The notes: a model not told the origin generated them from the sequence alone. Shown: positions 1-64,000, numbered from the stretch's first letter. The stretch: DNA of 64,000 nt from an uncultured Spirochaetota bacterium (GCA_963734495.1 CAVTHK010000013.1:1-64000); one strand, 5' to 3'. Numbers and translations are program-made.

Positions 1-137
1 AATGTATCGTCTTGAGACATAGTCCTACCCAACATCTTGAACCTCAAAATCCCAGTATACGGCCTGGCCTCTTCCGCGGTCTGAATCTACCTCCTGCATG
101 ACTCAAACATCGCCTTGTAGTGAAGGAGGGACCTTGT

Positions 138-1051
138 ATGTTCCGGGGCTCCAGTCTTTTCTCGTCTACCTGAGACCGCACAGCGGGCGCCGGGGAGTAG
201 CGCCTACTCCGCCCCGCAGCACCCTGGAGCGCTACGTGTCGGACCTGGGCATACGGCCAGCGATCGCGCCGTCACGCGTGCACATCCCGCGGCATTCATC
301 GACGTCTTGCGCAAACGTATTCTGAGCGACGATTACGCCGCGAGGTGGCCGGGATGCTCAAGGCGTACTTCAGATTCCTTGTGGAGCGCGGACTGCTCCC
401 TGTGCTCGCCGATGGAAGGCTGGAGGGCCAGGAGATCCGGTGTCGGCCACTACCCCGTGATTCGCCACGCTCCGCTTGCCGCCATGCTCGACGCGGTCTG
501 CGCCGATGATGCGATCAGCGTGCGCGGGCGCGCCATTCTCGAGCCGGCCTATAGCTCGGCCCTTCGGCCTCGGGAGTGTCCGCGACTTGAAACTTCGGGA
601 CATCGATCATGAGCGTGGGCTTGCTGTTCATCGATCAGTCGAAAGGCCGAAGGGACAGGCTCGTACCCGTCGGCCGGCGGGCGCTTGGCTGGGTCGCGCG
701 GTACTCACCGGAGGTCCGGCTCGATACGCCAGGAGCGATGTCAACGAACACGTCTTCCGAGCCACAAGAACGGGAACCTCAGCATGAAGGGGCTGGCGCT
801 GGGCGCTTCAGGAGGCATTGCGGCGAGCAGGCTGCGCCCCGATCAAGCCGGCGAGCCTGCGGTGCTCCGCCGCAGCTGGAGAGCGGCATGGACGTGAGCT
901 ACATCCAGCGGCTGTCGGTCACGTCGTTCGATCCGCACCACGTCGTCTACCTGCGGGTTAGCGAGCGCGCACTTCAGTCCAGGCTCGCAGAGAGCCATCC
1001 GTGTGGCGGGCGGAACGCAAACCACGGCGGACAAGGAGGCGTCCATCATGA
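138..1051 (+). pseudogene. Tyrosine recombinase 1, mirror copy (heavily frameshifted, low-quality sequence)
   Basis: Fragments AILEPAYSSALRPRE, QSKGRRDRLVPVG and ESGMDVSYIQRL match the gene at 7077-8018. Confidence 0.75.
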
Positions 1052-2001
1052 AATTCGACAGAGACTTGCTCGCCTTCGAGGAATACATGCGGAATTCTTG
1101 GTCCCTTTCGCTACGGAACCGTGGAGACCTACTCGCTGCAGGTCGGGTTGTTGCGTTCGTGGAGGTGCATTACCCCTGCCTTCATTCGATCCAGGGTGTG
1201 AACCACGACGCCCTGATGGCCGACTATCTGGCTTTCCGCGCGCGCGCACGGGCAGGACCGGGGTGTCCGCCGCCGGCCAACCAGACGCTGGTCGTGAAGG
1301 TCAAGGCCGTCCGCGCTTCTTCGCGTTTCGCGCGCGAGGGCACAGCGCCCTTCGCGATCCGACGGCGCAAATGGTCAGGCCTCGTGAACAGGTCCTGTCT
1401 TGAGCCGCAACGTGCCGTCGAGGACGAGGTCGCGATCTCATCCAGCGCACACGCCCGTCGACCCGTTGTCGATCAGGAATCGGCCGATAGTGGAGCCTCT
1501 TCACGCCTGGCTTTTGGGCTTCGACGTCGGAGCTCTGCGATCTGAAGATCGGAGATGTGACCTCAAGGAGCAGACGGTGACTCTTGATCGTTCACGGCAA
1601 AGGTGGCCGTGCAAAGAGTCGCGCCCATTGCTCAGTATGCCGCGCACTATACCGGAGCCTGACTCGTCCCGCGCACGGGAGTACATGCTGGCCGGCAGGC
1701 GGGAAGATCCTGGCAACTGTCTCGTCGGAGGGATCCGTTTATTCGATCATCGATCAACAAGACGCCGCCACGATCGGTCGGGAAGGCTCTCGCGGGCGGT
1801 AGAGGGTCTCGGCCTACATGTTTCGACTCGATCGCGACACACCTGCTCGCGAACGGTCTCGACGTGCTGTCATATCGCGCAAGCTGTTGGGCTACCGGTA
1901 ATTCTTCGGAGACCGAGACAGACTCTGCCGTCGAGATCGGATCTCAAACGGCTGCACGCGAGACTACACCCCAGGAGACCAGCAGGCGACCGGAGCAGTG
2001 A
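1048..2001 (+). pseudogene. Tyrosine recombinase 2, mirror copy (frameshifted)
   Basis: MKFDRDLLAFEEYMRN, ANQTLVVKVKAVRA and DLKRLHARLHPR match the gene at 6127-7080. Confidence 0.75.
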
Positions 2002-2250
2002 GAATAGACCTCGCGTCAGGGGTGCGGTTGGCACGCAGAACGGTTGCGATCGTGGCGGGTCCGTGACCTGTATGTGCGGTTCGGCGTACTGAGACGGTAG
2101 CTATGCTGCGCTCGGTGGGCCTTTAAGCGCGTCTGCGAGGCCTGGGGTGACACCTCGGGGTGATTCGACGCCGCTCCAGCAGATATGCTCCGCGCGGGGC
2201 CGCCGCTGACTACTCCTCCTGCCACTACCTGACGTCTGGCGGAGAGCATG

Positions 2251-2280
2251 TTGCAGTTGAGACCCCGAGTAGGGTATACT
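2251..2280 (+). promoter_or_regulatory. Sigma70-like promoter TTGCAG-N18-TATACT for the repeat lipoprotein (mirror copy)
   Basis: Both hexamers are identical to those at 5855-5883, while the spacer sequence differs. Confidence 0.55.
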
Positions 2281-2411
2281 CGCAGCTTGGGATAGACGAA
2301 AGCTTCGTTTTTTCAGCGAGGTTTGCCGCTGTCTCAGAGCACACTTGCACGTGGCCTTCTTCCATCCAGTTAGGAGTCGCTGCTGTGCCTCTAGGGGCAA
2401 GAGCCCCGGCG

Positions 2412-4056
2412 ATGAAGAAGCTCACCGATTCGTAGGGTCGTCGTGACGGCACTTGTGTCTGCAACGATCACGCTCCTGATCGCCGGTTGTCCCCGCTCCA
2501 GGGGGCGGGGGTGAGTCGCTTCCAGTGCAAAGGCGATCATGGGCGTTCGTTCGCGAGCCCTGCGGCGACGGGGACGATTGACTAGAACGTGAAGACCATC
2601 GCGGTGACGGTGCCTGCTGGCAGCGGACGCTGCGGCGTCGGCGGCGACCTTCACGACCACCGGCGCAAGCGTCAAGGTTGGCTCGACGGTGCAGGTCAGC
2701 GGCGCGACCGCGAACAACTTCACCAGTCCCATCATCTACACAGTGACGGCGGCCGATGGGCTCGACGGCGAGTTACACGGTGACAATGACGGTGGCGCCT
2801 TCCGACACGAAGGCCATTACGGCCTATTCGTTCGCGAGCCCCCCGGCGACCGGAACGATGAGAACGTGAAGACCATCGCGGTGACTGTGCCCTTCGGTAT
2901 GTGACCGCTCGGCGGCGACCTTCACGACCGACCCGCGCAAGCGTCAAGGTTGGCTCGACGGTGCAGGTCAGCGGCACGACCGCGAACAACTTCAGAGTCC
3001 CGTCATTTACACAGTGACGGCGGCCGATGGCTCGACGGCTAGCTACACCGTGACGGTGACGGTGGCTCTTTCGAGCGCCAAGGCCGTCACGGCCTTCTCA
3101 TTCGCAAGCCCTCCCGGCGACCGGAACGATTGATGAGAAACGCCAAGACGATCGCGGTGAGACTGTAGCCTGATGCACCTCCTGTGATGGTGCTGGGTCA
3201 CGTCACGACCTCACCGGCGCAGGCGTCAAGGTTGGCTCCACGGTGCAGGTCAGTGGCACGACCGCGAACAACTTCAGCAGTTCCCCGTCATCTACACAGT
3301 GACGGCGGCTGATAGCTCGACCGCGAACTATACGGTGACCGTGACGGTGATCCTCCTTCCAGCACCAAGGCCATCCCGGCCTACTTGTTTCGCGAGTGAC
3401 TCACGGGGACGATCAGTGAAAGCGCGAAGACGATTGCGCGGACGTGTCGTACGGGTTTTGCGGTGACGGCGTTGGTGGCGACGTTCACGATTACCGGCGC
3501 AAGCGTCAAGGTCGGCTCCACGGTGCAGGTCAGCGGCGTGACCGCGAACAACTTCAGTAGTTCCGTCATCTATACAGTGACGGCGGCTGATAGGTCGACG
3601 GCGAGCTATACGGTGACGGTGACGGTGACGCTCGCCAGTGCCAAGGCCATCACGGCGTTTTCATTCGCAAGCCCGCCGGTGACTGGAACGATTAATGAGA
3701 ACGCGAAGACGATATTTTGTGAACAGTGCCCTACGGCACGGACGTGACGGCACTGGCGGCTACGTTCACGACCACCGGCGCAAGCGTCAAGGTCGGCTCC
3801 ACGGTGTGGGTCAGCGGGACCACCGCGAACAACTTCAGTAGTCCCGTCATCTACACAGTGACGGTGGCTCGTAGGAGTCGACCGCAAACTATACGGTGAC
3901 GGTGACGGTGACTCCTCCTTCCAGGACCAGCGGCCATCACGGCCTTCTCATTCACAAGCCCGCCTGCGACTGGAACGATCGACGGAATGCGAAGACGATC
4001 ACGGGTACTGCCCTACGGCACGGACGTGACGGCGTTGGTGGCGTACCTTCACGACC
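2412..4056 (+). pseudogene. DUF5018-like Ig-repeat lipoprotein, mirror copy truncated at the fold-back
   Basis: MKKLT start and repeated TALVATFTTTGASVKVGSTVQVSG...YTVTAAD units. Confidence 0.7.
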
Positions 4057-5720
4057 TTGACGCTTGCGCCGGTGGTCGTGAAGGTCGCCACCAATGCCGC
4101 CACGTCGGTGCCGGTAGGGCAACTGTTACCGCGACTGGGCCTTCGTGTCTTCTTTATCAATTGTTCCAGTCGCAGGCGGGCTTGTGAATGAGAAGGCCGT
4201 GATGGCCTTGGTGCTGGAGGAGGTCACCGTCACCGTCACCGGGCAGAGTTTGCGGTCGAGCGGTCGGCCGCCGTCACTGGTGTAGATGATGGGATGATTG
4301 AAGTCGTTCGCAGTCGTGCCGCTCACCTGCACCGTGGAGCCGACCTTGACGCTTGCACCGGTGGTCGTGAAGGTCGCCACCAATGCCGTCACGTCCGTGC
4401 CGTAGGGCACCGTTACCGCGATGGTCTTCGCGGTCTCATTAATCGTTCCAGTCGCAGCAGGGCTTGCGAATGAAAAGGCCGTGATGGCCTTGGCGCTGGA
4501 AGAGAGTCACCGTCACCGTCACTGTATAGTTCGCGGTCGAGCCATCAGCGGCCGTCACTGTGTAGATGACGGAATGGTGAAGTTGTTCGCGGTCGTGCCT
4601 TCTACTTGTACCGTGGAGCCGACCTTGCGCCGACTGGTCGTCGTGAACGTTGCCACCAACGCCGTCACGTTGGTGCCGTAGGGCACCGTCACCGCGATGG
4701 TCTTTGCGCTTTCATTAATCGTTCCTGTCGTCGCGGAATCGCGAATGAAAAGGCTGTCATGGCCTGTGCTGGAAAGGAGGAGTCATCGTCACGGTCACTG
4801 TATAGTTCGCAGTCGAGCCGTCAGCGGCCGTCACCGTGTAGATGACGGGACAGGTGAAGTTGTTCGCGGTCGTGCCGCTGACCTGCACCGTGGAGCCGAC
4901 CTTGACGCCGGAACCGGTGGTCGTGAAGGTCGCCACCAACGCCGTCACGGGCGTGCCGTAGGGCACCGTTACCGCGATCGTCTTGGCGTTCTCATCAATC
5001 GTTCCGAGTCGCGGAGGGCTTGCGAATGAAAAGGCCGTGATGGCCTTGGCGCTCGAAAGAGCCACCGTCACCGTCACGGTGTAGCTCGCCGTCGAGCCAT
5101 CGGCCGCCGTCACTGTGTAGATGACGGGACTGGTGAAGTTGTTCGCGGTCGTGCCGCTGACCTGCACCGTCGAGCCGACCTTGACGCTTGCGCCGGTGGT
5201 CGTGAAGGTCGCCACCAAAGCAGTCACGTCCGTACCGAAGGGCACCGTCATCGCGATGGTCTTCGCGTTCTCATCAATCGTTCCGGTCGCCGGGGGGCTC
5301 GCGAACGAAAAGGCCGTGATGGCCTTGTTGTCGGAAGGCGCCACCGTCACTGTCACCGTGTAACTCGCCGTCGAGCCATCGGCCGCCGTCACTGTGTAGA
5401 TGACGGGACTGGTGAAGTTGTTCGCGGTCGCGCCGCTCACCTGCACCGTCGAGCCGACCTTGACGCTTGCGCCGGTGGTCGTGAAGGTCGCCACCAACGC
5501 CGTCACGTCCGTGCCGGCGGGCACCGTCACCGCGATGGTCTTCGCGTTTTCGTCAATCGTCCCCGTCGCCGCAGGGCTCGCGAACGAAAACGCCGTGATC
5601 GCCTTTGCACTCGAAAGCGTTTCTTCGCCGCCCTGGAGCGGGACAACCGGCGATCAGGAGCGTGATCGTTGCCAGCGCGAGTGCCGTCACGACGACCCTA
5701 CGAATCGTGAGCTTCTTCAT
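4057..5720 (-). CDS. Surface lipoprotein with ~6 tandem 93-aa DUF5018-like (Ig/cadherin-like) repeats; 3' end missing, frameshifted
   Basis: Signal peptide MKKLTIRRVVVTALALATITLLIAGC ends in a lipobox. Repeat period is 279 bp (e.g. 5121 vs 5400). The unit is SAKAITAFSFASP.ATGTIDENAKTIAVTVP.GTDVTALVATFTTTGASVKVGSTVQVSG.TANNFTSPVIYTVTAADGSTASYTVTVTV. Confidence 0.8.
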
Positions 5721-5854
5721 CGCCACCCCCCCCGGGGCTCTTGCCCCTCAAGGCACAGCAGCGACCTCCCTAACTGGATGAAGAACCCCTACGTGCAAGT
5801 GTGCTCTGGACGGCGGCAAACCTCGCTGGAAGGAAGGTTACGTTGTCTGCAACA

Positions 5855-5883
5855 AGTATAGGCTCTCAGGTTGCCGACTGCAA
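5855..5883 (-). promoter_or_regulatory. Sigma70-like promoter TTGCAG-N17-TATACT upstream of the lipoprotein gene
   Basis: Near-consensus hexamers with a 17-nt spacer; both hexamers are conserved in the mirror copy. Confidence 0.6.
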
Positions 5884-6126
5884 CGTCTCTCGCCAGACAT
5901 ACGGTCATGGCAGGTGGTGGGCGCGGCGGGTTTCCGCGCGGACATATCTGCTGGAGCGGCGTCGAATCGCCCCGAGGATTGTCGCCCAGGGCCTCGCGGA
6001 CGCGCTGGAGGCCCACCAGAGACGCACATAGCCGTGTTTCAGTACGCAAACCGCACATACAGGTCACGGACCCGCCACGATCGCGACCGTTCTGCGTGCC
6101 AACCGCACCCTGACGCGAGGTCTACT

Positions 6127-7080
6127 TCACTGCTCCGGTGGCCTGCTGGTCTCCCTGGGGTGTAGTCGCGCGTGCAGCCGCTTCAGGTCGCCGATCTCGA
6201 CGCTGAGGTACCGCTGGGTCGTGCGAAGGGACCGGTGACCCAGCAGCTTCGCGATGTGGACCACGTCGAGGCCGTTGGCGAGCAGGTGCGTCGCGATCGA
6301 GTGCCGGAACGTGTAGGCCGAGATCCTCTTGCCGCCCGCGAGAGCCTTGCCGACCGATCGCATGACGGTCTTGTTGATCGACGATCGATCGAACGGATTG
6401 CCCCTGCCCGACAGGAACAGGTTGCCCGGGATCTTCCCGCCTGCCCGGCGAGCATGTACTTGCGTGCGCGGGACAGGTACAGCTCGACGTAGTGCGCGGC
6501 GTACTGCCCGATCGGCGCGACCCTTGATCGGCCGCCCTTCCCGTGCACGATCGTGACCGTCTGCTCCTTGAGGTCCACGTCCCCGATCTTCAGGTCGCAG
6601 AGCTCGGACGTACGGAGCCCGCAGGCGTAGAACAGCTCCACGATCGCCCGATTCCTGATCGACAGCGGATCGATCGGGCGCGTGCGCTGGATGAGCTCGC
6701 GGACCTCGTCCTGCGACAGCACGTTGCGGCTCAAGACGACCTGTTCACGCGGCCGGACCATTTCCGCCGTCGGGTCGCGCAGCACCGTGCCCTCGCGGGC
6801 GAGGAACGAGAAGAACGCACGGACGGCCTTGATCTTCACGACCAGCGTCTGGTTGGCCAGCGGTCTGCCGGTCCTGCCCGTGCGCGCACGCAGGAAGGCG
6901 AGATAGTCGGCAATCACGTCGCGGTTCACGCCCTGGATCGAATGAAGGCGCGGATAGTGCGCCTCGACGAACGCCAGGAACAGCCCGACCTGCTCGCGAG
7001 TAGGTCTCCACGGTTCGCGGCGAAAGGGACCGGTTCCGCATGTGTTCCTCGAAGGCGAGCACGTGTTTCTCGAACTTCAT
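6127..7080 (-). CDS. Tyrosine recombinase (XerC/XerD-like), frameshifted in the assembly
   Basis: RNRAIVELFYACGLRTSEL, HGKGGRSR and YTFRHSIATHLLANGLDVVHIAKLLGHRSLRTTQRY; AAGGAGG RBS upstream. Confidence 0.9.
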
Positions 7081-8018
7081 GATGGATTCCTCCTTGTCGC
7101 TGCCGTGCGATTGCGTTCGCCGCGACCACTTCAGCCGCGGATGGCTCTCTGCGAGCCGGGACTGAAGTGCGCGCTCGCTGACCCGCAGATAGATGACCGT
7201 CGTACGGATGTCGACGTGACCAAGGAGCCGCTGGATGTAGCTCACGTCCATGCCGCTCTCCAGCAGCGCCGTCGCGGCGGAGCACCGAAGGCTCGCGGGC
7301 TTGATCGGGGCGCAGCCCGCTCGCCGCAGCGCCTCCTGGACGCGCCCAGCGCAGCCCCTTCACGCTGAGCTTTCTCCCGTTCTTGTGGCTCACGAAGACG
7401 TACTCGTTGTCTCGCTCCTCGCGTATCGGGGCCGCACTTCGGTGATGTACCGCGTGACCCAGCGCGAGCGCCTGTCCGGCCGACCGGCACGAGCCTGTCC
7501 TTGCGGCCCTTGGACTGCTCGATGAACAGCAGGCCGCGCTGATGGTCGATGTCGCGCGAGCTTGAGGTGGCGGATCTCGCGCGGCCGAAGCGCCGAGCTG
7601 TAGGCGAGCTCAAGGATGGCCCGCCCGCGGACGCTGATCGGATCGTCGCCGCCGACCGCGTCCAGCATGGCGGCGAGGGCCGTGTGGCGAACCACGGGGA
7701 AGTGGCCGACACCGGCCGCTTCGTCTTGCAGCCGGCCATCGGCGAGGAAAGGATCAGTCCGCCGTCCTCAAGGAATCCGAAGTACGCCTTGAGCATGCCG
7801 GCGACCTTCGCGGCGTAGTCGTCGCTCGCACAGGCGCTGGCGCAGCCCGTCAAGGAACGCGGCGACATGCTCGCCGCGTGACAGCCCGATCATCGAGGAT
7901 GCCCGAGGCCGGACAAGTAGCGCTCCAAGCGCACGAGGGCGTAGCGGTACTCCCGGATGGTCGCCGGTGCCCGCTGGAGTGACCTGAGGTGGTCAAGAAA
8001 CGGCTGGAATCGGAACAT
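7077..8018 (-). CDS. Tyrosine recombinase (XerC/XerD-like), frameshifted in the assembly
   Basis: N-terminal SAM-like RAPATIREYRYAL; RGRAILELAYSSALRPRE; SKGRKDRLVPVG; SLRCSAATALLESGMDVSYIQRLLGHVDIRTTVIY. Confidence 0.85.
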
Positions 8019-8110
8019 ACGGAGGTCCTCCTTCATGACGAGGCGATGGCGGCGAAGCGAAGTGACGCTCAGGCCGAGCACGGGTGGCCTGTATACGCTC
8101 AAATGCGAGC

Positions 8111-8202
8111 GTTCAGGTGTTCAGGTAGAGCTATCTATCGGCGGAGCAGCGAGATAGCGGCACGAAGACCCGAATGTTCGGGTATGTTCAGGTAGTTCAG
8201 GT
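8111..8202. repeat. Iteron-like GTTCAGGT direct repeats (5 copies, one variant) with small inverted repeats
   Basis: Copies at 8111, 8119, 8176 (GTTCGGGT), 8186 and 8195; inverted pair GCTATCT/AGATAGC at 8130-8158. Confidence 0.6.
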
Positions 8203-9774
8203 CGCCGATGAACCGGCCAGCCGCGCCGCGAGCTCTTCGGGCTTCAAGATGCGGGAGAGGAAGTCCAGCTCGCTGTAGCTGCCGTTGAGCCGGTACTGGC
8301 TCGCCACGCCGTTCTGGGACCGCACGAGCTGGATGTACTCGTAGTCCCGCAGGGTCCGGAAGCCGTTCCGCACCTGGGCGAATGACCACGAGGTGTACTC
8401 CCGGATGTCCTTCCGCTCGAAGAGGAGCCGGTTGACCGGAACGCCGTCCCGCTCGGAGCGCTCCTGCAGGTACCGCTTGATGTGGTCCAGGAGCTTCCGG
8501 GCCGGCCGCGGAAGATCGTCCAGCGTGTTGTCCAGGACGCCGTCGGCCAGAAGCTCGTAGGCCACCCGGTAGTCCTCGGCCGTGCACTCGATGTACTCGA
8601 TGACCTGCCCGTCGGGGAGCTTCCGCTCCTTGGTCTTCCGCTGGTACTGGTGCAGGAAGCAGATCACGTTGATGAGCCTCAGGAACTTGTCGTTGTCCCG
8701 CCGGGTGCGCAGCTTCGAGGTCGGGAAGGTCAGAGCCTCCGCAAACGGGTTGAAGACCAGCACGGGCCGAAGGAGCCTCTGGGCGTAGACGTGCTTCTCG
8801 ATGATCTTCCCGAGGTCCTTGCTCTCGACGTAGCCGTCGATCGTGTAGCCTCTCCGCTGCTGCTCGTGGATGACCCGGGTCTGGTCCTCGCTCTCGTCGA
8901 TCCCGACCACGAAGCAGCGGTTGAGGTTCTCGGGGTTCACCTCGCCGCTCGTCGTCGTCTCGGCCAGGGCGATCGGACCGTTGACCGTGATCCGCTCGGT
9001 CTTGATCTGCCCGGTCACCGGGTCCTTCATCGGGATCGCCTTGGTGATCGAGCGCTTGGAGATCAGCTCCCGCAGGGGGTAGTCCGAGCCCTCGCTTCCC
9101 TCTTTCTCGCCGATGACGACGAACTTGTGCGCCAGGTCGTCCTGCCCGTAGTAGTAGAGAGCCTGGGCCGAGAGATCGCTCACGCTCTCCAGGTGCTCGG
9201 GCGGACAGAGCTGCTCGGTGATCTCCACGAGCCGGCTCTTGCCGGCGCCGCTACGGGAGACCAGCAGCACGTGCAGCGGGTTCTCCGTGAGCCTCGAGGT
9301 CATGACGAGGTACAGAAGCAGCTTGTTCTTCCGCTCGCGGACGTAGCCCAGGCTGGTGAAGTCCTCCTCGATCTCATCGAGCAGCTTCGGGTTCTCCAGG
9401 AACCGCGTGCCGACGTCCTTCTGGTGGTCGGTGAGCTCCACGTGCGTGCTCTTCTTCTCGAGGGCCTTCTTCTCCCGGTGCTTCTCGATGACCTCGATGA
9501 TCTGGTTCAGGTCGGTCTCAAGCTGGAGCTGGTCGCGGATGCCGAAGCGGTCCATGAGGCTGAACACGAAGGTCTGCCGCCCTCGGCTCTTGTAGAGGTC
9601 GACCTGGTCCACGAAGGCGTCGGTCTCGGTGAACGCCTTGATGTTGGCCCGAAGCGACAGGTTGTACTCGGTGAAGTTCCCGATGACCCGATAGCTCAGA
9701 TGCGGGAACCGGAACAGGAACCCGCTTTCGATCTCCTGGATGGTGTCGGAGGCGCCGCTCGCTCCGCGCATCAC
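8197..9774 (-). CDS. P-loop ATPase, MCM-like AAA+ putative helicase (probably the C-terminal part of a primase-helicase)
   Basis: Walker A SRSGAGKS, Walker B-like FVVIGE, then SITKAIP...ITVNGPIALAETTT...ENLNRCF and RTRRD, with a wHTH-like C-terminus. Confidence 0.75.
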   Translation of the reverse strand: MMRGASGASDTIQEIESGFLFRFPHLSYRVIGNFTEYNLSLRANIKAFTETDAFVDQVDLYKSRGRQTFVFSLMDRFGIRDQLQLETDLNQIIEVIEKHREKKALEKKSTHVELTDHQKDVGTRFLENPKLLDEIEEDFTSLGYVRERKNKLLLYLVMTSRLTENPLHVLLVSRSGAGKSRLVEITEQLCPPEHLESVSDLSAQALYYYGQDDLAHKFVVIGEKEGSEGSDYPLRELISKRSITKAIPMKDPVTGQIKTERITVNGPIALAETTTSGEVNPENLNRCFVVGIDESEDQTRVIHEQQRRGYTIDGYVESKDLGKIIEKHVYAQRLLRPVLVFNPFAEALTFPTSKLRTRRDNDKFLRLINVICFLHQYQRKTKERKLPDGQVIEYIECTAEDYRVAYELLADGVLDNTLDDLPRPARKLLDHIKRYLQERSERDGVPVNRLLFERKDIREYTSWSFAQVRNGFRTLRDYEYIQLVRSQNGVASQYRLNGSYSELDFLSRILKPEELAARLAGSSAT

Positions 9775-10431
9775 CCGAAAGGGCCCGCTCCAGGTATGCG
9801 CGCGGATCCTTCTCCGCTGGCGACGAGCCGGAAGTCGACAGCCCGGCGCACCGCCGAGACGCCGTTCTTGGTCAGCTCATGGAAGAGCCTCTGTCCGCCC
9901 TCGAAGGTGAAGGTGACCTTGCGGATCGAGTGGTCCAGGACGAACCGGACAAGCTCTGCTTCGGAACCGGAGAGGAACGTGGCGTTGGAGACCTCGTTCT
10001 GGATGAGGAGCAGGCACTCCAGCGGCCCGGGCGCCAGCACGATCTCCTCGCAGCGGCTCAAGAACGGAGCGTTGAACAGGCCGCCGGACCTCAGGGACAC
10101 GAGGGGCCGTTTCGACCGAGCGCTCGAGGCTGCAGCCCGAGGACGTTGACGAGCGTCTTCTGCTCGTCGAAGAGCGGGATGACCAGCCGCCCGCGGAAGA
10201 CCTCCCGGTCGTCCTTGAGCAGCTTGAGCTCGACGAGCTGCTGCTTGAGCGCGTCGTTTCCGTCGACGAGCTCTGCGAGGGAGCCGGTGGCGTAGCCCAA
10301 GCTGGAAGGTCTCGGCGACGAAGGACTCCTTGATGCCGAGCTTCGCGAGGCAGGCAGCGCGCTCGATCGTCGCGGCCGAGGTTCTCGTGGCAGAAGGCGA
10401 CGTAGCGCTCCAGAACGGCATGCTCGGTCAT
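9771..10431 (-). CDS. DnaG-like primase catalytic-core homolog, degenerate TOPRIM, no Zn finger (frameshifted)
   Basis: LAKLGI...ETFQLGYA...EVFRGRLVIPLFDEQKTLVNVLG resembles the N-terminal part of the DnaG catalytic core. Confidence 0.65.
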
Positions 10432-10463
10432 GGCGCCCTCCTCAGTACGCTATCCCGCCCTAT

Positions 10464-10540
10464 AGTATCCTTGATCACGTACACGTCTGTCAAGGATAAA
10501 GATCGCGCTGCGTGCACCAAACCGAGCCCTCGGCTATACT
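10464..10540. promoter_or_regulatory. Divergent promoter/operator switch between the primase and XRE genes
   Basis: Inverted repeat TATCCTTGA-N15-TCAAGGATA (10466-10498) overlaps a minus-strand TTGACA-N18-GATACT. A plus-strand TATACT (10535-10540) lies 8 nt before the XRE ATG. Confidence 0.6.
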
Positions 10541-10548
10541 CGCTCTCT

Positions 10549-10953
10549 ATGGTGAAGCTCGGGAAGTACCTGGCAGCCCTCAGAGACGCTGAAGGCATCT
10601 CCTATCGGACCCTGGCCGAACGCGTCGGCATCTCCTACAACGCCCTGTCCGCCTACGAGAAGGACAGGGAGATGCCGTCCTTCGAGAACGTCGTGAAGCT
10701 CAGCCGCTACTTCAAGGTGCCGATCGAGTACTTCATCAGCGGAGAGGAGAAGCCCTTCGAGTATCACGACCTCGATCTGGTGGAGCTGTTCAAGCAGGTC
10801 GATGGCCTCGACGAGGCATTCCGCAGCCTGGTGAAGTCGTTTGCCGGCCGCGTGGTCGCGCACGCCCAGGAAGAGCAGACGCTCACCAAGACGGCGGCGG
10901 AACCGCTCGGGCCAGCGCGCAAGGGCGCGAAAACGAAGAAGGCCATAGCATGA
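10549..10953 (+). CDS. XRE/HTH_3 family transcriptional repressor
   Basis: LGKYLAALRDAEGISYRTLAERVGISYNALSAYEKDREMPSFENVVKLSRYFKVPIEYF is a typical Cro/C1-type HTH. Confidence 0.9.
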   Translation: MVKLGKYLAALRDAEGISYRTLAERVGISYNALSAYEKDREMPSFENVVKLSRYFKVPIEYFISGEEKPFEYHDLDLVELFKQVDGLDEAFRSLVKSFAGRVVAHAQEEQTLTKTAAEPLGPARKGAKTKKAIA

Positions 10954-11041
10954 CGGAGGCAGCCGACCGACGCTCAACGAGCAAGTCTCTGCGCGGGAGT
11001 CGTCGCCGGAGTCACGATTCTCGACTCAGCGGAAAGCGGCA

Positions 11042-11651
11042 ATGAGATCTACTCGTACGTTGTCACGCATGACACGGGATTCGCGCCAAATCCCTTTGGG
11101 GTGCCTGCACGCTCGCGGCCTGCAAACCGGCGATCCGACGAACGGCGAAGGTTGGGGACTGGATCGTTGGCCTGCAGTCCCAAGGCTGACGGCAATAGAC
11201 TGGTTTATGCCATGAAGGTAGAAGAGATTCTGCTCGCACGAGCAGTACTATCGAGACCGTCGCTTTGCATCGAAAGTCCCTGACTATGCGACGGGGCAGG
11301 TCGTGCACAAGTGCGGCGACAACATCTACAAGCCCCTGCCGAACGGGGGTTTCCATGCAAGTCAGGTCGACGCACTCCAAGGGAACAACCGAAAACCTCA
11401 ACACGAAAGCCCACGATTTAGGGGGCAAGAACGTCCTCATCTCTCGGACTTTCTACTACTTCGGTTCACGCGCGCTTGATCTCCCGGAGCCCCTGGAGGG
11501 CCTCAGAGTCGGCAGAGCCCACAAGAGCAGATTCCCAGCGAATGTCATTTCCGTTTTCGTGGACTTCATTACGAGACAGACGGCCGGTGTCAACGCACCG
11601 CCCACAAACTGGCCGGCTGGTGACGATTCCTGGAACACAGCGGTGCCGTGA
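11042..11651 (+). CDS. Nmad2 (nucleotide modification associated domain 2) protein, frameshifted
   Basis: Reconstructed IYSYVVTHDTGFAPNPF...CTLAACKPAIRRTAKVGDWIVG...LVYAMKV...GDNIY...NVLISRTFYYFG. Confidence 0.75.
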
Positions 11652-12513
11652 AAATCATCCTTAGCAGGAAGGGATTTGATTCGTCCTCTGGCGGCAAGCC
11701 AAGCCCGATCCTTCCGGACGGGCGAATGGTATCGCTGCCGATACTTGACAGGCAGTCGCCAATTCGCTACGGCGATATTCGCTGGCAGGAGTACGACCTC
11801 GGCACGCTCGTCTCCGATTTGACCGGCGGGCGCATCACACCTTCGCACTTCGCGCATCTGGATCCCGACATCAACAAGGAAAGCCTCCCTCGGCAAGATG
11901 AGTGGAGACCCGTATTTGGCCAGACCGGCGCCGCACAGGGACACCTACGGAAAAACGGCGTGTGCGCCGGTGATGTGTTTCTGTTCTTCGGCCTGTTCCA
12001 AGACGTCGTTCGGCTCACGGGAAGTTCGAGTGGGATGCGCGCTCACCGCGGCGTCACGTTCTATGGGGCTGGTTGCAGATCGACGAAGTACTTGGAGTCG
12101 ACGGCTGTGACCTCTCTCAGTACGATTGGGTGAAGTACCACCCGCATTCCCGTCGCAACTCGGATAGGAACAACACTCTATACATCGCGCGTAGGCACCT
12201 GACGCTGTCCGGCCTATCTTCGTCTGCACAGGGTGGCGCTGGCGTCTTTCCTCGCTTTTCGCAACGACTCGTGCTGACCGCCCCAGAGGCGACAACGGCA
12301 AGTCTTTGGCAATTGCCGGACTGGTTCTATCCCCGCGACGGCGAGATTCCGCTAACGTACCACTCCGACCCGGCGAGGTGGAGGCGGGCCTCAGGCGGCA
12401 TGAGGTTGCGCGCGGTCACCAGGGGTCAGGAGTTCATCCTCGACACTGAGCAGTTCCCCGAAGCAATTGACTGGGTCGGCTCCCTCTGGAAGTCCGAGGG
12501 GATCTCCCGATGA
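11648..12513 (+). CDS. Nmad3 (nucleotide modification associated domain 3) protein, frameshifted
   Basis: MKIILSRKGFDSSSGGKPSPILPDGRMVSLPI, HLDPD, FGQTGAAQGHL, GDVFLFFGLF, HPH, LTYH and RGQEF; GTGA overlap with the Nmad2 gene. Confidence 0.8.
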
Positions 12514-12831
12514 CAAACGAGAAGCCTTGAACTGGAATCTTGGCCCTGTTCGCCGACTCCAACCAACGGCTTGAGGCTGTATTCGACGCCGCAACCGTGA
12601 GGCGATCGCGGCGTTCGTGCTGAAACCGCCCTGACGTCGCCCGCCTCGGATTTAGACAGGACAACGGGCCTGCGTGACCGCGCTCTGCGAGGCGGCGGTC
12701 GCCCCGGTGCGAGGAAGTGACGGGAGAGGGAGGGATACTGGGGCAGCGAAAAAGTGAAGAAAATGCTTGACTTCGTGGAGGGTATTGCGATTGAAGCGCC
12801 CTGGAAATCCACTGGGGATGGAGGTGCTTTG

Positions 12832-13440
12832 ATGGTTACCTTCTGTGTGCCGCGGGCCGAACGGGGATGCGCGGCGTTTCGGTTTGCGGTCTCCGGCTGC
12901 ACGGCGCTGCTGGCCGGCAGCCGCGGCTACGAGGTCGGCGAGCAGACCTGCCGTGACATCCTGGGCGGCCTTGCCCGCCTGGGCCTCGGGTTCTACGTCG
13001 GCTGTGACAGCGGGGTGGAGGAGAGCTTTCGCCGCGCGCTCTCTCACTCGCCCTGGCGCAAGGATGCCTGGATCGCCTGCGCGTCTCGTCGTCGAGCCTG
13101 GGCTGCTCGCAGCCTCGGGCTCGATGCGTACGTCGTGGTGCCGCGCGGGCTCTCGCGCGAGGTCGCCCGCTACCGGCGCACGCTCTGGATGGTGCGCCGC
13201 TGCGCGCTGGCGATCCTGTTCCCCGACTGCCGGCAGGACGGGACGTGGGGCTCCGGCTCACGCCTGGTGATCCGCTCGGCGCTTGCCAACCTGAAACCGC
13301 TGTTCATCGTCGGCGAGCGGCGGCCTGTCGTTCCGGCCGCCTACCACGTGCTGCCCGCGGACCTGTTCGCCGCGGTGCGCGGCTTCTGGGTCGTGGCCGA
13401 TCCCTACGGGGACGGAGGCACCTGCGATGACGACCATTAG
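12832..13440 (+). CDS. SLOG-superfamily (DprA/Smf/YspA-like Rossmannoid) protein
   Basis: LLAGSR, FYVGCDSGVE, RRTLWMVRR and GSGSRL..SALANLKPLF motifs; GGAGG RBS before the ATG at 12832. Confidence 0.55.
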   Translation: MVTFCVPRAERGCAAFRFAVSGCTALLAGSRGYEVGEQTCRDILGGLARLGLGFYVGCDSGVEESFRRALSHSPWRKDAWIACASRRRAWAARSLGLDAYVVVPRGLSREVARYRRTLWMVRRCALAILFPDCRQDGTWGSGSRLVIRSALANLKPLFIVGERRPVVPAAYHVLPADLFAAVRGFWVVADPYGDGGTCDDDH

Positions 13441-13721
13441 AAAGACGAGCCGCGATCTGGCGGTCACCATCCAGGCGCTCGCCGGTCGCGACGGGGAGTA
13501 CCTGGCCTATTTCCGCTCCGAGCCCCTGGAGGCCACCTACAGCGTCTACTTCCACGACAACCTGATGGGCGCCCTCGCGTTGCACAACTTCGCCGAGATG
13601 CTGCGGCAAGAGCTACGGGGTGGACGCCGTGCGCCTGGAGCTCTGCGACGGGGCGATGGTGTTCCGCAGCCCCGCGATTCTGGACGTGCTCACGGCGAGC
13701 GGCTCCCATCGGAGAGCGTAA
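13427..13721 (+). CDS. Small hypothetical protein (~97 aa, one frameshift), conserved in the second copy
   Basis: MTTIRKTSRDLAVTIQALAGRDGEYLAYFRSEPLEAT...; a homologous ORF starts at 32809. Confidence 0.65.
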
Positions 13722-13759
13722 GCTCTCCCAGAGGAGAACGGACAGGACGGCGCTCCGGA

Positions 13760-13798
13760 GGCTCAGGAGCCCGGACGTCCTGTCCGGGCTCCTGAGCC
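13760..13798. other. Perfect 17-bp stem hairpin
   Basis: GGCTCAGGAGCCCGGAC-gtcct-GTCCGGGCTCCTGAGCC. Confidence 0.85.
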
Positions 13799-14027
13799 GA
13801 TCAGAGAGCGAGCGTGGGACACACGACGTGGCCCACGCGTCCGCCTGGGGCGGAGTGCGCCCGACTGCGGCTCGCGCCTACCGGCGAAGGGCAAGCCGCT
13901 TGCGGAAGGCCCGCGCCGAAGGCAGACGCTGCGCTCGGTGAAGGCTCCCGCGGCACGCGCGCCGCCTGCTGGCCGCGTACACCGCGAAGGCGACCGCCAC
14001 GACTACGAAGGCGAGACGCCGGCGCCG

Positions 14028-14055
14028 TTGACCTGGTCGCCTTCGGTGATATTCT
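14028..14055 (+). promoter_or_regulatory. Conserved promoter TTGACC-N16-TATTCT (extended -10 TGn) facing the variable gene slot
   Basis: The equivalent TTGATC-N16-TATCCT with TGn occurs at 33267-33294. Confidence 0.6.
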
Positions 14056-14078
14056 GATCGTGGCGAGCGCCACGATCA

Positions 14079-14468
14079 ATGGAGCAGCGTCAGACAAACG
14101 AGCAAACACAGCGCATGGACGAAGGTGACTTCCTGCGAAGGTGTCTGCCAAGGACTCACGGGTACTACAAGTCGAGACCGCTCCCGGAATATCGCAGCCC
14201 TGACTGCCCCGACCGTTTCGATGCATTTGTGCGAGATCGAGTACCGTTCTTCCGCTTTCTCATCGACCAGTTCTACCAGCACAAGCGAACCGCCATGCTC
14301 CAGCTCGCCCACCTTGCGGAGCCCAAGATTCTCAATCACTTGGACGAATTGCTCTTTCAGTTCCTTGCCACCGACGACCAGACCACCTACCAGCAAGCAA
14401 AGGACATCTACATGTTCATGCTCGAGTCGTGTGTCGTCCGTTCTGCGGTCCCAAAAGAGCCGTCCTGA
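14079..14468 (+). CDS. Hypothetical protein (cargo slot of copy 1; start may be 14115)
   Basis: Intact 129-aa ORF with protein-like composition; no family recognised. Confidence 0.6.
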   Translation: MEQRQTNEQTQRMDEGDFLRRCLPRTHGYYKSRPLPEYRSPDCPDRFDAFVRDRVPFFRFLIDQFYQHKRTAMLQLAHLAEPKILNHLDELLFQFLATDDQTTYQQAKDIYMFMLESCVVRSAVPKEPS

Positions 14469-14519
14469 TGCGGCGCCGCGGTGAGTTCACTGCCGAACAC
14501 GATCGCCCGCGACTCTGTC

Positions 14520-14622
14520 GTTTCTCGCCGAAGCCGCTCATTGGCGGTTTCCGGCCGACTGAAGAACCCGCGCATTGGCGCGATTCGGGGTAGGTCATAC
14601 CGAGCCAGTAGGGGGAATCGGG
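14520..14622 (+). repeat. att-like site R1
   Basis: About 100 bp similar to 15916-16014. Core ACCGAGCCAGTAGGGGGAATCGGG matches 33860-33883 at 23 of 24 positions. Confidence 0.75.
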
Positions 14623-14757
14623 GGGCAAGGCGTTCGGGCACGCTGGGCTGACAGCAGCTTTGCGAAACGCGCTGCGGAACGATCGCGTAACGTTGACAGG
14701 CTACGCTGGTACTGCTCGTTCGGTGATTCGATGATAGAACCGAGGAGGAGGTACAAG

Positions 14758-15880
14758 ATGGTCCGACCGGTGCATCTTCCGAACAAGACGGCCTGCAAAT
14801 GGCAGAGTACTGTGCGCTGTTGCGCTTTGACAGTCCTGGCTATCTTCATCGTCTTGGCGAGCTCATGCGCTGGCATGGTGAAGCCAGCATCTGCGCAACG
14901 GGACTTCACGCTCGTTGTCTTTCCGGATCTCCAGTACATGGTTGCCAATGACGTTCTCTTGCGCGGCCGGGGAGTGACTATGTGGAGGTCGATGTTCGAA
15001 TGGGTTGTCAAGAACCGCAAGGCTGAGAACATCCGGGCGGTCCTGTCCGTAGGCGACGTTACAGATCATGCGACAAGCGTCGAGTTCAAGGTAGCGTCTG
15101 AAGGCTTTGGGCAAATAGAGGCAGCAGGGATCCCCTGCGTACCGATCGTTGGCAACCACGACTATGATACTACTGGTGGTGGCCAGGTCCGCCGCCTCGG
15201 TGACGGCGCCAGAGACAGGAGGGTGACCGGGTTCGACAGTGTCTTCGGTCAGAGCCGGTTTGAAGGGAAGTCCTGGTATGGAGGGAATCTGAATGGCAGC
15301 CACGCCAACTACTACGTCACCCTCAACGTGGACAGGTGGAAGTTCCTCATCGTCGCGCTGGAGTTCTACCCACGTCATGAGGCAGTGGCGTGGGCCTCCC
15401 GTGTTATTGACGCCCATCCAGATGCCGAAACAATTATCCTCACCCACGGCTATCTCAACCCGGACGGCACTCGAGTTCAGCAAGTGGGGCAGTGGTGGTC
15501 CCATCAGGTACGGGCTGGAAGACGACTGCAGTGGCGAAGATCTGTGGGACCAACTCATCAGGCGGAAGTCGAATATCCTGGCGGTAGTCTGCGGCCATAT
15601 GAGCAACGAACCACATACGGCCCATCACACTGCCACGGGAGACAGCGGGAATACTGTCGAGGAGATATTTATCGACTATCAGAGCGCTCTCTTGGGGGAC
15701 GGATGGGTAGGCCTGCTGAGGTTCCGCCCGTCCCTCGGAACCATGGAGATGAGTTCCTATCGAACCTACGCTCCCTCCGGCCTTGGGTATGATCCGAACG
15801 CTCCGACGTACTCACTGCCATGGCCCGATGCCAGCCGCACTTCAATGGCAAGGAAGGAAGCTCCGGTGCCTCAACGATAG
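14758..15880 (+). CDS. Secreted/lipoprotein calcineurin-like metallophosphoesterase (one frameshift near 15490)
   Basis: Motifs VFPDLQY, VGDVTD, VGNHDYD, ILTHGY and VCGH; signal-like N-terminus; AGGAGG RBS. Confidence 0.85.
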
Positions 15881-15915
15881 CCATGCGGCTGCGCGTCCCG
15901 AGCCAGCAGCGGAGA

Positions 15916-16060
15916 GTTTCTCGCCGAAACTGCTCATTGGCCGTTTCCGGCCGACTCGGGAAACCGCGCATTGGCGCGAAGCGGTGTGGTCCTACCGTGC
16001 CCAGTGGGGGAGCGAGCCGGCGCGCATCCGCTCTCTTGTCGACCGTGCCTGCGCACCTGC
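15916..16060 (+). repeat. att-like site R2
   Basis: The left arm matches R1, the core is degenerate (ACCGTGCCCAGTGGGGGAG), and the right flank resembles that of R3. Confidence 0.7.
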
Positions 16061-16223
16061 AGGCTGTTCACTGGTTGGTTCGTTCCCCGTCAGGCGGCAC
16101 TCGAGGGCGCGGGACTGCGCGCGGGAGCGCTAGCGCGCGCCTGGCTCGTCGCGGTCCGCGTGATCGCGCCCGCCGCGATCGCGCTCATGTTCGCGAGCCA
16201 GTTCGCCTCAAAAAGGGAGGAAG

Positions 16224-16266
16224 GGGCCAGGCTCGAATCAGCCAGGCACCAATTCGAGCCTGGCCC
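16224..16266. repeat. 15-bp inverted repeat (REP/terminator-like) downstream of the benE-like gene
   Basis: GGGCCAGGCTCGAAT ... ATTCGAGCCTGGCCC. Confidence 0.6.
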
Positions 16267-16289
16267 TTTCTTCAAAACAGGGTCTGTCC

Positions 16290-17504
16290 CTATCTTCCGA
16301 AGTCGTCGCGCTCGAGGAGCCACGAGACGGCGCAGCCGAACACCAGGCCCCAGAACGCTGCGCCGATGTTGAAGATCGGCACGTCGGCCACGGTGACGAG
16401 GAAAGTGACGAGCGCGCCGAGCGAGAAGCGGCCCTTGAACGAGATCACGAATGCGGTCTGCAGCACGCGCAGCATGGCAAGCCCCGCAAGCGCGCCGATG
16501 AAGGCCTGCGGGGTTGCGAGCAGGAGGTGGGTAAACACGGGCGAGAACAGGCCGAAGCCGAGCGCGAGCACGCCCACCAGCACGCCGGAGCTGTACTGGC
16601 GCTGCTTCTCGCCCGAGGCCGCGAGGATCGCATTCACCGGGCCGGTGAGGCAGGTCGAGACGCTGCCGACGAGCGCTGCAGGGATCGACCACAGGCCGCA
16701 GGCCGCGGTGATCGCGTTGATCGGCGGCGCATGGCCGGCAGCGCGCAGCACCGCGACGCCCTGGCCGTTTTGCACCACCAGCACGGTCACCGCGAGCGGT
16801 ACGACGAGCTCGAGCGTCGCGCGCCAGGAGAACTGCGGGGCGTAGAAGTTCGGGTGTACGAGGCCGAGGCCACCCATCGTCAGGCCGTGGAAGCGCCCGA
16901 GCGCCGCGGCCATGACGGCGCCGACGATCATCGCGCCGATCACGGGCGGCAGCGCCTTCGCCAGGCGCGGCGCGAGCGACAGCGCGAGGAACGCCGCGGC
17001 CATCGGCGCCGCGATCCAGAAGTCGTCGCGGATCGCGTACACGAGATTCAGGCCGAAGCGCAGGAACACGCCGGCCACCATCCCCATGACGATCGGCATC
17101 GGCACCGCTTCCATCGCGCGCTTCACCCAGCCCGAGAGCCCGAGCACGAGCATCAGCACGCCGCAGCCGAGGTAGGCGCCGATCACTTGCGGGAACGTGA
17201 GGTGCCCGAGCGCGCCGCCGACCAGGACCGCGCCGGGAATGGTCCAGAAGAAGACGAGCGGCTGACGGTAGTACCAGCAGAAAAAGATGCTGAGCAGCCC
17301 GTTCAGGAAGAACGAGCCGAAGATCCAGGACGCGAGGTCCGCTTCCGTCAGGCCGCCGTGCGTGCCGACCGCCAGGATGATCGCCACCGGCCCCGAGGCC
17401 GCGAAGATGAAGCCGACCAGCGCATTGCCGGCATAGTGGCCGCCGAGGTCGCCGAGCAGCCGCGCGAACCCCGGCGGCCGCGCCGCGGGACTCTCGAGTG
17501 ACAT
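16290..17504 (-). CDS. benE: Benzoate/H+ symporter BenE family transporter
   Basis: Polytopic membrane protein with ASWIFG, YRQPLVFFWTIPGAVL, VQNGQGVAVL and GALVTFLVTVA..IFNIGAAFWGL. Confidence 0.85.
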   Translation of the reverse strand: MSLESPAARPPGFARLLGDLGGHYAGNALVGFIFAASGPVAIILAVGTHGGLTEADLASWIFGSFFLNGLLSIFFCWYYRQPLVFFWTIPGAVLVGGALGHLTFPQVIGAYLGCGVLMLVLGLSGWVKRAMEAVPMPIVMGMVAGVFLRFGLNLVYAIRDDFWIAAPMAAAFLALSLAPRLAKALPPVIGAMIVGAVMAAALGRFHGLTMGGLGLVHPNFYAPQFSWRATLELVVPLAVTVLVVQNGQGVAVLRAAGHAPPINAITAACGLWSIPAALVGSVSTCLTGPVNAILAASGEKQRQYSSGVLVGVLALGFGLFSPVFTHLLLATPQAFIGALAGLAMLRVLQTAFVISFKGRFSLGALVTFLVTVADVPIFNIGAAFWGLVFGCAVSWLLERDDFGR

Positions 17505-17688
17505 CGGCTATGCGCCGTAGCCCGCGAGGAAGCCCGCGTCGACCTTGTCGGGGCTCGTGCGCTGCAGGTACGCCTGCAGGAAACCTGATGGCATTCCGTT
17601 GCTCCTGGCTCTGTGGGTGCGGGGGACGGACCAATTTAGTGGCGCGCGGTGACCAGGGTCAATGGAGGGCGGGCCGGTCGGCGCGTCG

Positions 17689-18120
17689 TCACCTCATCGG
17701 GGCGTCGGCGGCCAGGCCGAGCTGCCGCAGGATCGACTTGGCGACCTTGCAGACGACGGTGCAGGCGGGATCGAACATGTTCCCGATCTCGTACTCCACG
17801 CACTGCCCCAGGAGCAGGTGCCCTTCGGAGCCCTCCAGGCTCAGCTCGTTCAGCCAGCGGATCATCTCGGTGGTGGCGCGCTGCGTGGGTTGGTCCAGGG
17901 GCCGGGTGTTTCCGACGGCAAAGATATGGGTGGCATTCTCGCCCCGTGGCCACAGGATCTTACGGCCCTTGGGGACGCGCAGCGTCACCTCCACCTCAAA
18001 AGAGATTTCGATGCCGGCCCCGACGATTTCGCCGTCGCCCTGCACGGCGCGGCCGTCGCCGATGTGGAAGAGGGGCCCCCTTCACGAAGACCGGGAAGTA
18101 GGCGGTGACCTCCTGGCGCA
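17689..18120 (-). pseudogene. Acetamidase/formamidase family C-terminal fragment
   Basis: YFPVFV.GA.FHIGDGRAVQGDGEIVGAGIEI and PLDQ..QRATTEM; the 5' part is absent. Confidence 0.7.
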
Positions 18121-18276
18121 AGCCCTGGGGCCCCGATGCCTCGTAGCGCTCTAGGGCCACGTCAAATCAAAGTACTGACGGAAAGGCAGCAATTTGGAGA
18201 ACCAGAAATCTCCCTGTTCCTCTCAGTGGTTCAAATCGAATTCAAAGAAGTCCACTATCATTCGAGTGTTGAAGTA

Positions 18277-19356
18277 CTACGCTTTTTCCAGCGTGTACCG
18301 GGCCTTGCGCCAGTCAAGGCGCTCCTGCCAGTCGGGGTATCTGTAGCGGCCGATATCCTGGTCGTCGGGATAGACGAACATGGCCCCGGCCTGAAGAATG
18401 ACGGTCTTCATGGTCTTGGAGTTCTCTCGGACTATCGTCTCCAGTTCGTCGGGGCGCATAAAGGTGCAGCACCAGTTGTCGTAGTGATCCGGTATGATCA
18501 CCTTCGTGTTCAGGGCCTTCCCGATCCGATACGCGTCGTAGGGGGTCAGCTTGTCGTTGGAACCCGAAGGGTTGTGCCCCATGTCCAGGATCGTGACGTC
18601 CACCTTGTTGCGCTGGCCCACGCCGAAAAATGAGTTGTCGTAGGTCGCGTCGCCCAGAAAGGCGATGCTGCCGGCTTTGGTATTGAAGATGTAGGAGACC
18701 GCGGCGTCGCCCATGGAGAATTGCGCGGCTGAGCCTTCTGGCATTCCTACCGTAGTCTTGAGGGCGTTCATGTCGTAGTTGTCCTCGACTATGATTTCCG
18801 CGTTCTTCATCTTCAGCTTGTCGCCGGGCTTTACCTCGACGATACGGCTGTCCGGCACGCCCCAACGCTTGAGGACGGCGGTTGTCATTTTCGGCCCGAT
18901 AAACTTCGCGGTTGTGGTCTTGAGCAGCGCCTTGACGGTATAGATGTCGCAGTGATCCGCATGGTGATGGGTAATAAAGAGGGCGTCCACCCTTTTCAAT
19001 TTCCAGATGTCGATGACCTGCGGGTTGATGCGTATCCAGTGCAGCCTGTCGGCGCCGGTGCTCTTGCAGTCCCCGGAGTTTTCATAGCGCGTAACCATTG
19101 AGGGGCCAGCGTAATTGTCGATCAGGAAAATCTCATCCTGGACTTTCATGCCCCAGGAAGGACCACCGAGCCACCACAGCGCCGCTTTCGAGGCGGGAAC
19201 TTCCGCGTGTTCCAACTGAAAATTGATGTACTGGCCCCAGGGCGGGAAACAGTCGTTGATCCAGGTCTCATAGGTGATGTCCCTGTCCGAAAGCATGTAC
19301 GAGGACTCCATGATGCCCCATTCGTCACGCTGTTTCTTGTCTTTGTCAGCCATCAT
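18277..19356 (-). CDS. Metallo-beta-lactamase-fold lactonase, UlaG (L-ascorbate-6-phosphate lactonase)-like
   Basis: ITYETWINDCFPPWG, ALWWLG, THHHADHCD, DKLTPYD and IPDHYDNW. Confidence 0.8.
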   Translation of the reverse strand: MMADKDKKQRDEWGIMESSYMLSDRDITYETWINDCFPPWGQYINFQLEHAEVPASKAALWWLGGPSWGMKVQDEIFLIDNYAGPSMVTRYENSGDCKSTGADRLHWIRINPQVIDIWKLKRVDALFITHHHADHCDIYTVKALLKTTTAKFIGPKMTTAVLKRWGVPDSRIVEVKPGDKLKMKNAEIIVEDNYDMNALKTTVGMPEGSAAQFSMGDAAVSYIFNTKAGSIAFLGDATYDNSFFGVGQRNKVDVTILDMGHNPSGSNDKLTPYDAYRIGKALNTKVIIPDHYDNWCCTFMRPDELETIVRENSKTMKTVILQAGAMFVYPDDQDIGRYRYPDWQERLDWRKARYTLEKA

Positions 19357-19451
19357 TCACTCCTGTTCCCGGGATGTTGTATCGAATCATGAAACATGTA
19401 CTATGAGCTGTCCGTGGGCGGCGTGAAAGAGACCGCCTCGATCTCTGCCCC

Positions 19452-20519
19452 TTACGGCTCTATCACCACTTTGATGGCGCCGTCTTTCCGGTCGACAAAG
19501 GTGTCCAGGGCTTCTTCATACTGCCCCAGCGGAAAGGTGTGGGAAACGACCTTGTCGCCCTTGACGATGCCCGCGGAAATCATGCGGAGCGCCCGGTCGG
19601 AAACGTTGGGATTCGCCCGCGAACCGGTGACCGTCAGCTCGTTCATGACAAGCTGAGTGAGCGCCGGGAGTTTCGCGCTTGCGTCGTTGTAGAACCCGAC
19701 CATGTTTATCTTCCCTCCTTTGCGCACCGAGCGGACGCACTGGTCCAAGGCGGCGTTGCCGCCGGAACATTCCTGTATCTCGTCGACGCCCCTGCCGCCG
19801 GTGATTTCGAGGATCCGCTCCACCGGATCTTCCTTCTCGTAGTTGACCGCGTAGTCCGCGCCCAACTCCCCAGCCACATCCAGCCGGTGTCTCCGTCCCA
19901 CCATGATCACCGTGGCAGCGCCCATGCCCTTGATCATCTGCAGCGAGCACAGGCCGATAGGTCCCGGCCCCCAGACGGCGGCGGTGCCCCCGGCAGTGAC
20001 GCCGATCATGTCGATGCCGTGCAGAGCGACCCCGGCGGTGTCCAGAAGCGACGCGTGCACGAAGCTCAGATTGTCCGGTATCTTGTGCAGCGACTTCGGG
20101 GCGTATACGTTGTACTCGCAGTTCGCGCCGGCGACGGTAAAGCCGTAATGCCGGTGTCCGGCGGTCCCTTTGCCGTAGTTGAGGCAGAGCGTATAGCGGC
20201 CTTCGAGGCAGTTGACACAGGCGCCGCAGCCGCAGTGGGCCTCTCCTGCCACCCGGTCGCCGGGCTTGAACCCCGCGACGCCCTCCCCGGTTTCGACGAC
20301 TTCGCCCGCCCATTCATGACCCAGCACAAAGGGGAAGGATGGCGGCCAGTTCTTTTTGGCGTGATGGCCGTTGATGATTTCCGGATCGGTTCCGCAAATC
20401 GCCACCGCCCTTATCCTGCAGAGCACCTCGCCGGGTCCTGGCCGCGGCACGGGCAGCTCGGCGATTTCCAGCTTGTTATATGCCGTCAAGAGGCAGGCCT
20501 TCATGGTCCTGGGAATCAT
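19452..20519 (-). CDS. Zn-dependent medium-chain alcohol/polyol dehydrogenase
   Basis: CGTD, GHEWAG, CGACVNC...C and GPGPIG. Confidence 0.9.
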   Translation of the reverse strand: MIPRTMKACLLTAYNKLEIAELPVPRPGPGEVLCRIRAVAICGTDPEIINGHHAKKNWPPSFPFVLGHEWAGEVVETGEGVAGFKPGDRVAGEAHCGCGACVNCLEGRYTLCLNYGKGTAGHRHYGFTVAGANCEYNVYAPKSLHKIPDNLSFVHASLLDTAGVALHGIDMIGVTAGGTAAVWGPGPIGLCSLQMIKGMGAATVIMVGRRHRLDVAGELGADYAVNYEKEDPVERILEITGGRGVDEIQECSGGNAALDQCVRSVRKGGKINMVGFYNDASAKLPALTQLVMNELTVTGSRANPNVSDRALRMISAGIVKGDKVVSHTFPLGQYEEALDTFVDRKDGAIKVVIEP

Positions 20520-20533
20520 CGTTTCCTCCGGCG

Positions 20534-21322
20534 CTAGATTTCCCTGAGCATTTCCTTGAGCCGCCGGGCGCAGCCGGGAGCTTCCTTGTCGTACTCGTGC
20601 ACATAGAGGTCGAGCGACATGGCCCCATCAAAGTCCGCGGCTTTGAGGGCCTTGAAGACTTCGGGCAGATTGATGTCGCCGTCGTCAGGGAGGCGATGCA
20701 GGTGCTCGCCCCGCTTCATGTTGTCCACGTGAACGTGCGCGATCTTTCCCTTGAGGGCCCTGATGCTCTCAAAGATGTCGGGGTCCGCCAGGAAGGCGTG
20801 GCCGATGTCGAAATTGATCCAGATGTCCCGCTCCATCTCACGGCAGACCCGCAGAAAGTCGGCGGTGCCGATGAGTATCTGCGGCGGCTCCGGCTCCAAC
20901 GCGATCCTGACCCCCTCGGCGTCGGCGATGTCGAGCAGCACGCCGAGCCTCTTCTTGAACTCCGCGTAGCACTCGGCGTACCGGAAGACCTTCGCCTGGT
21001 CCTTGTCCGCCGTGTTCAGGATCATGATGTCGGTCCCGAACTTCGTCACCTTCGGAATCGCCTTCTTGATAAAGGCGAAGGCCCCGTCGTCGCAGGTGAA
21101 GCCCACGTGATAGCTCACCGAGCTTATCGGGAGGCCGGTCTTCCGGGAGGTTTCGACGGTATGCTCTATGAAGAAATCTTCGAGATAATCCGGACGAGGC
21201 CTGAAAGAATAGTCTTCAAGGCAGAACTCGATGCCCTGAAAGCCGCAGTTCTTGAAAAAGGTGAAAGCCTCGTCAACCGAGAGCTTCTCCGACACCCGCT
21301 GGGTCCTTGCGGCGATGAACAT
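20534..21322 (-). CDS. Sugar phosphate isomerase/epimerase (TIM barrel, AP_endonuc_2)
   Basis: GFQGIE, ALEPEP, NFDIGH, HVHVD and HRLPDDGDI. Confidence 0.85.
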   Translation of the reverse strand: MFIAARTQRVSEKLSVDEAFTFFKNCGFQGIEFCLEDYSFRPRPDYLEDFFIEHTVETSRKTGLPISSVSYHVGFTCDDGAFAFIKKAIPKVTKFGTDIMILNTADKDQAKVFRYAECYAEFKKRLGVLLDIADAEGVRIALEPEPPQILIGTADFLRVCREMERDIWINFDIGHAFLADPDIFESIRALKGKIAHVHVDNMKRGEHLHRLPDDGDINLPEVFKALKAADFDGAMSLDLYVHEYDKEAPGCARRLKEMLREI

Positions 21323-21334
21323 GTCCCTTCCTTT

Positions 21335-22204
21335 CTATCCTTTGACAGCGCCCGAAGTGAGGCCCTGGATGAAATACCGCTGGAGATAGACGAAGATCAG
21401 CATCAGGGGCATCACGATGATCATGATCGCCGCCGCGAAGGGCCCCCATTCGATGCCGTATTCGCCCCGGAAACGGAGCAGCCCCACCGGAAGAGTCTGG
21501 ATGGCCCGCGAAGACGAGGAGGCTATGCTCGCCCACATGTACTCGCCCCAGATATGGATGAAATTGAACACCATGACCGTGGCGATGGCCGGCCGCACCA
21601 GCGGGATGATCACGCGCGCAAAAGTCTGAAGCTCGCCCGAGCCGTCAATACGCGCCGCCTCGAGCAGCCCCGTCGGGATGGAATCGAAGAACTTCTTGAA
21701 GATGTAAACGCTGAACGGAATCTGCCAGGCCATGTACGGCAGGATCAGCATCCACAGCGTCTTGTTGAGGTGCATCTTGATCATCTGGGTATACAGCGAG
21801 ATGTAGATCGCCACACCCGGGACAAAGTTGAAGGTCATCAGAGCGGCGAGGATCACCTCCGCCCTGGGAATGTACATTTTCGACAGGGCGTAGCCGGCGA
21901 GGGCGGTTATCAGCACTGACGCGAGCACCGCCGAGAGGGTGACGGCGACGCTGTTCCAGGCGTAATTGCCGACCTCCCGCTGCACCCAGGCAAACACGTA
22001 GTTCTCCCAGCGCCACACGCTGGGAAGCCCCCAGATGTTGGTAAAGAACTCCCGGTTGTTCTTGAATGAGACCAGGATGATGAAGATGACCGGGTAGACG
22101 ATGGTGAGCCCCACGAGGACCGTAAGGACCCGCGAGAGAGCGGTCATGGAAGCGGTCCTGGCGAAAGTCCCCAGCAGGACGGGCGGGCGGGCCCTAGTGC
22201 TCAT
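21335..22204 (-). CDS. Carbohydrate ABC transporter permease
   Basis: EAARIDGSGE EAA motif and transmembrane segments. Confidence 0.9.
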   Translation of the reverse strand: MSTRARPPVLLGTFARTASMTALSRVLTVLVGLTIVYPVIFIILVSFKNNREFFTNIWGLPSVWRWENYVFAWVQREVGNYAWNSVAVTLSAVLASVLITALAGYALSKMYIPRAEVILAALMTFNFVPGVAIYISLYTQMIKMHLNKTLWMLILPYMAWQIPFSVYIFKKFFDSIPTGLLEAARIDGSGELQTFARVIIPLVRPAIATVMVFNFIHIWGEYMWASIASSSSRAIQTLPVGLLRFRGEYGIEWGPFAAAIMIIVMPLMLIFVYLQRYFIQGLTSGAVKG

Positions 22205-23096
22205 AAGCTTCTCCCCGGAACAAGAACCGCAGGAGGACGATGAAGACCAGCACCACGACGACAAAGTCGACGCAGAGGGAGCTGGCATAACCGTACTTGG
22301 AATAAGTGAAGGCGTTCTCCACGATCCACATGGGGAGCACCACGGTCTGTCGTGCCGGGCCGCCGCCGGTCAGCGCGACCACGGAATCGTAGATGCGCAG
22401 CCCCCCGAGCATGGTGAACATGGTCGAGAGCTCGATCTGCGGCTTGATGAGGGGAACCAGGATCCGCGAGAAGATCCTGAAGTCCCCAGCGCCGTCGAGT
22501 GTGGCGGATTCGATCACCTCGTTGGAGATGCCCTGCAGGCCCGCGTAGCAGAGCACCAGGCACAGGCCGAACTGTCGCCACACCGTGGCAATCACGATCA
22601 CCGGCTTGACCGTGCGCAGGTTGGAGAGCCACGCGGTGGTCAGTCCGTCGAGGCCGAGGACGCGCAGGACACTGTTGAGCAGGCCAATTTCCTCGGTAAA
22701 GATGAACATGAACAGGAGCCCGGTGATGGTCGGCGCGATGATGCTGGGCGAGAACAGAATCGTCCTGAATACCTGGCCTTCCATCCGCCGCATGTAGAGG
22801 TTGAGCCAGGCCATCACGAGGCCGATGGCGACGCTGAACACCGAAGAGAAAAGGGCGAAATACAGCGTGTTCTTCAGGGACGCCCAGAAGGTAGCGTCCT
22901 CAGCCAGGGCCTTGAAGTTCGCGAAACCGATGCCATGGACGGGGCCGAACCCGCTCCAGTCCGTCAGGGAGAGAGCGAAAGTCCGGTAGAGCGGATACGC
23001 CATGAACAGCAGATAGGCCGCAAGCGCAGGCGCGAGAAAGCAGAAACCGATGATCATGTAGCGGCGGCGGACGGATTTCGCCTTCTTCAGTTTCAC
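22194..23096 (-). CDS. Carbohydrate ABC transporter permease
   Basis: IGFANF, ESATLDGA and LTGGGP; GTG start. Confidence 0.9.
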   Translation of the reverse strand: MKLKKAKSVRRRYMIIGFCFLAPALAAYLLFMAYPLYRTFALSLTDWSGFGPVHGIGFANFKALAEDATFWASLKNTLYFALFSSVFSVAIGLVMAWLNLYMRRMEGQVFRTILFSPSIIAPTITGLLFMFIFTEEIGLLNSVLRVLGLDGLTTAWLSNLRTVKPVIVIATVWRQFGLCLVLCYAGLQGISNEVIESATLDGAGDFRIFSRILVPLIKPQIELSTMFTMLGGLRIYDSVVALTGGGPARQTVVLPMWIVENAFTYSKYGYASSLCVDFVVVVLVFIVLLRFLFRGEAYEH

Positions 23097-23143
23097 TGCC
23101 CCTGAGCCTTCTGGTTTCGACGTGACATCGTACGGCGCGGAAA

Positions 23144-23172
23144 GCGGAGCGGACACCACGGGTCCGCTCCGC
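23144..23172. promoter_or_regulatory. Intergenic hairpin after the SBP gene (mRNA stabiliser/attenuator)
   Basis: GCGGAGCGGAC / GTCCGCTCCGC, an 11-bp stem. Confidence 0.55.
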
Positions 23173-23195
23173 CTCCGACGTGAAGCGCTGGTTCC

Positions 23196-24506
23196 CTACT
23201 TGGCCGCAGCCTTGGCGGCCAGCCGGAGCCGCTCCATCTCGTTGAGGGTCTGGTCCATGGTCATGGTTCCGCCCAGCGGAGCAGCAAAGATCTGCGTCTT
23301 GATGAAGGTCTGCATCTGAGAGCTGGTCCTGGTCGGATTGATGCCGGCGATGGTGTTGCCGCTCGAAAGTTTCTCCATAATGCCCTTGAGCGTGTCGGAC
23401 ATGTTCTCGTAGGGGTAGTTCAGCACCGAAGGAGTCTGGAAATTGCTGACCACCGCTTGCTGGGCTTCCTGGGAGAGTGCGGCCTTGATGAACTCGACGC
23501 CCCCGTAGACCTGGTCCTTGGAAGCGTTGGACGGAATGAAGTACACGCTCGGCTCGATGTTGTCGTAGGATTTCATCCCCGCCTTGCTGGTGGGCTTCAT
23601 AAAGGCGCCGATGTCGAACTTGCAGGTGTTCTTGTGGGTGCCGAGGGCGCCGGAGAAGTTGAAGATGAAGATGACCTTGCCCTGGGCAAAGGCGGCGTTG
23701 GCATCGTCCGCGGTGGTGTTGATGCCGCTCTTGCCGGGATACCAGTAGCCCGCGTCGTACCAGGCCTTGACCTGCTGGATGGCGCTGCGAATCACCTCGC
23801 CAGCGGGGCTGCCGGGGGCCACGGAAACGTCACCGTTGGCGACGCTCCACGAAGTGCCGGGACCGACTTTGGTCTCGAGCTCCCCGTAGGTGATGCCGTA
23901 CAGGCAGTCCTGCATGGAGGCCGAGTTGGTGGCGAATCCGAAGATACCGTCCTGTTTCAGGCGCTTGAAGATGGCGGTCATGTCGTCCCAGGTCTCCGGG
24001 ATCTTGAATCCGTACTTGGCCATCATCTCTTTGTTGTAGAAGGTGGTGTGGTACACCGTAGAGAAAGGAAGCCCGAAGATCTCGCCCTTCTTGCCCAGAC
24101 AAGGCTGGAGCATGGACTTGTCGATCTTGCCGACAAAGGCCTGGTCAAAGTAACTCTTGACATCCAGGCACATGGCGTTGTTGTAGAACGAATTGAGCCT
24201 GGTTCCCCAGTAATAGCCGACGGCCGGCGGGTCCCCCGCGGCGATGGCGGTCTTGAGCACCTGCTCACGAGTGTTGGTGTCCGTAGTCACCCATTCCACC
24301 ACGCTGCCCGGGTGGGCCTTCTCGTACAGTTCTTTGTGCTTTTTCAAATCGGCGCCGGGATTGCCGACAATGCCGGACACGACCAGTTTGGCCGGTGCCG
24401 CAGCCTTTGCGGCTTCGGCCGCCCCACTTCCGAAGCACAAAGGCGCCAAGGCCGGCAGCAAAGCGGCCGCGGCCAGGCAAAACACGATATTCCGTCGACC
24501 ACGCAT
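23196..24506 (-). CDS. Carbohydrate ABC transporter substrate-binding protein
   Basis: Signal peptide, then TFYNKEMMAKYGFKIPETWDD and AFAQGK. Confidence 0.9.
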   Translation of the reverse strand: MRGRRNIVFCLAAAALLPALAPLCFGSGAAEAAKAAAPAKLVVSGIVGNPGADLKKHKELYEKAHPGSVVEWVTTDTNTREQVLKTAIAAGDPPAVGYYWGTRLNSFYNNAMCLDVKSYFDQAFVGKIDKSMLQPCLGKKGEIFGLPFSTVYHTTFYNKEMMAKYGFKIPETWDDMTAIFKRLKQDGIFGFATNSASMQDCLYGITYGELETKVGPGTSWSVANGDVSVAPGSPAGEVIRSAIQQVKAWYDAGYWYPGKSGINTTADDANAAFAQGKVIFIFNFSGALGTHKNTCKFDIGAFMKPTSKAGMKSYDNIEPSVYFIPSNASKDQVYGGVEFIKAALSQEAQQAVVSNFQTPSVLNYPYENMSDTLKGIMEKLSSGNTIAGINPTRTSSQMQTFIKTQIFAAPLGGTMTMDQTLNEMERLRLAAKAAAK

Positions 24507-24532
24507 CTTCGACCTCCCCAAATGGTGACCAC

Positions 24533-24610
24533 ATCGTAGCATGGAAGCGCCGATTGTCAACGAATATTTTCGAAAATATATTTACTTGACAGCGAGAAAA
24601 CATATACGAT
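24533..24610. promoter_or_regulatory. Divergent promoters with a perfect 16-bp palindromic operator ATATTTTCGAAAATAT (24564-24579)
   Basis: The palindrome lies between TTGACA boxes on both strands, beside the GntR gene. Confidence 0.65.
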
Positions 24611-24627
24611 GTTTACAGGAAACGACG

Positions 24628-25287
24628 ATGTCAGCCACAAATGATACCTTGAGCGAACGGATTCTCGAAAAGCTGAAGGACAACATTCTCACCGGCGTCT
24701 ACCGGCCGGGCAACCGTCTGCTCTATAAACAGCTTTCCGAGGAATACGAGGTCAGTATGACCCCGATCCGGGAGGCGCTGATCAGGCTTGAACGGGAAGG
24801 CGTTGTCAAGACCATACCTCGCAAGGGTGCCTATGTCATCGAGCTCACCGACCAGGATGTGCTGGAATACACCAGGATACGCTTCGCCATGGAAAGCCTC
24901 GCGATCGAGCAGATCTGCGAAAAGCGGATTCCCCGGGACGAGATCCGGCGGCTCGAGGAGATCAACGTCGATCTGGAGGCGGCCGTCAAAGCGCAGGAAT
25001 CCCTGCGCTGCCTTGCCAAGGACGTGGAGTTTCATCACAGAATCGTGGAAATCTGCGGCAACCAGCGGCTGTTCACCCTGATCAAACAGCTCCCCCTGAC
25101 CAATCTCTACGCCGTCAGACGGAACGAAAACCGCATGCTCGAGAACGGCGCGCGCATCGTCGGGCAGCACCGGGGCATCATCGACGGCCTGTGCGATTAC
25201 GACGCCCCGGCGGCGACGCTCTGTCTCAAAGAAAACATCCTGATTCCCCAGCTCTCCATTATCGCCGGCGAACCGAAACCCAACTGA
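24628..25287 (+). CDS. GntR/FCD family transcriptional regulator
   Basis: LSEEYEVSMTPIREALIRLEREG HTH; DVEFH. Confidence 0.9.
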   Translation: MSATNDTLSERILEKLKDNILTGVYRPGNRLLYKQLSEEYEVSMTPIREALIRLEREGVVKTIPRKGAYVIELTDQDVLEYTRIRFAMESLAIEQICEKRIPRDEIRRLEEINVDLEAAVKAQESLRCLAKDVEFHHRIVEICGNQRLFTLIKQLPLTNLYAVRRNENRMLENGARIVGQHRGIIDGLCDYDAPAATLCLKENILIPQLSIIAGEPKPN

Positions 25288-25410
25288 GAGGAAAAGTGAT
25301 CTCGGACCGTTGGCAAACGCGGGACGCCAAGCAGCTTTCCGGACCTGAGTCTTGACACCGCCCTCCGTCCCCAAAGGAGGCGCAGCGCCAACGCCTCGAT
25401 CGAGTTTCTT

Positions 25411-25473
25411 CTTGACTCCACCCAGGATTGTGGTAAAGTGTGACAACTTATGGGTTGTGCCTTGTCCTACAAG
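25411..25473 (+). promoter_or_regulatory. Promoter TTGACT-N16-TAAAGT with a FadR-type operator CTTGTCCTACAAG
   Basis: Hexamers and a TTGT-N3-ACAA palindrome (25461-25473) upstream of the FadR-like gene. Confidence 0.5.
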
Positions 25474-25526
25474 TGCCTCCATTCTGAATCACTTCGACTC
25501 GGCGTAATGCGTCACTTCGACTGTCC

Positions 25527-26297
25527 ATGGGGCAAGACGGGGCAGAGGGCGAGCGCGTGATTGAGCCGATCACCAGAACCAACGTAGTCGACCAGGTATT
25601 CGACACAATCATGCGCATGATCGCCTCCAGGGAATGGACTGTCGGCTACAAGATCCCGTCCGAGAACGAGATGAAGGCCCGACTCAAGGTCAGCCGCAAC
25701 TCCATCCGCCAAGCCATTCACCGGGTTGCGGCACTCGGATTGCTGGAGTCGAAGCAGGGCGAGGGCACCTATGTGCGGAAGATCGATCTCTCGTTCTACT
25801 TGAACATTCTGGTCCCTGTCGCGGTTCTGGGCACTGATGACGCACTGATGCTCTTCCATCTGCAGCGAGCGATTCAGGTCGAAAGCGCTCAACAGGTATG
25901 CGATTTCTGCACTGACGAGCAGGCTGAGAAACTCCTGGCCCACGTGGAGCAGATGAAGCGCGGCTATTCTGCCGGCGACAAGATCGGATACTTGACGGCA
26001 GACCTGGACTACCATGCCCTGTTTGTGGCTATCTCAGGCAACCAGCTTTTCGTGAAGCTCACGGAGATAATTCGCCAGATGCTCTACTACACGTTGCGCG
26101 ATGTCGTATTTCACTTCGATTGCACACGAAGCATCACGTTTCACCAAGACATAGCGATGGCGGTAAAGCACCGAGACAGATCGACCGTACTCAACCAGAT
26201 GAAAGGCCATATGGACCACGTGATCATGATGATTAGCGAGCTCTCCACGCGCGACCGAGGGTGTTGTCGCGAAATGAGCGAGGGTCACAGGGCATGA
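25527..26297 (+). CDS. FadR/GntR family transcriptional regulator (start may be 25557)
   Basis: KIPSENEM...VSRNSIRQAI...GLLESKQGEGTYV; DLDYH..ISGN. Confidence 0.9.
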   Translation: MGQDGAEGERVIEPITRTNVVDQVFDTIMRMIASREWTVGYKIPSENEMKARLKVSRNSIRQAIHRVAALGLLESKQGEGTYVRKIDLSFYLNILVPVAVLGTDDALMLFHLQRAIQVESAQQVCDFCTDEQAEKLLAHVEQMKRGYSAGDKIGYLTADLDYHALFVAISGNQLFVKLTEIIRQMLYYTLRDVVFHFDCTRSITFHQDIAMAVKHRDRSTVLNQMKGHMDHVIMMISELSTRDRGCCREMSEGHRA

Positions 26298-26392
26298 CAG
26301 ACCGGAGAGAGAAGGAGGGCGCCGCATGTAGTCCAGATTCAGATTCTTCCTGGCGGAATGGCTGTCGAGAAATGACAAAGGAGGCAATCGAA

Positions 26393-27754
26393 ATGCAATC
26401 TAAGAGGATCTTTGCTTTGGTGGTGGCTATGGTGATGCTGGCTTCGCTCTGCGCCTGGTCCAGCCCCAGCAACGAGGGGACAGCCGGAAGCGCCGGCGCA
26501 GCCGCATTTGGCATGAAAGACCCGAAGTCGTATCAGGGCACTATCTCGATGTGGTCGCACACGAAGGATCAGCCGAACTTCATGATCAAGCGCTACAACG
26601 AAGTGTACCCGAACGTGACCATCAAGTTCGACGTGATCCCTGGGGATGCGCACCAGCAAAAGGTCCAGACCGCTGTTGCGGCCGGCGTGGACGTACCTGA
26701 CATCTTCACGGTAAAGACCGACTTCATCAGGGTAATCGCCAATTCTGATCGATATTACGACAACCTGCTGGGCAAGCCATACAACGCGACGCACCTGGCC
26801 AAGGATCTCGCGAAATACACGGTCGAAGTCGGATCCGACAAGAGCGGCGCTCTGCGCGCCGTGACCTGGCAGTGCCCCGTAGGCGCGATCTATTACCGCC
26901 GCAGCCTGGCGAAACAGTATTTCGGCACCGACGATCCTGAGAAGATCTCGAAGTTGTTCACGAATCTCAACTCCATAGTGGATGTGGCACGGCAACTCAA
27001 CGAAAAGTCCGGCGGCAAGGTCAAGCTGATCGGAAGCTACGACCAGCTGCGCGGTCTCTACAATTCCAGTCTGAAGCGGCCATTCGTCGTCGGCAACGAG
27101 ATCAACCTTGACCCGATGCTCATCGAATACTTCAAGGCTGCAAAGACGCTCTATGATGAAAACCTTGACTGGAAGACGGCGCAGGGGAATGCCAACTTCG
27201 CGGGGTTGATGCAGAACGGAAAGATCTTCTGCGTGATGTCGGCGACGTGGGCGCTCAATTTCCTCCTCATGCCGGTCTATCCGAGCACGAAGGGTGACTG
27301 GGGTCTGGCGTCGCCGCCGGTTCCGTTCACCGTGGGTGGCACGTGGATGGGCATCTACCCCAAGTCGAGCCAAAAGGAGATCGCCTACACATTCCTCAAC
27401 TACGTCTTTTCGAACGAGGATTTCCTCTTCAGGTATGCGACGGAGCTCGGCGACTACGTGTCCAACGTCAAGGTGCAGCAGAGGATCGGCAAGATGACCC
27501 CGAACGAGACGGCCCGTCTGCCGCTCTTCGAGTTCGTCGGCAACCAGAACGTGTATTCGTTCTTCAACAACGAGCTCGCCAACGGAGTCCGGTCGGAGCT
27601 CTTTACGCAGTACGACTTTACGATCACCAACACGGGCCTCCTGAACGCGGCCATCGACATGTACATCACGGGACAGAAGACGCTGGACAAGGCCCTGGGC
27701 CAGTACTGCGACGACCTGATCGCCGTGTATCCGAATCTTGTCAGGCCGAAATAG
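26393..27754 (+). CDS. Carbohydrate ABC transporter substrate-binding protein
   Basis: Signal peptide, ISMWS, PDIF, YYRRSLAKQYFGTDDP and GGTWMGI. Confidence 0.9.
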   Translation: MQSKRIFALVVAMVMLASLCAWSSPSNEGTAGSAGAAAFGMKDPKSYQGTISMWSHTKDQPNFMIKRYNEVYPNVTIKFDVIPGDAHQQKVQTAVAAGVDVPDIFTVKTDFIRVIANSDRYYDNLLGKPYNATHLAKDLAKYTVEVGSDKSGALRAVTWQCPVGAIYYRRSLAKQYFGTDDPEKISKLFTNLNSIVDVARQLNEKSGGKVKLIGSYDQLRGLYNSSLKRPFVVGNEINLDPMLIEYFKAAKTLYDENLDWKTAQGNANFAGLMQNGKIFCVMSATWALNFLLMPVYPSTKGDWGLASPPVPFTVGGTWMGIYPKSSQKEIAYTFLNYVFSNEDFLFRYATELGDYVSNVKVQQRIGKMTPNETARLPLFEFVGNQNVYSFFNNELANGVRSELFTQYDFTITNTGLLNAAIDMYITGQKTLDKALGQYCDDLIAVYPNLVRPK

Positions 27755-27778
27755 GTGCCGCTCCGAACATAGACTATG

Positions 27779-27806
27779 CGCTCCCGGCGTCGCTGCGCCG
27801 GGAGCG
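27779..27806. promoter_or_regulatory. Intergenic hairpin after the SBP gene
   Basis: CGCTCCCGGCG / CGCCGGGAGCG. Confidence 0.55.
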
Positions 27807-27828
27807 TCCATCAAGACGGGAGAAATCC

Positions 27829-28611
27829 TTGATCATCACAGGCAGAACCTCTCGGCTGAATCACAAGTGGTCCTTTGACGGATGCGTCCGTTTTTTCAAG
27901 GGGGTCGGGTTCGACGGCATAGAATTCTGCTTTGAGGACTACTACTTCAAAGTCCGTCCCGACTACGCAGAGGACTTCTTTGTGAAACACGCGGTGGAGC
28001 TCTGCCGGGAACTGGGGATGGTGATCGGAGCTGTCGGCAACCATCTGGAATATGTCTATGACGACGACATGTTCGCCTTGATGAAGAAGACGATTCCGAT
28101 CGTCCGCGATTATGGCACCGACATTCTCATCACGGCCACTCCTGATCACAATCACCGGAAGTACCACCACCGGAGCGAGTACTACGCGGAATACCTGAAG
28201 CGACTGACCGAGTTGCTGGACATCGCCGCGGACCATGGAGTGATGATCGCGATTGAGCCGGAGGTGATGAACCTCGTCACAACCACCCAGGACTTCCTCG
28301 AGCTCTGCGAGCGGGTGGGTCGCAAGAACCTTGTGTGCAATCTCGACGTCGGACATGCCTTTCTGACGGACCCCGACATCTTCGAAAGCATCCGCCGACT
28401 TGGTGACAAGGTCGTCCACGCCCACGTGGAAGGCATGAACCGCGGCGAACACGCGCACCTCCTGCCGGGACACGGGGATATGGATCTTCCTGCCGTCATC
28501 AAAGCCATGCGGGAGCAGGGCTTTGACGGCGCCCTGGCACTGGACGTCTATATCTACGACTACGACAAGGTTGCCAAGGATTCGATCAACACCCTGCGCG
28601 GGATGCTCTGA
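27829..28611 (+). CDS. Sugar phosphate isomerase/epimerase, paralog of 20534-21322
   Basis: TTG start after GGGAG; GFDGIEFCFEDYYFKVRPDY, IEPE and LDVGHAFLTDPDIFESIR. Confidence 0.85.
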   Translation: MIITGRTSRLNHKWSFDGCVRFFKGVGFDGIEFCFEDYYFKVRPDYAEDFFVKHAVELCRELGMVIGAVGNHLEYVYDDDMFALMKKTIPIVRDYGTDILITATPDHNHRKYHHRSEYYAEYLKRLTELLDIAADHGVMIAIEPEVMNLVTTTQDFLELCERVGRKNLVCNLDVGHAFLTDPDIFESIRRLGDKVVHAHVEGMNRGEHAHLLPGHGDMDLPAVIKAMREQGFDGALALDVYIYDYDKVAKDSINTLRGML

Positions 28612-28612
28612 C

Positions 28613-29578
28613 ATGGACCCCATTACGTTGCCGGCAGCGGGAGCGCGCCCGGGAGACAGAAGGGCGAAGCGGAGCAGAGCAAGCTGGGAAAGGTCCGGTC
28701 TCTACTTCGTCATTCCTTTTGCCCTGGTTCTGCTCAGCCTGAAGATCTTGCCCATGCTCTACGCGATCGGACTCAGCTTTGTCGCCTGGGACGGGCTGGG
28801 AGACAAGGTGTTCGTCGGTCTCGGCAATTATGTCCGTCTGATCCGAGACGTGAACTTCTACAAGGCGGTATTCAACACCTGGTTCATCTGGGCTCTGAAC
28901 ATAGGATTCCGAATGGCGGTGGCTCTGGTGTGCGCGTATATCTTTGCGCAGTCCCATCTCCGCGGAAAACAGGTCTTCAAGGCCGTGTTCTACTTTCCGA
29001 ACCTGGTCACGGCCTCGTCAATTGCCGTCTTCGCGTACCTCGTGCTCGACTACCAGAGCGGCTTCGTCAACCAGGTATTGCTCGACCTGGGGTTGATCCG
29101 GGAAAGGATCCACTGGCTGCAAAGGCCGTTCGCGGCGCAGGCTTCGGTCGCATTCATCATCTGGTGGATGTGGTTCGGGTACGCGGCGATCTTCTTCACC
29201 ACGGGTATGCTGGGAATCTCCACTGACGTCATTGAGTCCTCGATCGTGGACGGGGCGAACGCGTGGCGTCGCTTCTGGCGGATCATCATGCCGTTGATGC
29301 GCCCCACATTCGCCTACGTGTTCATCACCTCTCTGATCGGCGGCATGCAGAACTTCGAGATCCCGAGGCTGCTGACCGACGGGCGCGGCGCCCCCGACAA
29401 GTCGCTGCTGACAATGGTGATGCAGCTCTACAACCTCACGTTCCAGAACCTCCAGTACGGCTACGGGGCGACCTACGCGGTTGCGCTCTTCATCATCATT
29501 GCAGCCGTGACGGGACTCTCATTCCGGGTCGTTCAGGGCGGCAAGGACGACTTTTCGGGGAGCGGTGACAAAGCATGA
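28613..29578 (+). CDS. Carbohydrate ABC transporter permease
   Basis: FVGLGNY and ESSIVDGA. Confidence 0.9.
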   Translation: MDPITLPAAGARPGDRRAKRSRASWERSGLYFVIPFALVLLSLKILPMLYAIGLSFVAWDGLGDKVFVGLGNYVRLIRDVNFYKAVFNTWFIWALNIGFRMAVALVCAYIFAQSHLRGKQVFKAVFYFPNLVTASSIAVFAYLVLDYQSGFVNQVLLDLGLIRERIHWLQRPFAAQASVAFIIWWMWFGYAAIFFTTGMLGISTDVIESSIVDGANAWRRFWRIIMPLMRPTFAYVFITSLIGGMQNFEIPRLLTDGRGAPDKSLLTMVMQLYNLTFQNLQYGYGATYAVALFIIIAAVTGLSFRVVQGGKDDFSGSGDKA

Positions 29579-30405
29579 CTCGCAGAGGCGTCCTGCTTCG
29601 GCGCGGTGTCGTCTATGCCCCGCTGATACTGCTCTCCGCGGTCTGCGTGATCCCATTCTACGTGATGATGATCAACGCCACGCGGACGAACGCGGAGATC
29701 TCGGTGGCGGTTTCCCTGGTCCCTGGAAGCAACCTTCTCAGGAACTACGCGAAGCTGAATGACACCATCAACATGCTCGGAGCCCTGAGGAACAGCGTCA
29801 TCATTGCTTCGCTGTCGACGGCGCTCACCGGCTACTTCGGCGCGATGGCGGCCTACGGCTTTGCCAAGTTCCGGTTCAAGGGGCGTACTCTGCTCTTTGC
29901 GCTGACGCTCAGCACGATGATGATACCGTTCCAGCTCTGCTACATCGGCCTCTATCAAGCGGTGGCCCGTCTCCATCTTATCAACACATTCTGGCCGATC
30001 ATACTGCCGGCGATGGCGAACGCCGCGACGGTGTTCTGGATGCGCAACCACATGACCAGCGTGGTCGACACGGCCTACATGGAGGCCGCGCGCATAGATG
30101 GCTACAGCGAGATGGCCATCTTCCATACCATCGTCTTGCCGCTCGCTCGCAACGGCTTGTTCACCGTTTCCATCTTCAACTTCGTAAGCGCATGGAATGA
30201 CTACATCGCCCCGTTGATCTTCCTGTACGGGAACGAGCGGTTCCCTCTCTCGCTGGCCATCGCGGTCGTGAAGCAGGCGGATTTCCAGGATCAAGGCGCG
30301 ATATACGCCGGGGTCGCCATGTCGGTCTTGCCGATTCTCATCGTCTATGGGTTTCTGAGTTCAAAGATCATCAGCGGGATCACCGTGGGTGGAATCAAAG
30401 GCTGA
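29575..30405 (+). CDS. Carbohydrate ABC transporter permease
   Basis: EAARIDG, WNDY and GGIKG. Confidence 0.9.
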   Translation: MTRRGVLLRRGVVYAPLILLSAVCVIPFYVMMINATRTNAEISVAVSLVPGSNLLRNYAKLNDTINMLGALRNSVIIASLSTALTGYFGAMAAYGFAKFRFKGRTLLFALTLSTMMIPFQLCYIGLYQAVARLHLINTFWPIILPAMANAATVFWMRNHMTSVVDTAYMEAARIDGYSEMAIFHTIVLPLARNGLFTVSIFNFVSAWNDYIAPLIFLYGNERFPLSLAIAVVKQADFQDQGAIYAGVAMSVLPILIVYGFLSSKIISGITVGGIKG

Positions 30406-30412
30406 GAGAAGG

Positions 30413-31516
30413 ATGGGCAGAGCAATGAGCTTCGACATACCAACGCAGATGCGGGCAATGGTGCTCACGGCCCCGGGCAAGTTCGAGGTCCGAAACGTGC
30501 CGGTTCCTGCGCCGGGGCAAGGGGAAGTCCTGTGCCGTATCGGCGGAGTGGCCATTTGCGGCAGCGACCCGGAGATCTTCCGGGGCGACATTGCCGGGAT
30601 CTGGCCCCCGCACTATCCGTTCGTGGCCGGGCACGAGTGGGCCGGGCGTGTCGTCGCTCTCGGAACGAATGTGACAAAGTTCAAGGTGGGCGACCGGGTC
30701 GCGGGAGAAGCCCACAAAGGCTGCGGTCACTGCCGCAACTGCCTCGCGGGCCACTACAGCACCTGTCTCAACTACGGCAACTACGAGAGTGGTCAGAGAC
30801 ACTACGGGTTCAAGAACAACGGAGCATACTGTCAGTATCAGTCATACAATGTGAACTCCCTGACACTCATGCCCGACAGCGTTTCGTACAAAGAAGGCGC
30901 CATGGCCGACACCGCCGGAGTCGCGTTGCATGGCATCGAGCTGGCCGCGCCTGTCGCCGGGTCCACCGTGGCGGTCATCGGTCCCGGGCCTATTGGGATG
31001 ATGGCGATGAAGATCTCAAAGGCGTTGGGTTGCGCCCGTGTCATTGTCGTGGGCCGCGGGTCGCGTCTGCAATCAGCCATCAACCTCGGATGTGACGACG
31101 CGGTGGACTTCACCAGGTGCGATCCAGTCGAACGAGTTCGTGAGCTCACCGACGGCCTCGGCGTCGATGTCTGCTACGAGAGTTCCGGTGCGAAGGGAAC
31201 ACTGTCGCAAGGGATCCGGATGTGCCGCCGTGGCGGAAAGGTAGTCATGCTTGGCGTTGCACCCGATGGTGTTGTGGAGGAGATACCGGCCAGGTTCACC
31301 ACAGCCAACGAAATAGCGATTCTTGGTTCCAAGGCCAATCCAAATACGTGCTGGAAGGTCATGCAGCTGATAGGCCGCGGCAGACTCCATGTCAAAGACA
31401 TGGTGACCCACACGTTCGATCTCGAGCACGTGGGCGATGCCGTTGACACCTTCGTCAACCGAAAAGACAATGTGATGAAAGTTGTCATATATCCAAACGG
31501 AGGTGAGGAAGCCTGA
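30413..31516 (+). CDS. Zn-dependent alcohol/polyol dehydrogenase, paralog of 19452-20519
   Basis: CGSD, GHEWAG, CGHCRNC and GPGPIG. Confidence 0.9.
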   Translation: MGRAMSFDIPTQMRAMVLTAPGKFEVRNVPVPAPGQGEVLCRIGGVAICGSDPEIFRGDIAGIWPPHYPFVAGHEWAGRVVALGTNVTKFKVGDRVAGEAHKGCGHCRNCLAGHYSTCLNYGNYESGQRHYGFKNNGAYCQYQSYNVNSLTLMPDSVSYKEGAMADTAGVALHGIELAAPVAGSTVAVIGPGPIGMMAMKISKALGCARVIVVGRGSRLQSAINLGCDDAVDFTRCDPVERVRELTDGLGVDVCYESSGAKGTLSQGIRMCRRGGKVVMLGVAPDGVVEEIPARFTTANEIAILGSKANPNTCWKVMQLIGRGRLHVKDMVTHTFDLEHVGDAVDTFVNRKDNVMKVVIYPNGGEEA

Positions 31517-31620
31517 TGGAAAGATCATCGTCGGCAGCGGCACCATGGGCAGCAACATCGGTGCGACCTGCTCACTGGCAGGCGAACCGGTAGTGCTCGT
31601 GGACATTGCTCTCAACCGGG
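31516..31620 (+). pseudogene. N-terminal fragment of a 3-hydroxyacyl-CoA dehydrogenase-like Rossmann protein
   Basis: IIVGSGTMGSNIGATCSLAGEPVVLVD, after which similarity ends. Confidence 0.5.
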
Positions 31621-31905
31621 CAGAGCGCGGAGACCCTGGGACCTGCAAAGTCGAGAGCGCTGGCAACATCGCGCGGGACGTAGGGCAGACATGGCCGTTG
31701 ACTGGACTATGCGGAGCGTCCGATGGTACTTGGGCAGGCCACCGGGGGTGGCCATGGACCTTCATCGACAGGTAGCCGAACTTCTCCTCCAGGCGTACCA
31801 GCCCCTTACCCGGCTGGGTCTTCCACCCAGCAAGAAGCGCCACGCTTGCTTGGCGCACTATTGGCACGGACGTTCCCGAAGCCCACGGCGTCGCGCCGTC
31901 ACCGA

Positions 31906-32259
31906 CTACTTGTCGCTCGCGTCGCGGGCGCTGAGCTCCGCCTCGAGGGCCTGCTGCACAAGCTGGTTGAGCGAGATGCCCCGAAGGGTTGACTGCCGAG
32001 CCGCCTTGCGGTGCAATTCCGGCGGAACCCGTACGTTGAATGTTCCACGGTAGGACTTCTCAACGCGTTTGCCAGTCCGCTTGCACAACTGCAGGTAGTC
32101 CTCAACCGCCTCTTTGAATCCGGCCGTCAGATCCCCGACACTCGCACCCTCAAAGGTCACCAGATCGTCAATCCCCTCGATCTTTCCGTGGAACACAGAG
32201 TCGTCGGCGCTAAAGTGGACCGAGCCGACAAAACCCTTGTAGGTCAACACGTCAGCCAT
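31906..32259 (-). CDS. hicB: HicB family antitoxin
   Basis: LTYKGFVGSV...FHGKIEGIDDLVTFEG...FKEAVEDYL...YRGTFNVRVPPELH...ISLNQ. Confidence 0.9.
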   Translation of the reverse strand: MADVLTYKGFVGSVHFSADDSVFHGKIEGIDDLVTFEGASVGDLTAGFKEAVEDYLQLCKRTGKRVEKSYRGTFNVRVPPELHRKAARQSTLRGISLNQLVQQALEAELSARDASDK

Positions 32260-32517
32260 TCAGATAGCTCCTATGCGAACCAGCTCCGCCAACACCTCTT
32301 CGACTTGGTACCGCTTGAGCTGCCTGGCAGGGTGAGGGCGACGCAGACGGATTATGTGTTTGGTGTCCGGGTTGTGAAATGCCACCCTCGAGCTGCCAGT
32401 CCTGGCTGTGGTGAGCTCCACGTACCCAAGCCCACGCAACAGCGTCCGCAGCTCGTCAAAGGTCAAGTCCGTCGGCCGGCTGCGGAAGCGGGCCAGCAAC
32501 TTGTCGTGACGGCTCAC
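32260..32517 (-). CDS. hicA: HicA family toxin
   Basis: KLLARFRSRPTDLTFDEL..LL..LGY...TGSSRVAF...RPHP..QLKRYQV. Confidence 0.85.
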   Translation of the reverse strand: MSRHDKLLARFRSRPTDLTFDELRTLLRGLGYVELTTARTGSSRVAFHNPDTKHIIRLRRPHPARQLKRYQVEEVLAELVRIGAI

Positions 32518-32523
32518 AACAGC

Positions 32524-32569
32524 AGTATACGAAAAGTCAAGATTGATTGCAACTGGGATGTAGTTGCAA
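32524..32569 (-). promoter_or_regulatory. hicAB promoter TTGCAA-N17-TATACT with operator inverted repeat TTGCAACT...AGTTGCAA
   Basis: The -10 box lies 6 nt from the GTG start; the inverted repeat spans 32547-32569. Confidence 0.6.
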
Positions 32570-32661
32570 AATGAACCGCTCTGCCATCGTTCCTAATCTC
32601 TCTTCTGCGAAGTCAGGCAGCGTCTTCTGGTCGCGCGCGGCGACCATAGTGTTCCCCGCCT

Positions 32662-33300
32662 CGCTTGCCAACCTGAAACCGCTGTTCGTGGTCACCGAGC
32701 GGCGGCCCCTGGTGGCGGCCGCCTACCACGTCCTTCCCGCTGACCTGTTCGCCGCAGTGCGCGGCTATTGGGTCGTGGCCGATCCCTACGGCGACGGAGG
32801 CACCTGCGATGACGACCATTAGAAAGACAAGCCGCGATCTGGCGGTCACCATCCAGCCGCTCTCCGGTCGCGATGGGGAGTACCTGGCGTACTTCCGCTC
32901 CGAGCCTCTGGAGGCCACGCTCAGCGTCTACTTTCACGACAGCCTCATGGGAGCCATCGCGTTGCACGAGTTTCGCCGAAATGCTGAGAAAGGCCTACGG
33001 GGTCAACGGTGTCCGCCTGGAGCTCTGTGACCAGACGGTGGTGTTCCGCAGCCGTGCGGTGCTGGACGTTCTCACTTCGAGGCCTTCCGGCCGGAACGTC
33101 TATAGCAGAGGGGAGCAGAGAGGAGGCCCCCCTCCGGAAGCGGTGTGGGCCGATTGCGGCTCGCGCCTACCGGTAAGGGCATACTACTTGCGGAAGGCGC
33201 GCGCCGAGGGCAGCCGCTGCGCTCGTTGAAGGCTCCCCGCGGCCTTCGATGCCATCGGTGCCGCCGTTGATCTGGGTGCCTTTCGTGCTATCCTGGATGC
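32662..33300 (+). repeat. Copy 2 of the direct repeat (SLOG 3' remnant, small ORF from 32809, non-coding block, promoter)
   Basis: ANLKPLF...YHVLPADLFAAVRG.WVVADPYGDGGTCDDDH and MTTIRKTSRDLAVTIQ, as in copy 1. Confidence 0.9.
33267..33294 (+). promoter_or_regulatory. Conserved promoter TTGATC-N16-TATCCT facing the cargo slot
   Basis: Positional and sequence homolog of 14028-14055. Confidence 0.6.
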
Positions 33301-33343
33301 GGCCAAGCGCCCGACGGCGCGGCTGACCGTTGCAGAGGTATCC

Positions 33344-33781
33344 ATGCGAGAATCACTGCTTGTCTTCGTGGATGGTACTATCTGCGACACGCGGCAGCGG
33401 CACTCGGTCGCTGGCACGCCAGCGTTCTACGGCCCGTCAATCATCATGGCAGACCTTCCGACTCCCGGCAGCGTCGAGTGCCTGACCGATCTGTCGCTCT
33501 CCTACGAGATAGTCTACATGGCCGCAAGGCCGGCCTGCGCACGCGAGGCCACAGAGCGGTGGCTGTCCCGATGCGGATTCCCTCCAGGGCCGCTCTACTT
33601 GGCTGCCACTCAGGACGAACGCCTGACCATCGTACGCACCCTGAAGTCCCGGCGATCCTTTCGGGCCGGCATAGGCGATCGCTGGGACGACAACGAGCTG
33701 CACTTGGAGATCGGCTGCATGAGCATCATAGTCAAGGAATTCGAGCCCAATTGGGCCACGGTTATCCGGCACGTCTCTTGA
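33344..33781 (+). CDS. HAD-superfamily acid phosphatase-like protein (cargo slot of copy 2)
   Basis: VFVDGTICDT (degenerate motif I), IVYMAARP, TERWL..CGFP and GIGDRWDD. Confidence 0.75.
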   Translation: MRESLLVFVDGTICDTRQRHSVAGTPAFYGPSIIMADLPTPGSVECLTDLSLSYEIVYMAARPACAREATERWLSRCGFPPGPLYLAATQDERLTIVRTLKSRRSFRAGIGDRWDDNELHLEIGCMSIIVKEFEPNWATVIRHVS

Positions 33782-33830
33782 ACGGTCCGAGTTGCCACGA
33801 GCCGCAAGCGCGGCCGCGTGTTGCGGAAGG

Positions 33831-33917
33831 GCGCATCGGCATTGCGGAGAGCTTCAACCACCGTGCCAGTAGGGGGAATCGGGATGTGCGCCTCCGCTCT
33901 CATGCCTGCACGCCTGC
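33831..33917 (+). repeat. att-like site R3
   Basis: GCGCATCGGC-N19-ACCGTGCCAGTAGGGGGAATCGGG; the right flank resembles R2. Confidence 0.7.
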
Positions 33918-34189
33918 TGCAGAAGCTCTCGGAGCGCCGCGCATCGAACCGAAGATGATCTCCGTCGCAATCTGCCGTGGCCGACAGAAGGCGGACGCGC
34001 CCCCACGTCCTGTGGGGGCGCTCGACTGGGGGACCGGCCAGAGGTCGCCTGGCAGGATGCCGAGCGGCCTCTGGACCAGATCTTCCGACCAGCTCTATGG
34101 GGTCGGCTTTGGCCGTCCGATGCCCCGCGTGTCATCCATCGGTGGTGTCGTGTCTCCGTGGGTGATCGCCGACTGATCACCTCAATCAC

Positions 34190-34786
34190 TCAGAACGAAG
34201 CCGTCTTGACCTCTCCATCCCGCGCGTAGGAGGCGACGATCACGCCGCCGGGCGTTACCTTGCTTTCCAGCAGGCGGAAGTTGGCGGCAATGGCTCCTTC
34301 GCCGAAGAGACGCTTGCCCTTGCCCAATGTCACGGGGAAGATCTTCAGCCAGAGCTCGTCGACCAGGTCCTGCTTGATGAGCGTCTGCAGCAGGTTGGCG
34401 CTGCCGTATACGTGCAGGTCAGGACCGTCGGATGCTTTCAGTTTCCTTACCTCGCTCGCGGCATCGGTGAAGAACAGCGAGTTCTTCCAGCTATGAGACG
34501 AAAGCGTCCTCGAGGCGACATACTTCGTCATGTCGTTGATCCTGGGCCAGCCGTCCGCGTGCTCCGGCCAGTAGGACGCGAAGATCTCAAAGGTCTTTCT
34601 GCCCAGCAGCAGGTCGACGGGTCTGGACATCTGGCGGCCCATGATCTCGCCCGCCGTTTTGTCGAAGTAGGGGACGGTCCAGCCGCCAAGCCTGAAGCCA
34701 CCTGAGGTATCCTCGTCAGGTCCCCCTGGTGCCTGAATGATACCATCCAGCGAGACAAACTCGAGCGCGGCGATCCTTCTCATCAT
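34190..34786 (-). CDS. Dihydrofolate reductase family (RibD C-terminal) protein
   Basis: FVSLDGIIQAPGGP, LLGRKTFE, YGSANL and GKGKRLF. Confidence 0.9.
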   Translation of the reverse strand: MMRRIAALEFVSLDGIIQAPGGPDEDTSGGFRLGGWTVPYFDKTAGEIMGRQMSRPVDLLLGRKTFEIFASYWPEHADGWPRINDMTKYVASRTLSSHSWKNSLFFTDAASEVRKLKASDGPDLHVYGSANLLQTLIKQDLVDELWLKIFPVTLGKGKRLFGEGAIAANFRLLESKVTPGGVIVASYARDGEVKTASF

Positions 34787-34999
34787 CGACTCCTCTCCTG
34801 TGAACCAGGCTGTTTCTGTCTGGAAGCGCCACTCGTGCTTACCGAGCCAATGCTTCCGTCACCTTATTGACGTTCAGGGAGCAGCCAAATCGACACCGTG
34901 CGGGTGGAATGTCTCTCTTGACCCCGCTTGATGGCCTGGTGCCCTTGACCGCCAAAGGGTTCAACCCGTTGGCATTGAATGCCGCATCCCGATAGTCCA

Positions 35000-35338
35000 A
35001 TAAGCACTGGGCGTGGTGGACGACGGCCTCGACATCCTCGGCCCCGCACTGCTCTCGCTGGCCGGGCATGGCGACCGCCTCCGGATGCACTGCCTGCTCG
35101 CCTAGGTGAACTGCAAGCCGACCAAGACGGGCGTGTCGTTCACCTGGGAGGCGCGTGGGAGTACGACTGGATGTCGGGCTCGGGCCGCGTGACGCTTGAC
35201 AAGGCGGCCGGCTCAAGGGCACGTTCCGGATCAAGGACGGCGACTCGAGCTCATTCGTCGCCGTGCGCGCCGATGAGGCGGACGAGCCCATCCCGCCGCC
35301 CCCGAGCTACCGCGACAAGTGGCGATGGTCGCTGGTAG
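35000..35338 (+). pseudogene. Degraded hypothetical protein
   Basis: Protein-like reading LDILGPALLSL...VSFTWE.AWEYD...GSGRVTL...PIPPPPSYRDKW with an in-frame stop and frameshifts. Confidence 0.4.
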
Positions 35339-35383
35339 CCACGCCCGGTCTTGCGCTCCCGAGGTGCTTGAAGGAGATATAGA

Positions 35384-36146
35384 CATGCGCACGCAACAAA
35401 CCGTTCTTCTCGTTGGCGGTACCGGACGCACGGGCGGGCGCGTGTTGCAGCAACTCCTGGGCCGCGGCATCAGCGTTCGCGCCATCGTGCGATCGGGCGG
35501 GAAGCTCCCGCCCGACGTCGCGGGCAACCCCAACCTGACGGTGATCGAGGCCAGCCTGCTGTCGCTTCGAGATGAGGAGCTGCAGCAGCACCTGCGCGGC
35601 TGCGATGCCGTCATCTCGTGTCTCGGTCACGTCCTCAGCCTCAAGGGCATCTTCGGACCACCGCGCGACCTTGTCACGAGAGCGACGACGCGCCTGTGCC
35701 GTGGGGTCGAAGCGCTGCAGCGCGCAGCGCCGGTCAAGTTCATCCTCATGAGCAGCGTCTCGGTCAATCGCCCGGGCGGCCTCGACACGCGCCGTGGCTT
35801 TTTCGAGAAGGCGTTTCTCTGGATGCTCCGCGGCGTGCTTCCCCCGGCCAAGGACAACCAGCGAGCCGCGGACTTCCTGCTCGAGAAGATCGGGCCGAAC
35901 AACGCGTTCGTTCAGTGGGCGGTGGTCCGACCGGACTCGCTCCTGGAGGGCGACGTCTCGGAGTACACGGTGCACGAGGGCCTCGTGAACAGCCTCTTCG
36001 CGCCCGGCAGTACGAACATGGCCAACGTCGCGCACTTCATGTGCGAGCTGGTGACAAACCCGAAGACGTGGGCCGACTGGAAGTCCAAGCTGCCCGTGAT
36101 CGTCAACGCTGCAGCGTCGAACGTCATGACGGCGAAGCCAGCCTGA
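35384..36146 (+). CDS. NAD(P)-binding atypical SDR (NAD_binding_10-like)
   Basis: LVGGTGRTG, GCDAVISCLG and WAVVRPD; GAAGGAG RBS. Confidence 0.85.
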
Positions 36147-36472
36147 GTGGCAGACGGTCGAGCACCTCTGCCCAGGGTCAGGGCCGCCAGAGTTGGAGCC
36201 TGGCCCGCTGCACGGCCATCTGCTTCTCGTGGTCGAGGTCGCGGAGGAGGCGCTGGAACTCGCGGAGGCTCTCGTCGTCCGGCGTCTCGAGCTCGATGCC
36301 GTAGTTTGCGGCGGCCGGTCGTGCAGGTGATCTCGGCGACCAACCACTCGACCAGCCGCCGCCTCTGGTAGTCGCGCCGGTCCATCAGGCGTCCGAGCTT
36401 GCGGGCATTGCGGCGACGTCGGCCTCGCGCGCGCTGGCCAGGATGAGCCGCGCCGCGAGGCGCGGCTCCGCG

Positions 36473-38482
36473 TCAGCCTTCTATTTTAAGAGCTTCGAAG
36501 AGCCCGAGCTTCGGCACCTTGATCGCGAGCCTGCCGCCGGCCCACGCGTGTTCGTGCGCGGCTCCGGTCACGAGGCTCTTGACCGAGCGCGGCTTGCGTT
36601 CCCAGGGCAGATCCACCGACACCTCGCTCAGCGTCGCGGGCGCGAAGAAGCTCACGCCGAAGTGCCCCGAGTGGTTCACCAGGTGCACGAGCTCCCCCTT
36701 GCCGTCGCGGCGAGCCAGGCGCGTCACCTGCACCATCGCGGGCAGGCTCCCTCTCACGGGCTCGAGGCCGAGCACGCTCTCCAGGACGTCGACCACGAGG
36801 TCGGAGGTGTTCGGGTACCCCTGCCTGTGAAAGAGGGCACCCGGCATCCAGGGGAACCACGCCGCCCTGCCCTTGCCGTACGGGTTGACCGTGAACGCGG
36901 GCCGGTCCACCGGCGGGTTGAGCGGATAACAGCGCTCAGGCGGCCCGAAGGGCTGCGGCGGCAGAAGCTTCAGGTACTGCGCCGCCTTGCCGTCGTAAGC
37001 CGCGAACACGTACTCCCCGTCCAGGTAGGCGAGCGAGGTGAGCGCGAAGCGAGGAAGCAGCTTCTGGTCCGCGGCCGACAGCTTGAAGTAAGCGCCCCTC
37101 ATGTCGGCCCGGATCGCATCCACCGAGCGGATACCGAGGCTCTTGAGCGCGGGGACCGCCCGGCTCTCAAAGTCCTGGTCGTAGAAGCCGCTGCGGCCCG
37201 ATGCGACCAGCGTCCCGCCCGACTGCGCAAAGCTGTCCAGCCGCGAGGCCAAAGCGTCGCTCATGAAGCGGATGTCCGGCAGCACGATCGTCCTGTAGCG
37301 GTCCCACGAGATGTCCGCCGCGGCCCCGACCACGCACACGTCGAAGAGCTGGTGGCTCTCGAGCAGGAAACGGAACCAGCCGCGGTACTCGTTCTGGCTC
37401 TCGGCGGGCTTTACCAGCAGGATGCTCGCCTTGGATTCCAGGTCGCGATAGTCCTCTTCGTGGGCCGCGTGGTAGGCGAACGCCTCCTTGATCCCGGCGT
37501 AACCGCTCTTGTCCTCGTGGTTATCGAGCCGCCCGATGAGGTAGTAGTCGATGCCGCCGCCGTTGGCGAGCCCCTCCACGAGGCGCAGCTTCTGCTGGTG
37601 CGGCGAGACGGCCGTGTGGCGGTACTCGTAGTCGAGAAAGTCGACGGTCGTGTTGCTCGACTGCATCCCGGGGTAGGAGCCGACCGCCCACTTCGTGTTG
37701 TCGCTGCCGTTGTACTGCCAGTGCGGCAGCGCGCGGTCCATCCCCGTGTTGGACTCCTGGCGGATCAGCCCGCTGCCCAGCTCGAACGCCTTGTCGATCA
37801 GGATCTCGGGCCTGATCTTGCGGATAAAGGCGTCGACCTTCGCCTTGTGCTCCCTCGCCGTCTCGCGCGTGAACAGCTGGTACTTGCGGAACGCCGGGTC
37901 GCTCATGTCCTCGACCTTCGGCAGCGTCAGACCGAAGCGCTCGCGGAACAGGCGCTTGCAGTTCGCGCACTGGCAGATCCCGTGGTAGGCGTGGCTGTAG
38001 TCGCTGGTCTTGTACCCGCCCATGTTGAAGAAGATCCCGTCCACGTCCAGCGTCGTGATCGTCTCCTCGATGATCTTGAGCGCGTACTCCTGCTGGTAGC
38101 CGCCGTTGAGGCAGGCGTGCACGTCGCCGTTGTAGTCGACGATCCTCCCCTCGACGCTCACGTACGCCCAGTCCGGGTGCATCTCGTAGATCGGCCGCCT
38201 GATCTTCGAGAAGTCGGTCCGAGCGATGACCTTGATGCCCGCCTTGTGACAGGCGGCGATGATCTCAGCCAGGCTGGACCCCTTGAGGAACGGGCTCTGG
38301 TAATGATACGGCAGCTTCGTCGGGTAGCTCGCGATGATTCCTGAGGTGTTGATCATCGCCACCGTGGCCTTGAACTCCTTGAAGTCCGCCACGTAGCGCT
38401 CCGCGTCGATGTCGATCATGTCGATCTCGCGCAGGTTCGTCTGGATGAACCGCCACGGCCATCCCTTCCACCACTCCTTCAA
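36473..38482 (-). CDS. Hypothetical glycosyl hydrolase family 6 (GHL6) with a beta-galactosidase trimerisation-like domain
   Basis: WRFIQTNLREID, ACHKAGIKVIARTDFS, DGIFFN and CQCANC; TTG start after GAGGAGG. Confidence 0.75.
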   Translation of the reverse strand: MKEWWKGWPWRFIQTNLREIDMIDIDAERYVADFKEFKATVAMINTSGIIASYPTKLPYHYQSPFLKGSSLAEIIAACHKAGIKVIARTDFSKIRRPIYEMHPDWAYVSVEGRIVDYNGDVHACLNGGYQQEYALKIIEETITTLDVDGIFFNMGGYKTSDYSHAYHGICQCANCKRLFRERFGLTLPKVEDMSDPAFRKYQLFTRETAREHKAKVDAFIRKIRPEILIDKAFELGSGLIRQESNTGMDRALPHWQYNGSDNTKWAVGSYPGMQSSNTTVDFLDYEYRHTAVSPHQQKLRLVEGLANGGGIDYYLIGRLDNHEDKSGYAGIKEAFAYHAAHEEDYRDLESKASILLVKPAESQNEYRGWFRFLLESHQLFDVCVVGAAADISWDRYRTIVLPDIRFMSDALASRLDSFAQSGGTLVASGRSGFYDQDFESRAVPALKSLGIRSVDAIRADMRGAYFKLSAADQKLLPRFALTSLAYLDGEYVFAAYDGKAAQYLKLLPPQPFGPPERCYPLNPPVDRPAFTVNPYGKGRAAWFPWMPGALFHRQGYPNTSDLVVDVLESVLGLEPVRGSLPAMVQVTRLARRDGKGELVHLVNHSGHFGVSFFAPATLSEVSVDLPWERKPRSVKSLVTGAAHEHAWAGGRLAIKVPKLGLFEALKIEG

Positions 38483-38614
38483 TCTGTCCTCCTCGATCGG
38501 TTCCCCGTCACGGGGCACCGTAGCGCGAGTCGCGGCAGCCTGGCAATCGGCTCGCTTGCTCGCCTCCGGCCGGCTCCTTGACGCAGGCCCGGCCGCGGGC
38601 CACGCTCGGCATCA

Positions 38615-39358
38615 GTGCGCAACCTCCGGCTGACGGTCCAGTACGACGGCACCCGCTACCAGGGCTGGCAGCGTCTCGGCTCCGGCGCCGCGACGCGGAC
38701 CATCCAGGGCAGGCTCGAGGCCGTGCTCGCCCGCCTCACCGGCGAGCGCATCGCGGTCATCGGCGCGTCGCGCACCGACGCGGGCGCCCACGCCGAGGGG
38801 CAGGTCGCCAACTTCCACACCGCCTCGCCCCTCCCGCCCGACGCGATCCTGGAGGCGTTCGGCAGGTACCTCCCCGCCGACATCGTCGTGAGCGGCGTCG
38901 AGGAGGCCGAGCCGCGCTTTCACGCGCGCTACCTCGCGCGCAGCAAGCTCTACGTGTACCGCGTCTGCAACCGCCCGGTCCCCGACGTCCTGCGCCGGAG
39001 CTTCGCGCTCCACGTGCCTTCCCCGCTCGACATCGAAGCCATGCGCCGCGCGGGAGCGCTCCTCACCGGAGAGCACGACTTTGTAGGGTTCTCGTCCCTC
39101 AAGGCCGGGAAGCGGTCGACGGTGAGGACCCTCTTCTCGTTCGCGATCGTCGAGCGCGACGGCCGGATCGACGTTCTCTTCGAGGGCGACGGCTTTCTCT
39201 ACAACATGATCCGCATCATCATGGGCACGCTGCTCGAGGTCGGCGCCGGGGCGAGGCCGGCCGACGACGTCGCGCGCGCGCTCGCCTCGCGCTCCCGGGC
39301 CGACGCGGGGCCCACCGCGCCCGCGCACGGGCTCTGCCTGCTCGAGGTGCGGTACTGA
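38615..39358 (+). CDS. truA: tRNA pseudouridine(38-40) synthase
   Basis: YDGTRYQGWQ, ASRTDAGAHA, FHARY, GFLYNMIR and TAPAHGL. Confidence 0.95.
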   Translation: MRNLRLTVQYDGTRYQGWQRLGSGAATRTIQGRLEAVLARLTGERIAVIGASRTDAGAHAEGQVANFHTASPLPPDAILEAFGRYLPADIVVSGVEEAEPRFHARYLARSKLYVYRVCNRPVPDVLRRSFALHVPSPLDIEAMRRAGALLTGEHDFVGFSSLKAGKRSTVRTLFSFAIVERDGRIDVLFEGDGFLYNMIRIIMGTLLEVGAGARPADDVARALASRSRADAGPTAPAHGLCLLEVRY

Positions 39359-39463
39359 GCACAGGGATGTGCTCGCCCGGGGCCGACAGGGATGTCGGGA
39401 GCCCCGGGCTGACCAGCCGCCGCCGAGTTGCGGCTCGCCTCCGATCCCGCCTATACTCCGCGC

Positions 39464-40553
39464 GTGAACAAGATCACCAGCATCGAGACGTTTGCCACGC
39501 GGCAGCTCTGCCTGGTGCGCGTGCGCACCGACGACGGGTCCGAAGGTTGGGGCCAGACCGCGCCCTTCAACGCGGACATCACGGCCGACGTCCTGCACCG
39601 CCAGGTGGCGCCCACGGCGCTCGGCGCGGACTCGAGCGACATCGGCGCCCTGGTCGACCGCTGCATCCTGAGCCAGTACAAGTTCCCGTGGTCGTACGTG
39701 TCGCGCGCCGCCTGCGGCATCGACACGGCGCTGTGGGACCTGCGCGGCAAGCGCGAGGGCAAGGGCGTCTGCGAGCTGTTCGGCGCGACGCCCGGCCGCG
39801 TTCCGGTCTACGGCTCGAGCATGCAGCGCGAGCTCCCGCCCAAAGACGAGGCCGCGCGCATGAAGCGCCTGCGCGAGGAGCGCGGCTTCGGCGCCTTCAA
39901 GCTGCACGTCATGAAGCCCAACGGCAACAACGCCGACGTGTACCCCGGCCGCACCGAGGAAGTCCTGCGCCTCGTGCGCAAGGCCGTCGGCGACGCCGAG
40001 ATCTACATGGATCCCAACGGCGCCTACACGCCCGACAAGGCCATCGAGGCGGCCAAAGTCTACAAGGAGCACGGCGTGGTGTTCTTCGAGGAGCCGTGCC
40101 CGTTCTGGGAGATCGAGCAGACGCGCCGAGGTGGCCAAGGCGCTCGAGATGCCCGTGGCCGGAGGCGAGCAGGACAACAACCTGGCGCAGTGGCGCAGGA
40201 TCTTCGCCATCGGCGCGGTCGACATCGCCCAGCCGGACATCGGCTACATCGGGGGCCTCGCCGGATGCTCAAGGTCGCCGAGATGGCAAAGGCGCACGGC
40301 GCGCGCTGCACGCCGCACACGGCCAACCGCTCGCTGCTCACGGTCTTCGGTCTGCACGCGATGCGGGTGGTGCCCAACGGGTTCCCGCTTCCTCGAGTAC
40401 AGCATCGAGGACACCCCGTGGACCGACAACCTCTACGACCCCGCGCCCGAGGTCGTCGACGGCAAGGTCGCCGTGCCCGAGGGCCCCGGGTGGGGAGTGC
40501 GCATCCGCCAGGAGTGGCTCGACAAGGCGGCCTACAAGAAGAGCGAGAAATAA
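39464..40553 (+). CDS. Mandelate racemase/muconate lactonising (enolase superfamily) enzyme, frameshifted
   Basis: VRTDDGSEGWG, GIDTALWDLRGK, FKLH, MDPN, FEEP, GGEQ and QPDIGYIGG. Confidence 0.85.
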
Positions 40554-40608
40554 ACTAGAGAAGAAGGCGCGCCGCCCGGCCGCGCCGTTCCCCGCCCGGC
40601 GGCGCGGT

Positions 40609-41910
40609 CTACTTCAGGAAGAGCTCGATCACGGGCACGGTCACCGGCGGCTTCTTGACCGGGATCTCGAGCGTGAGCAGCCGCGCGTCGCGGCTCTCCT
40701 TCATCGCGCCGTATTCCGCCTCCGGGACGCGGCGCAGCATCCGGATCTCGGAAGCGTCGTTCAGCAGCTGCGCGTACTCGACCCGGTCGGCCATCCCGTC
40801 GAGGTGGATGTGGCGGAAGGGCCAGGCGAACACGTGCAGGTACAGCCGCCTCGTCTCCGGGTTCCACGTGAGGCGGCAGTCCGGGCGGACACGGCGATGT
40901 CGGCCGGCGCCTGCGTGCAGCCGTAGATCGAGCGGCCGTGCCGCCTCATCCACTCCCCCATTCCCGCCAGGCGCTCGAGCGCGCGGTCGTCGATCTCGCC
41001 CCGCCCCGTCGGCCCGACGTTCAGCAGCAGGTTGCCGCCCTTGCTCACGGTGTCGATGAGCATCTGCACGAGCTGCTCGACGCTCTTCCACGACTCCTCG
41101 TCCCGGTGGTAGCCCCACGAGCCGCTAAAGGTCTGGCAGGCCTCCCACACCACCGGCTGCCCGTCGACGCGCACCCACTCGCGCGGCATGAACTGCTCGG
41201 GCGTCTTGATGTCCTGGTCGATCTCGAGGCGGTCGTTGACGAGGATGCGCGGCGCGAGCTCACGCACCAGGGCCAGCAGCTTCTCGCTCTGCCAGACGTC
41301 CTTGCCCTTGCCCGCGAAGCGGTCGCTCGGCCGCGGCGAGAAGTCGAACCACAGGATGTCGATCTTGCCGAAGCGCGTGAGCAGCTCGCGCGTCTGGCCG
41401 TGCAGGTACTCGACGTAGCGGCGGATGTCGCGCTTCGCTGTCTGCCGCCGCGTACGCGGCGTCGTTGCGCATCGGGTGGTGCTGGTCGAGCGTGTAGTCG
41501 GGGTGGTGCCAGTCGAGCAGCGAGTGATAGAAGCCCGTGCGCAGCCCGCGGCGGCGGAACGCGTCGACCATCGGGGCGAGCAGGTCGCGGCCGTAGGGCG
41601 TGCTCGTCGCCTTGTAGTCGGTGAGCGTCGCTGTCCCACAGGCAGAAGCCCTCGTGGTGCTTTGTCGTGACGACAAAGTAGCTCATGCCCGCGTCGGCCG
41701 CGGCCCGCGCCCACGACGTCCGGGTCGTAGAGGTCCGGGTCGAAGTGCGCGGAAGTACTTCGCGTAGGTCTCGTCGTCGATCTCCTCGCGGCTCTTGACC
41801 CACTCGTGACGCGCGGCGAGCGAGTAGAGCCCCCAGTGCACGAACAGGCCGAAGCGGTCGTGCGTGAACCAGGACGTGTCGCCGGGCGTCGGGACGGTCT
41901 GCAGGCTCAT
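40609..41910 (-). CDS. Alpha-L-fucosidase (GH29), frameshifted
   Basis: [35 protein letters not shown] and [10 protein letters not shown]. Confidence 0.9.
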
Positions 41911-41957
41911 CGGAGCCCTCCTTGCAGTGGCGGCCGCGCGCCGCAGCCGGCCCGCGC

Positions 41958-42992
41958 TCACGCGGCGTGCGCCTTGCGGAACTCCTCGAACAGGCGCACG
42001 GAGACCTTGTTCTGCTCCCTGATCGAGAGCTTGTACGGGCATTTCTCCTCGCACTGCCCGCAGTCGGTGCACGAGGCGTGCGACGCGACCGCGGCCGCCG
42101 TCCCGCCGGTGAGGACCTTGTCGGCCGGGAACCGCTTGAGGAACGAGACCATGTTCATGAGCGTCACGATCTCGCACGCCCTCGGGGCAGGGCATGCAGT
42201 AGCCGCAGCGGCGGCAGAAGCGCGTGCCGAGCTCCGCCCGGATGCGGCGCATCTTCTCGCGGTCGGCGTCGTCGAGCGGCCGCGCCGCCTCGCACAGGGC
42301 GACGACCTCCTCGACCTCGGCCGTGCGCTCGAAGCCCGGGTCGAGGGCCACGTCCGGATACTGCATCAGGAAGCGGACGCAGAGGCTCGCGTCCTCCAGC
42401 GACTCCGCCCGCAAAGGGCTTCATCGCGATAAAGCCCGCGTCGCGGGCCCGGCACTTCTCCAGGACGCTCGCGTTGTCCTCGGCCACGATGAAATTGAAG
42501 GGCCACTGCAGCACTTCGATCTCCGGGTGATCGAGCACGGCGAGCGCGGCGTCGCGCGTGTGGGCCGAGGCGCCGACGTGCCGCACGACTCCGCGCGTCT
42601 TGGCTTCGAGCGCCGCCTCGAGGGTGCCGTTGGCGATCATCGCGGCCCACGCCTCGGGGCTGCCGACGTTGTGGAACTGGTACAGGTCGATCGTTGTCCA
42701 CGCCGAGCCGCTGCAGCGAGAGCTCGAGGTGCTTGCGCAGGTCCGCCGGCGTCTTCGCCGGGGTCTTGGTGAACAGCCGCAGCCGGTCGCGGTCGTAGCC
42801 GCGGATGGCGCGACCGATGCGCTCCTCCGAAGGGCCGTAGCCGTGGGCCGTGTCGAACCAGTCGATGCCCAGGTCGAGCGCCCGGCGGATCACCCGCGTC
42901 GCGGTCTCGTCGTCGACGCGCTGGATCGGGATGCCGCCGAAACCCGCCCGCGTCACCATCATGCCTGTCCTGCCGAGCCTGATGCGTTCCAT
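41958..42992 (-). CDS. Aldo/keto reductase with a C-terminal 4Fe-4S dicluster domain, frameshifted
   Basis: [36 protein letters not shown] and [12 protein letters not shown]. Confidence 0.85.
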
Positions 42993-43048
42993 GGCGGCGG
43001 GATCTTACCGGCCGGGAGGGTCAATGGGAAGGCTGCCGCCGCGGGGCG

Positions 43049-44458
43049 CTACCCGGTCCAGCGATCCCCGATCGAGCGGCGGTCGCGCCCGACCTCTTCG
43101 AACCATGCGGAGAGCGCGGCGAGCATCGAGGCGACCCTCTCGGGCTGAGCCGCCGCGAGGTCCCGGCTCTCGCAGGGATCCTCGGCGATGTTGAAGAGCT
43201 GGGCCGGCGGCGGAGCCGGCAGACGGCGCTCCGGGAACGGGCTCTCGTCGGGCTTCCAGTCCTCCCACGGCGCGGAGCGGAGCTCGCCGTCCCGGCGCTG
43301 CTCCTCGGGGTCGGTCCAGACGCTCTCCCGGATCACCGGGCGCACCAGCTTCCAGTCGCCGTCGCGCATCGCGGCGTTGGACTCGATGACCGGCTCGTAG
43401 CGATTCCACTGCCAGAAGCGCGGCGGCGGCCCCGACGCTTCGAGCTCGCGCAGCGCGGGCAGCACGCTGCGGCCGTCGAGCGCCAGGCCCTGCGGGACGG
43501 CCGCTCCCGCGGCCGCGAGCAGCGTGGGGAACCAGTCGCAGAAGTGCACCATCCGGTCGCACGTCCTTCCGGCGTCGAGGCCGCCGGGCCAGCGCAGCAG
43601 CATGGGGACCCGGATGCCGCCTTCATATACATTGCCTTTGGCGCCGTTGAAGTTGCAGTTAAAGCGGTGCGTCCGGCCTTCGCCTTCGCCGCCGAACTGC
43701 GGCCCGTTGTCGCTGGTGAACATGACCAGCGTGTCGTCGCGCAGGCCGAGCCGGTCGAGCTCCTCGAGCAGCCGGCCCACGCCGCGGTCCAGCGCCTCCA
43801 CCATGGCGTAGATGGTGCTCACGGCGCGCGTGTGCCGCCCGCGCTCCGCGTACGGCCGCACGAGCTCTTCGGGGGCCTGAAGCGGAGTGTGCGGGGCGTT
43901 GTAGGCCATGAGCAGAAAGAACGGCCCGTCCCTGTGCCGCCGCAGGAACGCGATCCCTTCGTCGGTGAACACCTCGGTGAGGTAGCGTCCGTCGGAGCGC
44001 TCGAACGTCCCGTTGCGATCGAGGATCCATCTCCAGTAGTCCTGCCAGCCGCTTCGAAACCCGACGAACTCGGCGAAGCCGCGGGCGTTGGGATGGAAGC
44101 GCCGCAAGAGGCAGCCGTTGTGCCACTTGCCCACGTAGCCGGTGGCATAGCCTTCGCCGCTGAGCACGTCGCCAAGCGTCCGCTCGCGCAGGGCGAGGTT
44201 GCAGAGGCCCCGCAGCTCCCTCGTCTCCAGCGCCCCGGTGCGGTGGGCGTAGCGTCCGGTCAGCAGCGACGCACGCGAGGGGGCGCAGATGGGCGAGCCC
44301 GAGTAGTGCTGGGTCAGGCACAGGCCCTGCGCGGCGAGCGCGTCCAGGACCGGCGTCCGCGTGAGGCCGCCGTTGAACAGGCCGAAATCGCCGTACCCCA
44401 GGTCGTCGGCCAGGATCAGGAGCACGTTGGGCCGGGAGCCCCGATTCAGCGCGGCCAT
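43049..44458 (-). CDS. Formylglycine-dependent sulfatase (arylsulfatase-like)
   Basis: ILADDLGYGD, CAPSRASLLTG, GKWH and SDNG. Confidence 0.92.
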   Translation of the reverse strand: MAALNRGSRPNVLLILADDLGYGDFGLFNGGLTRTPVLDALAAQGLCLTQHYSGSPICAPSRASLLTGRYAHRTGALETRELRGLCNLALRERTLGDVLSGEGYATGYVGKWHNGCLLRRFHPNARGFAEFVGFRSGWQDYWRWILDRNGTFERSDGRYLTEVFTDEGIAFLRRHRDGPFFLLMAYNAPHTPLQAPEELVRPYAERGRHTRAVSTIYAMVEALDRGVGRLLEELDRLGLRDDTLVMFTSDNGPQFGGEGEGRTHRFNCNFNGAKGNVYEGGIRVPMLLRWPGGLDAGRTCDRMVHFCDWFPTLLAAAGAAVPQGLALDGRSVLPALRELEASGPPPRFWQWNRYEPVIESNAAMRDGDWKLVRPVIRESVWTDPEEQRRDGELRSAPWEDWKPDESPFPERRLPAPPPAQLFNIAEDPCESRDLAAAQPERVASMLAALSAWFEEVGRDRRSIGDRWTG

Positions 44459-44474
44459 CGAGCGGACGCCCCCG

Positions 44475-45653
44475 TCACACCAGGACGAGCTCGCGCTGCA
44501 CCGGGCCCGTGACTTCGACCTCGCCCGACGCCGTGATGAAGACGTTGACCTCGGATCGAGCGGCCATGCGTCCTTCGAGGTAGATGCCGGGCTCGATGGA
44601 GAAGCAGAGCCCGGGGATGAGCCTGCGGTCGTCGTGCGTCTCGAGGTTGTCCATGTTCGCGCCGTTGCCGTGCACGGTGTTCCCGATCGAGTGGCCGGTG
44701 CGGTGGAGGAACCGCTCGCCGTAGCCGCCCGCCGCGATCACCGCGCGGCAGGCGTCGTCGACCTCCCAGCCGCGGCAGCCCTCCGGGCCAGCCAGGCGCG
44801 CGCGGATAAAGTCCACGGCCGCGTCGCGGGCGCTGCACACGAGCGCGAAGATCGCGCGGTACTCGGCGGGAGGCTCGGTGCCGGCGAAGCCGCACCAGGT
44901 GATGTCGTGGTAGATGCTGCCCGGCTCGTCGAGCCTGGCCCAGAGGTCGATCAGGACCGCATCGCCCCGGCGGATCTGCCGCGTGCCGTCTTCGCGGCAT
45001 TCGAAGTGCGGGTCGGCCGCGTGGTCGTTGACCCCCACCATCGGCGGGTGGTCGTCGCAGGTGAGCCCCTCGCGCTCGAAGGCGGCGAGGATCCGCTGCT
45101 GCACCTCGTACTCGGAGATCGGCCTTCCGGCGAGCAAGGCGCGTCGGATCTCGTCGAACGCCCCGTCCTTGACGCCGTGCACCCGGCGGCCGGCTTCGAT
45201 GTGCCCGCGGTAGCCGCTCTCGTCGATCACGGCCTCGAACCGCTGTGCGAGGTCGACCGAGCTCACCACGTCGCAGCCAAAGCTGCGCACCAGGTCCACG
45301 GTGCCCGAATCGACGAGCGAGATCGTCGGAATGCTCCCCGCGGGCGAGATGTTCATGGCGACGCGGCGCAGGCCGGCGAGGGTCGCGGCGAGGGCCTCGT
45401 GGAGCTCCTGCCAGCCGCGGTACACGATGGCGCGGCCGGGCAGCGCGTCGAGCTTCCATTTTTCCACGCTGCTCACGATCTTGACCGGCTCGCCGCGGGC
45501 GGGCAGCAGGTAGAACCACCGCCTCGTGGCGGACTTGACCGAGTCGAGGCCCAGGACCCGGTAGGCCACCGGGTCCCTCATGTGAAAGTCGTAAAAGAGC
45601 CACGCGTCGAGGCTCTCCTCGGCCAGCGCCGCGGCGATCGCCTTGGGATCCAC
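44475..45653 (-). CDS. M24 family Xaa-Pro aminopeptidase
   Basis: PH, IDLW, DITW, HRTGHSIG, SIEPGIY and RSE. Confidence 0.88.
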   Translation of the reverse strand: MDPKAIAAALAEESLDAWLFYDFHMRDPVAYRVLGLDSVKSATRRWFYLLPARGEPVKIVSSVEKWKLDALPGRAIVYRGWQELHEALAATLAGLRRVAMNISPAGSIPTISLVDSGTVDLVRSFGCDVVSSVDLAQRFEAVIDESGYRGHIEAGRRVHGVKDGAFDEIRRALLAGRPISEYEVQQRILAAFEREGLTCDDHPPMVGVNDHAADPHFECREDGTRQIRRGDAVLIDLWARLDEPGSIYHDITWCGFAGTEPPAEYRAIFALVCSARDAAVDFIRARLAGPEGCRGWEVDDACRAVIAAGGYGERFLHRTGHSIGNTVHGNGANMDNLETHDDRRLIPGLCFSIEPGIYLEGRMAARSEVNVFITASGEVEVTGPVQRELVLV

Positions 45654-45689
45654 GTGAAGGCTCCTTCCTGGGGGCCCGCGCCGCTGCCG

Positions 45690-46821
45690 TCAGCCGCGGC
45701 GAAATCACCACCATGTTGTCGCGGTGCACGACCTCGTCAAAGTACGTCTCGCTGCCGAGCACCTGCGCGATCTTGTCCGAATGCAGCCCCTTGATGCGAT
45801 CGATCTCGTCGCTGGAAAAGTTCGTCAGCCCGCGGGCGATCTCCGCGCCGCCGGCGTCCACGATCGCGACCGTGCTGCCCCGCGCGAAACGGCCGGAAAC
45901 GGCGGTCACCCCGGCCGGCAGCAGCGACTTGCGCCGCTCCACGATCGCCCGCTCGCCGCCCGCGTCGATCGTGACCCTGCCGCTGACCTTGGGGTTGAAC
46001 GCGATCCACTTCCTCTTGCCGCGGATGCGCCGGCGGGCCGGCACGAAAAAGGTCCCCACCTCCGCGCCGTCAAAGAGCGCCGCGAGGTCCGCGGTCTTGC
46101 CCCTCGCGATGATCACCCCGACGCCGCTCGTGGTCGCGATGCGCGCCGCGCGCAGCTTGGACTCCATGCCGCCGAGCGAAAAGGCGCTGCCCTTGCCCCG
46201 CGCGAACTCGAACAGCCGGTCCTCGACGCGCTCGACCGTGCCGATCAGCTCCGCCTGCGGGTCGGTCTTCGGATCGGCGCTGTAGAACCCGTCTATGTCG
46301 CTGAGCAGCACGAGGAGGTCGGCGTCGATCATGTTGGCGAGATGGCCCGACAGCACGTCGTTGTCGCCGAACGTGATCTCCTCAAAAGAGACCGTGTCGT
46401 TCTCGTTGACCACGGGCACCGCGCCGTGCTGCCACAGCGTGAGGATCGTGTTGCGGATGTTGAGGTAGCGCTCGCGCGACTGGATGTCTTCGAGCGTGAG
46501 CAGCACCTGCGCGGTCTCGCAGCCGGATTCCTCGAACTTGCGCTCGTAGGCCTGCATGAGCCGGCTCTGGCCGAGCGAAGCGGCGGCCTGCAGCAGGTTG
46601 ATCTCCTTGGGGCGCGACGCGAGCCCCATCCGGCGCAGGCCGAGGGCGATCGCGCCCGAGGTCACGATCAGGACCTCCCTGCCCCGCCCCAGGAGGGCCG
46701 CCGCCTGGGCGACGATCCTGCCGAGTACCGGCTCGTCCACGGAGTTGTCGCTTCGCGTGAGCACGCTGGTGCCCAGCTTGATCACGATCCTGCGGGCATC
46801 CCTGACCAGGTCTCTCGCCAC
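45690..46821 (-). CDS. proB: Glutamate 5-kinase with PUA domain (stop lost to an indel; end approximate)
   Basis: IVIKLGTSVL, SGAI, NENDTV, FGDND, GGMESK and VVHRDN. Confidence 0.92.
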
Positions 46822-46943
46822 GGCGAGCGAGTATATACCGGGCGGGCCGCCTTTGACACGCCTCCCCGCCGGATCGTACCTTCGCCGCGGCAGCCGCGGC
46901 CGGCGACGACCGCCGACGCGCCCGGCGGCCGAGGAGGCTTGGA

Positions 46944-47249
46944 GTGAGCGAAAAGAGCTGGACCGATCTGCTGGCCGATTTCGTGCCCGATCTCGCGCAG
47001 CTTGCGAAGCAGGACACGGAGTTCATGTCGAAGGACACGGCGCTCCCGGCGCGCGTCAAGCTGCTGATGGCGATGCAGCTCGACGCGGTGTTCAACCACC
47101 CCAGGGGCGTGGTCGGCTACGGCAGGCGGGCCCAGGAGGCGGGCGCCACGGTCGAGCAGATCGCGGACGCGATCCGGATGCTGCGGATGTTCGGGGGCCG
47201 GCCCGCCGTGGCGACCGGCGCCGAGGGCCTGCGCGAGCTGAAGAAGTAG
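46944..47249 (+). CDS. Carboxymuconolactone decarboxylase/AhpD-like protein
   Basis: ALPARVKLLMAMQLDA...AQEAGATVEQIADA. Confidence 0.75.
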   Translation: MSEKSWTDLLADFVPDLAQLAKQDTEFMSKDTALPARVKLLMAMQLDAVFNHPRGVVGYGRRAQEAGATVEQIADAIRMLRMFGGRPAVATGAEGLRELKK

Positions 47250-47260
47250 GCGGCCCCGGG

Positions 47261-48442
47261 TCAGCTCACGTACAGCACGAGGCCCTTGAGGTACTCCGTC
47301 TCGGGGTGGTAGAGGTTGACGGGGTGGTCGACGGCCTGCCGGTGGCGCTGCACGATGCGGGCCGGTCGCCCGGCCTCGGCCGCGGCCTGAAAGACCACCT
47401 TCTGAAAGAGCACGGCGTCGACGTGGCTCGAGCAGGAGAACGTGAACAGCAGCCCTCCGGGGGCGATCTTCTGCAGCGCGACGCGGTTGGCGTCCTTGTA
47501 GGCGCGGCAGGCGCGGACCACGTCCTTTTTGTGCTTGGCGAACGCCGGCGGGTCGAGCACGATCGCGTCGTAGAAGCCGCGGGGCGCGGTGCGCAGGAAC
47601 TCGAACACGTCGGCCTCGTGGAACGAGCCCGAGTCGGCCGCCAGGCCGTTCAGCGCCAGGTTCGCTGCCGCGGCTTCGATCGCGGGGTGCGAGATGTCGA
47701 CGAAGTCGACGTGGCGCGCTCCCCCTTTGAGGGCCGCGATGCCGAACCCGCCGGTGTAGCAGAATCCGTCGAGCACCTGTCTCCCCGCCGCGAGCTCACG
47801 CAGCCAGGCGCGCATGGAGCGCTGGTCGAGAAAGAAGCCGGTCTTCTGCGAGCCCTCGATCGGGACGCGGAAGAGGAGGTCTCCCTCGTGGACGTCCGCG
47901 TGAGCCGAGGCCTTCCCCGCCCGCCAGCCCGCGGCGTGCGCCAGCCCCTCTTCCTTGCGGGACGCCGAATCCGAACGCTCGTAGAGCCCCGCGGGCCTGC
48001 AGACTTCCACGATCAGCCGCACCAGCTCGTCGCGGATGCGGTCGAGGCCCAGCGTGCCGAGCTGCATCACGAGCAGGTCGCCGTAGCGGTCCAGCACGAG
48101 CCCCGGCATGCCGTCGGCCTCGCCGTTGACGACGCGGTAGGCGTCGGTGGCCTCGCCGAGAAGCGCGGCCCGCATCGCCGCCGCCTCTTCGAGACGCGCC
48201 CGCAGCGCGTCCAGCGGCGGGGTCGAGTCGAAGCTCACCATGCGCGCGGTCAGCGAGCACGCGCTGTTGAAGTAGGCGAAGCCGAGGTGCTCGCCCCCCT
48301 CGCCGCGGACCGCGACGAGGCTGCCGTTCTCCGCTTCGGGAAGCGACGCGATCGCGCCCGAGAAGATCCAGTGGTGACGCTGCCTGATCGCTTTTTCCCC
48401 GGCGGCCTTGACTACCAGCGCGTCGGGGTAAGGTCCTGCCAT
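47261..48442 (-). CDS. RlmI-like class I SAM-dependent rRNA methyltransferase
   Basis: HHWIFSG, EADGMPGLVLDRYG, QKTGFFLDQR, VLDPPAF, DHP and ETEYLKG. Confidence 0.88.
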   Translation of the reverse strand: MAGPYPDALVVKAAGEKAIRQRHHWIFSGAIASLPEAENGSLVAVRGEGGEHLGFAYFNSACSLTARMVSFDSTPPLDALRARLEEAAAMRAALLGEATDAYRVVNGEADGMPGLVLDRYGDLLVMQLGTLGLDRIRDELVRLIVEVCRPAGLYERSDSASRKEEGLAHAAGWRAGKASAHADVHEGDLLFRVPIEGSQKTGFFLDQRSMRAWLRELAAGRQVLDGFCYTGGFGIAALKGGARHVDFVDISHPAIEAAAANLALNGLAADSGSFHEADVFEFLRTAPRGFYDAIVLDPPAFAKHKKDVVRACRAYKDANRVALQKIAPGGLLFTFSCSSHVDAVLFQKVVFQAAAEAGRPARIVQRHRQAVDHPVNLYHPETEYLKGLVLYVS

Positions 48443-48820
48443 CGCTGCCTCAGCATCTCGAGGAGCGGGCGGTCCGCCTCGAGAAAATCGTAACGTTCCC
48501 ACTCCGCGGGCACGGCCCAGCGGACCTCGTCGTGCGCCGCGCAGCGGATCTCGCCGCGCAGCGCCAGCACGCGCAGCGCGTGCAGCTCGATGTTGCGGTC
48601 GCCGTAGGCGTGTCCTGCGACGCCCAGCTCCTCGCCGACGTCGGCCTCCACGCCGAGCTCCTCGGCAAGCTCGCGCGCGAGGCACGCGGCCAGGGTCTCG
48701 CCCGTCCTCGACCTTGCCTCCGGGCAGCTCCCAGCGGCCGCCGAACCTGTCGCCTGCGGCGCGCCGCGCGATCAGGAGCTTCCCGTCCCGGATGATCACA
48801 GCCGCCGTCACGCGCGCCAT
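48412..48820 (-). CDS. MutT/NudG-like NUDIX hydrolase, frameshifted
   Basis: LLIARR, WELPGGKVE...ARELAEEL and FLEAD. Confidence 0.85.
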
Positions 48821-48929
48821 GGCATCAGGCTCGCCCGCCGGGGCGTCCCGCGTCAAGCGCCGCGCGCCTTGCGCCCGCGCCCGCGCCGGTCCGTTACCCT
48901 CGCGCGCAAGCTGCATCCGGAGGTGGCCC

Positions 48930-49500
48930 TTGAGCGCACGGGAGATACTCGCCTACCTGAGAGGCCTCGGCCGGCTCAAGAACACGCCCGCGCTCGGGAT
49001 GGAGGCTGCGCGGGATCAAGGACTGCGAGAGCGTGGCGGACCATGCCTACCGCGTCACGCACCTCGTCATGGTCCTGGCCGACGCGCTCGCCGAGCGCGG
49101 CACGGCGCTGGACTCGGCAAAGGCGCTGCGCATGGCGCAGGTCCACGAGATCGGCGAGTCGATCATCGGCGACATCCCCCAGTCGGCCGACTCGCCGATT
49201 TCCGCGGACCTCAAGCAGAAGGCCGAGGCCGCCGCGGTCGAGAGGCTGACGGCCCCCCTGGGAAGCATCGGGGCCGGCTACCGCCGGCTCTGGGAGGAGT
49301 TCGAAGAGTCCAGAACGATCGAGGCCCGGCTCGTGCGCGCGGCGGACAAGCTCGAGATGCTCATCCAGGCGCGCGAGTACGAGCAGGTGGGCTTCCGGGG
49401 CCTCGACGAGTTCTGGACGCACGCGGCCAACCGCCGCAGCTTCGACGATTTCCCCATCGTCGGGGAGGTCCTCGCCCTCATCGAGTCCGAACGCTCGTAG
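48930..49500 (+). CDS. HD-domain hydrolase (HDDC2/YfbR-like), frameshifted
   Basis: LK.TPR.GW, ESVADH, VHEIGESIIGD and ADKLEM. Confidence 0.85.
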
Positions 49501-50911
49501 CGCCCGCCCCCTCGCGGATCGCAAGCGAGACGGCGACAGCCCCGATGCCCGCCAGCGAGATCGCGAGCAGCGCGGCCTGGTAGGCCGGGGCGGCTGCCGC
49601 GGCCGGGACGAGGCCGTCGGCTCCCGCGCGCGCGGCGAGCCGCGCCTCCACGATCACGCCCGAGATCGCCGGCCCGAGGAGCGAGCCGCCGTAGCGCAGG
49701 ACGCTGTAGAGGCCGGCCGCCGCGCCCGACTCGGCCCTGGGGACCGACGCCATGGCCGCGCGGTGCACGGGCGCCAGGTAGACGCCGGCGCCGAGGCCGT
49801 GGACCGCGAGGGCGGCGATCAACGCCCCGAGCGGCCTCGGGGCCCCCGGCAGGCCGAGAAAGGCGAGCACCATCGTCTGCAGGAGCGCGCCCGCGGCGAC
49901 CAGGATGCGCGTTGCGCCGCGGTCGGACCACACGCCGCCGAGCCGCATCGTGACGAGCAGGAAGACGTAGTGGGCCGTGACGATCAGGCCCATCGTGGAG
50001 GCGGGGAGACCGTAGACCTCGGTGAGCATGAGCGGCACCAGGATGTCGAACCCGCTCATGAGGAGCATGCGCGCCCCGGAGCACAGAGAGGCCGGGGTGA
50101 AGTTGGGGATGCGGAGCATCCGCAGGTCGACCAGGGGCCCCTTGACCCTTGTTTCCACCAGGATGAACAGGGCAAAGGCGGCCGCGGCCCCGAGCCCTAA
50201 CCTCCAGTCGCGCAGGCTGCTGACGCCGGTGATGGGACGGCTCGACACGTAGAACAGGAACAGCGTCAGCCCCGCTGCGAAAAGAGCAAGCCCCGTCCAG
50301 TCGACGCCGCCGCGCCGGGCCGGCTCGGACGGCACCGCCCGCCAGATCACGAACAGCCCGAAGATCGCGCCGGCCGCCAGGGGGACGAACGTCGCCCGCC
50401 ATCCGAGCGTGTCGATGAGCAGCCCGCCGACGAACGGGCCGATCATGGCGGCGACCGTGCCCCAGGAGTTCCACTGTCCGAGCGCCTTGCCGCGCTCCTC
50501 CGGCGCGAAGCGGTCGGTGATCACGGCGATGCAGAGCGGGTGGATGCCCGAGTTTCCGGCGCCCTGGATGATGCGCCCCGCGAACAGGAGCCCGAGCCCG
50601 GGCGCCAGCACCATCATGAGCGTGCCCGCGAAGAACACGCCGAGGCCCGCGAGGAAGAGCCTGCGCTTGCCCACCAGGTCCGCGAGCCGGCCGTAGAGCG
50701 GGATGAGACTCAGGTAGGAGAGCTGGTAGGCGGTGTCGAGCCACGCGGTCACGTCAGCCGCGATGGCGAACCGCGCGCGGATGGTCGGCAGCGCCACTCG
50801 CACCATCGACCCGTTGGCGATGGACAGCATGAAGACGATCGAAAGGGCCGCTATCAGCCGCGTCCGCTCCCGCGCCTGCGCCCGACCCGTCTCCGCGGCC
50901 GCCTGAGTCAT
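49478..50911 (-). CDS. MFS transporter (DHA2-like)
   Basis: YGRLADLVGKRR motif A, ERGKALG and many TM helices. Confidence 0.9.
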   Translation of the reverse strand: MTQAAAETGRAQARERTRLIAALSIVFMLSIANGSMVRVALPTIRARFAIAADVTAWLDTAYQLSYLSLIPLYGRLADLVGKRRLFLAGLGVFFAGTLMMVLAPGLGLLFAGRIIQGAGNSGIHPLCIAVITDRFAPEERGKALGQWNSWGTVAAMIGPFVGGLLIDTLGWRATFVPLAAGAIFGLFVIWRAVPSEPARRGGVDWTGLALFAAGLTLFLFYVSSRPITGVSSLRDWRLGLGAAAAFALFILVETRVKGPLVDLRMLRIPNFTPASLCSGARMLLMSGFDILVPLMLTEVYGLPASTMGLIVTAHYVFLLVTMRLGGVWSDRGATRILVAAGALLQTMVLAFLGLPGAPRPLGALIAALAVHGLGAGVYLAPVHRAAMASVPRAESGAAAGLYSVLRYGGSLLGPAISGVIVEARLAARAGADGLVPAAAAAPAYQAALLAISLAGIGAVAVSLAIREGAGATSVRTR

Positions 50912-50956
50912 CTCCCCTCCCGTGCGGCGACATTCTACCGGGAGCGGCGGACGGTG

Positions 50957-51821
50957 TTAAGGCGGCGGAAGCTCCAGCACGGCGATCACGGGGTAATGGT
51001 CGCCGGCCGTGCGCTTGACCGTGCGCGCGTCGACGACGGTGATTCCCGGCGAGACGAAGATGAAATCCACGCGCGGCCGCAAACGGCAGCCGCACGCGCC
51101 AGTAGGTTCCCGAAAGCAGGCGGCCGGAAGCCGCCACGGTGTCGACGAAGCGCTCGCTCATCAGGCGGATGGCCGCGGAAGACGGGACGGTGTTGAAGTC
51201 GCCGCCCAGGATCACGGTCCCGGCGTCCTGGCCGTCGAGCCACCGCAGGATCTCCGCGACCGACTCGCTCCGCGGCGACTTGAGGGACATCTCGCGGAGC
51301 ACGGCGCCGATCGCGCGCCAGGGTCCGAGGCTCACCCGGCCGGCTTCGTCCCGCGGCTTGGCGATCGGATCGAGGTGGATGTCGACGAGAGTGACGGCCC
51401 GGCCGCCCACGACCGTCCGCGCGAGGAACGCTCCGCGGCGCAGCGCGCGACGAGGGCGCGACGAACGTCTGGAGCCGCCCGAGCGGCGCGCGCGACAGCA
51501 CTGCCACGCGCTGGCCGGCGTCGTAGGCGAGATGGTACGGGCCCCCGCCCGCGGACGCGATCCCCGCGACGAGGGCCGCGGCCCGATCCTCCGTGAGGAC
51601 CTCCTGGAGAAGGTAGACGTCCTTCCACCCACGGCCGCGAGGACCTCGACCACGCCTTCGAGCGGGGGCGCGATCCCCACGGCGTCGCCTGTGTTCCAGC
51701 TCATGACGGTGATGCGAACCGGAGGAGGCGCGGGCTCGGCGGTCATGCAGGACGAGAGGACGAGGGCGGCGGAGATTGCCGCCATGCCCGCAGCGCGCGC
51801 GCCGTGATCGCGGCCAGCCAT
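50957..51821 (-). CDS. Endonuclease/exonuclease/phosphatase family lipoprotein, frameshifted
   Basis: MSWN, LQEV, IHLD, GGDFN, DFIF and DHYP. Confidence 0.8.
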
Positions 51822-51919
51822 CGGCGACAGAGTGGTTCGCGGCGGCGCCGAGTGTCAACGCTCCCGGTTGAGCGGCGAAGCACGCTCTGCTACATTGGGC
51901 CCGGAGGCGCCCCATCGAC

Positions 51920-52394
51920 CAGGCGAGGCGCGACACCACCGAAGGCGTCATCCGCAGGTTCCGCCTGACGGATGCCGACGCGGTGAGCGCGGTCATCTGC
52001 AACACGCTCCTCATCTCGAACAGCCCCGACTACGAGGTCGAGGTCGTGCGCAACCTCGCGCGCGGCTTTACGCCGCAGGCGCTGCGCGCGATGTCGCACC
52101 GGCGCCAGATCTGGGTCTACGAGGAAGCAGGCCGCATCACCGCGACCATCGCGCTCGAGGACGACACGATCAGCGGCTTCTTCGTGGCTCCCGACCGACA
52201 GGGCCGGGGGATCGGCAAGCGCCTGCTGCGCTTCATGGAGGACAAGGCGCGTGCAGAAGGGCCTGCACGCGGTGCGCCTCTCCGCGAGCCTCACCGCGGT
52301 GAGCTTCTACGAAAGGCTGGGGTACAGCCCCTTCGGCGAGGAAGGCGGCGACGACGTGTACGGCCGGGTCGTGCCGATGAGAAAGCTGCTGTGA
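51920..52394 (+). CDS. GNAT acetyltransferase (start uncertain, frameshifted)
   Basis: FFVAPDRQGRGIGKRLL and ASLTAVSFYERLGY. Confidence 0.8.
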
Positions 52395-52654
52395 AGAAGA
52401 GGACGCTCGCCATCATCGCCATCGTCCTCGCGGCGGCGGTCGCGCTGGCGCGCATCGTCGGGATGGCGGCGCGGTCGCGGGAGGCGCCGCGGCACCGCGC
52501 ACCCGCCAGCTACCGCGAGTCGCCGATCCTCCGCGAGCGCGTCGAGCGCGGCGACCTGCCGCCGGTGGAGAAGCGGCTCCCCGACCAGCCGCTCGTGGTG
52601 CCTCCCGTCGAAGGCATCGGCCGCTACGACAGCGACCCCGTCCGCCGTCCCTAG
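52391..52654 (+). CDS. Short exported protein matching the N-terminus of family-5 solute-binding proteins (fragment?)
   Basis: Signal peptide followed by YRESPIL...GDLPPVEKRLPDQPLVV.PVEGIGRY, then a stop. Confidence 0.55.
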   Translation: MKKRTLAIIAIVLAAAVALARIVGMAARSREAPRHRAPASYRESPILRERVERGDLPPVEKRLPDQPLVVPPVEGIGRYDSDPVRRP

Positions 52655-53781
52655 CCCAGGCGCTTCCCGTAGATGCGCCAGGTCTTGTACGGCTTGATCG
52701 GCAGGTACGCGAGCGTCCCGTTCATCGGGTCGTTGTTCTCCACGATGAGCGACATCTCCATTTCGCGCGCGCCGATCTTGTAGGCGGCCTCGGCCACCGA
52801 CATGTAGAGCGCGATCTCGACCCCGCGGCCCCGGTACTCCTTGAGCACCCCCATGGCGAGCTGGCGCACCCTGTCGGTCTTCTTGATGCCTGCGTGAGCA
52901 GCTTGACGAAGCCGAACGGGAAGAGCCTGCCGTTGAGCTTCTTGACCGCGACGTTCGCGTCGTAGAGCGTGAGGGCCATGCCGATCGGCTTGCCTTCCTT
53001 CTCCACTATGAACGACGCTTCCTGAACGACCATGATCTTCAGCGCATCGATCATCCGCTCGAACTCGGCGCGTGTGAAAGGAACGTGGCCCCAGTTCGCG
53101 TCCCAGGCCGCGTTAAAGATGCCCAGCACGATCTCCGCTTCGCGGTGCAGCTTCGAGAGGTCGACGTTGCGGAAGGTGATGCCGGAGCGGGACAGGGCCC
53201 GCTCCTTGAGCCTGTGGATCCTGGGGTCGACGCGCTTGTAGCCGTCGACCAGGCCCCACCACCCCAGCCAGTCGACCGACTTGGCGTAGCCGGCGCCCTC
53301 GATGAGCGGGCCGTAGTAGCGCGGGTTGTGGACGCACATCACGTAGGGGTCGGTGTCGAAACCGTCGACGAGCGTGCCGACTTCGTCGTAGATCCCGAAG
53401 GAGAGCGGCCCCTCGCTCACCCTCTTGCCGCGGGCGCGCAGCCAGGCCTCGGCCGCGTCGAACAGGGCCGCGCGCGACCTCCGGGTCGTTCTCCGCCTCG
53501 AAGAACCCGAAGAAGCCCTTGCCGTCGTGGAAGCGCTCCTCGTGCAGCGGGTTGACGTGGGCGCTGATGCGGCCCACCGGGACCCCGTCGCGCCACGCCA
53601 TAAAGAGCTGCGCCTGGCCGTGCTTGTAGAAGACGCCCCGCTTCGGGTCGAGGAACTGCTTCTGGTCGGCGATGAGCGGAGGCACCCAGTGCGGGTCGTC
53701 GCGGTAGAGCCTCCACGGCATCTTGATGAACTGCGTGCGCTCGCGCGCCGTGTTCGCTTCCTTCACTTCAATGGCCGGCAT
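52651..53781 (-). CDS. YghO-like N-acetyltransferase, frameshifted
   Basis: LYRDDPHWVPPL, VGRISA, GFFGFFE, HNPRYY, AW.ANWGHVP and MGVLKEYRGRG. Confidence 0.8.
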
Positions 53782-53824
53782 TTCTCCCCCCGTCGACTTC
53801 GAGTCTCGTCGCGTGCGTCCCGGT

Positions 53825-54925
53825 CTATCGCACGACGCGCGCGCCGGCGCCCTTGACCATCCTCTCGACTTCGTCGAGGGTGGCCATCGACGTGTCGCCG
53901 GGCGTGGTCATCGCGAGAGCCCCATGAGCCGCCCCGTAGTCCACGGCCTTCTGCGGGTCGCCGGTGGTGAGCATCGCGTACACGAGCCCGCTGGCAAAGC
54001 TGTCGCCGCCGCCGACCCGGTCGAGGATCTCGAGCCCCTGCCGCGTCGGCGCCTGGTAGAACTGGCCGTCGGCCCAGACGATGGCGCCCCAGTCGTTGAC
54101 GGTGGCGCTGCGCACGGTGCGCAGGGTGGTGGCGACCATGCGGAAGTTCGCGTACGTCCGCGTGGCCTCGGTGATCATCTTCTTGTAGCCCTTGACGTCG
54201 AGCTCCGAGAGGTTCGCGTCCGCGCCTTCGACCTTGAAGCCGAGCGCCGCGGTAAAGTCCTCCTCGTTGCCGAGCATCACGTCCACGTAGCTCGCGAGGC
54301 GGCGGTTGACCTCCTGCGCCTTGGCCGTTCCGCCGATGCCCTTCCACATCGAGGGCCTGAAGTTCAGGTCGTAGGAGATGATCGTGCCGTGCTTGCGCGC
54401 GGCCTGCATCGCCTCTTCGATGAGCCCGGCCGTCGTCTCGGAGAGTCCGGCAAAGATGCCGCCGGTGTGGAACCAGCGGACGCCGCGCCGGCCGAAGAGC
54501 TCCTCCCAGTCGACGTCGCCCTTCTTCATCTGGGAGGCGGCGGTGTTGCCGCGGTCGGAGACGCCGAGCGCCCCGCGGACGCCGAAGCCGCGCTCGGTAA
54601 AGTTCAGCCCGTTGCGGACGTTGCGGCCGATGCCGTCGTAGGGCACCCACTTGATGAAGCGGGTGTCGACCCCGCCCTGCATCATGAAGTCCTCGACCAG
54701 GTGGCCGACCGCGTTGTCGGCGAACGCCGTCACCGCGGCGGCGCGCATGCGGAAGCACTTGCGGATGGCGCGGCAGACGTTGTACTCGCCGCCGCCTTCC
54801 CACACCTTGAACTCGCGCGCGCAGTTGATCCGGCCCTCGCCGGGGTCCAGGCGCAGCATGATCTCGCCCAACGACACGCAGTCGTACTCGCAGGTATCGG
54901 CCGAACGGATCTCCAGCACTGCCAC
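53825..54925 (-). CDS. kdgK: PfkB-family sugar kinase (2-keto-3-deoxygluconate kinase-like)
   Basis: LGEIMLRL, GGGEYNV, YDLNFRPSMW, GNEED and DRVGGGDSFASG. Confidence 0.8.
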   Translation of the reverse strand: MAVLEIRSADTCEYDCVSLGEIMLRLDPGEGRINCAREFKVWEGGGEYNVCRAIRKCFRMRAAAVTAFADNAVGHLVEDFMMQGGVDTRFIKWVPYDGIGRNVRNGLNFTERGFGVRGALGVSDRGNTAASQMKKGDVDWEELFGRRGVRWFHTGGIFAGLSETTAGLIEEAMQAARKHGTIISYDLNFRPSMWKGIGGTAKAQEVNRRLASYVDVMLGNEEDFTAALGFKVEGADANLSELDVKGYKKMITEATRTYANFRMVATTLRTVRSATVNDWGAIVWADGQFYQAPTRQGLEILDRVGGGDSFASGLVYAMLTTGDPQKAVDYGAAHGALAMTTPGDTSMATLDEVERMVKGAGARVVR

Positions 54926-54942
54926 TTTGGTTCCTCCTATGA

Positions 54943-55193
54943 CTTCGCGTCTTCGCGAAGTCCCAAGTCCCCCGTACTCGGGGGGCCCTCTTCGCGTCTT
55001 CGTCAGGCCCTAAGTCCCTTGTACTCGGGGGACCCTCTTCGCGTGCTTCGTCAGGTCCCCAGTCCCCCGTACTCGGGGGACCCTCTTCGCGTCTTCGCGA
55101 AGTCCCAAGTCCCCTGTACTCGGGGGACCCTCCTGTGGTCTCGTAGACCCCCTGTCCTCGGGTGGGTTCGACAAGTCCCGTACTCGGGGGGCC
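54943..55193. repeat. Tandem array of 47-48-bp units containing the hairpin GTCCCCCG-TACT-CGGGGGAC (REP-like)
   Basis: GTACTCGGGGG at 54974, 55021, 55069, 55116 and 55180, plus a degenerate copy at ~55154. Confidence 0.85.
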
Positions 55194-55208
55194 CGCCAAA
55201 CCGGCGGT

Positions 55209-55238
55209 ATTATCGAGGCAGAGGCGCGGAGCGGTCAA
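55209..55238 (-). promoter_or_regulatory. Putative promoter TTGACC-N18-GATAAT for the kdgK-like gene
   Basis: Hexamers lie just upstream of the repeat array. Confidence 0.45.
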
Positions 55239-55452
55239 GCATCGGGGAAGCCGGCTGGAGTCAGCGGCCGCAGCCGGTCGCGGTCCAGCCGCGCCCACCG
55301 CGAGCTCTGGCCCTGACTGCCGCGGCCGTCGCGGCTCGCGCTAAGCGCCGGCGCCGGGCGTGTGCCGCGGCTATCCCCGCAGGCGGCGGCGAGCAGCGTC
55401 GCGGCATACCCAGACGCTTGCACTTGCACCCAGACAACGCTATTTTAGAAGT

Positions 55453-55671
55453 ATGAAGACGACGGTTGATATTCCGGCGAAGGAGCTTCAGGATGCCATG
55501 CGCTTCCTCGGCGCGAAGACCAAGCGCGAGGCGGTCGTGACGGCCCTGCGCGAGTTCAACCGCCGCCGCCGGATGGCGAGACTGGTCAGGTTCTCGAACA
55601 CGCTGCAATTCGACACGAACGACCAGATCGAGGAACGCGAGGCCGCCGAAGGACGGGGCGGCGGGGCGTGA
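55453..55671 (+). CDS. vapB: VapB family antitoxin
   Basis: MKTTVDIP...AMRFLGAKTKREAVVTALREF; GTGA overlap with the PIN gene. Confidence 0.85.
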   Translation: MKTTVDIPAKELQDAMRFLGAKTKREAVVTALREFNRRRRMARLVRFSNTLQFDTNDQIEEREAAEGRGGGA

Positions 55672-56045
55672 AGCTCATCGATACCTCGTCCTGGATCGAG
55701 CAGCTGCGCCGCGGCGGCGATCCCGACGTGCGCGCACGCGTCGAGGCCCTGCTCGTCGCGGGCGAGGCCGCCTGGTGCCCCATGGTGCGCCTCGAGCTGT
55801 GGAACGGCGCCCGCGGCGGGCGCGAGCGGTCCGCACTGACCGCGATCGAGAAGGAGATCGTCTCGCTGGAAATCGGACCGGAGGCGTGGCACGCCGCCGA
55901 AGCTCTGGCCCGCTCCGCCCGGGCCCGCGGCGTCACGATACCGGCAACTGACCTGTTGGTCGCGGCTTGCGCGCGGCATCACGGCGTCGCCGTCGAGCAC
56001 AACGACGCCCACTTCGCTCAGATCGCTTCGCTTTCCGCCGAGTGA
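55668..56045 (+). CDS. vapC: VapC PIN-domain toxin
   Basis: LIDTSSWI, EL..G, TDLLVAA and HNDAHF. Confidence 0.9.
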   Translation: MKLIDTSSWIEQLRRGGDPDVRARVEALLVAGEAAWCPMVRLELWNGARGGRERSALTAIEKEIVSLEIGPEAWHAAEALARSARARGVTIPATDLLVAACARHHGVAVEHNDAHFAQIASLSAE

Positions 56046-56088
56046 GCGAACGCCGCGGGCGCCCGGCCGCCGCGGACAGGAGGGGACC

Positions 56089-57066
56089 ATGCGTTTTGTC
56101 GTATACGGCGCGGGCGCGATCGGGGGAACGATCGGCGCCCGGCTCTTCCAGCACGGCTACGAAGTCGTGCTGATCGCCCGCGGCGCGCACTTGGAGGCGA
56201 TCAGGCGGCAAGGCCTCACGTTCAAGAGCCCGGCCGAGACGGTGACGCTGCCGATGGCCTGCGTGGGGCACCCGTCGGAGATCCGCTTCCAGGCCGGCGA
56301 CCTCGTGCTGATGACGATGAAAGCCCAGCACTCCGAGGACGCCCTGAGGACGCTCAGGGACACCGCGGGGCAGGGCGTTCCCGTCGTCTGCGCGCAGAAC
56401 GGCGTCGCCAACGAGCCGATGGCGCTGCGCCTGTTCGAGCGCGTCTACGGCATGTGCGTCTACATACCCGCCACCCACCTCGTGCCCGGCGTCGTGCAGA
56501 CCGAGGCGAAGACGACGACGGGCATCCTCGACGTCGGCCGTTATCCCTCCGGCACCGACGAAACGGCCGGCCTGCTCGCCGGCGCGCTCTCGCAGTCCGG
56601 TTTCTCGTGCCGTGCGGTCTCGGACGTGATGCGCTGGAAATACGAGAAGCTGCTGGGCAATCTGCGCAACGCGCTCGGCGTGCTCTGCAGCGAAAAGGCG
56701 CAGGCCGTGGCCGCGATGGCGACCCGCGAGGCGCTGGACTGCTATGCGGCGGCCGGGATCGAGTGGGCGTCAAAGGAGGAGGTCGCCGAGCGACATGGCC
56801 AGCTCCTCGAGGTCGTTGACGTCGACGGCAAGCCGAGGCCCGGGAGCTCGTCATGGCAGAGCATCGCGCGCGGCACAGGCTCGATCGAGACCGATTACCT
56901 GAACGGCGAGATCGTGCTGATGGGCAGGCAGCACGGCGTACCCACCCCGGCCAACGAGGTGCTGCAGACGCTGGCCGGCCGCATGGCCAGGGAGGGCGGT
57001 TCCCCCGGCCGCTACTCCGCCCGCGAGCTGGAAGCATCGATCGTCGAGGCGGGCGGGCGATTCTGA
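56089..57066 (+). CDS. Ketopantoate reductase (ApbA/PanE) family protein
   Basis: YGAGAIGG, AQNG, KYEKLLGN, SSWQS and ETDYLNGEI. Confidence 0.85.
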   Translation: MRFVVYGAGAIGGTIGARLFQHGYEVVLIARGAHLEAIRRQGLTFKSPAETVTLPMACVGHPSEIRFQAGDLVLMTMKAQHSEDALRTLRDTAGQGVPVVCAQNGVANEPMALRLFERVYGMCVYIPATHLVPGVVQTEAKTTTGILDVGRYPSGTDETAGLLAGALSQSGFSCRAVSDVMRWKYEKLLGNLRNALGVLCSEKAQAVAAMATREALDCYAAAGIEWASKEEVAERHGQLLEVVDVDGKPRPGSSSWQSIARGTGSIETDYLNGEIVLMGRQHGVPTPANEVLQTLAGRMAREGGSPGRYSARELEASIVEAGGRF

Positions 57067-57119
57067 GGGCGATTCCGAGTGGCCGCCGCGAGGTGCCCTT
57101 CTTACATTGACGTCGCCGA

Positions 57120-58136
57120 TGGCCATCACGATCCGTGAGCTCGAGACCTGGGACGAAGCGGCCCCGTACTGGCGCGAGCTCGAGCGCGGCTATCGCGGCG
57201 GCGAGCTCACCTTCGACCTCGAGGCGCACAGGATCGTGTGGGAAGGCTTCTACCGCGCGCGCGGCGCGCTCCTCCGGATCTTCGTGGCGCTCGACGGAGC
57301 GGCGATGCGTCGGGGTCTTCCCGCTGCTGCACACAAGCGAGGACGGCGAGGGGTCCTGGACCTTCACCGACGACTTCATCATCGCCCGCGAGTACTTCTG
57401 CCCGCCCGCAGCGCATCCACGAGGTTCTCCCGCTGCTGCCCCCCACCTCGCCGACGACCTGAGCTGCTTTTACGTGCCCGAGGTCACGGCGGGCTTCGTC
57501 CGCGTGCCCGGCGGCGGTCATCGACCTGCGCGAGAGCCGGGACGCATACCTCGCGACGCTCTCCAAGAAGCCGCGGCAGCAGCTGCGCCGCGCGTGGGAG
57601 GCGAACGCCGACCTCCGCGTCGAGGAGGACGCGCGGGTGCGGCGCGAGGAGATCGGGCCGTTGGTGAGGAAGTACCTGGACTACTGGAAGATGAAGGTCG
57701 ACGGCGCGCCCGAACGCGTCGCCTACAGCCGCGACAAGGTCGCGACCGACCTCGCGCTCATGGAGCGGGCGGCCGCGCTCGGCAAGCTCGTGGCGCTCTA
57801 CTTCGACCTCGACGGCGCCCTCGTCGCCGCCAACTTCGCGGCGCTGCGCGACCGCGACCGCGTCGACGACTACCTCTGCCTGCGCGACGCAGGCCCCGAG
57901 CTGGCGCAGCGCGGCCTCGGCATCTACGCGGTGCTGAGGAACATGGAGAGCCTGCCGCGCCGGGGCGTGCGCCGCTACGACCTGAGCGCGTGGATCACGG
58001 ATTACAAGAGGAAGTTCCTGAACGCCGAAGCGCTTCTTCTACGCCTGGGGCGAGGGACCGCCCTGGCGGGCGGCAAAGGCGCGGCGAGGAATCAAAGGCG
58101 GGCGAAGCATGGGCGACGTCGTCATCAGGGAAGTGA
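57120..58136 (+). CDS. GNAT-fold (Acetyltransf_6-like) protein, frameshifted
   Basis: VIDL.ES.DAYLATLSKKPRQQLRRA, LVAANF, GLG and RYDL...TDYKRKF. Confidence 0.65.
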   Translation, partial: WPSRSVSSRPGTKRPRTGASSSAAIAAASSPSTSRRTGSCGKASTARAARSSGSSWRSTERRCVGVFPLLHTSEDGEGSWTFTDDFIIAREYFCPPAAHPRGSPAAAPHLADDLSCFYVPEVTAGFVRVPGGGHRPAREPGRIPRDALQEAAAAAAPRVGGERRPPRRGGRAGAARGDRAVGEEVPGLLEDEGRRRARTRRLQPRQGRDRPRAHGAGGRARQARGALLRPRRRPRRRQLRGAARPRPRRRLPLPARRRPRAGAARPRHLRGAEEHGEPAAPGRAPLRPERVDHGLQEEVPERRSASSTPGARDRPGGRQRRGEESKAGEAWATSSSGK

Positions 58137-58541
58137 CCGGCCTCGAGGACGTGCGGCAGCTCGTGCGCCTCTACGGCCGGGTCTGGCCCGGCTCGTTCGG
58201 CATCGTCGACCTGCTCGCCTCCGACGCCGACTGCCTGCTGCTCACCGAGGGCGGCACGGCAGATCGCGGCGTACGCCTTTGTCGAGCCGGACGCGGCGCG
58301 GGCCTTCGCGGAGCTGCAGGACATCGGCGTCGACCCCGACGTGCAGCGGCCGCGGCCTGGGGCGGCGCGCTGCTCGCCGAGGTCCAGCGAGCGCTACCCC
58401 GCGCTCAAGCTGATCGCCGACGCGACGAAGCCCGCGCTGCTGCGCTTCTACGAGCGCGCGGGCTTCGCGACCGAGAGCGTCGTGGAGAACTACTACGCCG
58501 TCGGCCGCGACGGCGTGCGGATGAGCTGGCGGCGCGCGTAG
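58109..58541 (+). CDS. GNAT acetyltransferase (RimI-like), frameshifted
   Basis: DIGVDPD...RGLG.AL, LRFYERAGF and ENYY. Confidence 0.75.
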
Positions 58542-59923
58542 GCGTGCTGCGCGACGAGCCGCAGCAGGGGCACGCGCAGCGGCCGCGGCAGCAGGTCCCG
58601 CGGCGAGCGGTCGGGGTCCCAGCGGAGGGCGAGCAGGCCGCGGCGCGCCGCGGCGTCGCGCGGGTCCTCGGCGAGCCGGCGCAGCAGGCGCACGTCCGCG
58701 GCCTCCTGCGCGAGCGCCGCCTGCGGCAGCGCCGCGAGGCAGGCCGCGATCTGCGCGTCCGTGTAGCCGCAGCGGCGCGGGTCCGCGCCCAGGGCCGCGA
58801 GCATGCCGACGATGCGGCGGCACTTCTCGCAGCGGCCGCAGGGCCGCACGCGGCCGCCCTCGATGTGCGCCGCGTGGCAGGAGACCTGCTCGCGCTGAAG
58901 GTCCGGGTAGCGCTCGACCAGGACCTTCTGCGACCAGCAGCTCGCTCAGGGGCCGCAGCAGCGACAGCTGCTCGAGGGCCCAGCCCTTCGCGCGGTAGTA
59001 CTCCGTGAGCCGGCGGTCGAAGAAGAGGCTCTGGTCGTACAGCCCGTCGTAGTGCGGGATCCCGTCGTGCTCGACGCGCCCGCGTCGTGTCGTGCTCGCA
59101 GCCGATGACGACGCGGCCGAGGCCGCGCTTGCGCACGAGCGGCAGCACGCCGAAGAGGAAGACCGCGACGGTCCAGAGCCGGATCGGGTAGTCGTCGCTG
59201 CGCACGCGGGCGAAGTCGGGCCGCACGAAGGGCAGGCGGCGCAGCATCCAGCCGAACAGCGCGGTCCGCGTTCGTCCACACGCGCGCGGTGGCCGGCCGC
59301 GTCGCGCGCAGGTGCCTGTAGGCGTTCAGCGCCGTGTACCAGTGGCGGCCCGACTCGTTGACGAAGATCGGGTGCGCCGGCTTGCCCAGCTCCTCCAGCA
59401 GCCCGAGGCTCAGGAGGCTCTCCTTGCCGCCGCTCGAGAGCACGGCGTAGGAGTCGGCGGGGCGGCCGCCGGGGCGTCGCACGGGCTCCGCGGCGGCCCC
59501 GTCGAAGCGCAGCTCCGCCCGGCAGTAGCGCTCGCGCGGCCCGGGCTCGAGCCGCGCGGCCGGGCCGACCAGGAACGGGTTCGGCTTGAGCAGCTTGTTG
59601 ACGTAGATCTCGCGCGCCGTGTTCTCCGCCATCTCGTCGAGGAAGCGCGCGGTCGACTGCGTCGAAATCGCCGTGGAAGACGATGCGTCCGGCAGAAGAG
59701 GCCGTAGTTCAGCGCGACCTGGGCGCCGATGAGCGCGGCGAGGTTGAGCGAGGCGCGGTCGCCCGGATCGAAGACCGGCTCCTCGTACGCGTAGACGAGC
59801 TCCGTCTCGCCGCCCGCGCCGCCCGACGACGCGGTACGGGCAGACGACGCGGCGCGGCTCGACGCGGACGGGGCCGACTTCGAGCGTGTCGAAGGCGAGC
59901 AGGGGATCAGCGGGCGAGCGCAT
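58493..59923 (-). CDS. PP-loop (HUP) ATP pyrophosphatase with a C-terminal Cys cluster, MurL/QueC-like, frameshifted
   Basis: VLSSGGKESL, NESGRHW, YDQS, SLLRPLSEL and SCH...PCGRCEKC. Confidence 0.7.
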
Positions 59924-61044
59924 GGACGCGGGCCGCGGGGGGCACGCGCGGCGAGCAGCGGCAACGAGCGACTCGCAGCCCGTCGTGCAGCGGGTCCAGG
60001 ACGGGCAGGCCGGTCTCCGAGGCGAGCCTCGCGCACGACCTCGGGGATCTCGTCGGGCGCGAGGCCCTCGTGGTTCAGCGTGATCGCGACGACCGGCCGG
60101 TCGCTCACCAGCTCGATCGCGCGGATCTGGCGCTCGAGCGGGTGCAGCGGGTAGCCGGGGAAGCCGTCGTAGTCGCGGCGCGCGGGCGCGTGCTGCAGGA
60201 TCACGGCGTGAGGCCGGCCCGCGGCCAGGAGCTCGAAGCCGCCGGGGTACGCCGGGTTCATCAGGCTCCCCTGCCCTTCGAGCACGAGCGCGTCGGCGCC
60301 GGTCTCCTTCCACGCGCTCCAGACCGCGTGCTCGATCTCGCCGGCGACGAAGTCGTTGATGAGCGAGTCGAGGATGATGGAGTAGCGCGCGCCCTGAAGC
60401 CACGCGGTCTGCCCCGTGCCGATGAGCTGGGCGCCCCACCCCTCGGCCTCGAACGCCTCGACCAGCTTCCACGCGGTCGTCCGCTTGCCCACGGCCGAGT
60501 CGGTGCCGAGCACGGCTACGCGCAGCGCGGTCACCTCTTCGATCGCGCCGGTAAAGGCGTGAAGCTCGCCGCGCCCGGGGGTGCGGCGCACGTCGCGGAT
60601 CGCGAGCCCGCGCGCGGCCGCGAGGGCCGCGAGCTCCGGGTCGTCGCGCGAGAAAGTCGTGGAGCCCGCTGTCGACGTTGAGGCCCGCCTCGAGGGCGGC
60701 GCGCGCGGCCTCGCGCGCCGCGGCGAGGCAGCCGCCCGCCGTCGGTGGCGAGGCCGATCACGAAGTGCGTCGCGGGGCGGCCCTCGGCGGCCGCGGCGCG
60801 GACCGCGTCCGCGAGCGATGCGCGCACCGGGATGCCGGCGGGCCGGCCGTCGAGCAGCTCGCCGGCGTCCGCGCCGGCGCACGCGGAGTCGACGATCGAG
60901 AGCACCTCGTAGCGGCGGCTCCTGCCGCACGAGCCCGTGCGCGGTCTTGCCGTAGGTGGTGGAGAAGGCGCCTTCGCAGTAGACGATCGCGCGGCCCTCG
61001 GGAAAAGCCGCGCCCGCCTGCGGGCGCGGCGGCGGCCTCTTCAT
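59907..61044 (-). CDS. DUF1611 family protein (DgcN-like), frameshifted; end approximate
   Basis: GKTAHGLVR, SGLH.F, VLGTDSAVGKRTT, GTGQT and EGQGSL. Confidence 0.85.
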
Positions 61045-62136
61045 TTATGACCTTCTTCCCGTGAGGACGACCACGTAGCGGTCCTTGGGCAGGGGCTCGC
61101 GCCGATGGCGCTCCAGGAGCGCCGCGAGCCCGGCGGTCGAGGCGGGCAGGACGTGCAGGCCTTCGCGCTCGCGCAGGAACCGGGAGTAGGCGATCATCGT
61201 GCGGTCGGTGGCGTTGCCGGCCCAGCCCCCGGTCGCGCGGACCGCGGCGAGGGCATGCTCGCCGTCGCTCGCGTGCCAGTTGATGAGCGGCTCGTTGACC
61301 GCGGACTCGTGGATGGCGTCGGGCCTGAGGTCCTCGCAGCTCAGCAGGTTCTTGAGCGCGGCCTGCACGATGGGGTTCTTCGCCACGGAGGAGCCGGCCA
61401 CCATGCGCGGCAGGCGCGAGGTGCGGCCGCGGCGGAAGAGGCTCGCGAAGCCCCAGTAGATGCCGGCGAGCGTCGTCCCGTTGGACACGGGCACGGCGAC
61501 GGCCGCCGGCGCGTCGCGGAGCTCGTCGTAGATCTCGTGCGCGATCTGGCCGTAGGCGCGGAGCTGGATCGCGGTGTTCGCGCCTCCGGGGTTCGCGTCG
61601 TAGAGCTCGTGCTCAGCCGCGGTCCGCCGCGAGATCTCGACCGCGGTCTCGTAGTCGCCAGGCACGAGCACGACCTCGGCGTCGAGCTCGCGGATCTCCT
61701 TGAGGCGGTGGCCGTGATAGCTCTCGGGCACGTAGGCGACGCAGCGCAGCCCGGCGAGGGCCGCGGCCGAAGCCATCGCGACGCCATAGTTGCCGCAGGT
61801 CGCGAGCGTCACCGCGTCGTAGCCGCGGCGCAGCGCGTCCATCACCTGCACGCCGGCGATGCGGTCCTTCTGCGTGCCGGTCGGGTTGCCGCCTTCGAAC
61901 TTGAGATAGACCTGGCTCAGCCCGAACGCGCGCTCGAAGCTGCGGGCGCGCGTGAGGCCGGTGTCGCCGATCTCGGAGTCGAAGATGCTCTCGAACGCCT
62001 CGAGCCTCTGCTCGAGCGAGAGCGCGGCGTCGGGGGCGGGGCGCAGGACGCGGGTGAGGCCTGAGGCCTCGCCGGTACTGAGGGGATCCTCGGCTGCTGA
62101 TTGCGTGGCTTCTTCGGTTGCCTGTATGGCGAGCAT
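61045..62136 (-). CDS. PLP-dependent fold-II enzyme, threonine synthase-like
   Basis: YLKFEGGNPTGTQKDR, TCGNYG, VPVSNGTT, PASTAG and VLTG. Confidence 0.85.
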   Translation of the reverse strand: MLAIQATEEATQSAAEDPLSTGEASGLTRVLRPAPDAALSLEQRLEAFESIFDSEIGDTGLTRARSFERAFGLSQVYLKFEGGNPTGTQKDRIAGVQVMDALRRGYDAVTLATCGNYGVAMASAAALAGLRCVAYVPESYHGHRLKEIRELDAEVVLVPGDYETAVEISRRTAAEHELYDANPGGANTAIQLRAYGQIAHEIYDELRDAPAAVAVPVSNGTTLAGIYWGFASLFRRGRTSRLPRMVAGSSVAKNPIVQAALKNLLSCEDLRPDAIHESAVNEPLINWHASDGEHALAAVRATGGWAGNATDRTMIAYSRFLREREGLHVLPASTAGLAALLERHRREPLPKDRYVVVLTGRRS

Positions 62137-62192
62137 GTTTCCTCCTGGAACTGTCGGCCCTGGCGATGCTTGTGAGGGAACACGCGTGACGT

Positions 62193-62249
62193 TTAGGTGG
62201 GCTGGCGCACTGGGATCAACGGTACGTTCGACTCGTCAGAGGGAACCAT
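62193..62249 (-). CDS. Putative 18-aa leader peptide MVPSDESNVPLIPVRQPT
   Basis: G-rich RBS GGGAGGGGAG directly before the ATG; lies between the promoter and the PLP gene. Confidence 0.35.
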   Translation of the reverse strand: MVPSDESNVPLIPVRQPT

Positions 62250-62281
62250 CTCCCCTCCCATAAAGCTGAGTATCGGGATAA

Positions 62282-62310
62282 AGAATAACGCACCTGCGCC
62301 GGATATGCAA
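62282..62310 (-). promoter_or_regulatory. Sigma70-like promoter TTGCAT-N17-TATTCT
   Basis: Consensus-like hexamers with a 17-nt spacer upstream of the PLP operon. Confidence 0.6.
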
Positions 62311-62324
62311 GCGCCAGGCGCTTT

Positions 62325-62384
62325 GGCCCGGCGTACTCGCCGGGGAGGGCGCGGGCCCCCGAAGGCCCGGCGTACTCGCCGGGG
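62325..62384. repeat. Two identical 21-bp hairpin repeats GGCCCGGCGTACTCGCCGGGG
   Basis: Copies at 62325-62345 and 62364-62384. Confidence 0.8.
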
Positions 62385-62467
62385 TGCGCAGCCATGGATG
62401 GCGTAGGCGCCGGGCAAGGGGAAGAAGGCCGCCGCCCGTCCGCCTCCGCCGCGGCCGCAGGTCGGTC

Positions 62468-63215
62468 TCAGGCGCCGCGGCTGCGCGGCAACCAGACGAC
62501 GCGCATGCGGCAGACTTCTCTGTTCTCGGCGAGCTCCACGATCGTGTGCCGCGACTCCGTCCCGTCCGCGACCGTGCGCACGGCGACGGTGTGGCCGATG
62601 AGCGCCTCGGACAGGTAGGCCGCCTCGATCGTCTTGATCTCGCCCCCGGTGAGCCTGTCGGCGGGCTGGCTGTCGAGGACCCATTCGAAGTAGCGCACGT
62701 TGTTGACGTGCCCGTTGATGTCGATGTCCGAGTAGAGGACCTTCCGTTCCTGCTCCTCGCACGGGAGGCGCCGCGGCCTCGATCCGGTCCGGGAGGCCCG
62801 ACACCAGCTCCCGCGGCTCGACTTCGGCCAGCGCGGGCATCACCTGCTGCGGCCGCCTCGGCCGGCGCGAGGCGACGTCGATGATGAGCCAGCCGGTGCT
62901 CGCGCGGCCGCATTCCCTGCCCGCGGCGTCGCGGATCCGGTAGTCCCGCAGCGCGTGCATGCGGCTGACGCCGACCGGCCAGGTCTCCACGAAGACCCGC
63001 TCGCCCCACGCCGGGTAGCGGTCCATCTGCAGGCGCAGCCGCGAAAGCACCCACCCGAGCGGCCCGCCTTCGCGCGGGTCGAGGGACTGGCCCAGCGCGC
63101 TCGCGTGGTTCCACGCGGTCTCCTGCAGGTAGCGCAGCGTCGCGGCCGGCGACAGCCGGCCCGTGGCGTCGGACTCGTAGGACCTCACGACGTACTCGTC
63201 GCACGCGGCTTGCAT
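62468..63215 (-). CDS. Acyl-ACP thioesterase (double hotdog), frameshifted
   Basis: VRSYESD, YLQETA, WVLSR, VETWP and SDIDINGHVNNVRY. Confidence 0.88.
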
Positions 63216-63314
63216 GGCTCCAAGGTTACCAGTGCCGCCGCCGGCGCGCCAAGCCGCGTGCCGCCCTGCTCTCGCTTTACTCCCATCGGCCGGAAGACCT
63301 ATCCTGTCCTTCCG

Positions 63315-64000
63315 ATGACGCCCTCCCCCGTCGGCCGGCGCACCGCCGGAATGCTCCTCGTCGCCCTGTCCGCTGCCTCGTTCGGCGCGATGCCGATCTT
63401 CGCCCGCTTCGCCTATGCCGACGGGGTCTCGCCGGTGACGCTCCTCGCCTTCCGCTTTACCCTGGCTTCCGCCGCGATGCTCGTCCTGCAGCGGGTTCGG
63501 CGGCGGCCGATGCCGCGAGGCGCCCGCCTCGTGGGCCTGGTGCTGATGGGAGCCGTCGGCTACGTCGGCCAGTCCCTCTGCTACTTCACGGCGCTGCTTC
63601 ACGCCTCGGCGAGCATGGTCGCGCTGCTGCTCTACCTGTATCCCGCCCTCGTGGCCCTTCTCGCGGCCGCCTGCCTCGGCGAGCGGCTCGCCCCGCCGCG
63701 CCTGGCCGCTCTCGGCCTCGCGCTCGCAGGCACGGTCCTGATCGTGCGGATCGGCGGGTCGACCGACGCGGCAGGGATCCTGCTCGGCATCGGGGCGGCG
63801 GTGATCTACTCCGTCTACATCATCGCGGGCACGCGCCTGGTGCCGGCGGGCGGCGCCACCGAAGCTTCGACCGTGGTGATCGCTTCGGCCGCCGTCGTCT
63901 ACCTCGCCGTCGCGGGTGTCTCGGGCCCGCGCCTGCCCGCCACGGCGGCCGGCTACCTGGCGATCGGGGCCATCGCGATCGTGTCCACGGTCGTGGCGAT
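63315..64000 (+). CDS. DMT/EamA family transporter (runs off the window end)
   Basis: LSAASFGAMPIFARFAY, LLAFRF, QSLCYFTAL and LLLYLYPALV. Confidence 0.88.
   Translation, partial: MTPSPVGRRTAGMLLVALSAASFGAMPIFARFAYADGVSPVTLLAFRFTLASAAMLVLQRVRRRPMPRGARLVGLVLMGAVGYVGQSLCYFTALLHASASMVALLLYLYPALVALLAAACLGERLAPPRLAALGLALAGTVLIVRIGGSTDAAGILLGIGAAVIYSVYIIAGTRLVPAGGATEASTVVIASAAVVYLAVAGVSGPRLPATAAGYLAIGAIAIVSTVVA

Follow-up and report, generated by a model that had tools for sequence, protein, structure and literature searches.

Integrons comprise an integrase, IntI, an attI site, a promoter, Pc, and attC cassettes, with attC sites consisting of imperfect inverted repeats and folding as single-stranded DNA. 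The integrase gene lies by attI, and the resident promoter reads into an array of single-gene, site-ended cassettes. RIT elements (recombinase in trio) possess three tandem tyrosine-recombinase genes. PMC5704250 reports that ICEs and IMEs accrete in tandem and that decayed modules flanked by att sites occur. The window, which is the complete stretch of 64,000 nucleotides from an uncultured Spirochaetota bacterium and begins at the contig start, contains a repeated block that the original prediction had interpreted as part of an integron-like platform. This likeness proved to be loose, because the recombinase scores were far below the integrase cut-offs, the sites had no attC fold, and the units were large. 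The block is probably the right, cargo-carrying arm of an integrative, plasmid-like mobile element, an assignment made with moderate confidence.

The repeat itself was confirmed and is far above chance. Copy A (13281-14075) and copy B (32662-33311) shared about 86% identity over 0.65 to 0.8 kb. A repeat search in the window aligned positions 13267-13566 with 32649-32948 (89% over 300 nt), followed by further collinear pieces of 79-96%, and in blastn the copy B stretches 32649-33081 and 33140-33243 matched copy A at 85.7% (434 nt) and 85.8% (106 nt), respectively. In the pairwise alignment, homology began abruptly inside the SLOG gene, at 13281 in copy A and 32662 in copy B. Its end had been placed directly at a −10 box, which was close, but homology faded 20 to 30 nt past this −10-like hexamer, at about 14075 in copy A and 33311 in copy B. 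Copy B, on the plus strand, is a truncated arm that retains about 53 last SLOG codons, the small gene (its frame broken near 32970), the non-coding block, and a remnant of a gene termed geneY. A HicB/HicA toxin-antitoxin pair on the minus strand (31906-32517; Pfam HicB 1.2e-18, HicA_toxin 1.8e-5 and below cut-off) abuts the truncation point of copy B. Two further copies of the end of the block were found by blastn and alignment on contigs C3 and C11 of the same genome. Alignments identified a conserved non-coding block (13800-13955) common to copy B, C3, and contigs L060 and L061. A long, perfect hairpin 3' of the small gene (13760-13798), detected as a self-inverted match, was missing in copy B, and the stem of the arm hairpin varied within the L064 group with pairing preserved.

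The first gene of the arm (12832-13440, plus strand) encodes a protein of 202 aa counted from the Met at 12832. Its AlphaFold model (pLDDT 87.9) predicts a Rossmann-like DprA/SLOG fold. The best PDB folds in Foldseek were DprA (3uqz, 3maj, 4ljk), ShosA (8zva), and the SLOG domain of ThsA (7uxs), with TM values of about 0.5 and a probability of 1.00; ranks 1 to 6 were DprA chains, DprA made up 8 of the first ten, ShosA was 7th, and ThsA SLOG was 10th. No Pfam domain was found in the window protein or in 20 close relatives, and the best sequence-level match to solved structures had an E value of 0.38, which is not a match. Compared to DprA, the arm protein is a 202-aa protein without the extra domains of DprA and invariably occurs together with the small protein. 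The small gene of copy A (13427-13723, plus strand) contains a +1 frame break near 13605, so that its N- and C-terminal parts are in different frames in the window; they are contiguous in L060 and L061. It followed the SLOG gene in 44 of 56 loci.

MAGs of related spirochaetes and 54 metagenome contigs (28-69% GC) contained the same arm, with the order SLOG gene, small gene, variable cargo, and a site of two direct repeats kept across the family. The same gene set and order occurred on contig L046 (33% G+C) and in the MAG loci L027/L028 and L047/L049. A full element carries two recombinase genes (rec' and rec) and a gene for a Toprim/P-loop replication protein on one strand, and, divergent from these, genes for an HTH regulator, the DprA-like SLOG protein and the small protein, the variable cargo, and a terminal site. 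In the literature searched, no description of this family was found, and it appears to be previously undescribed.

On the minus strand of the window, rec (6142-7080) encodes a Xer-like tyrosine recombinase (Pfam Phage_integrase 6.3e-21; NCBIfam XerD 119 bits, below cut-off), interrupted by a frame break near 6430-6440 that separates two tblastn pieces in different frames. Upstream of it and in the same direction is rec' (7126-7958), a second tyrosine-recombinase gene recognized by tblastn with its counterparts from L047 (37% over 191 aa) and L046. A diverged second pair on the plus strand, rec'-like and then rec-like (265-1975; tblastn with the L046 and L047 recombinases, 24-33% identity), was split over several frames, was 71% identical at the nucleotide level to the recombinase gene of C11, and probably belongs to another element copy extending past the contig start. 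Intact homologues exist in L028, L046, and L047; one intact relative of 311 aa contained only Phage_integrase and SAM-like domains. Elements in the window, L046, and L047 carry two recombinase genes, those in the genomes G045 and G032 one. The best NCBIfam matches were XerD/XerC-like, and the integron-integrase profiles TIGR02249 and PRK15417 scored 47.7 and 33.1 bits against cut-offs of 265 and 435; judged by these profiles, the recombinases are not of the IntI type.

The replication gene (8197-10421, minus strand) specifies a Toprim primase-like N-terminal part and a P-loop part with 64-67% identity to the single open reading frames of L027 and L046. It is split here into ORFs of 525 aa and 216 aa, compared to a single protein of 725-761 aa in relatives, and its atlas neighbours carried Toprim_2 and MTBMA_p00010_2nd (score 0.99). 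Divergent from it is the gene of a Cro/C1-type HTH regulator (10330-10953, plus strand; Pfam HTH_3 3.5e-14), with its position kept in L027, L046, and L049. Three small ORFs on the minus strand between the HTH and SLOG genes (11063-12301) form an inner cargo region without Pfam, NCBIfam, or PADLOC matches, and two other genes take their place in L046. Frame breaks in the recombinase gene and the replication gene of the window and in all three copies of the small gene may represent decay or sequencing noise, which counts against the element assignment.

The sites proposed originally were confirmed: the pattern GCGCATyGGC followed after 19, 18, or 19 nt by ACCGwGCC(C)AGTrGGGGGA fits R1, R2, and R3, respectively, all on the plus strand. 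R1 (14520-14625) has two CATTGGCG-type repeats in direct orientation, spaced 34 nt apart, and a tail of 24 nt (nhmmer E 2.3e-12), R2 (15916-16020) was 84% identical to R1 over 96 nt in blastn (nhmmer E 4.1e-12), and R3 (33830-33885) contains a single degenerate repeat plus the tail, with 23 of 24 nt as in R1. The 23-nt core occurred twice in the window and 0 times in 100 shuffles. The general form of the site is about 100 bp with two direct repeats of this type about 35 bp apart, a pair conserved in R1, R2, the C11 site, G045, L046, L095, and L099 at 33-68% G+C. A model from six of these sequences recovered further sites in L105 (2e-9), L065 (1.3e-3), and L087 (1.9e-3), all on the SLOG strand and all downstream of the small gene; in the whole genome, only R1, R2, and the C11 site were below E 0.5. 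A related 17-mer had 17 occurrences in G045 and 10 in G032, compared to 0 for the reversed control. The association of the site with a recombinase/replication module was borne out in other genomes (G045, G032, and L046 loci): G032 contains 7 exact sites in a 115-kb stretch, 6 of them in the same orientation and 4 directly after a SLOG gene, interspersed with recombinase and replication-gene fragments, and an eighth site at 841581 with one mismatch. In G045, homology among five arm copies stopped within or soon after the site.

We infer that the R site is the recombination site of the element, and observations on R3 count against this. R3 was missed by the two-repeat model, it matches half of the site only, and its tail 12-mer was no rarer than some shuffled 12-mers. 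This last result would also agree with a segmental duplication of the element end and subsequent decay, with motifs that are due to chance or to a host repeat and have no site function, as would the occurrence of the tail beside a host hairpin repeat and the many broken genes of the region. Such an origin is very improbable and already disfavoured, since independent lineages show the two-repeat site always on the same strand downstream of the same gene pair, the genome-wide matches were restricted to three sites, and the reversed-pattern controls gave none. On the right side of R3, a host repeat rich in hairpins (33958-34074) was 90.7% identical to contig C8 over 118 nt. Contigs C5 and C8 both contain tail-only sites with this repeat on the right; the tail and right flank of R3 recur at two intergenic, element-free places, as expected for unoccupied targets. 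R3 is a candidate for the right junction of the island.

Alternatively, the direct repeats may be iterons or another binding site of the replication protein or the regulator, serving as origin or control region, with the sites in the window being leftover duplicated ends. The repeats run in the same direction at a spacing of about 35 bp, are conserved over a wide range of G+C contents, and lack dyad symmetry or a fold, and the element encodes both a replication and an HTH protein. On the other hand, the site is at the far end of the arm, 3 to 7 kb from the replication gene, solo sites (R2, G045, G032) flank cargo far from replication genes, and homology between copies stops at or just past the site, so that this explanation is unlikely.

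Returning to the mobile-element assignment, the region behind the repeated block was predicted to be variable, and this was found. Copy A is followed by an ORF of 129 aa (14079-14468, plus strand) without Pfam, NCBIfam, PHROGs, or PADLOC match and copy B by a different ORF of 145 aa (33344-33781, plus strand). The latter had been called a HAD phosphatase, which is poorly founded, because its LNS2/HAD-like match (Pfam LNS2_PITM1-3, 7.2e-5) scored 23.2 bits, below the cut-off of 27.7. R2 is indeed located behind the gene of a probable lipoprotein metallophosphoesterase (14731-15792, plus strand, between R1 and R2), but this annotation is weak (Pfam Metallophos 1.1e-4; 23.2 bits against a cut-off of 21.5). 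Its translation starts with a signal-like N-terminus containing what we take to be a lipobox, and the C-terminal part looks frame-shifted. The gene between conserved block and site also varied between closely related elements elsewhere. Cargo between small gene and site was absent or about 0.3 kb in G045, L087, and L103, a single gene in L046, L095, L069, and L065, and two genes in L105. Nine elements of 84-93% identity lost homology inside an interval of about 70 nt that follows the non-coding block of the small gene.

This pattern could indicate integron-like capture, in which a fixed expression slot behind the small gene receives gene-plus-site cassettes inserted or swapped by the two recombinases. 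Close arms in which the genes between the site and a narrow left breakpoint differ would agree with this, as would two consecutive gene-plus-site units after copy A (one unit follows copy B and one is at C11) and the gene for a DprA-like, possibly single-strand-binding, protein beside the slot. A contig from another metagenome spans 14117-14386, in the 129-aa gene, with 4 differences. One contig from another metagenome joins 14066 to 14517 and lacks the 129-aa gene, which would also agree with capture. Nevertheless, the left boundary has no second conserved site and its breakpoints are scattered over the 70 nt, no slot gene had a second copy in the genome or in any retrieved locus, and the integrase models scored far too low. 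Unlike single promoterless cassettes, the units delimited by sites measured about 0.4 to about 18 kb, with some reaching 9-18 kb, and elsewhere they were 5.6-24 kb long. As originally stated, the sites are not attC-like: single-strand DNA folds of 7 site sequences were not significant (z-scores −1.6 to +1.2), and the conserved feature is the direct repeats. Every arm examined had one site, nearly empty slots included, which is more in keeping with the end of an element than with an array of cassettes.

A promoter-like match just upstream of the slot in copy A, TTGACC-N16-TATTCT with a TG at 14028-14055 (9 of 12 matches in the promoter scan), would also fit a fixed expression slot. It is located in the last of two remnants of the decayed geneY (13990-14075, plus strand), recognized by protein-level matches to the C-terminus of a C11 ORF and an intact C3 paralogue. 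The corresponding TTGATC-N16-TATCCT of copy B (33267-33294) also lies in a geneY remnant and was not called by the scan that called that of copy A. In tblastn, the end of the C11 ORF matched 33239-33310 (83% of 24 aa) and the intact paralogue at C3:421492-421695 (57% of 68 aa) without DNA similarity. While geneY is intact in this paralogue, it is partial at C11 and on contig L061, the nearest relative, where geneY persists and the promoter-like sequence is missing. These comparisons of translated sequence show a coding origin: the supposed fixed promoter is about 25 last codons of geneY, and its conservation requires no promoter function. The leftover may or may not drive the slot gene now. 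Capture of cassettes into a fixed slot is quite improbable.

For the mobile element, the island indicates how copies may have accumulated. G+C was 55-63% in roughly the first 35 kb of the window and rose to about 70% past 38 kb. Between R2 and copy B, low-G+C cargo (16290-31516; Pfam annotation, 55-63%) includes genes for a BenE transporter, an MBL-fold protein, two ADHs, a TIM-barrel isomerase, two sugar ABC systems, and two GntR regulators. The modules R1-R2 (1.4 kb) and R2-R3 (17.8 kb, with the truncated arm) lack a recombinase gene and have kept their sites. With three direct sites on the right side of this low-G+C island, tandem build-up at the site, as proposed originally, is the best reading, although the location of the left junction beyond the contig start counts against it, and we infer that the element stacked in tandem at a conserved DNA site by accretion of elements and cargo modules. 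The recombinases would act at the two-repeat site to integrate the element, and the island would have grown as elements kept integrating at a resident site and the older copies then decayed. The left element would terminate at R1, a small module would sit between R1 and R2, and an older element would have lost its core and retained cargo, truncated arm, and R3. Contigs of other samples with a depth of 2-3 contained R1/R2 mosaics that keep the register, and one form lacked the 129-aa gene; no recombination product at the sites was seen in these low-depth contigs, which speaks against this assignment. In L028 (83% over 1.1 kb) and L046 (99% over 163 nt), SLOG gene and site form inverted terminal arms, which supports the element architecture; the inverse orientation of the two sites of one element does not allow simple excision between them, a further point against the assignment.

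Among the known systems, integrons share with this locus a recombinase-linked arrangement in which differing genes are enclosed by an upstream block that is conserved and a site that recurs, and two gene-plus-site units in a row. They differ in that the recombinase is not IntI by profile scores, the recombinase genes lie at a distance of 7 kb upstream, on the far side of the replication, HTH, SLOG, and small genes, the sites are not hairpin-forming attC, the counterpart of Pc is a gene remnant, and one site is constitutive to every arm. Tandem tyrosine-recombinase genes and inverted terminal repeats resemble RIT elements and strand-biased circularising elements (SE), as far as the portions of PMC9345347 and PMC10214605 consulted describe them. 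Set apart from those descriptions are two recombinase genes, or one in G045 and G032, terminal repeats of about 1.1 kb with a DprA-like gene in each, and the Toprim/P-loop replication protein; with two or one instead of three recombinase genes, membership in RIT was rejected. In comparison with ICEs, IMEs, and CIMEs (ICESt1-type), as presented in PMC5704250, the element likewise encodes a site-specific recombinase (two tyrosine-recombinase genes, 6142-7958) and lies beside decayed, site-keeping modules without recombination genes (R1-R2 and R2-R3), direct repeats that may be attachment sites bound modules of varied size, and cargo would be captured through integration into a resident site. Different from these systems, the putatively mobile element has no conjugation or relaxase genes; it encodes two recombinases and a replication protein of the primase type and carries DprA-like arm genes; and its site is a pair of direct repeats instead of the end of a tRNA or protein gene.

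The genome comprises 5.38 Mb in 18 contigs with about 68% G+C, and the window spans the initial 64 kb of contig CAVTHK010000013.1. The first ~35 kb of the window had a G+C content of 55-63% compared to ~70% further on, so that the repeated block lies within an island running off the start of the contig. The island border was not defined by comparison with a genome of the same genus, G001; its match was a paralogue on contig C1. The repeated block is rather likely to be the arm that bears the cargo in a plasmid-like integrative element not described before, which accreted in tandem at its site.

The genes of this element encode, on the minus strand, a replication protein (8197-10421), the tyrosine recombinase rec' (7126-7958), and a second tyrosine recombinase, rec (6142-7080), and on the plus strand an HTH regulator, a 202-aa SLOG protein (12832-13440), and a "small gene" (13427-13723), with three ORFs of no assigned family between the HTH and SLOG genes. 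The designation as SLOG protein was borne out by its AlphaFold model (pLDDT 87.9), which matched the structures of DprA, ShosA, ThsA-SLOG, and YpsA; this fold was invisible to sequence methods, and a PDB sequence profile gave no match. Language-model neighbors of the replication protein carried Toprim and MTBMA_p00010 P-loop domains. A further tandem tyrosine recombinase pair, much more diverged and on the strand opposite to that of the main pair, is present at the contig start (265-1975). Frame breaks occurred in rec, the replication gene, each of the three small-gene copies (at a different place each time), and the C11 copy of the decayed arm gene "geneY." Their positions, which include one in-frame stop, are 6430-6440, 13605, and 32970 in the window, ~9870-9900 in locus L001, and 7824-7826 and 9790-9900 in locus L002. 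They are placed differently in each copy and may represent decay or long-read sequencing noise.

The full gene set with its order kept was found in locus L046, on a contig with 33% G+C, and in L027 and L028 from two related MAGs, and a partial set in L047, L049, and L052. Long inverted terminal arms composed of the SLOG gene and its downstream sequence were present in L028 and L046. Members of the SLOG family are few, with 20 proteins at E ≤ 0.001 among 5.8 billion and 217 representatives at E ≤ 0.001 among 1.84 billion, numerous fragments included. The small gene followed SLOG in 44 of 56 loci, and most of the other 12 stop at or just past SLOG or hold partial copies. A literature search, supplementary files aside, revealed no paper describing this gene set.

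The repeat noticed initially was recovered by a repeat search, which aligned positions 13267-13566 with 32649-32948 at 89% identity and found collinear pieces up to 13949 and 33237, respectively. Copy A (13281-14075) and copy B (32662-33311) were 85.7% identical over 434 nt plus 85.8% over 106 nt in blastn. Copy A contains in addition a perfect 39-nt hairpin at 13760-13798 and ~62 nt at 13961-14022. The initially noted stop of homology right after the −10 box agreed with the data only in part: the start at 13281/32662 inside a gene is abrupt, but the other end fades out 20 to 30 nt beyond the −10-like hexamer. The block end was found again on contigs C3 and C11 of the same genome by blastn and alignment, followed in C11 by a 111-aa ORF and a site. 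On C3 (L001, 5241-9574), a third arm remnant borders a segment in which GmrSD-type restriction and DEAD-helicase genes are located.

In the nearest relative, L061, the noncoding block is followed by geneY and the promoter-like sequence of copies A and B is absent; in C11, geneY contains frame breaks and its end is the promoter-like sequence; and an intact 200-aa paralogue (C3:421492-422106) gave a terminal match at the protein level, 57% of 68 aa, in the absence of DNA similarity. One deletion junction is common to copy B and C3, and an additional small geneY fragment was retained in copy A. The proposed fixed promoter was thus the end of a decayed geneY, and descent from a coding sequence explains the conservation of TTGACC-N16-TATTCT. 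A promoter scan called this sequence in copy A (9 of 12 matches, with TG) and gave no call in copy B. The leftover end may now act as a promoter. A motif hinted at a caspase-like geneY, but Pfam gave no match. The intact paralogue adjoins a gene with an FGE-sulfatase domain (L119, 7584-9467; C3:420583-422466). The noncoding block after the small gene could be aligned within two lineages only and a model of it matched no other group, so that a family-wide RNA at this position was dropped.

Pattern matching in the window confirmed three related sites downstream of genes, R1 (14520-14625), R2 (15916-16020), and R3 (33830-33885). R1 and R2 were 84% identical over 96 nt; R3 shares with R1 only one degenerate repeat and the 24-nt tail, in which 23 nt agree. 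Alignment of R1, R2, and the C11 site with the sequences 3′ of the arms in genome G045 and in L046, L095, and L099 revealed two direct CATTGGCG-type repeats with a spacing of ~35 nt. A profile built from six of the aligned sites and searched against 62 loci (240,652 nt) detected three nontraining sites at E < 0.01 (L105, L065, L087) and three weaker ones at E values of 0.013 to 0.13 (L103, L069, L070), all six on the SLOG strand and 3′ of the small gene. In the genome under study, no sites other than R1, R2, and the one on C11 fell below an E value of 0.5. A G045-type 17-mer had 17 occurrences in one MAG and 10 in another, compared with 0 for the reversed control, and the five arm copies of G045 lost homology inside the site or at most 54 nt past it.

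Linkage of the core to the recombinase and replication module was also found elsewhere: genome G032 contains seven exact sites within 115 kb, six of them in the same orientation, and an eighth with one mismatch at 841581, interspersed with copies of SLOG and with pieces of recombinase and replication genes. The region G032:C1:726900-841600 (L114 to L118, L025, L026), with several SLOG copies in 115 kb, resembles a similar accumulation on a much larger scale. Inverted sites at both ends of single elements (L028, L046) do not agree with simple excision, and the CATTGGCG-type repeats could also serve the replication protein. Single-strand folding of the sites was no better than that of shuffled sequences, and these fold z-scores ruled out a structured RNA or an attC-like hairpin. 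No Rfam family reached its gathering score within the window.

The "slot" between the small gene and the site differed among the related loci. It measured only ~0.3 kb in G045, L087, and L103, contained one gene in L046, L095, L069 (SEC-C motif), and L065 (OYE reductase), and two genes in L105. One of the latter is a histidyl-tRNA-synthetase-like gene (1107-2438) of a metagenomic element, with the small gene on one side and the site on the other. In further loci, the small gene was followed by an XhoI restriction-modification pair, AbiJ, an SMC-like ATPase with FRG, or an ECF sigma fusion. Nine elements were 84-93% identical across SLOG, small gene, and noncoding block and divergent thereafter, with breakpoints scattered over ~70 nt. 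The central point of the original interpretation, a variable gene flanked by a conserved block and a recurring site, is therefore a property of the whole family. PADLOC gave no match for the slot genes, and second copies were found neither in the genome nor in the fetched loci. In G045, solo SLOG-plus-site arms (L027, L029, L030) were 94-96% identical and the adjoining oligopeptide ABC transporter operons only 70-79%.

The share of sampled words did not exceed 0.10 in any public sequencing run. In four other metagenomes, low-depth contigs carried a form without the 62-nt piece of copy A, one contig of another metagenome joined 14066 to 14517 and skipped the 129-aa slot gene of copy A (14079-14468), and in-register R1/R2 mosaics were present in low-depth contigs of other metagenomes. 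These contigs show relatives in other slot states, not recombination within this strain.

Copy B starts inside SLOG beside a HicAB pair, indicating a truncated arm of an older element with its cargo (at 16-32 kb of the window) retained. Part of this island cargo are two paralogous zinc-ADH genes (19452-20519 and 30389-31516, with 76-88% complementary arms) and two sugar ABC systems in opposite orientations. The tail of R3 recurs, together with the hairpin-rich repeat on its right-hand side (33958-34074), at intergenic positions on C5 and C8 without the element, where 26 identical nt that include the R3/R1 tail (C5:71721-71746 and C8:82361-82386) are followed by the same host repeat; the tail 12-mer by itself was no rarer than some shuffled 12-mers. 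These tail-only places are possibly unoccupied targets, and R3 would be the right junction of the island. Rfam gave one subthreshold match around them, 2 kb from the motif. Further right, a 96-nt tRNA-Pro called by ARAGORN (45220-45315) within a long ORF with high GC3 (44475-45653) is probably a false call.

Tandem accretion of an integrative element, if true, would mean an undescribed self-replicating family, recognizable by a two-repeat site at either end together with a DprA-like gene and its small partner gene, which carries diverse cargo beside the site (restriction-modification, Abi-type and GmrSD-type defense genes, transporters, and enzymes) and accumulates into islands in high-G+C spirochetes. 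It would offer an annotation marker for islands at present unrecognized and a compact system for the questions of how paired Xer-like recombinases select a nonpalindromic site and whether a DprA-like protein participates in site-specific recombination.

In ICEs and IMEs, decayed modules flanked by sites, and integration at a site already present, have been described as accretion (PMC5704250). Alternatively, the arm of SLOG and small gene plus the two-repeat site may be a dedicated gene-capture device, borne by a self-replicating element in hosts with 28-69% G+C. In this case, the end of the arm would be where the paired recombinases insert gene-plus-site units and exchange them, with help from the DprA-like protein through its action on single-stranded DNA. 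Such an independently evolved functional analogue of integrons seems unlikely; the comparison with an integron-like platform is only loosely apt.
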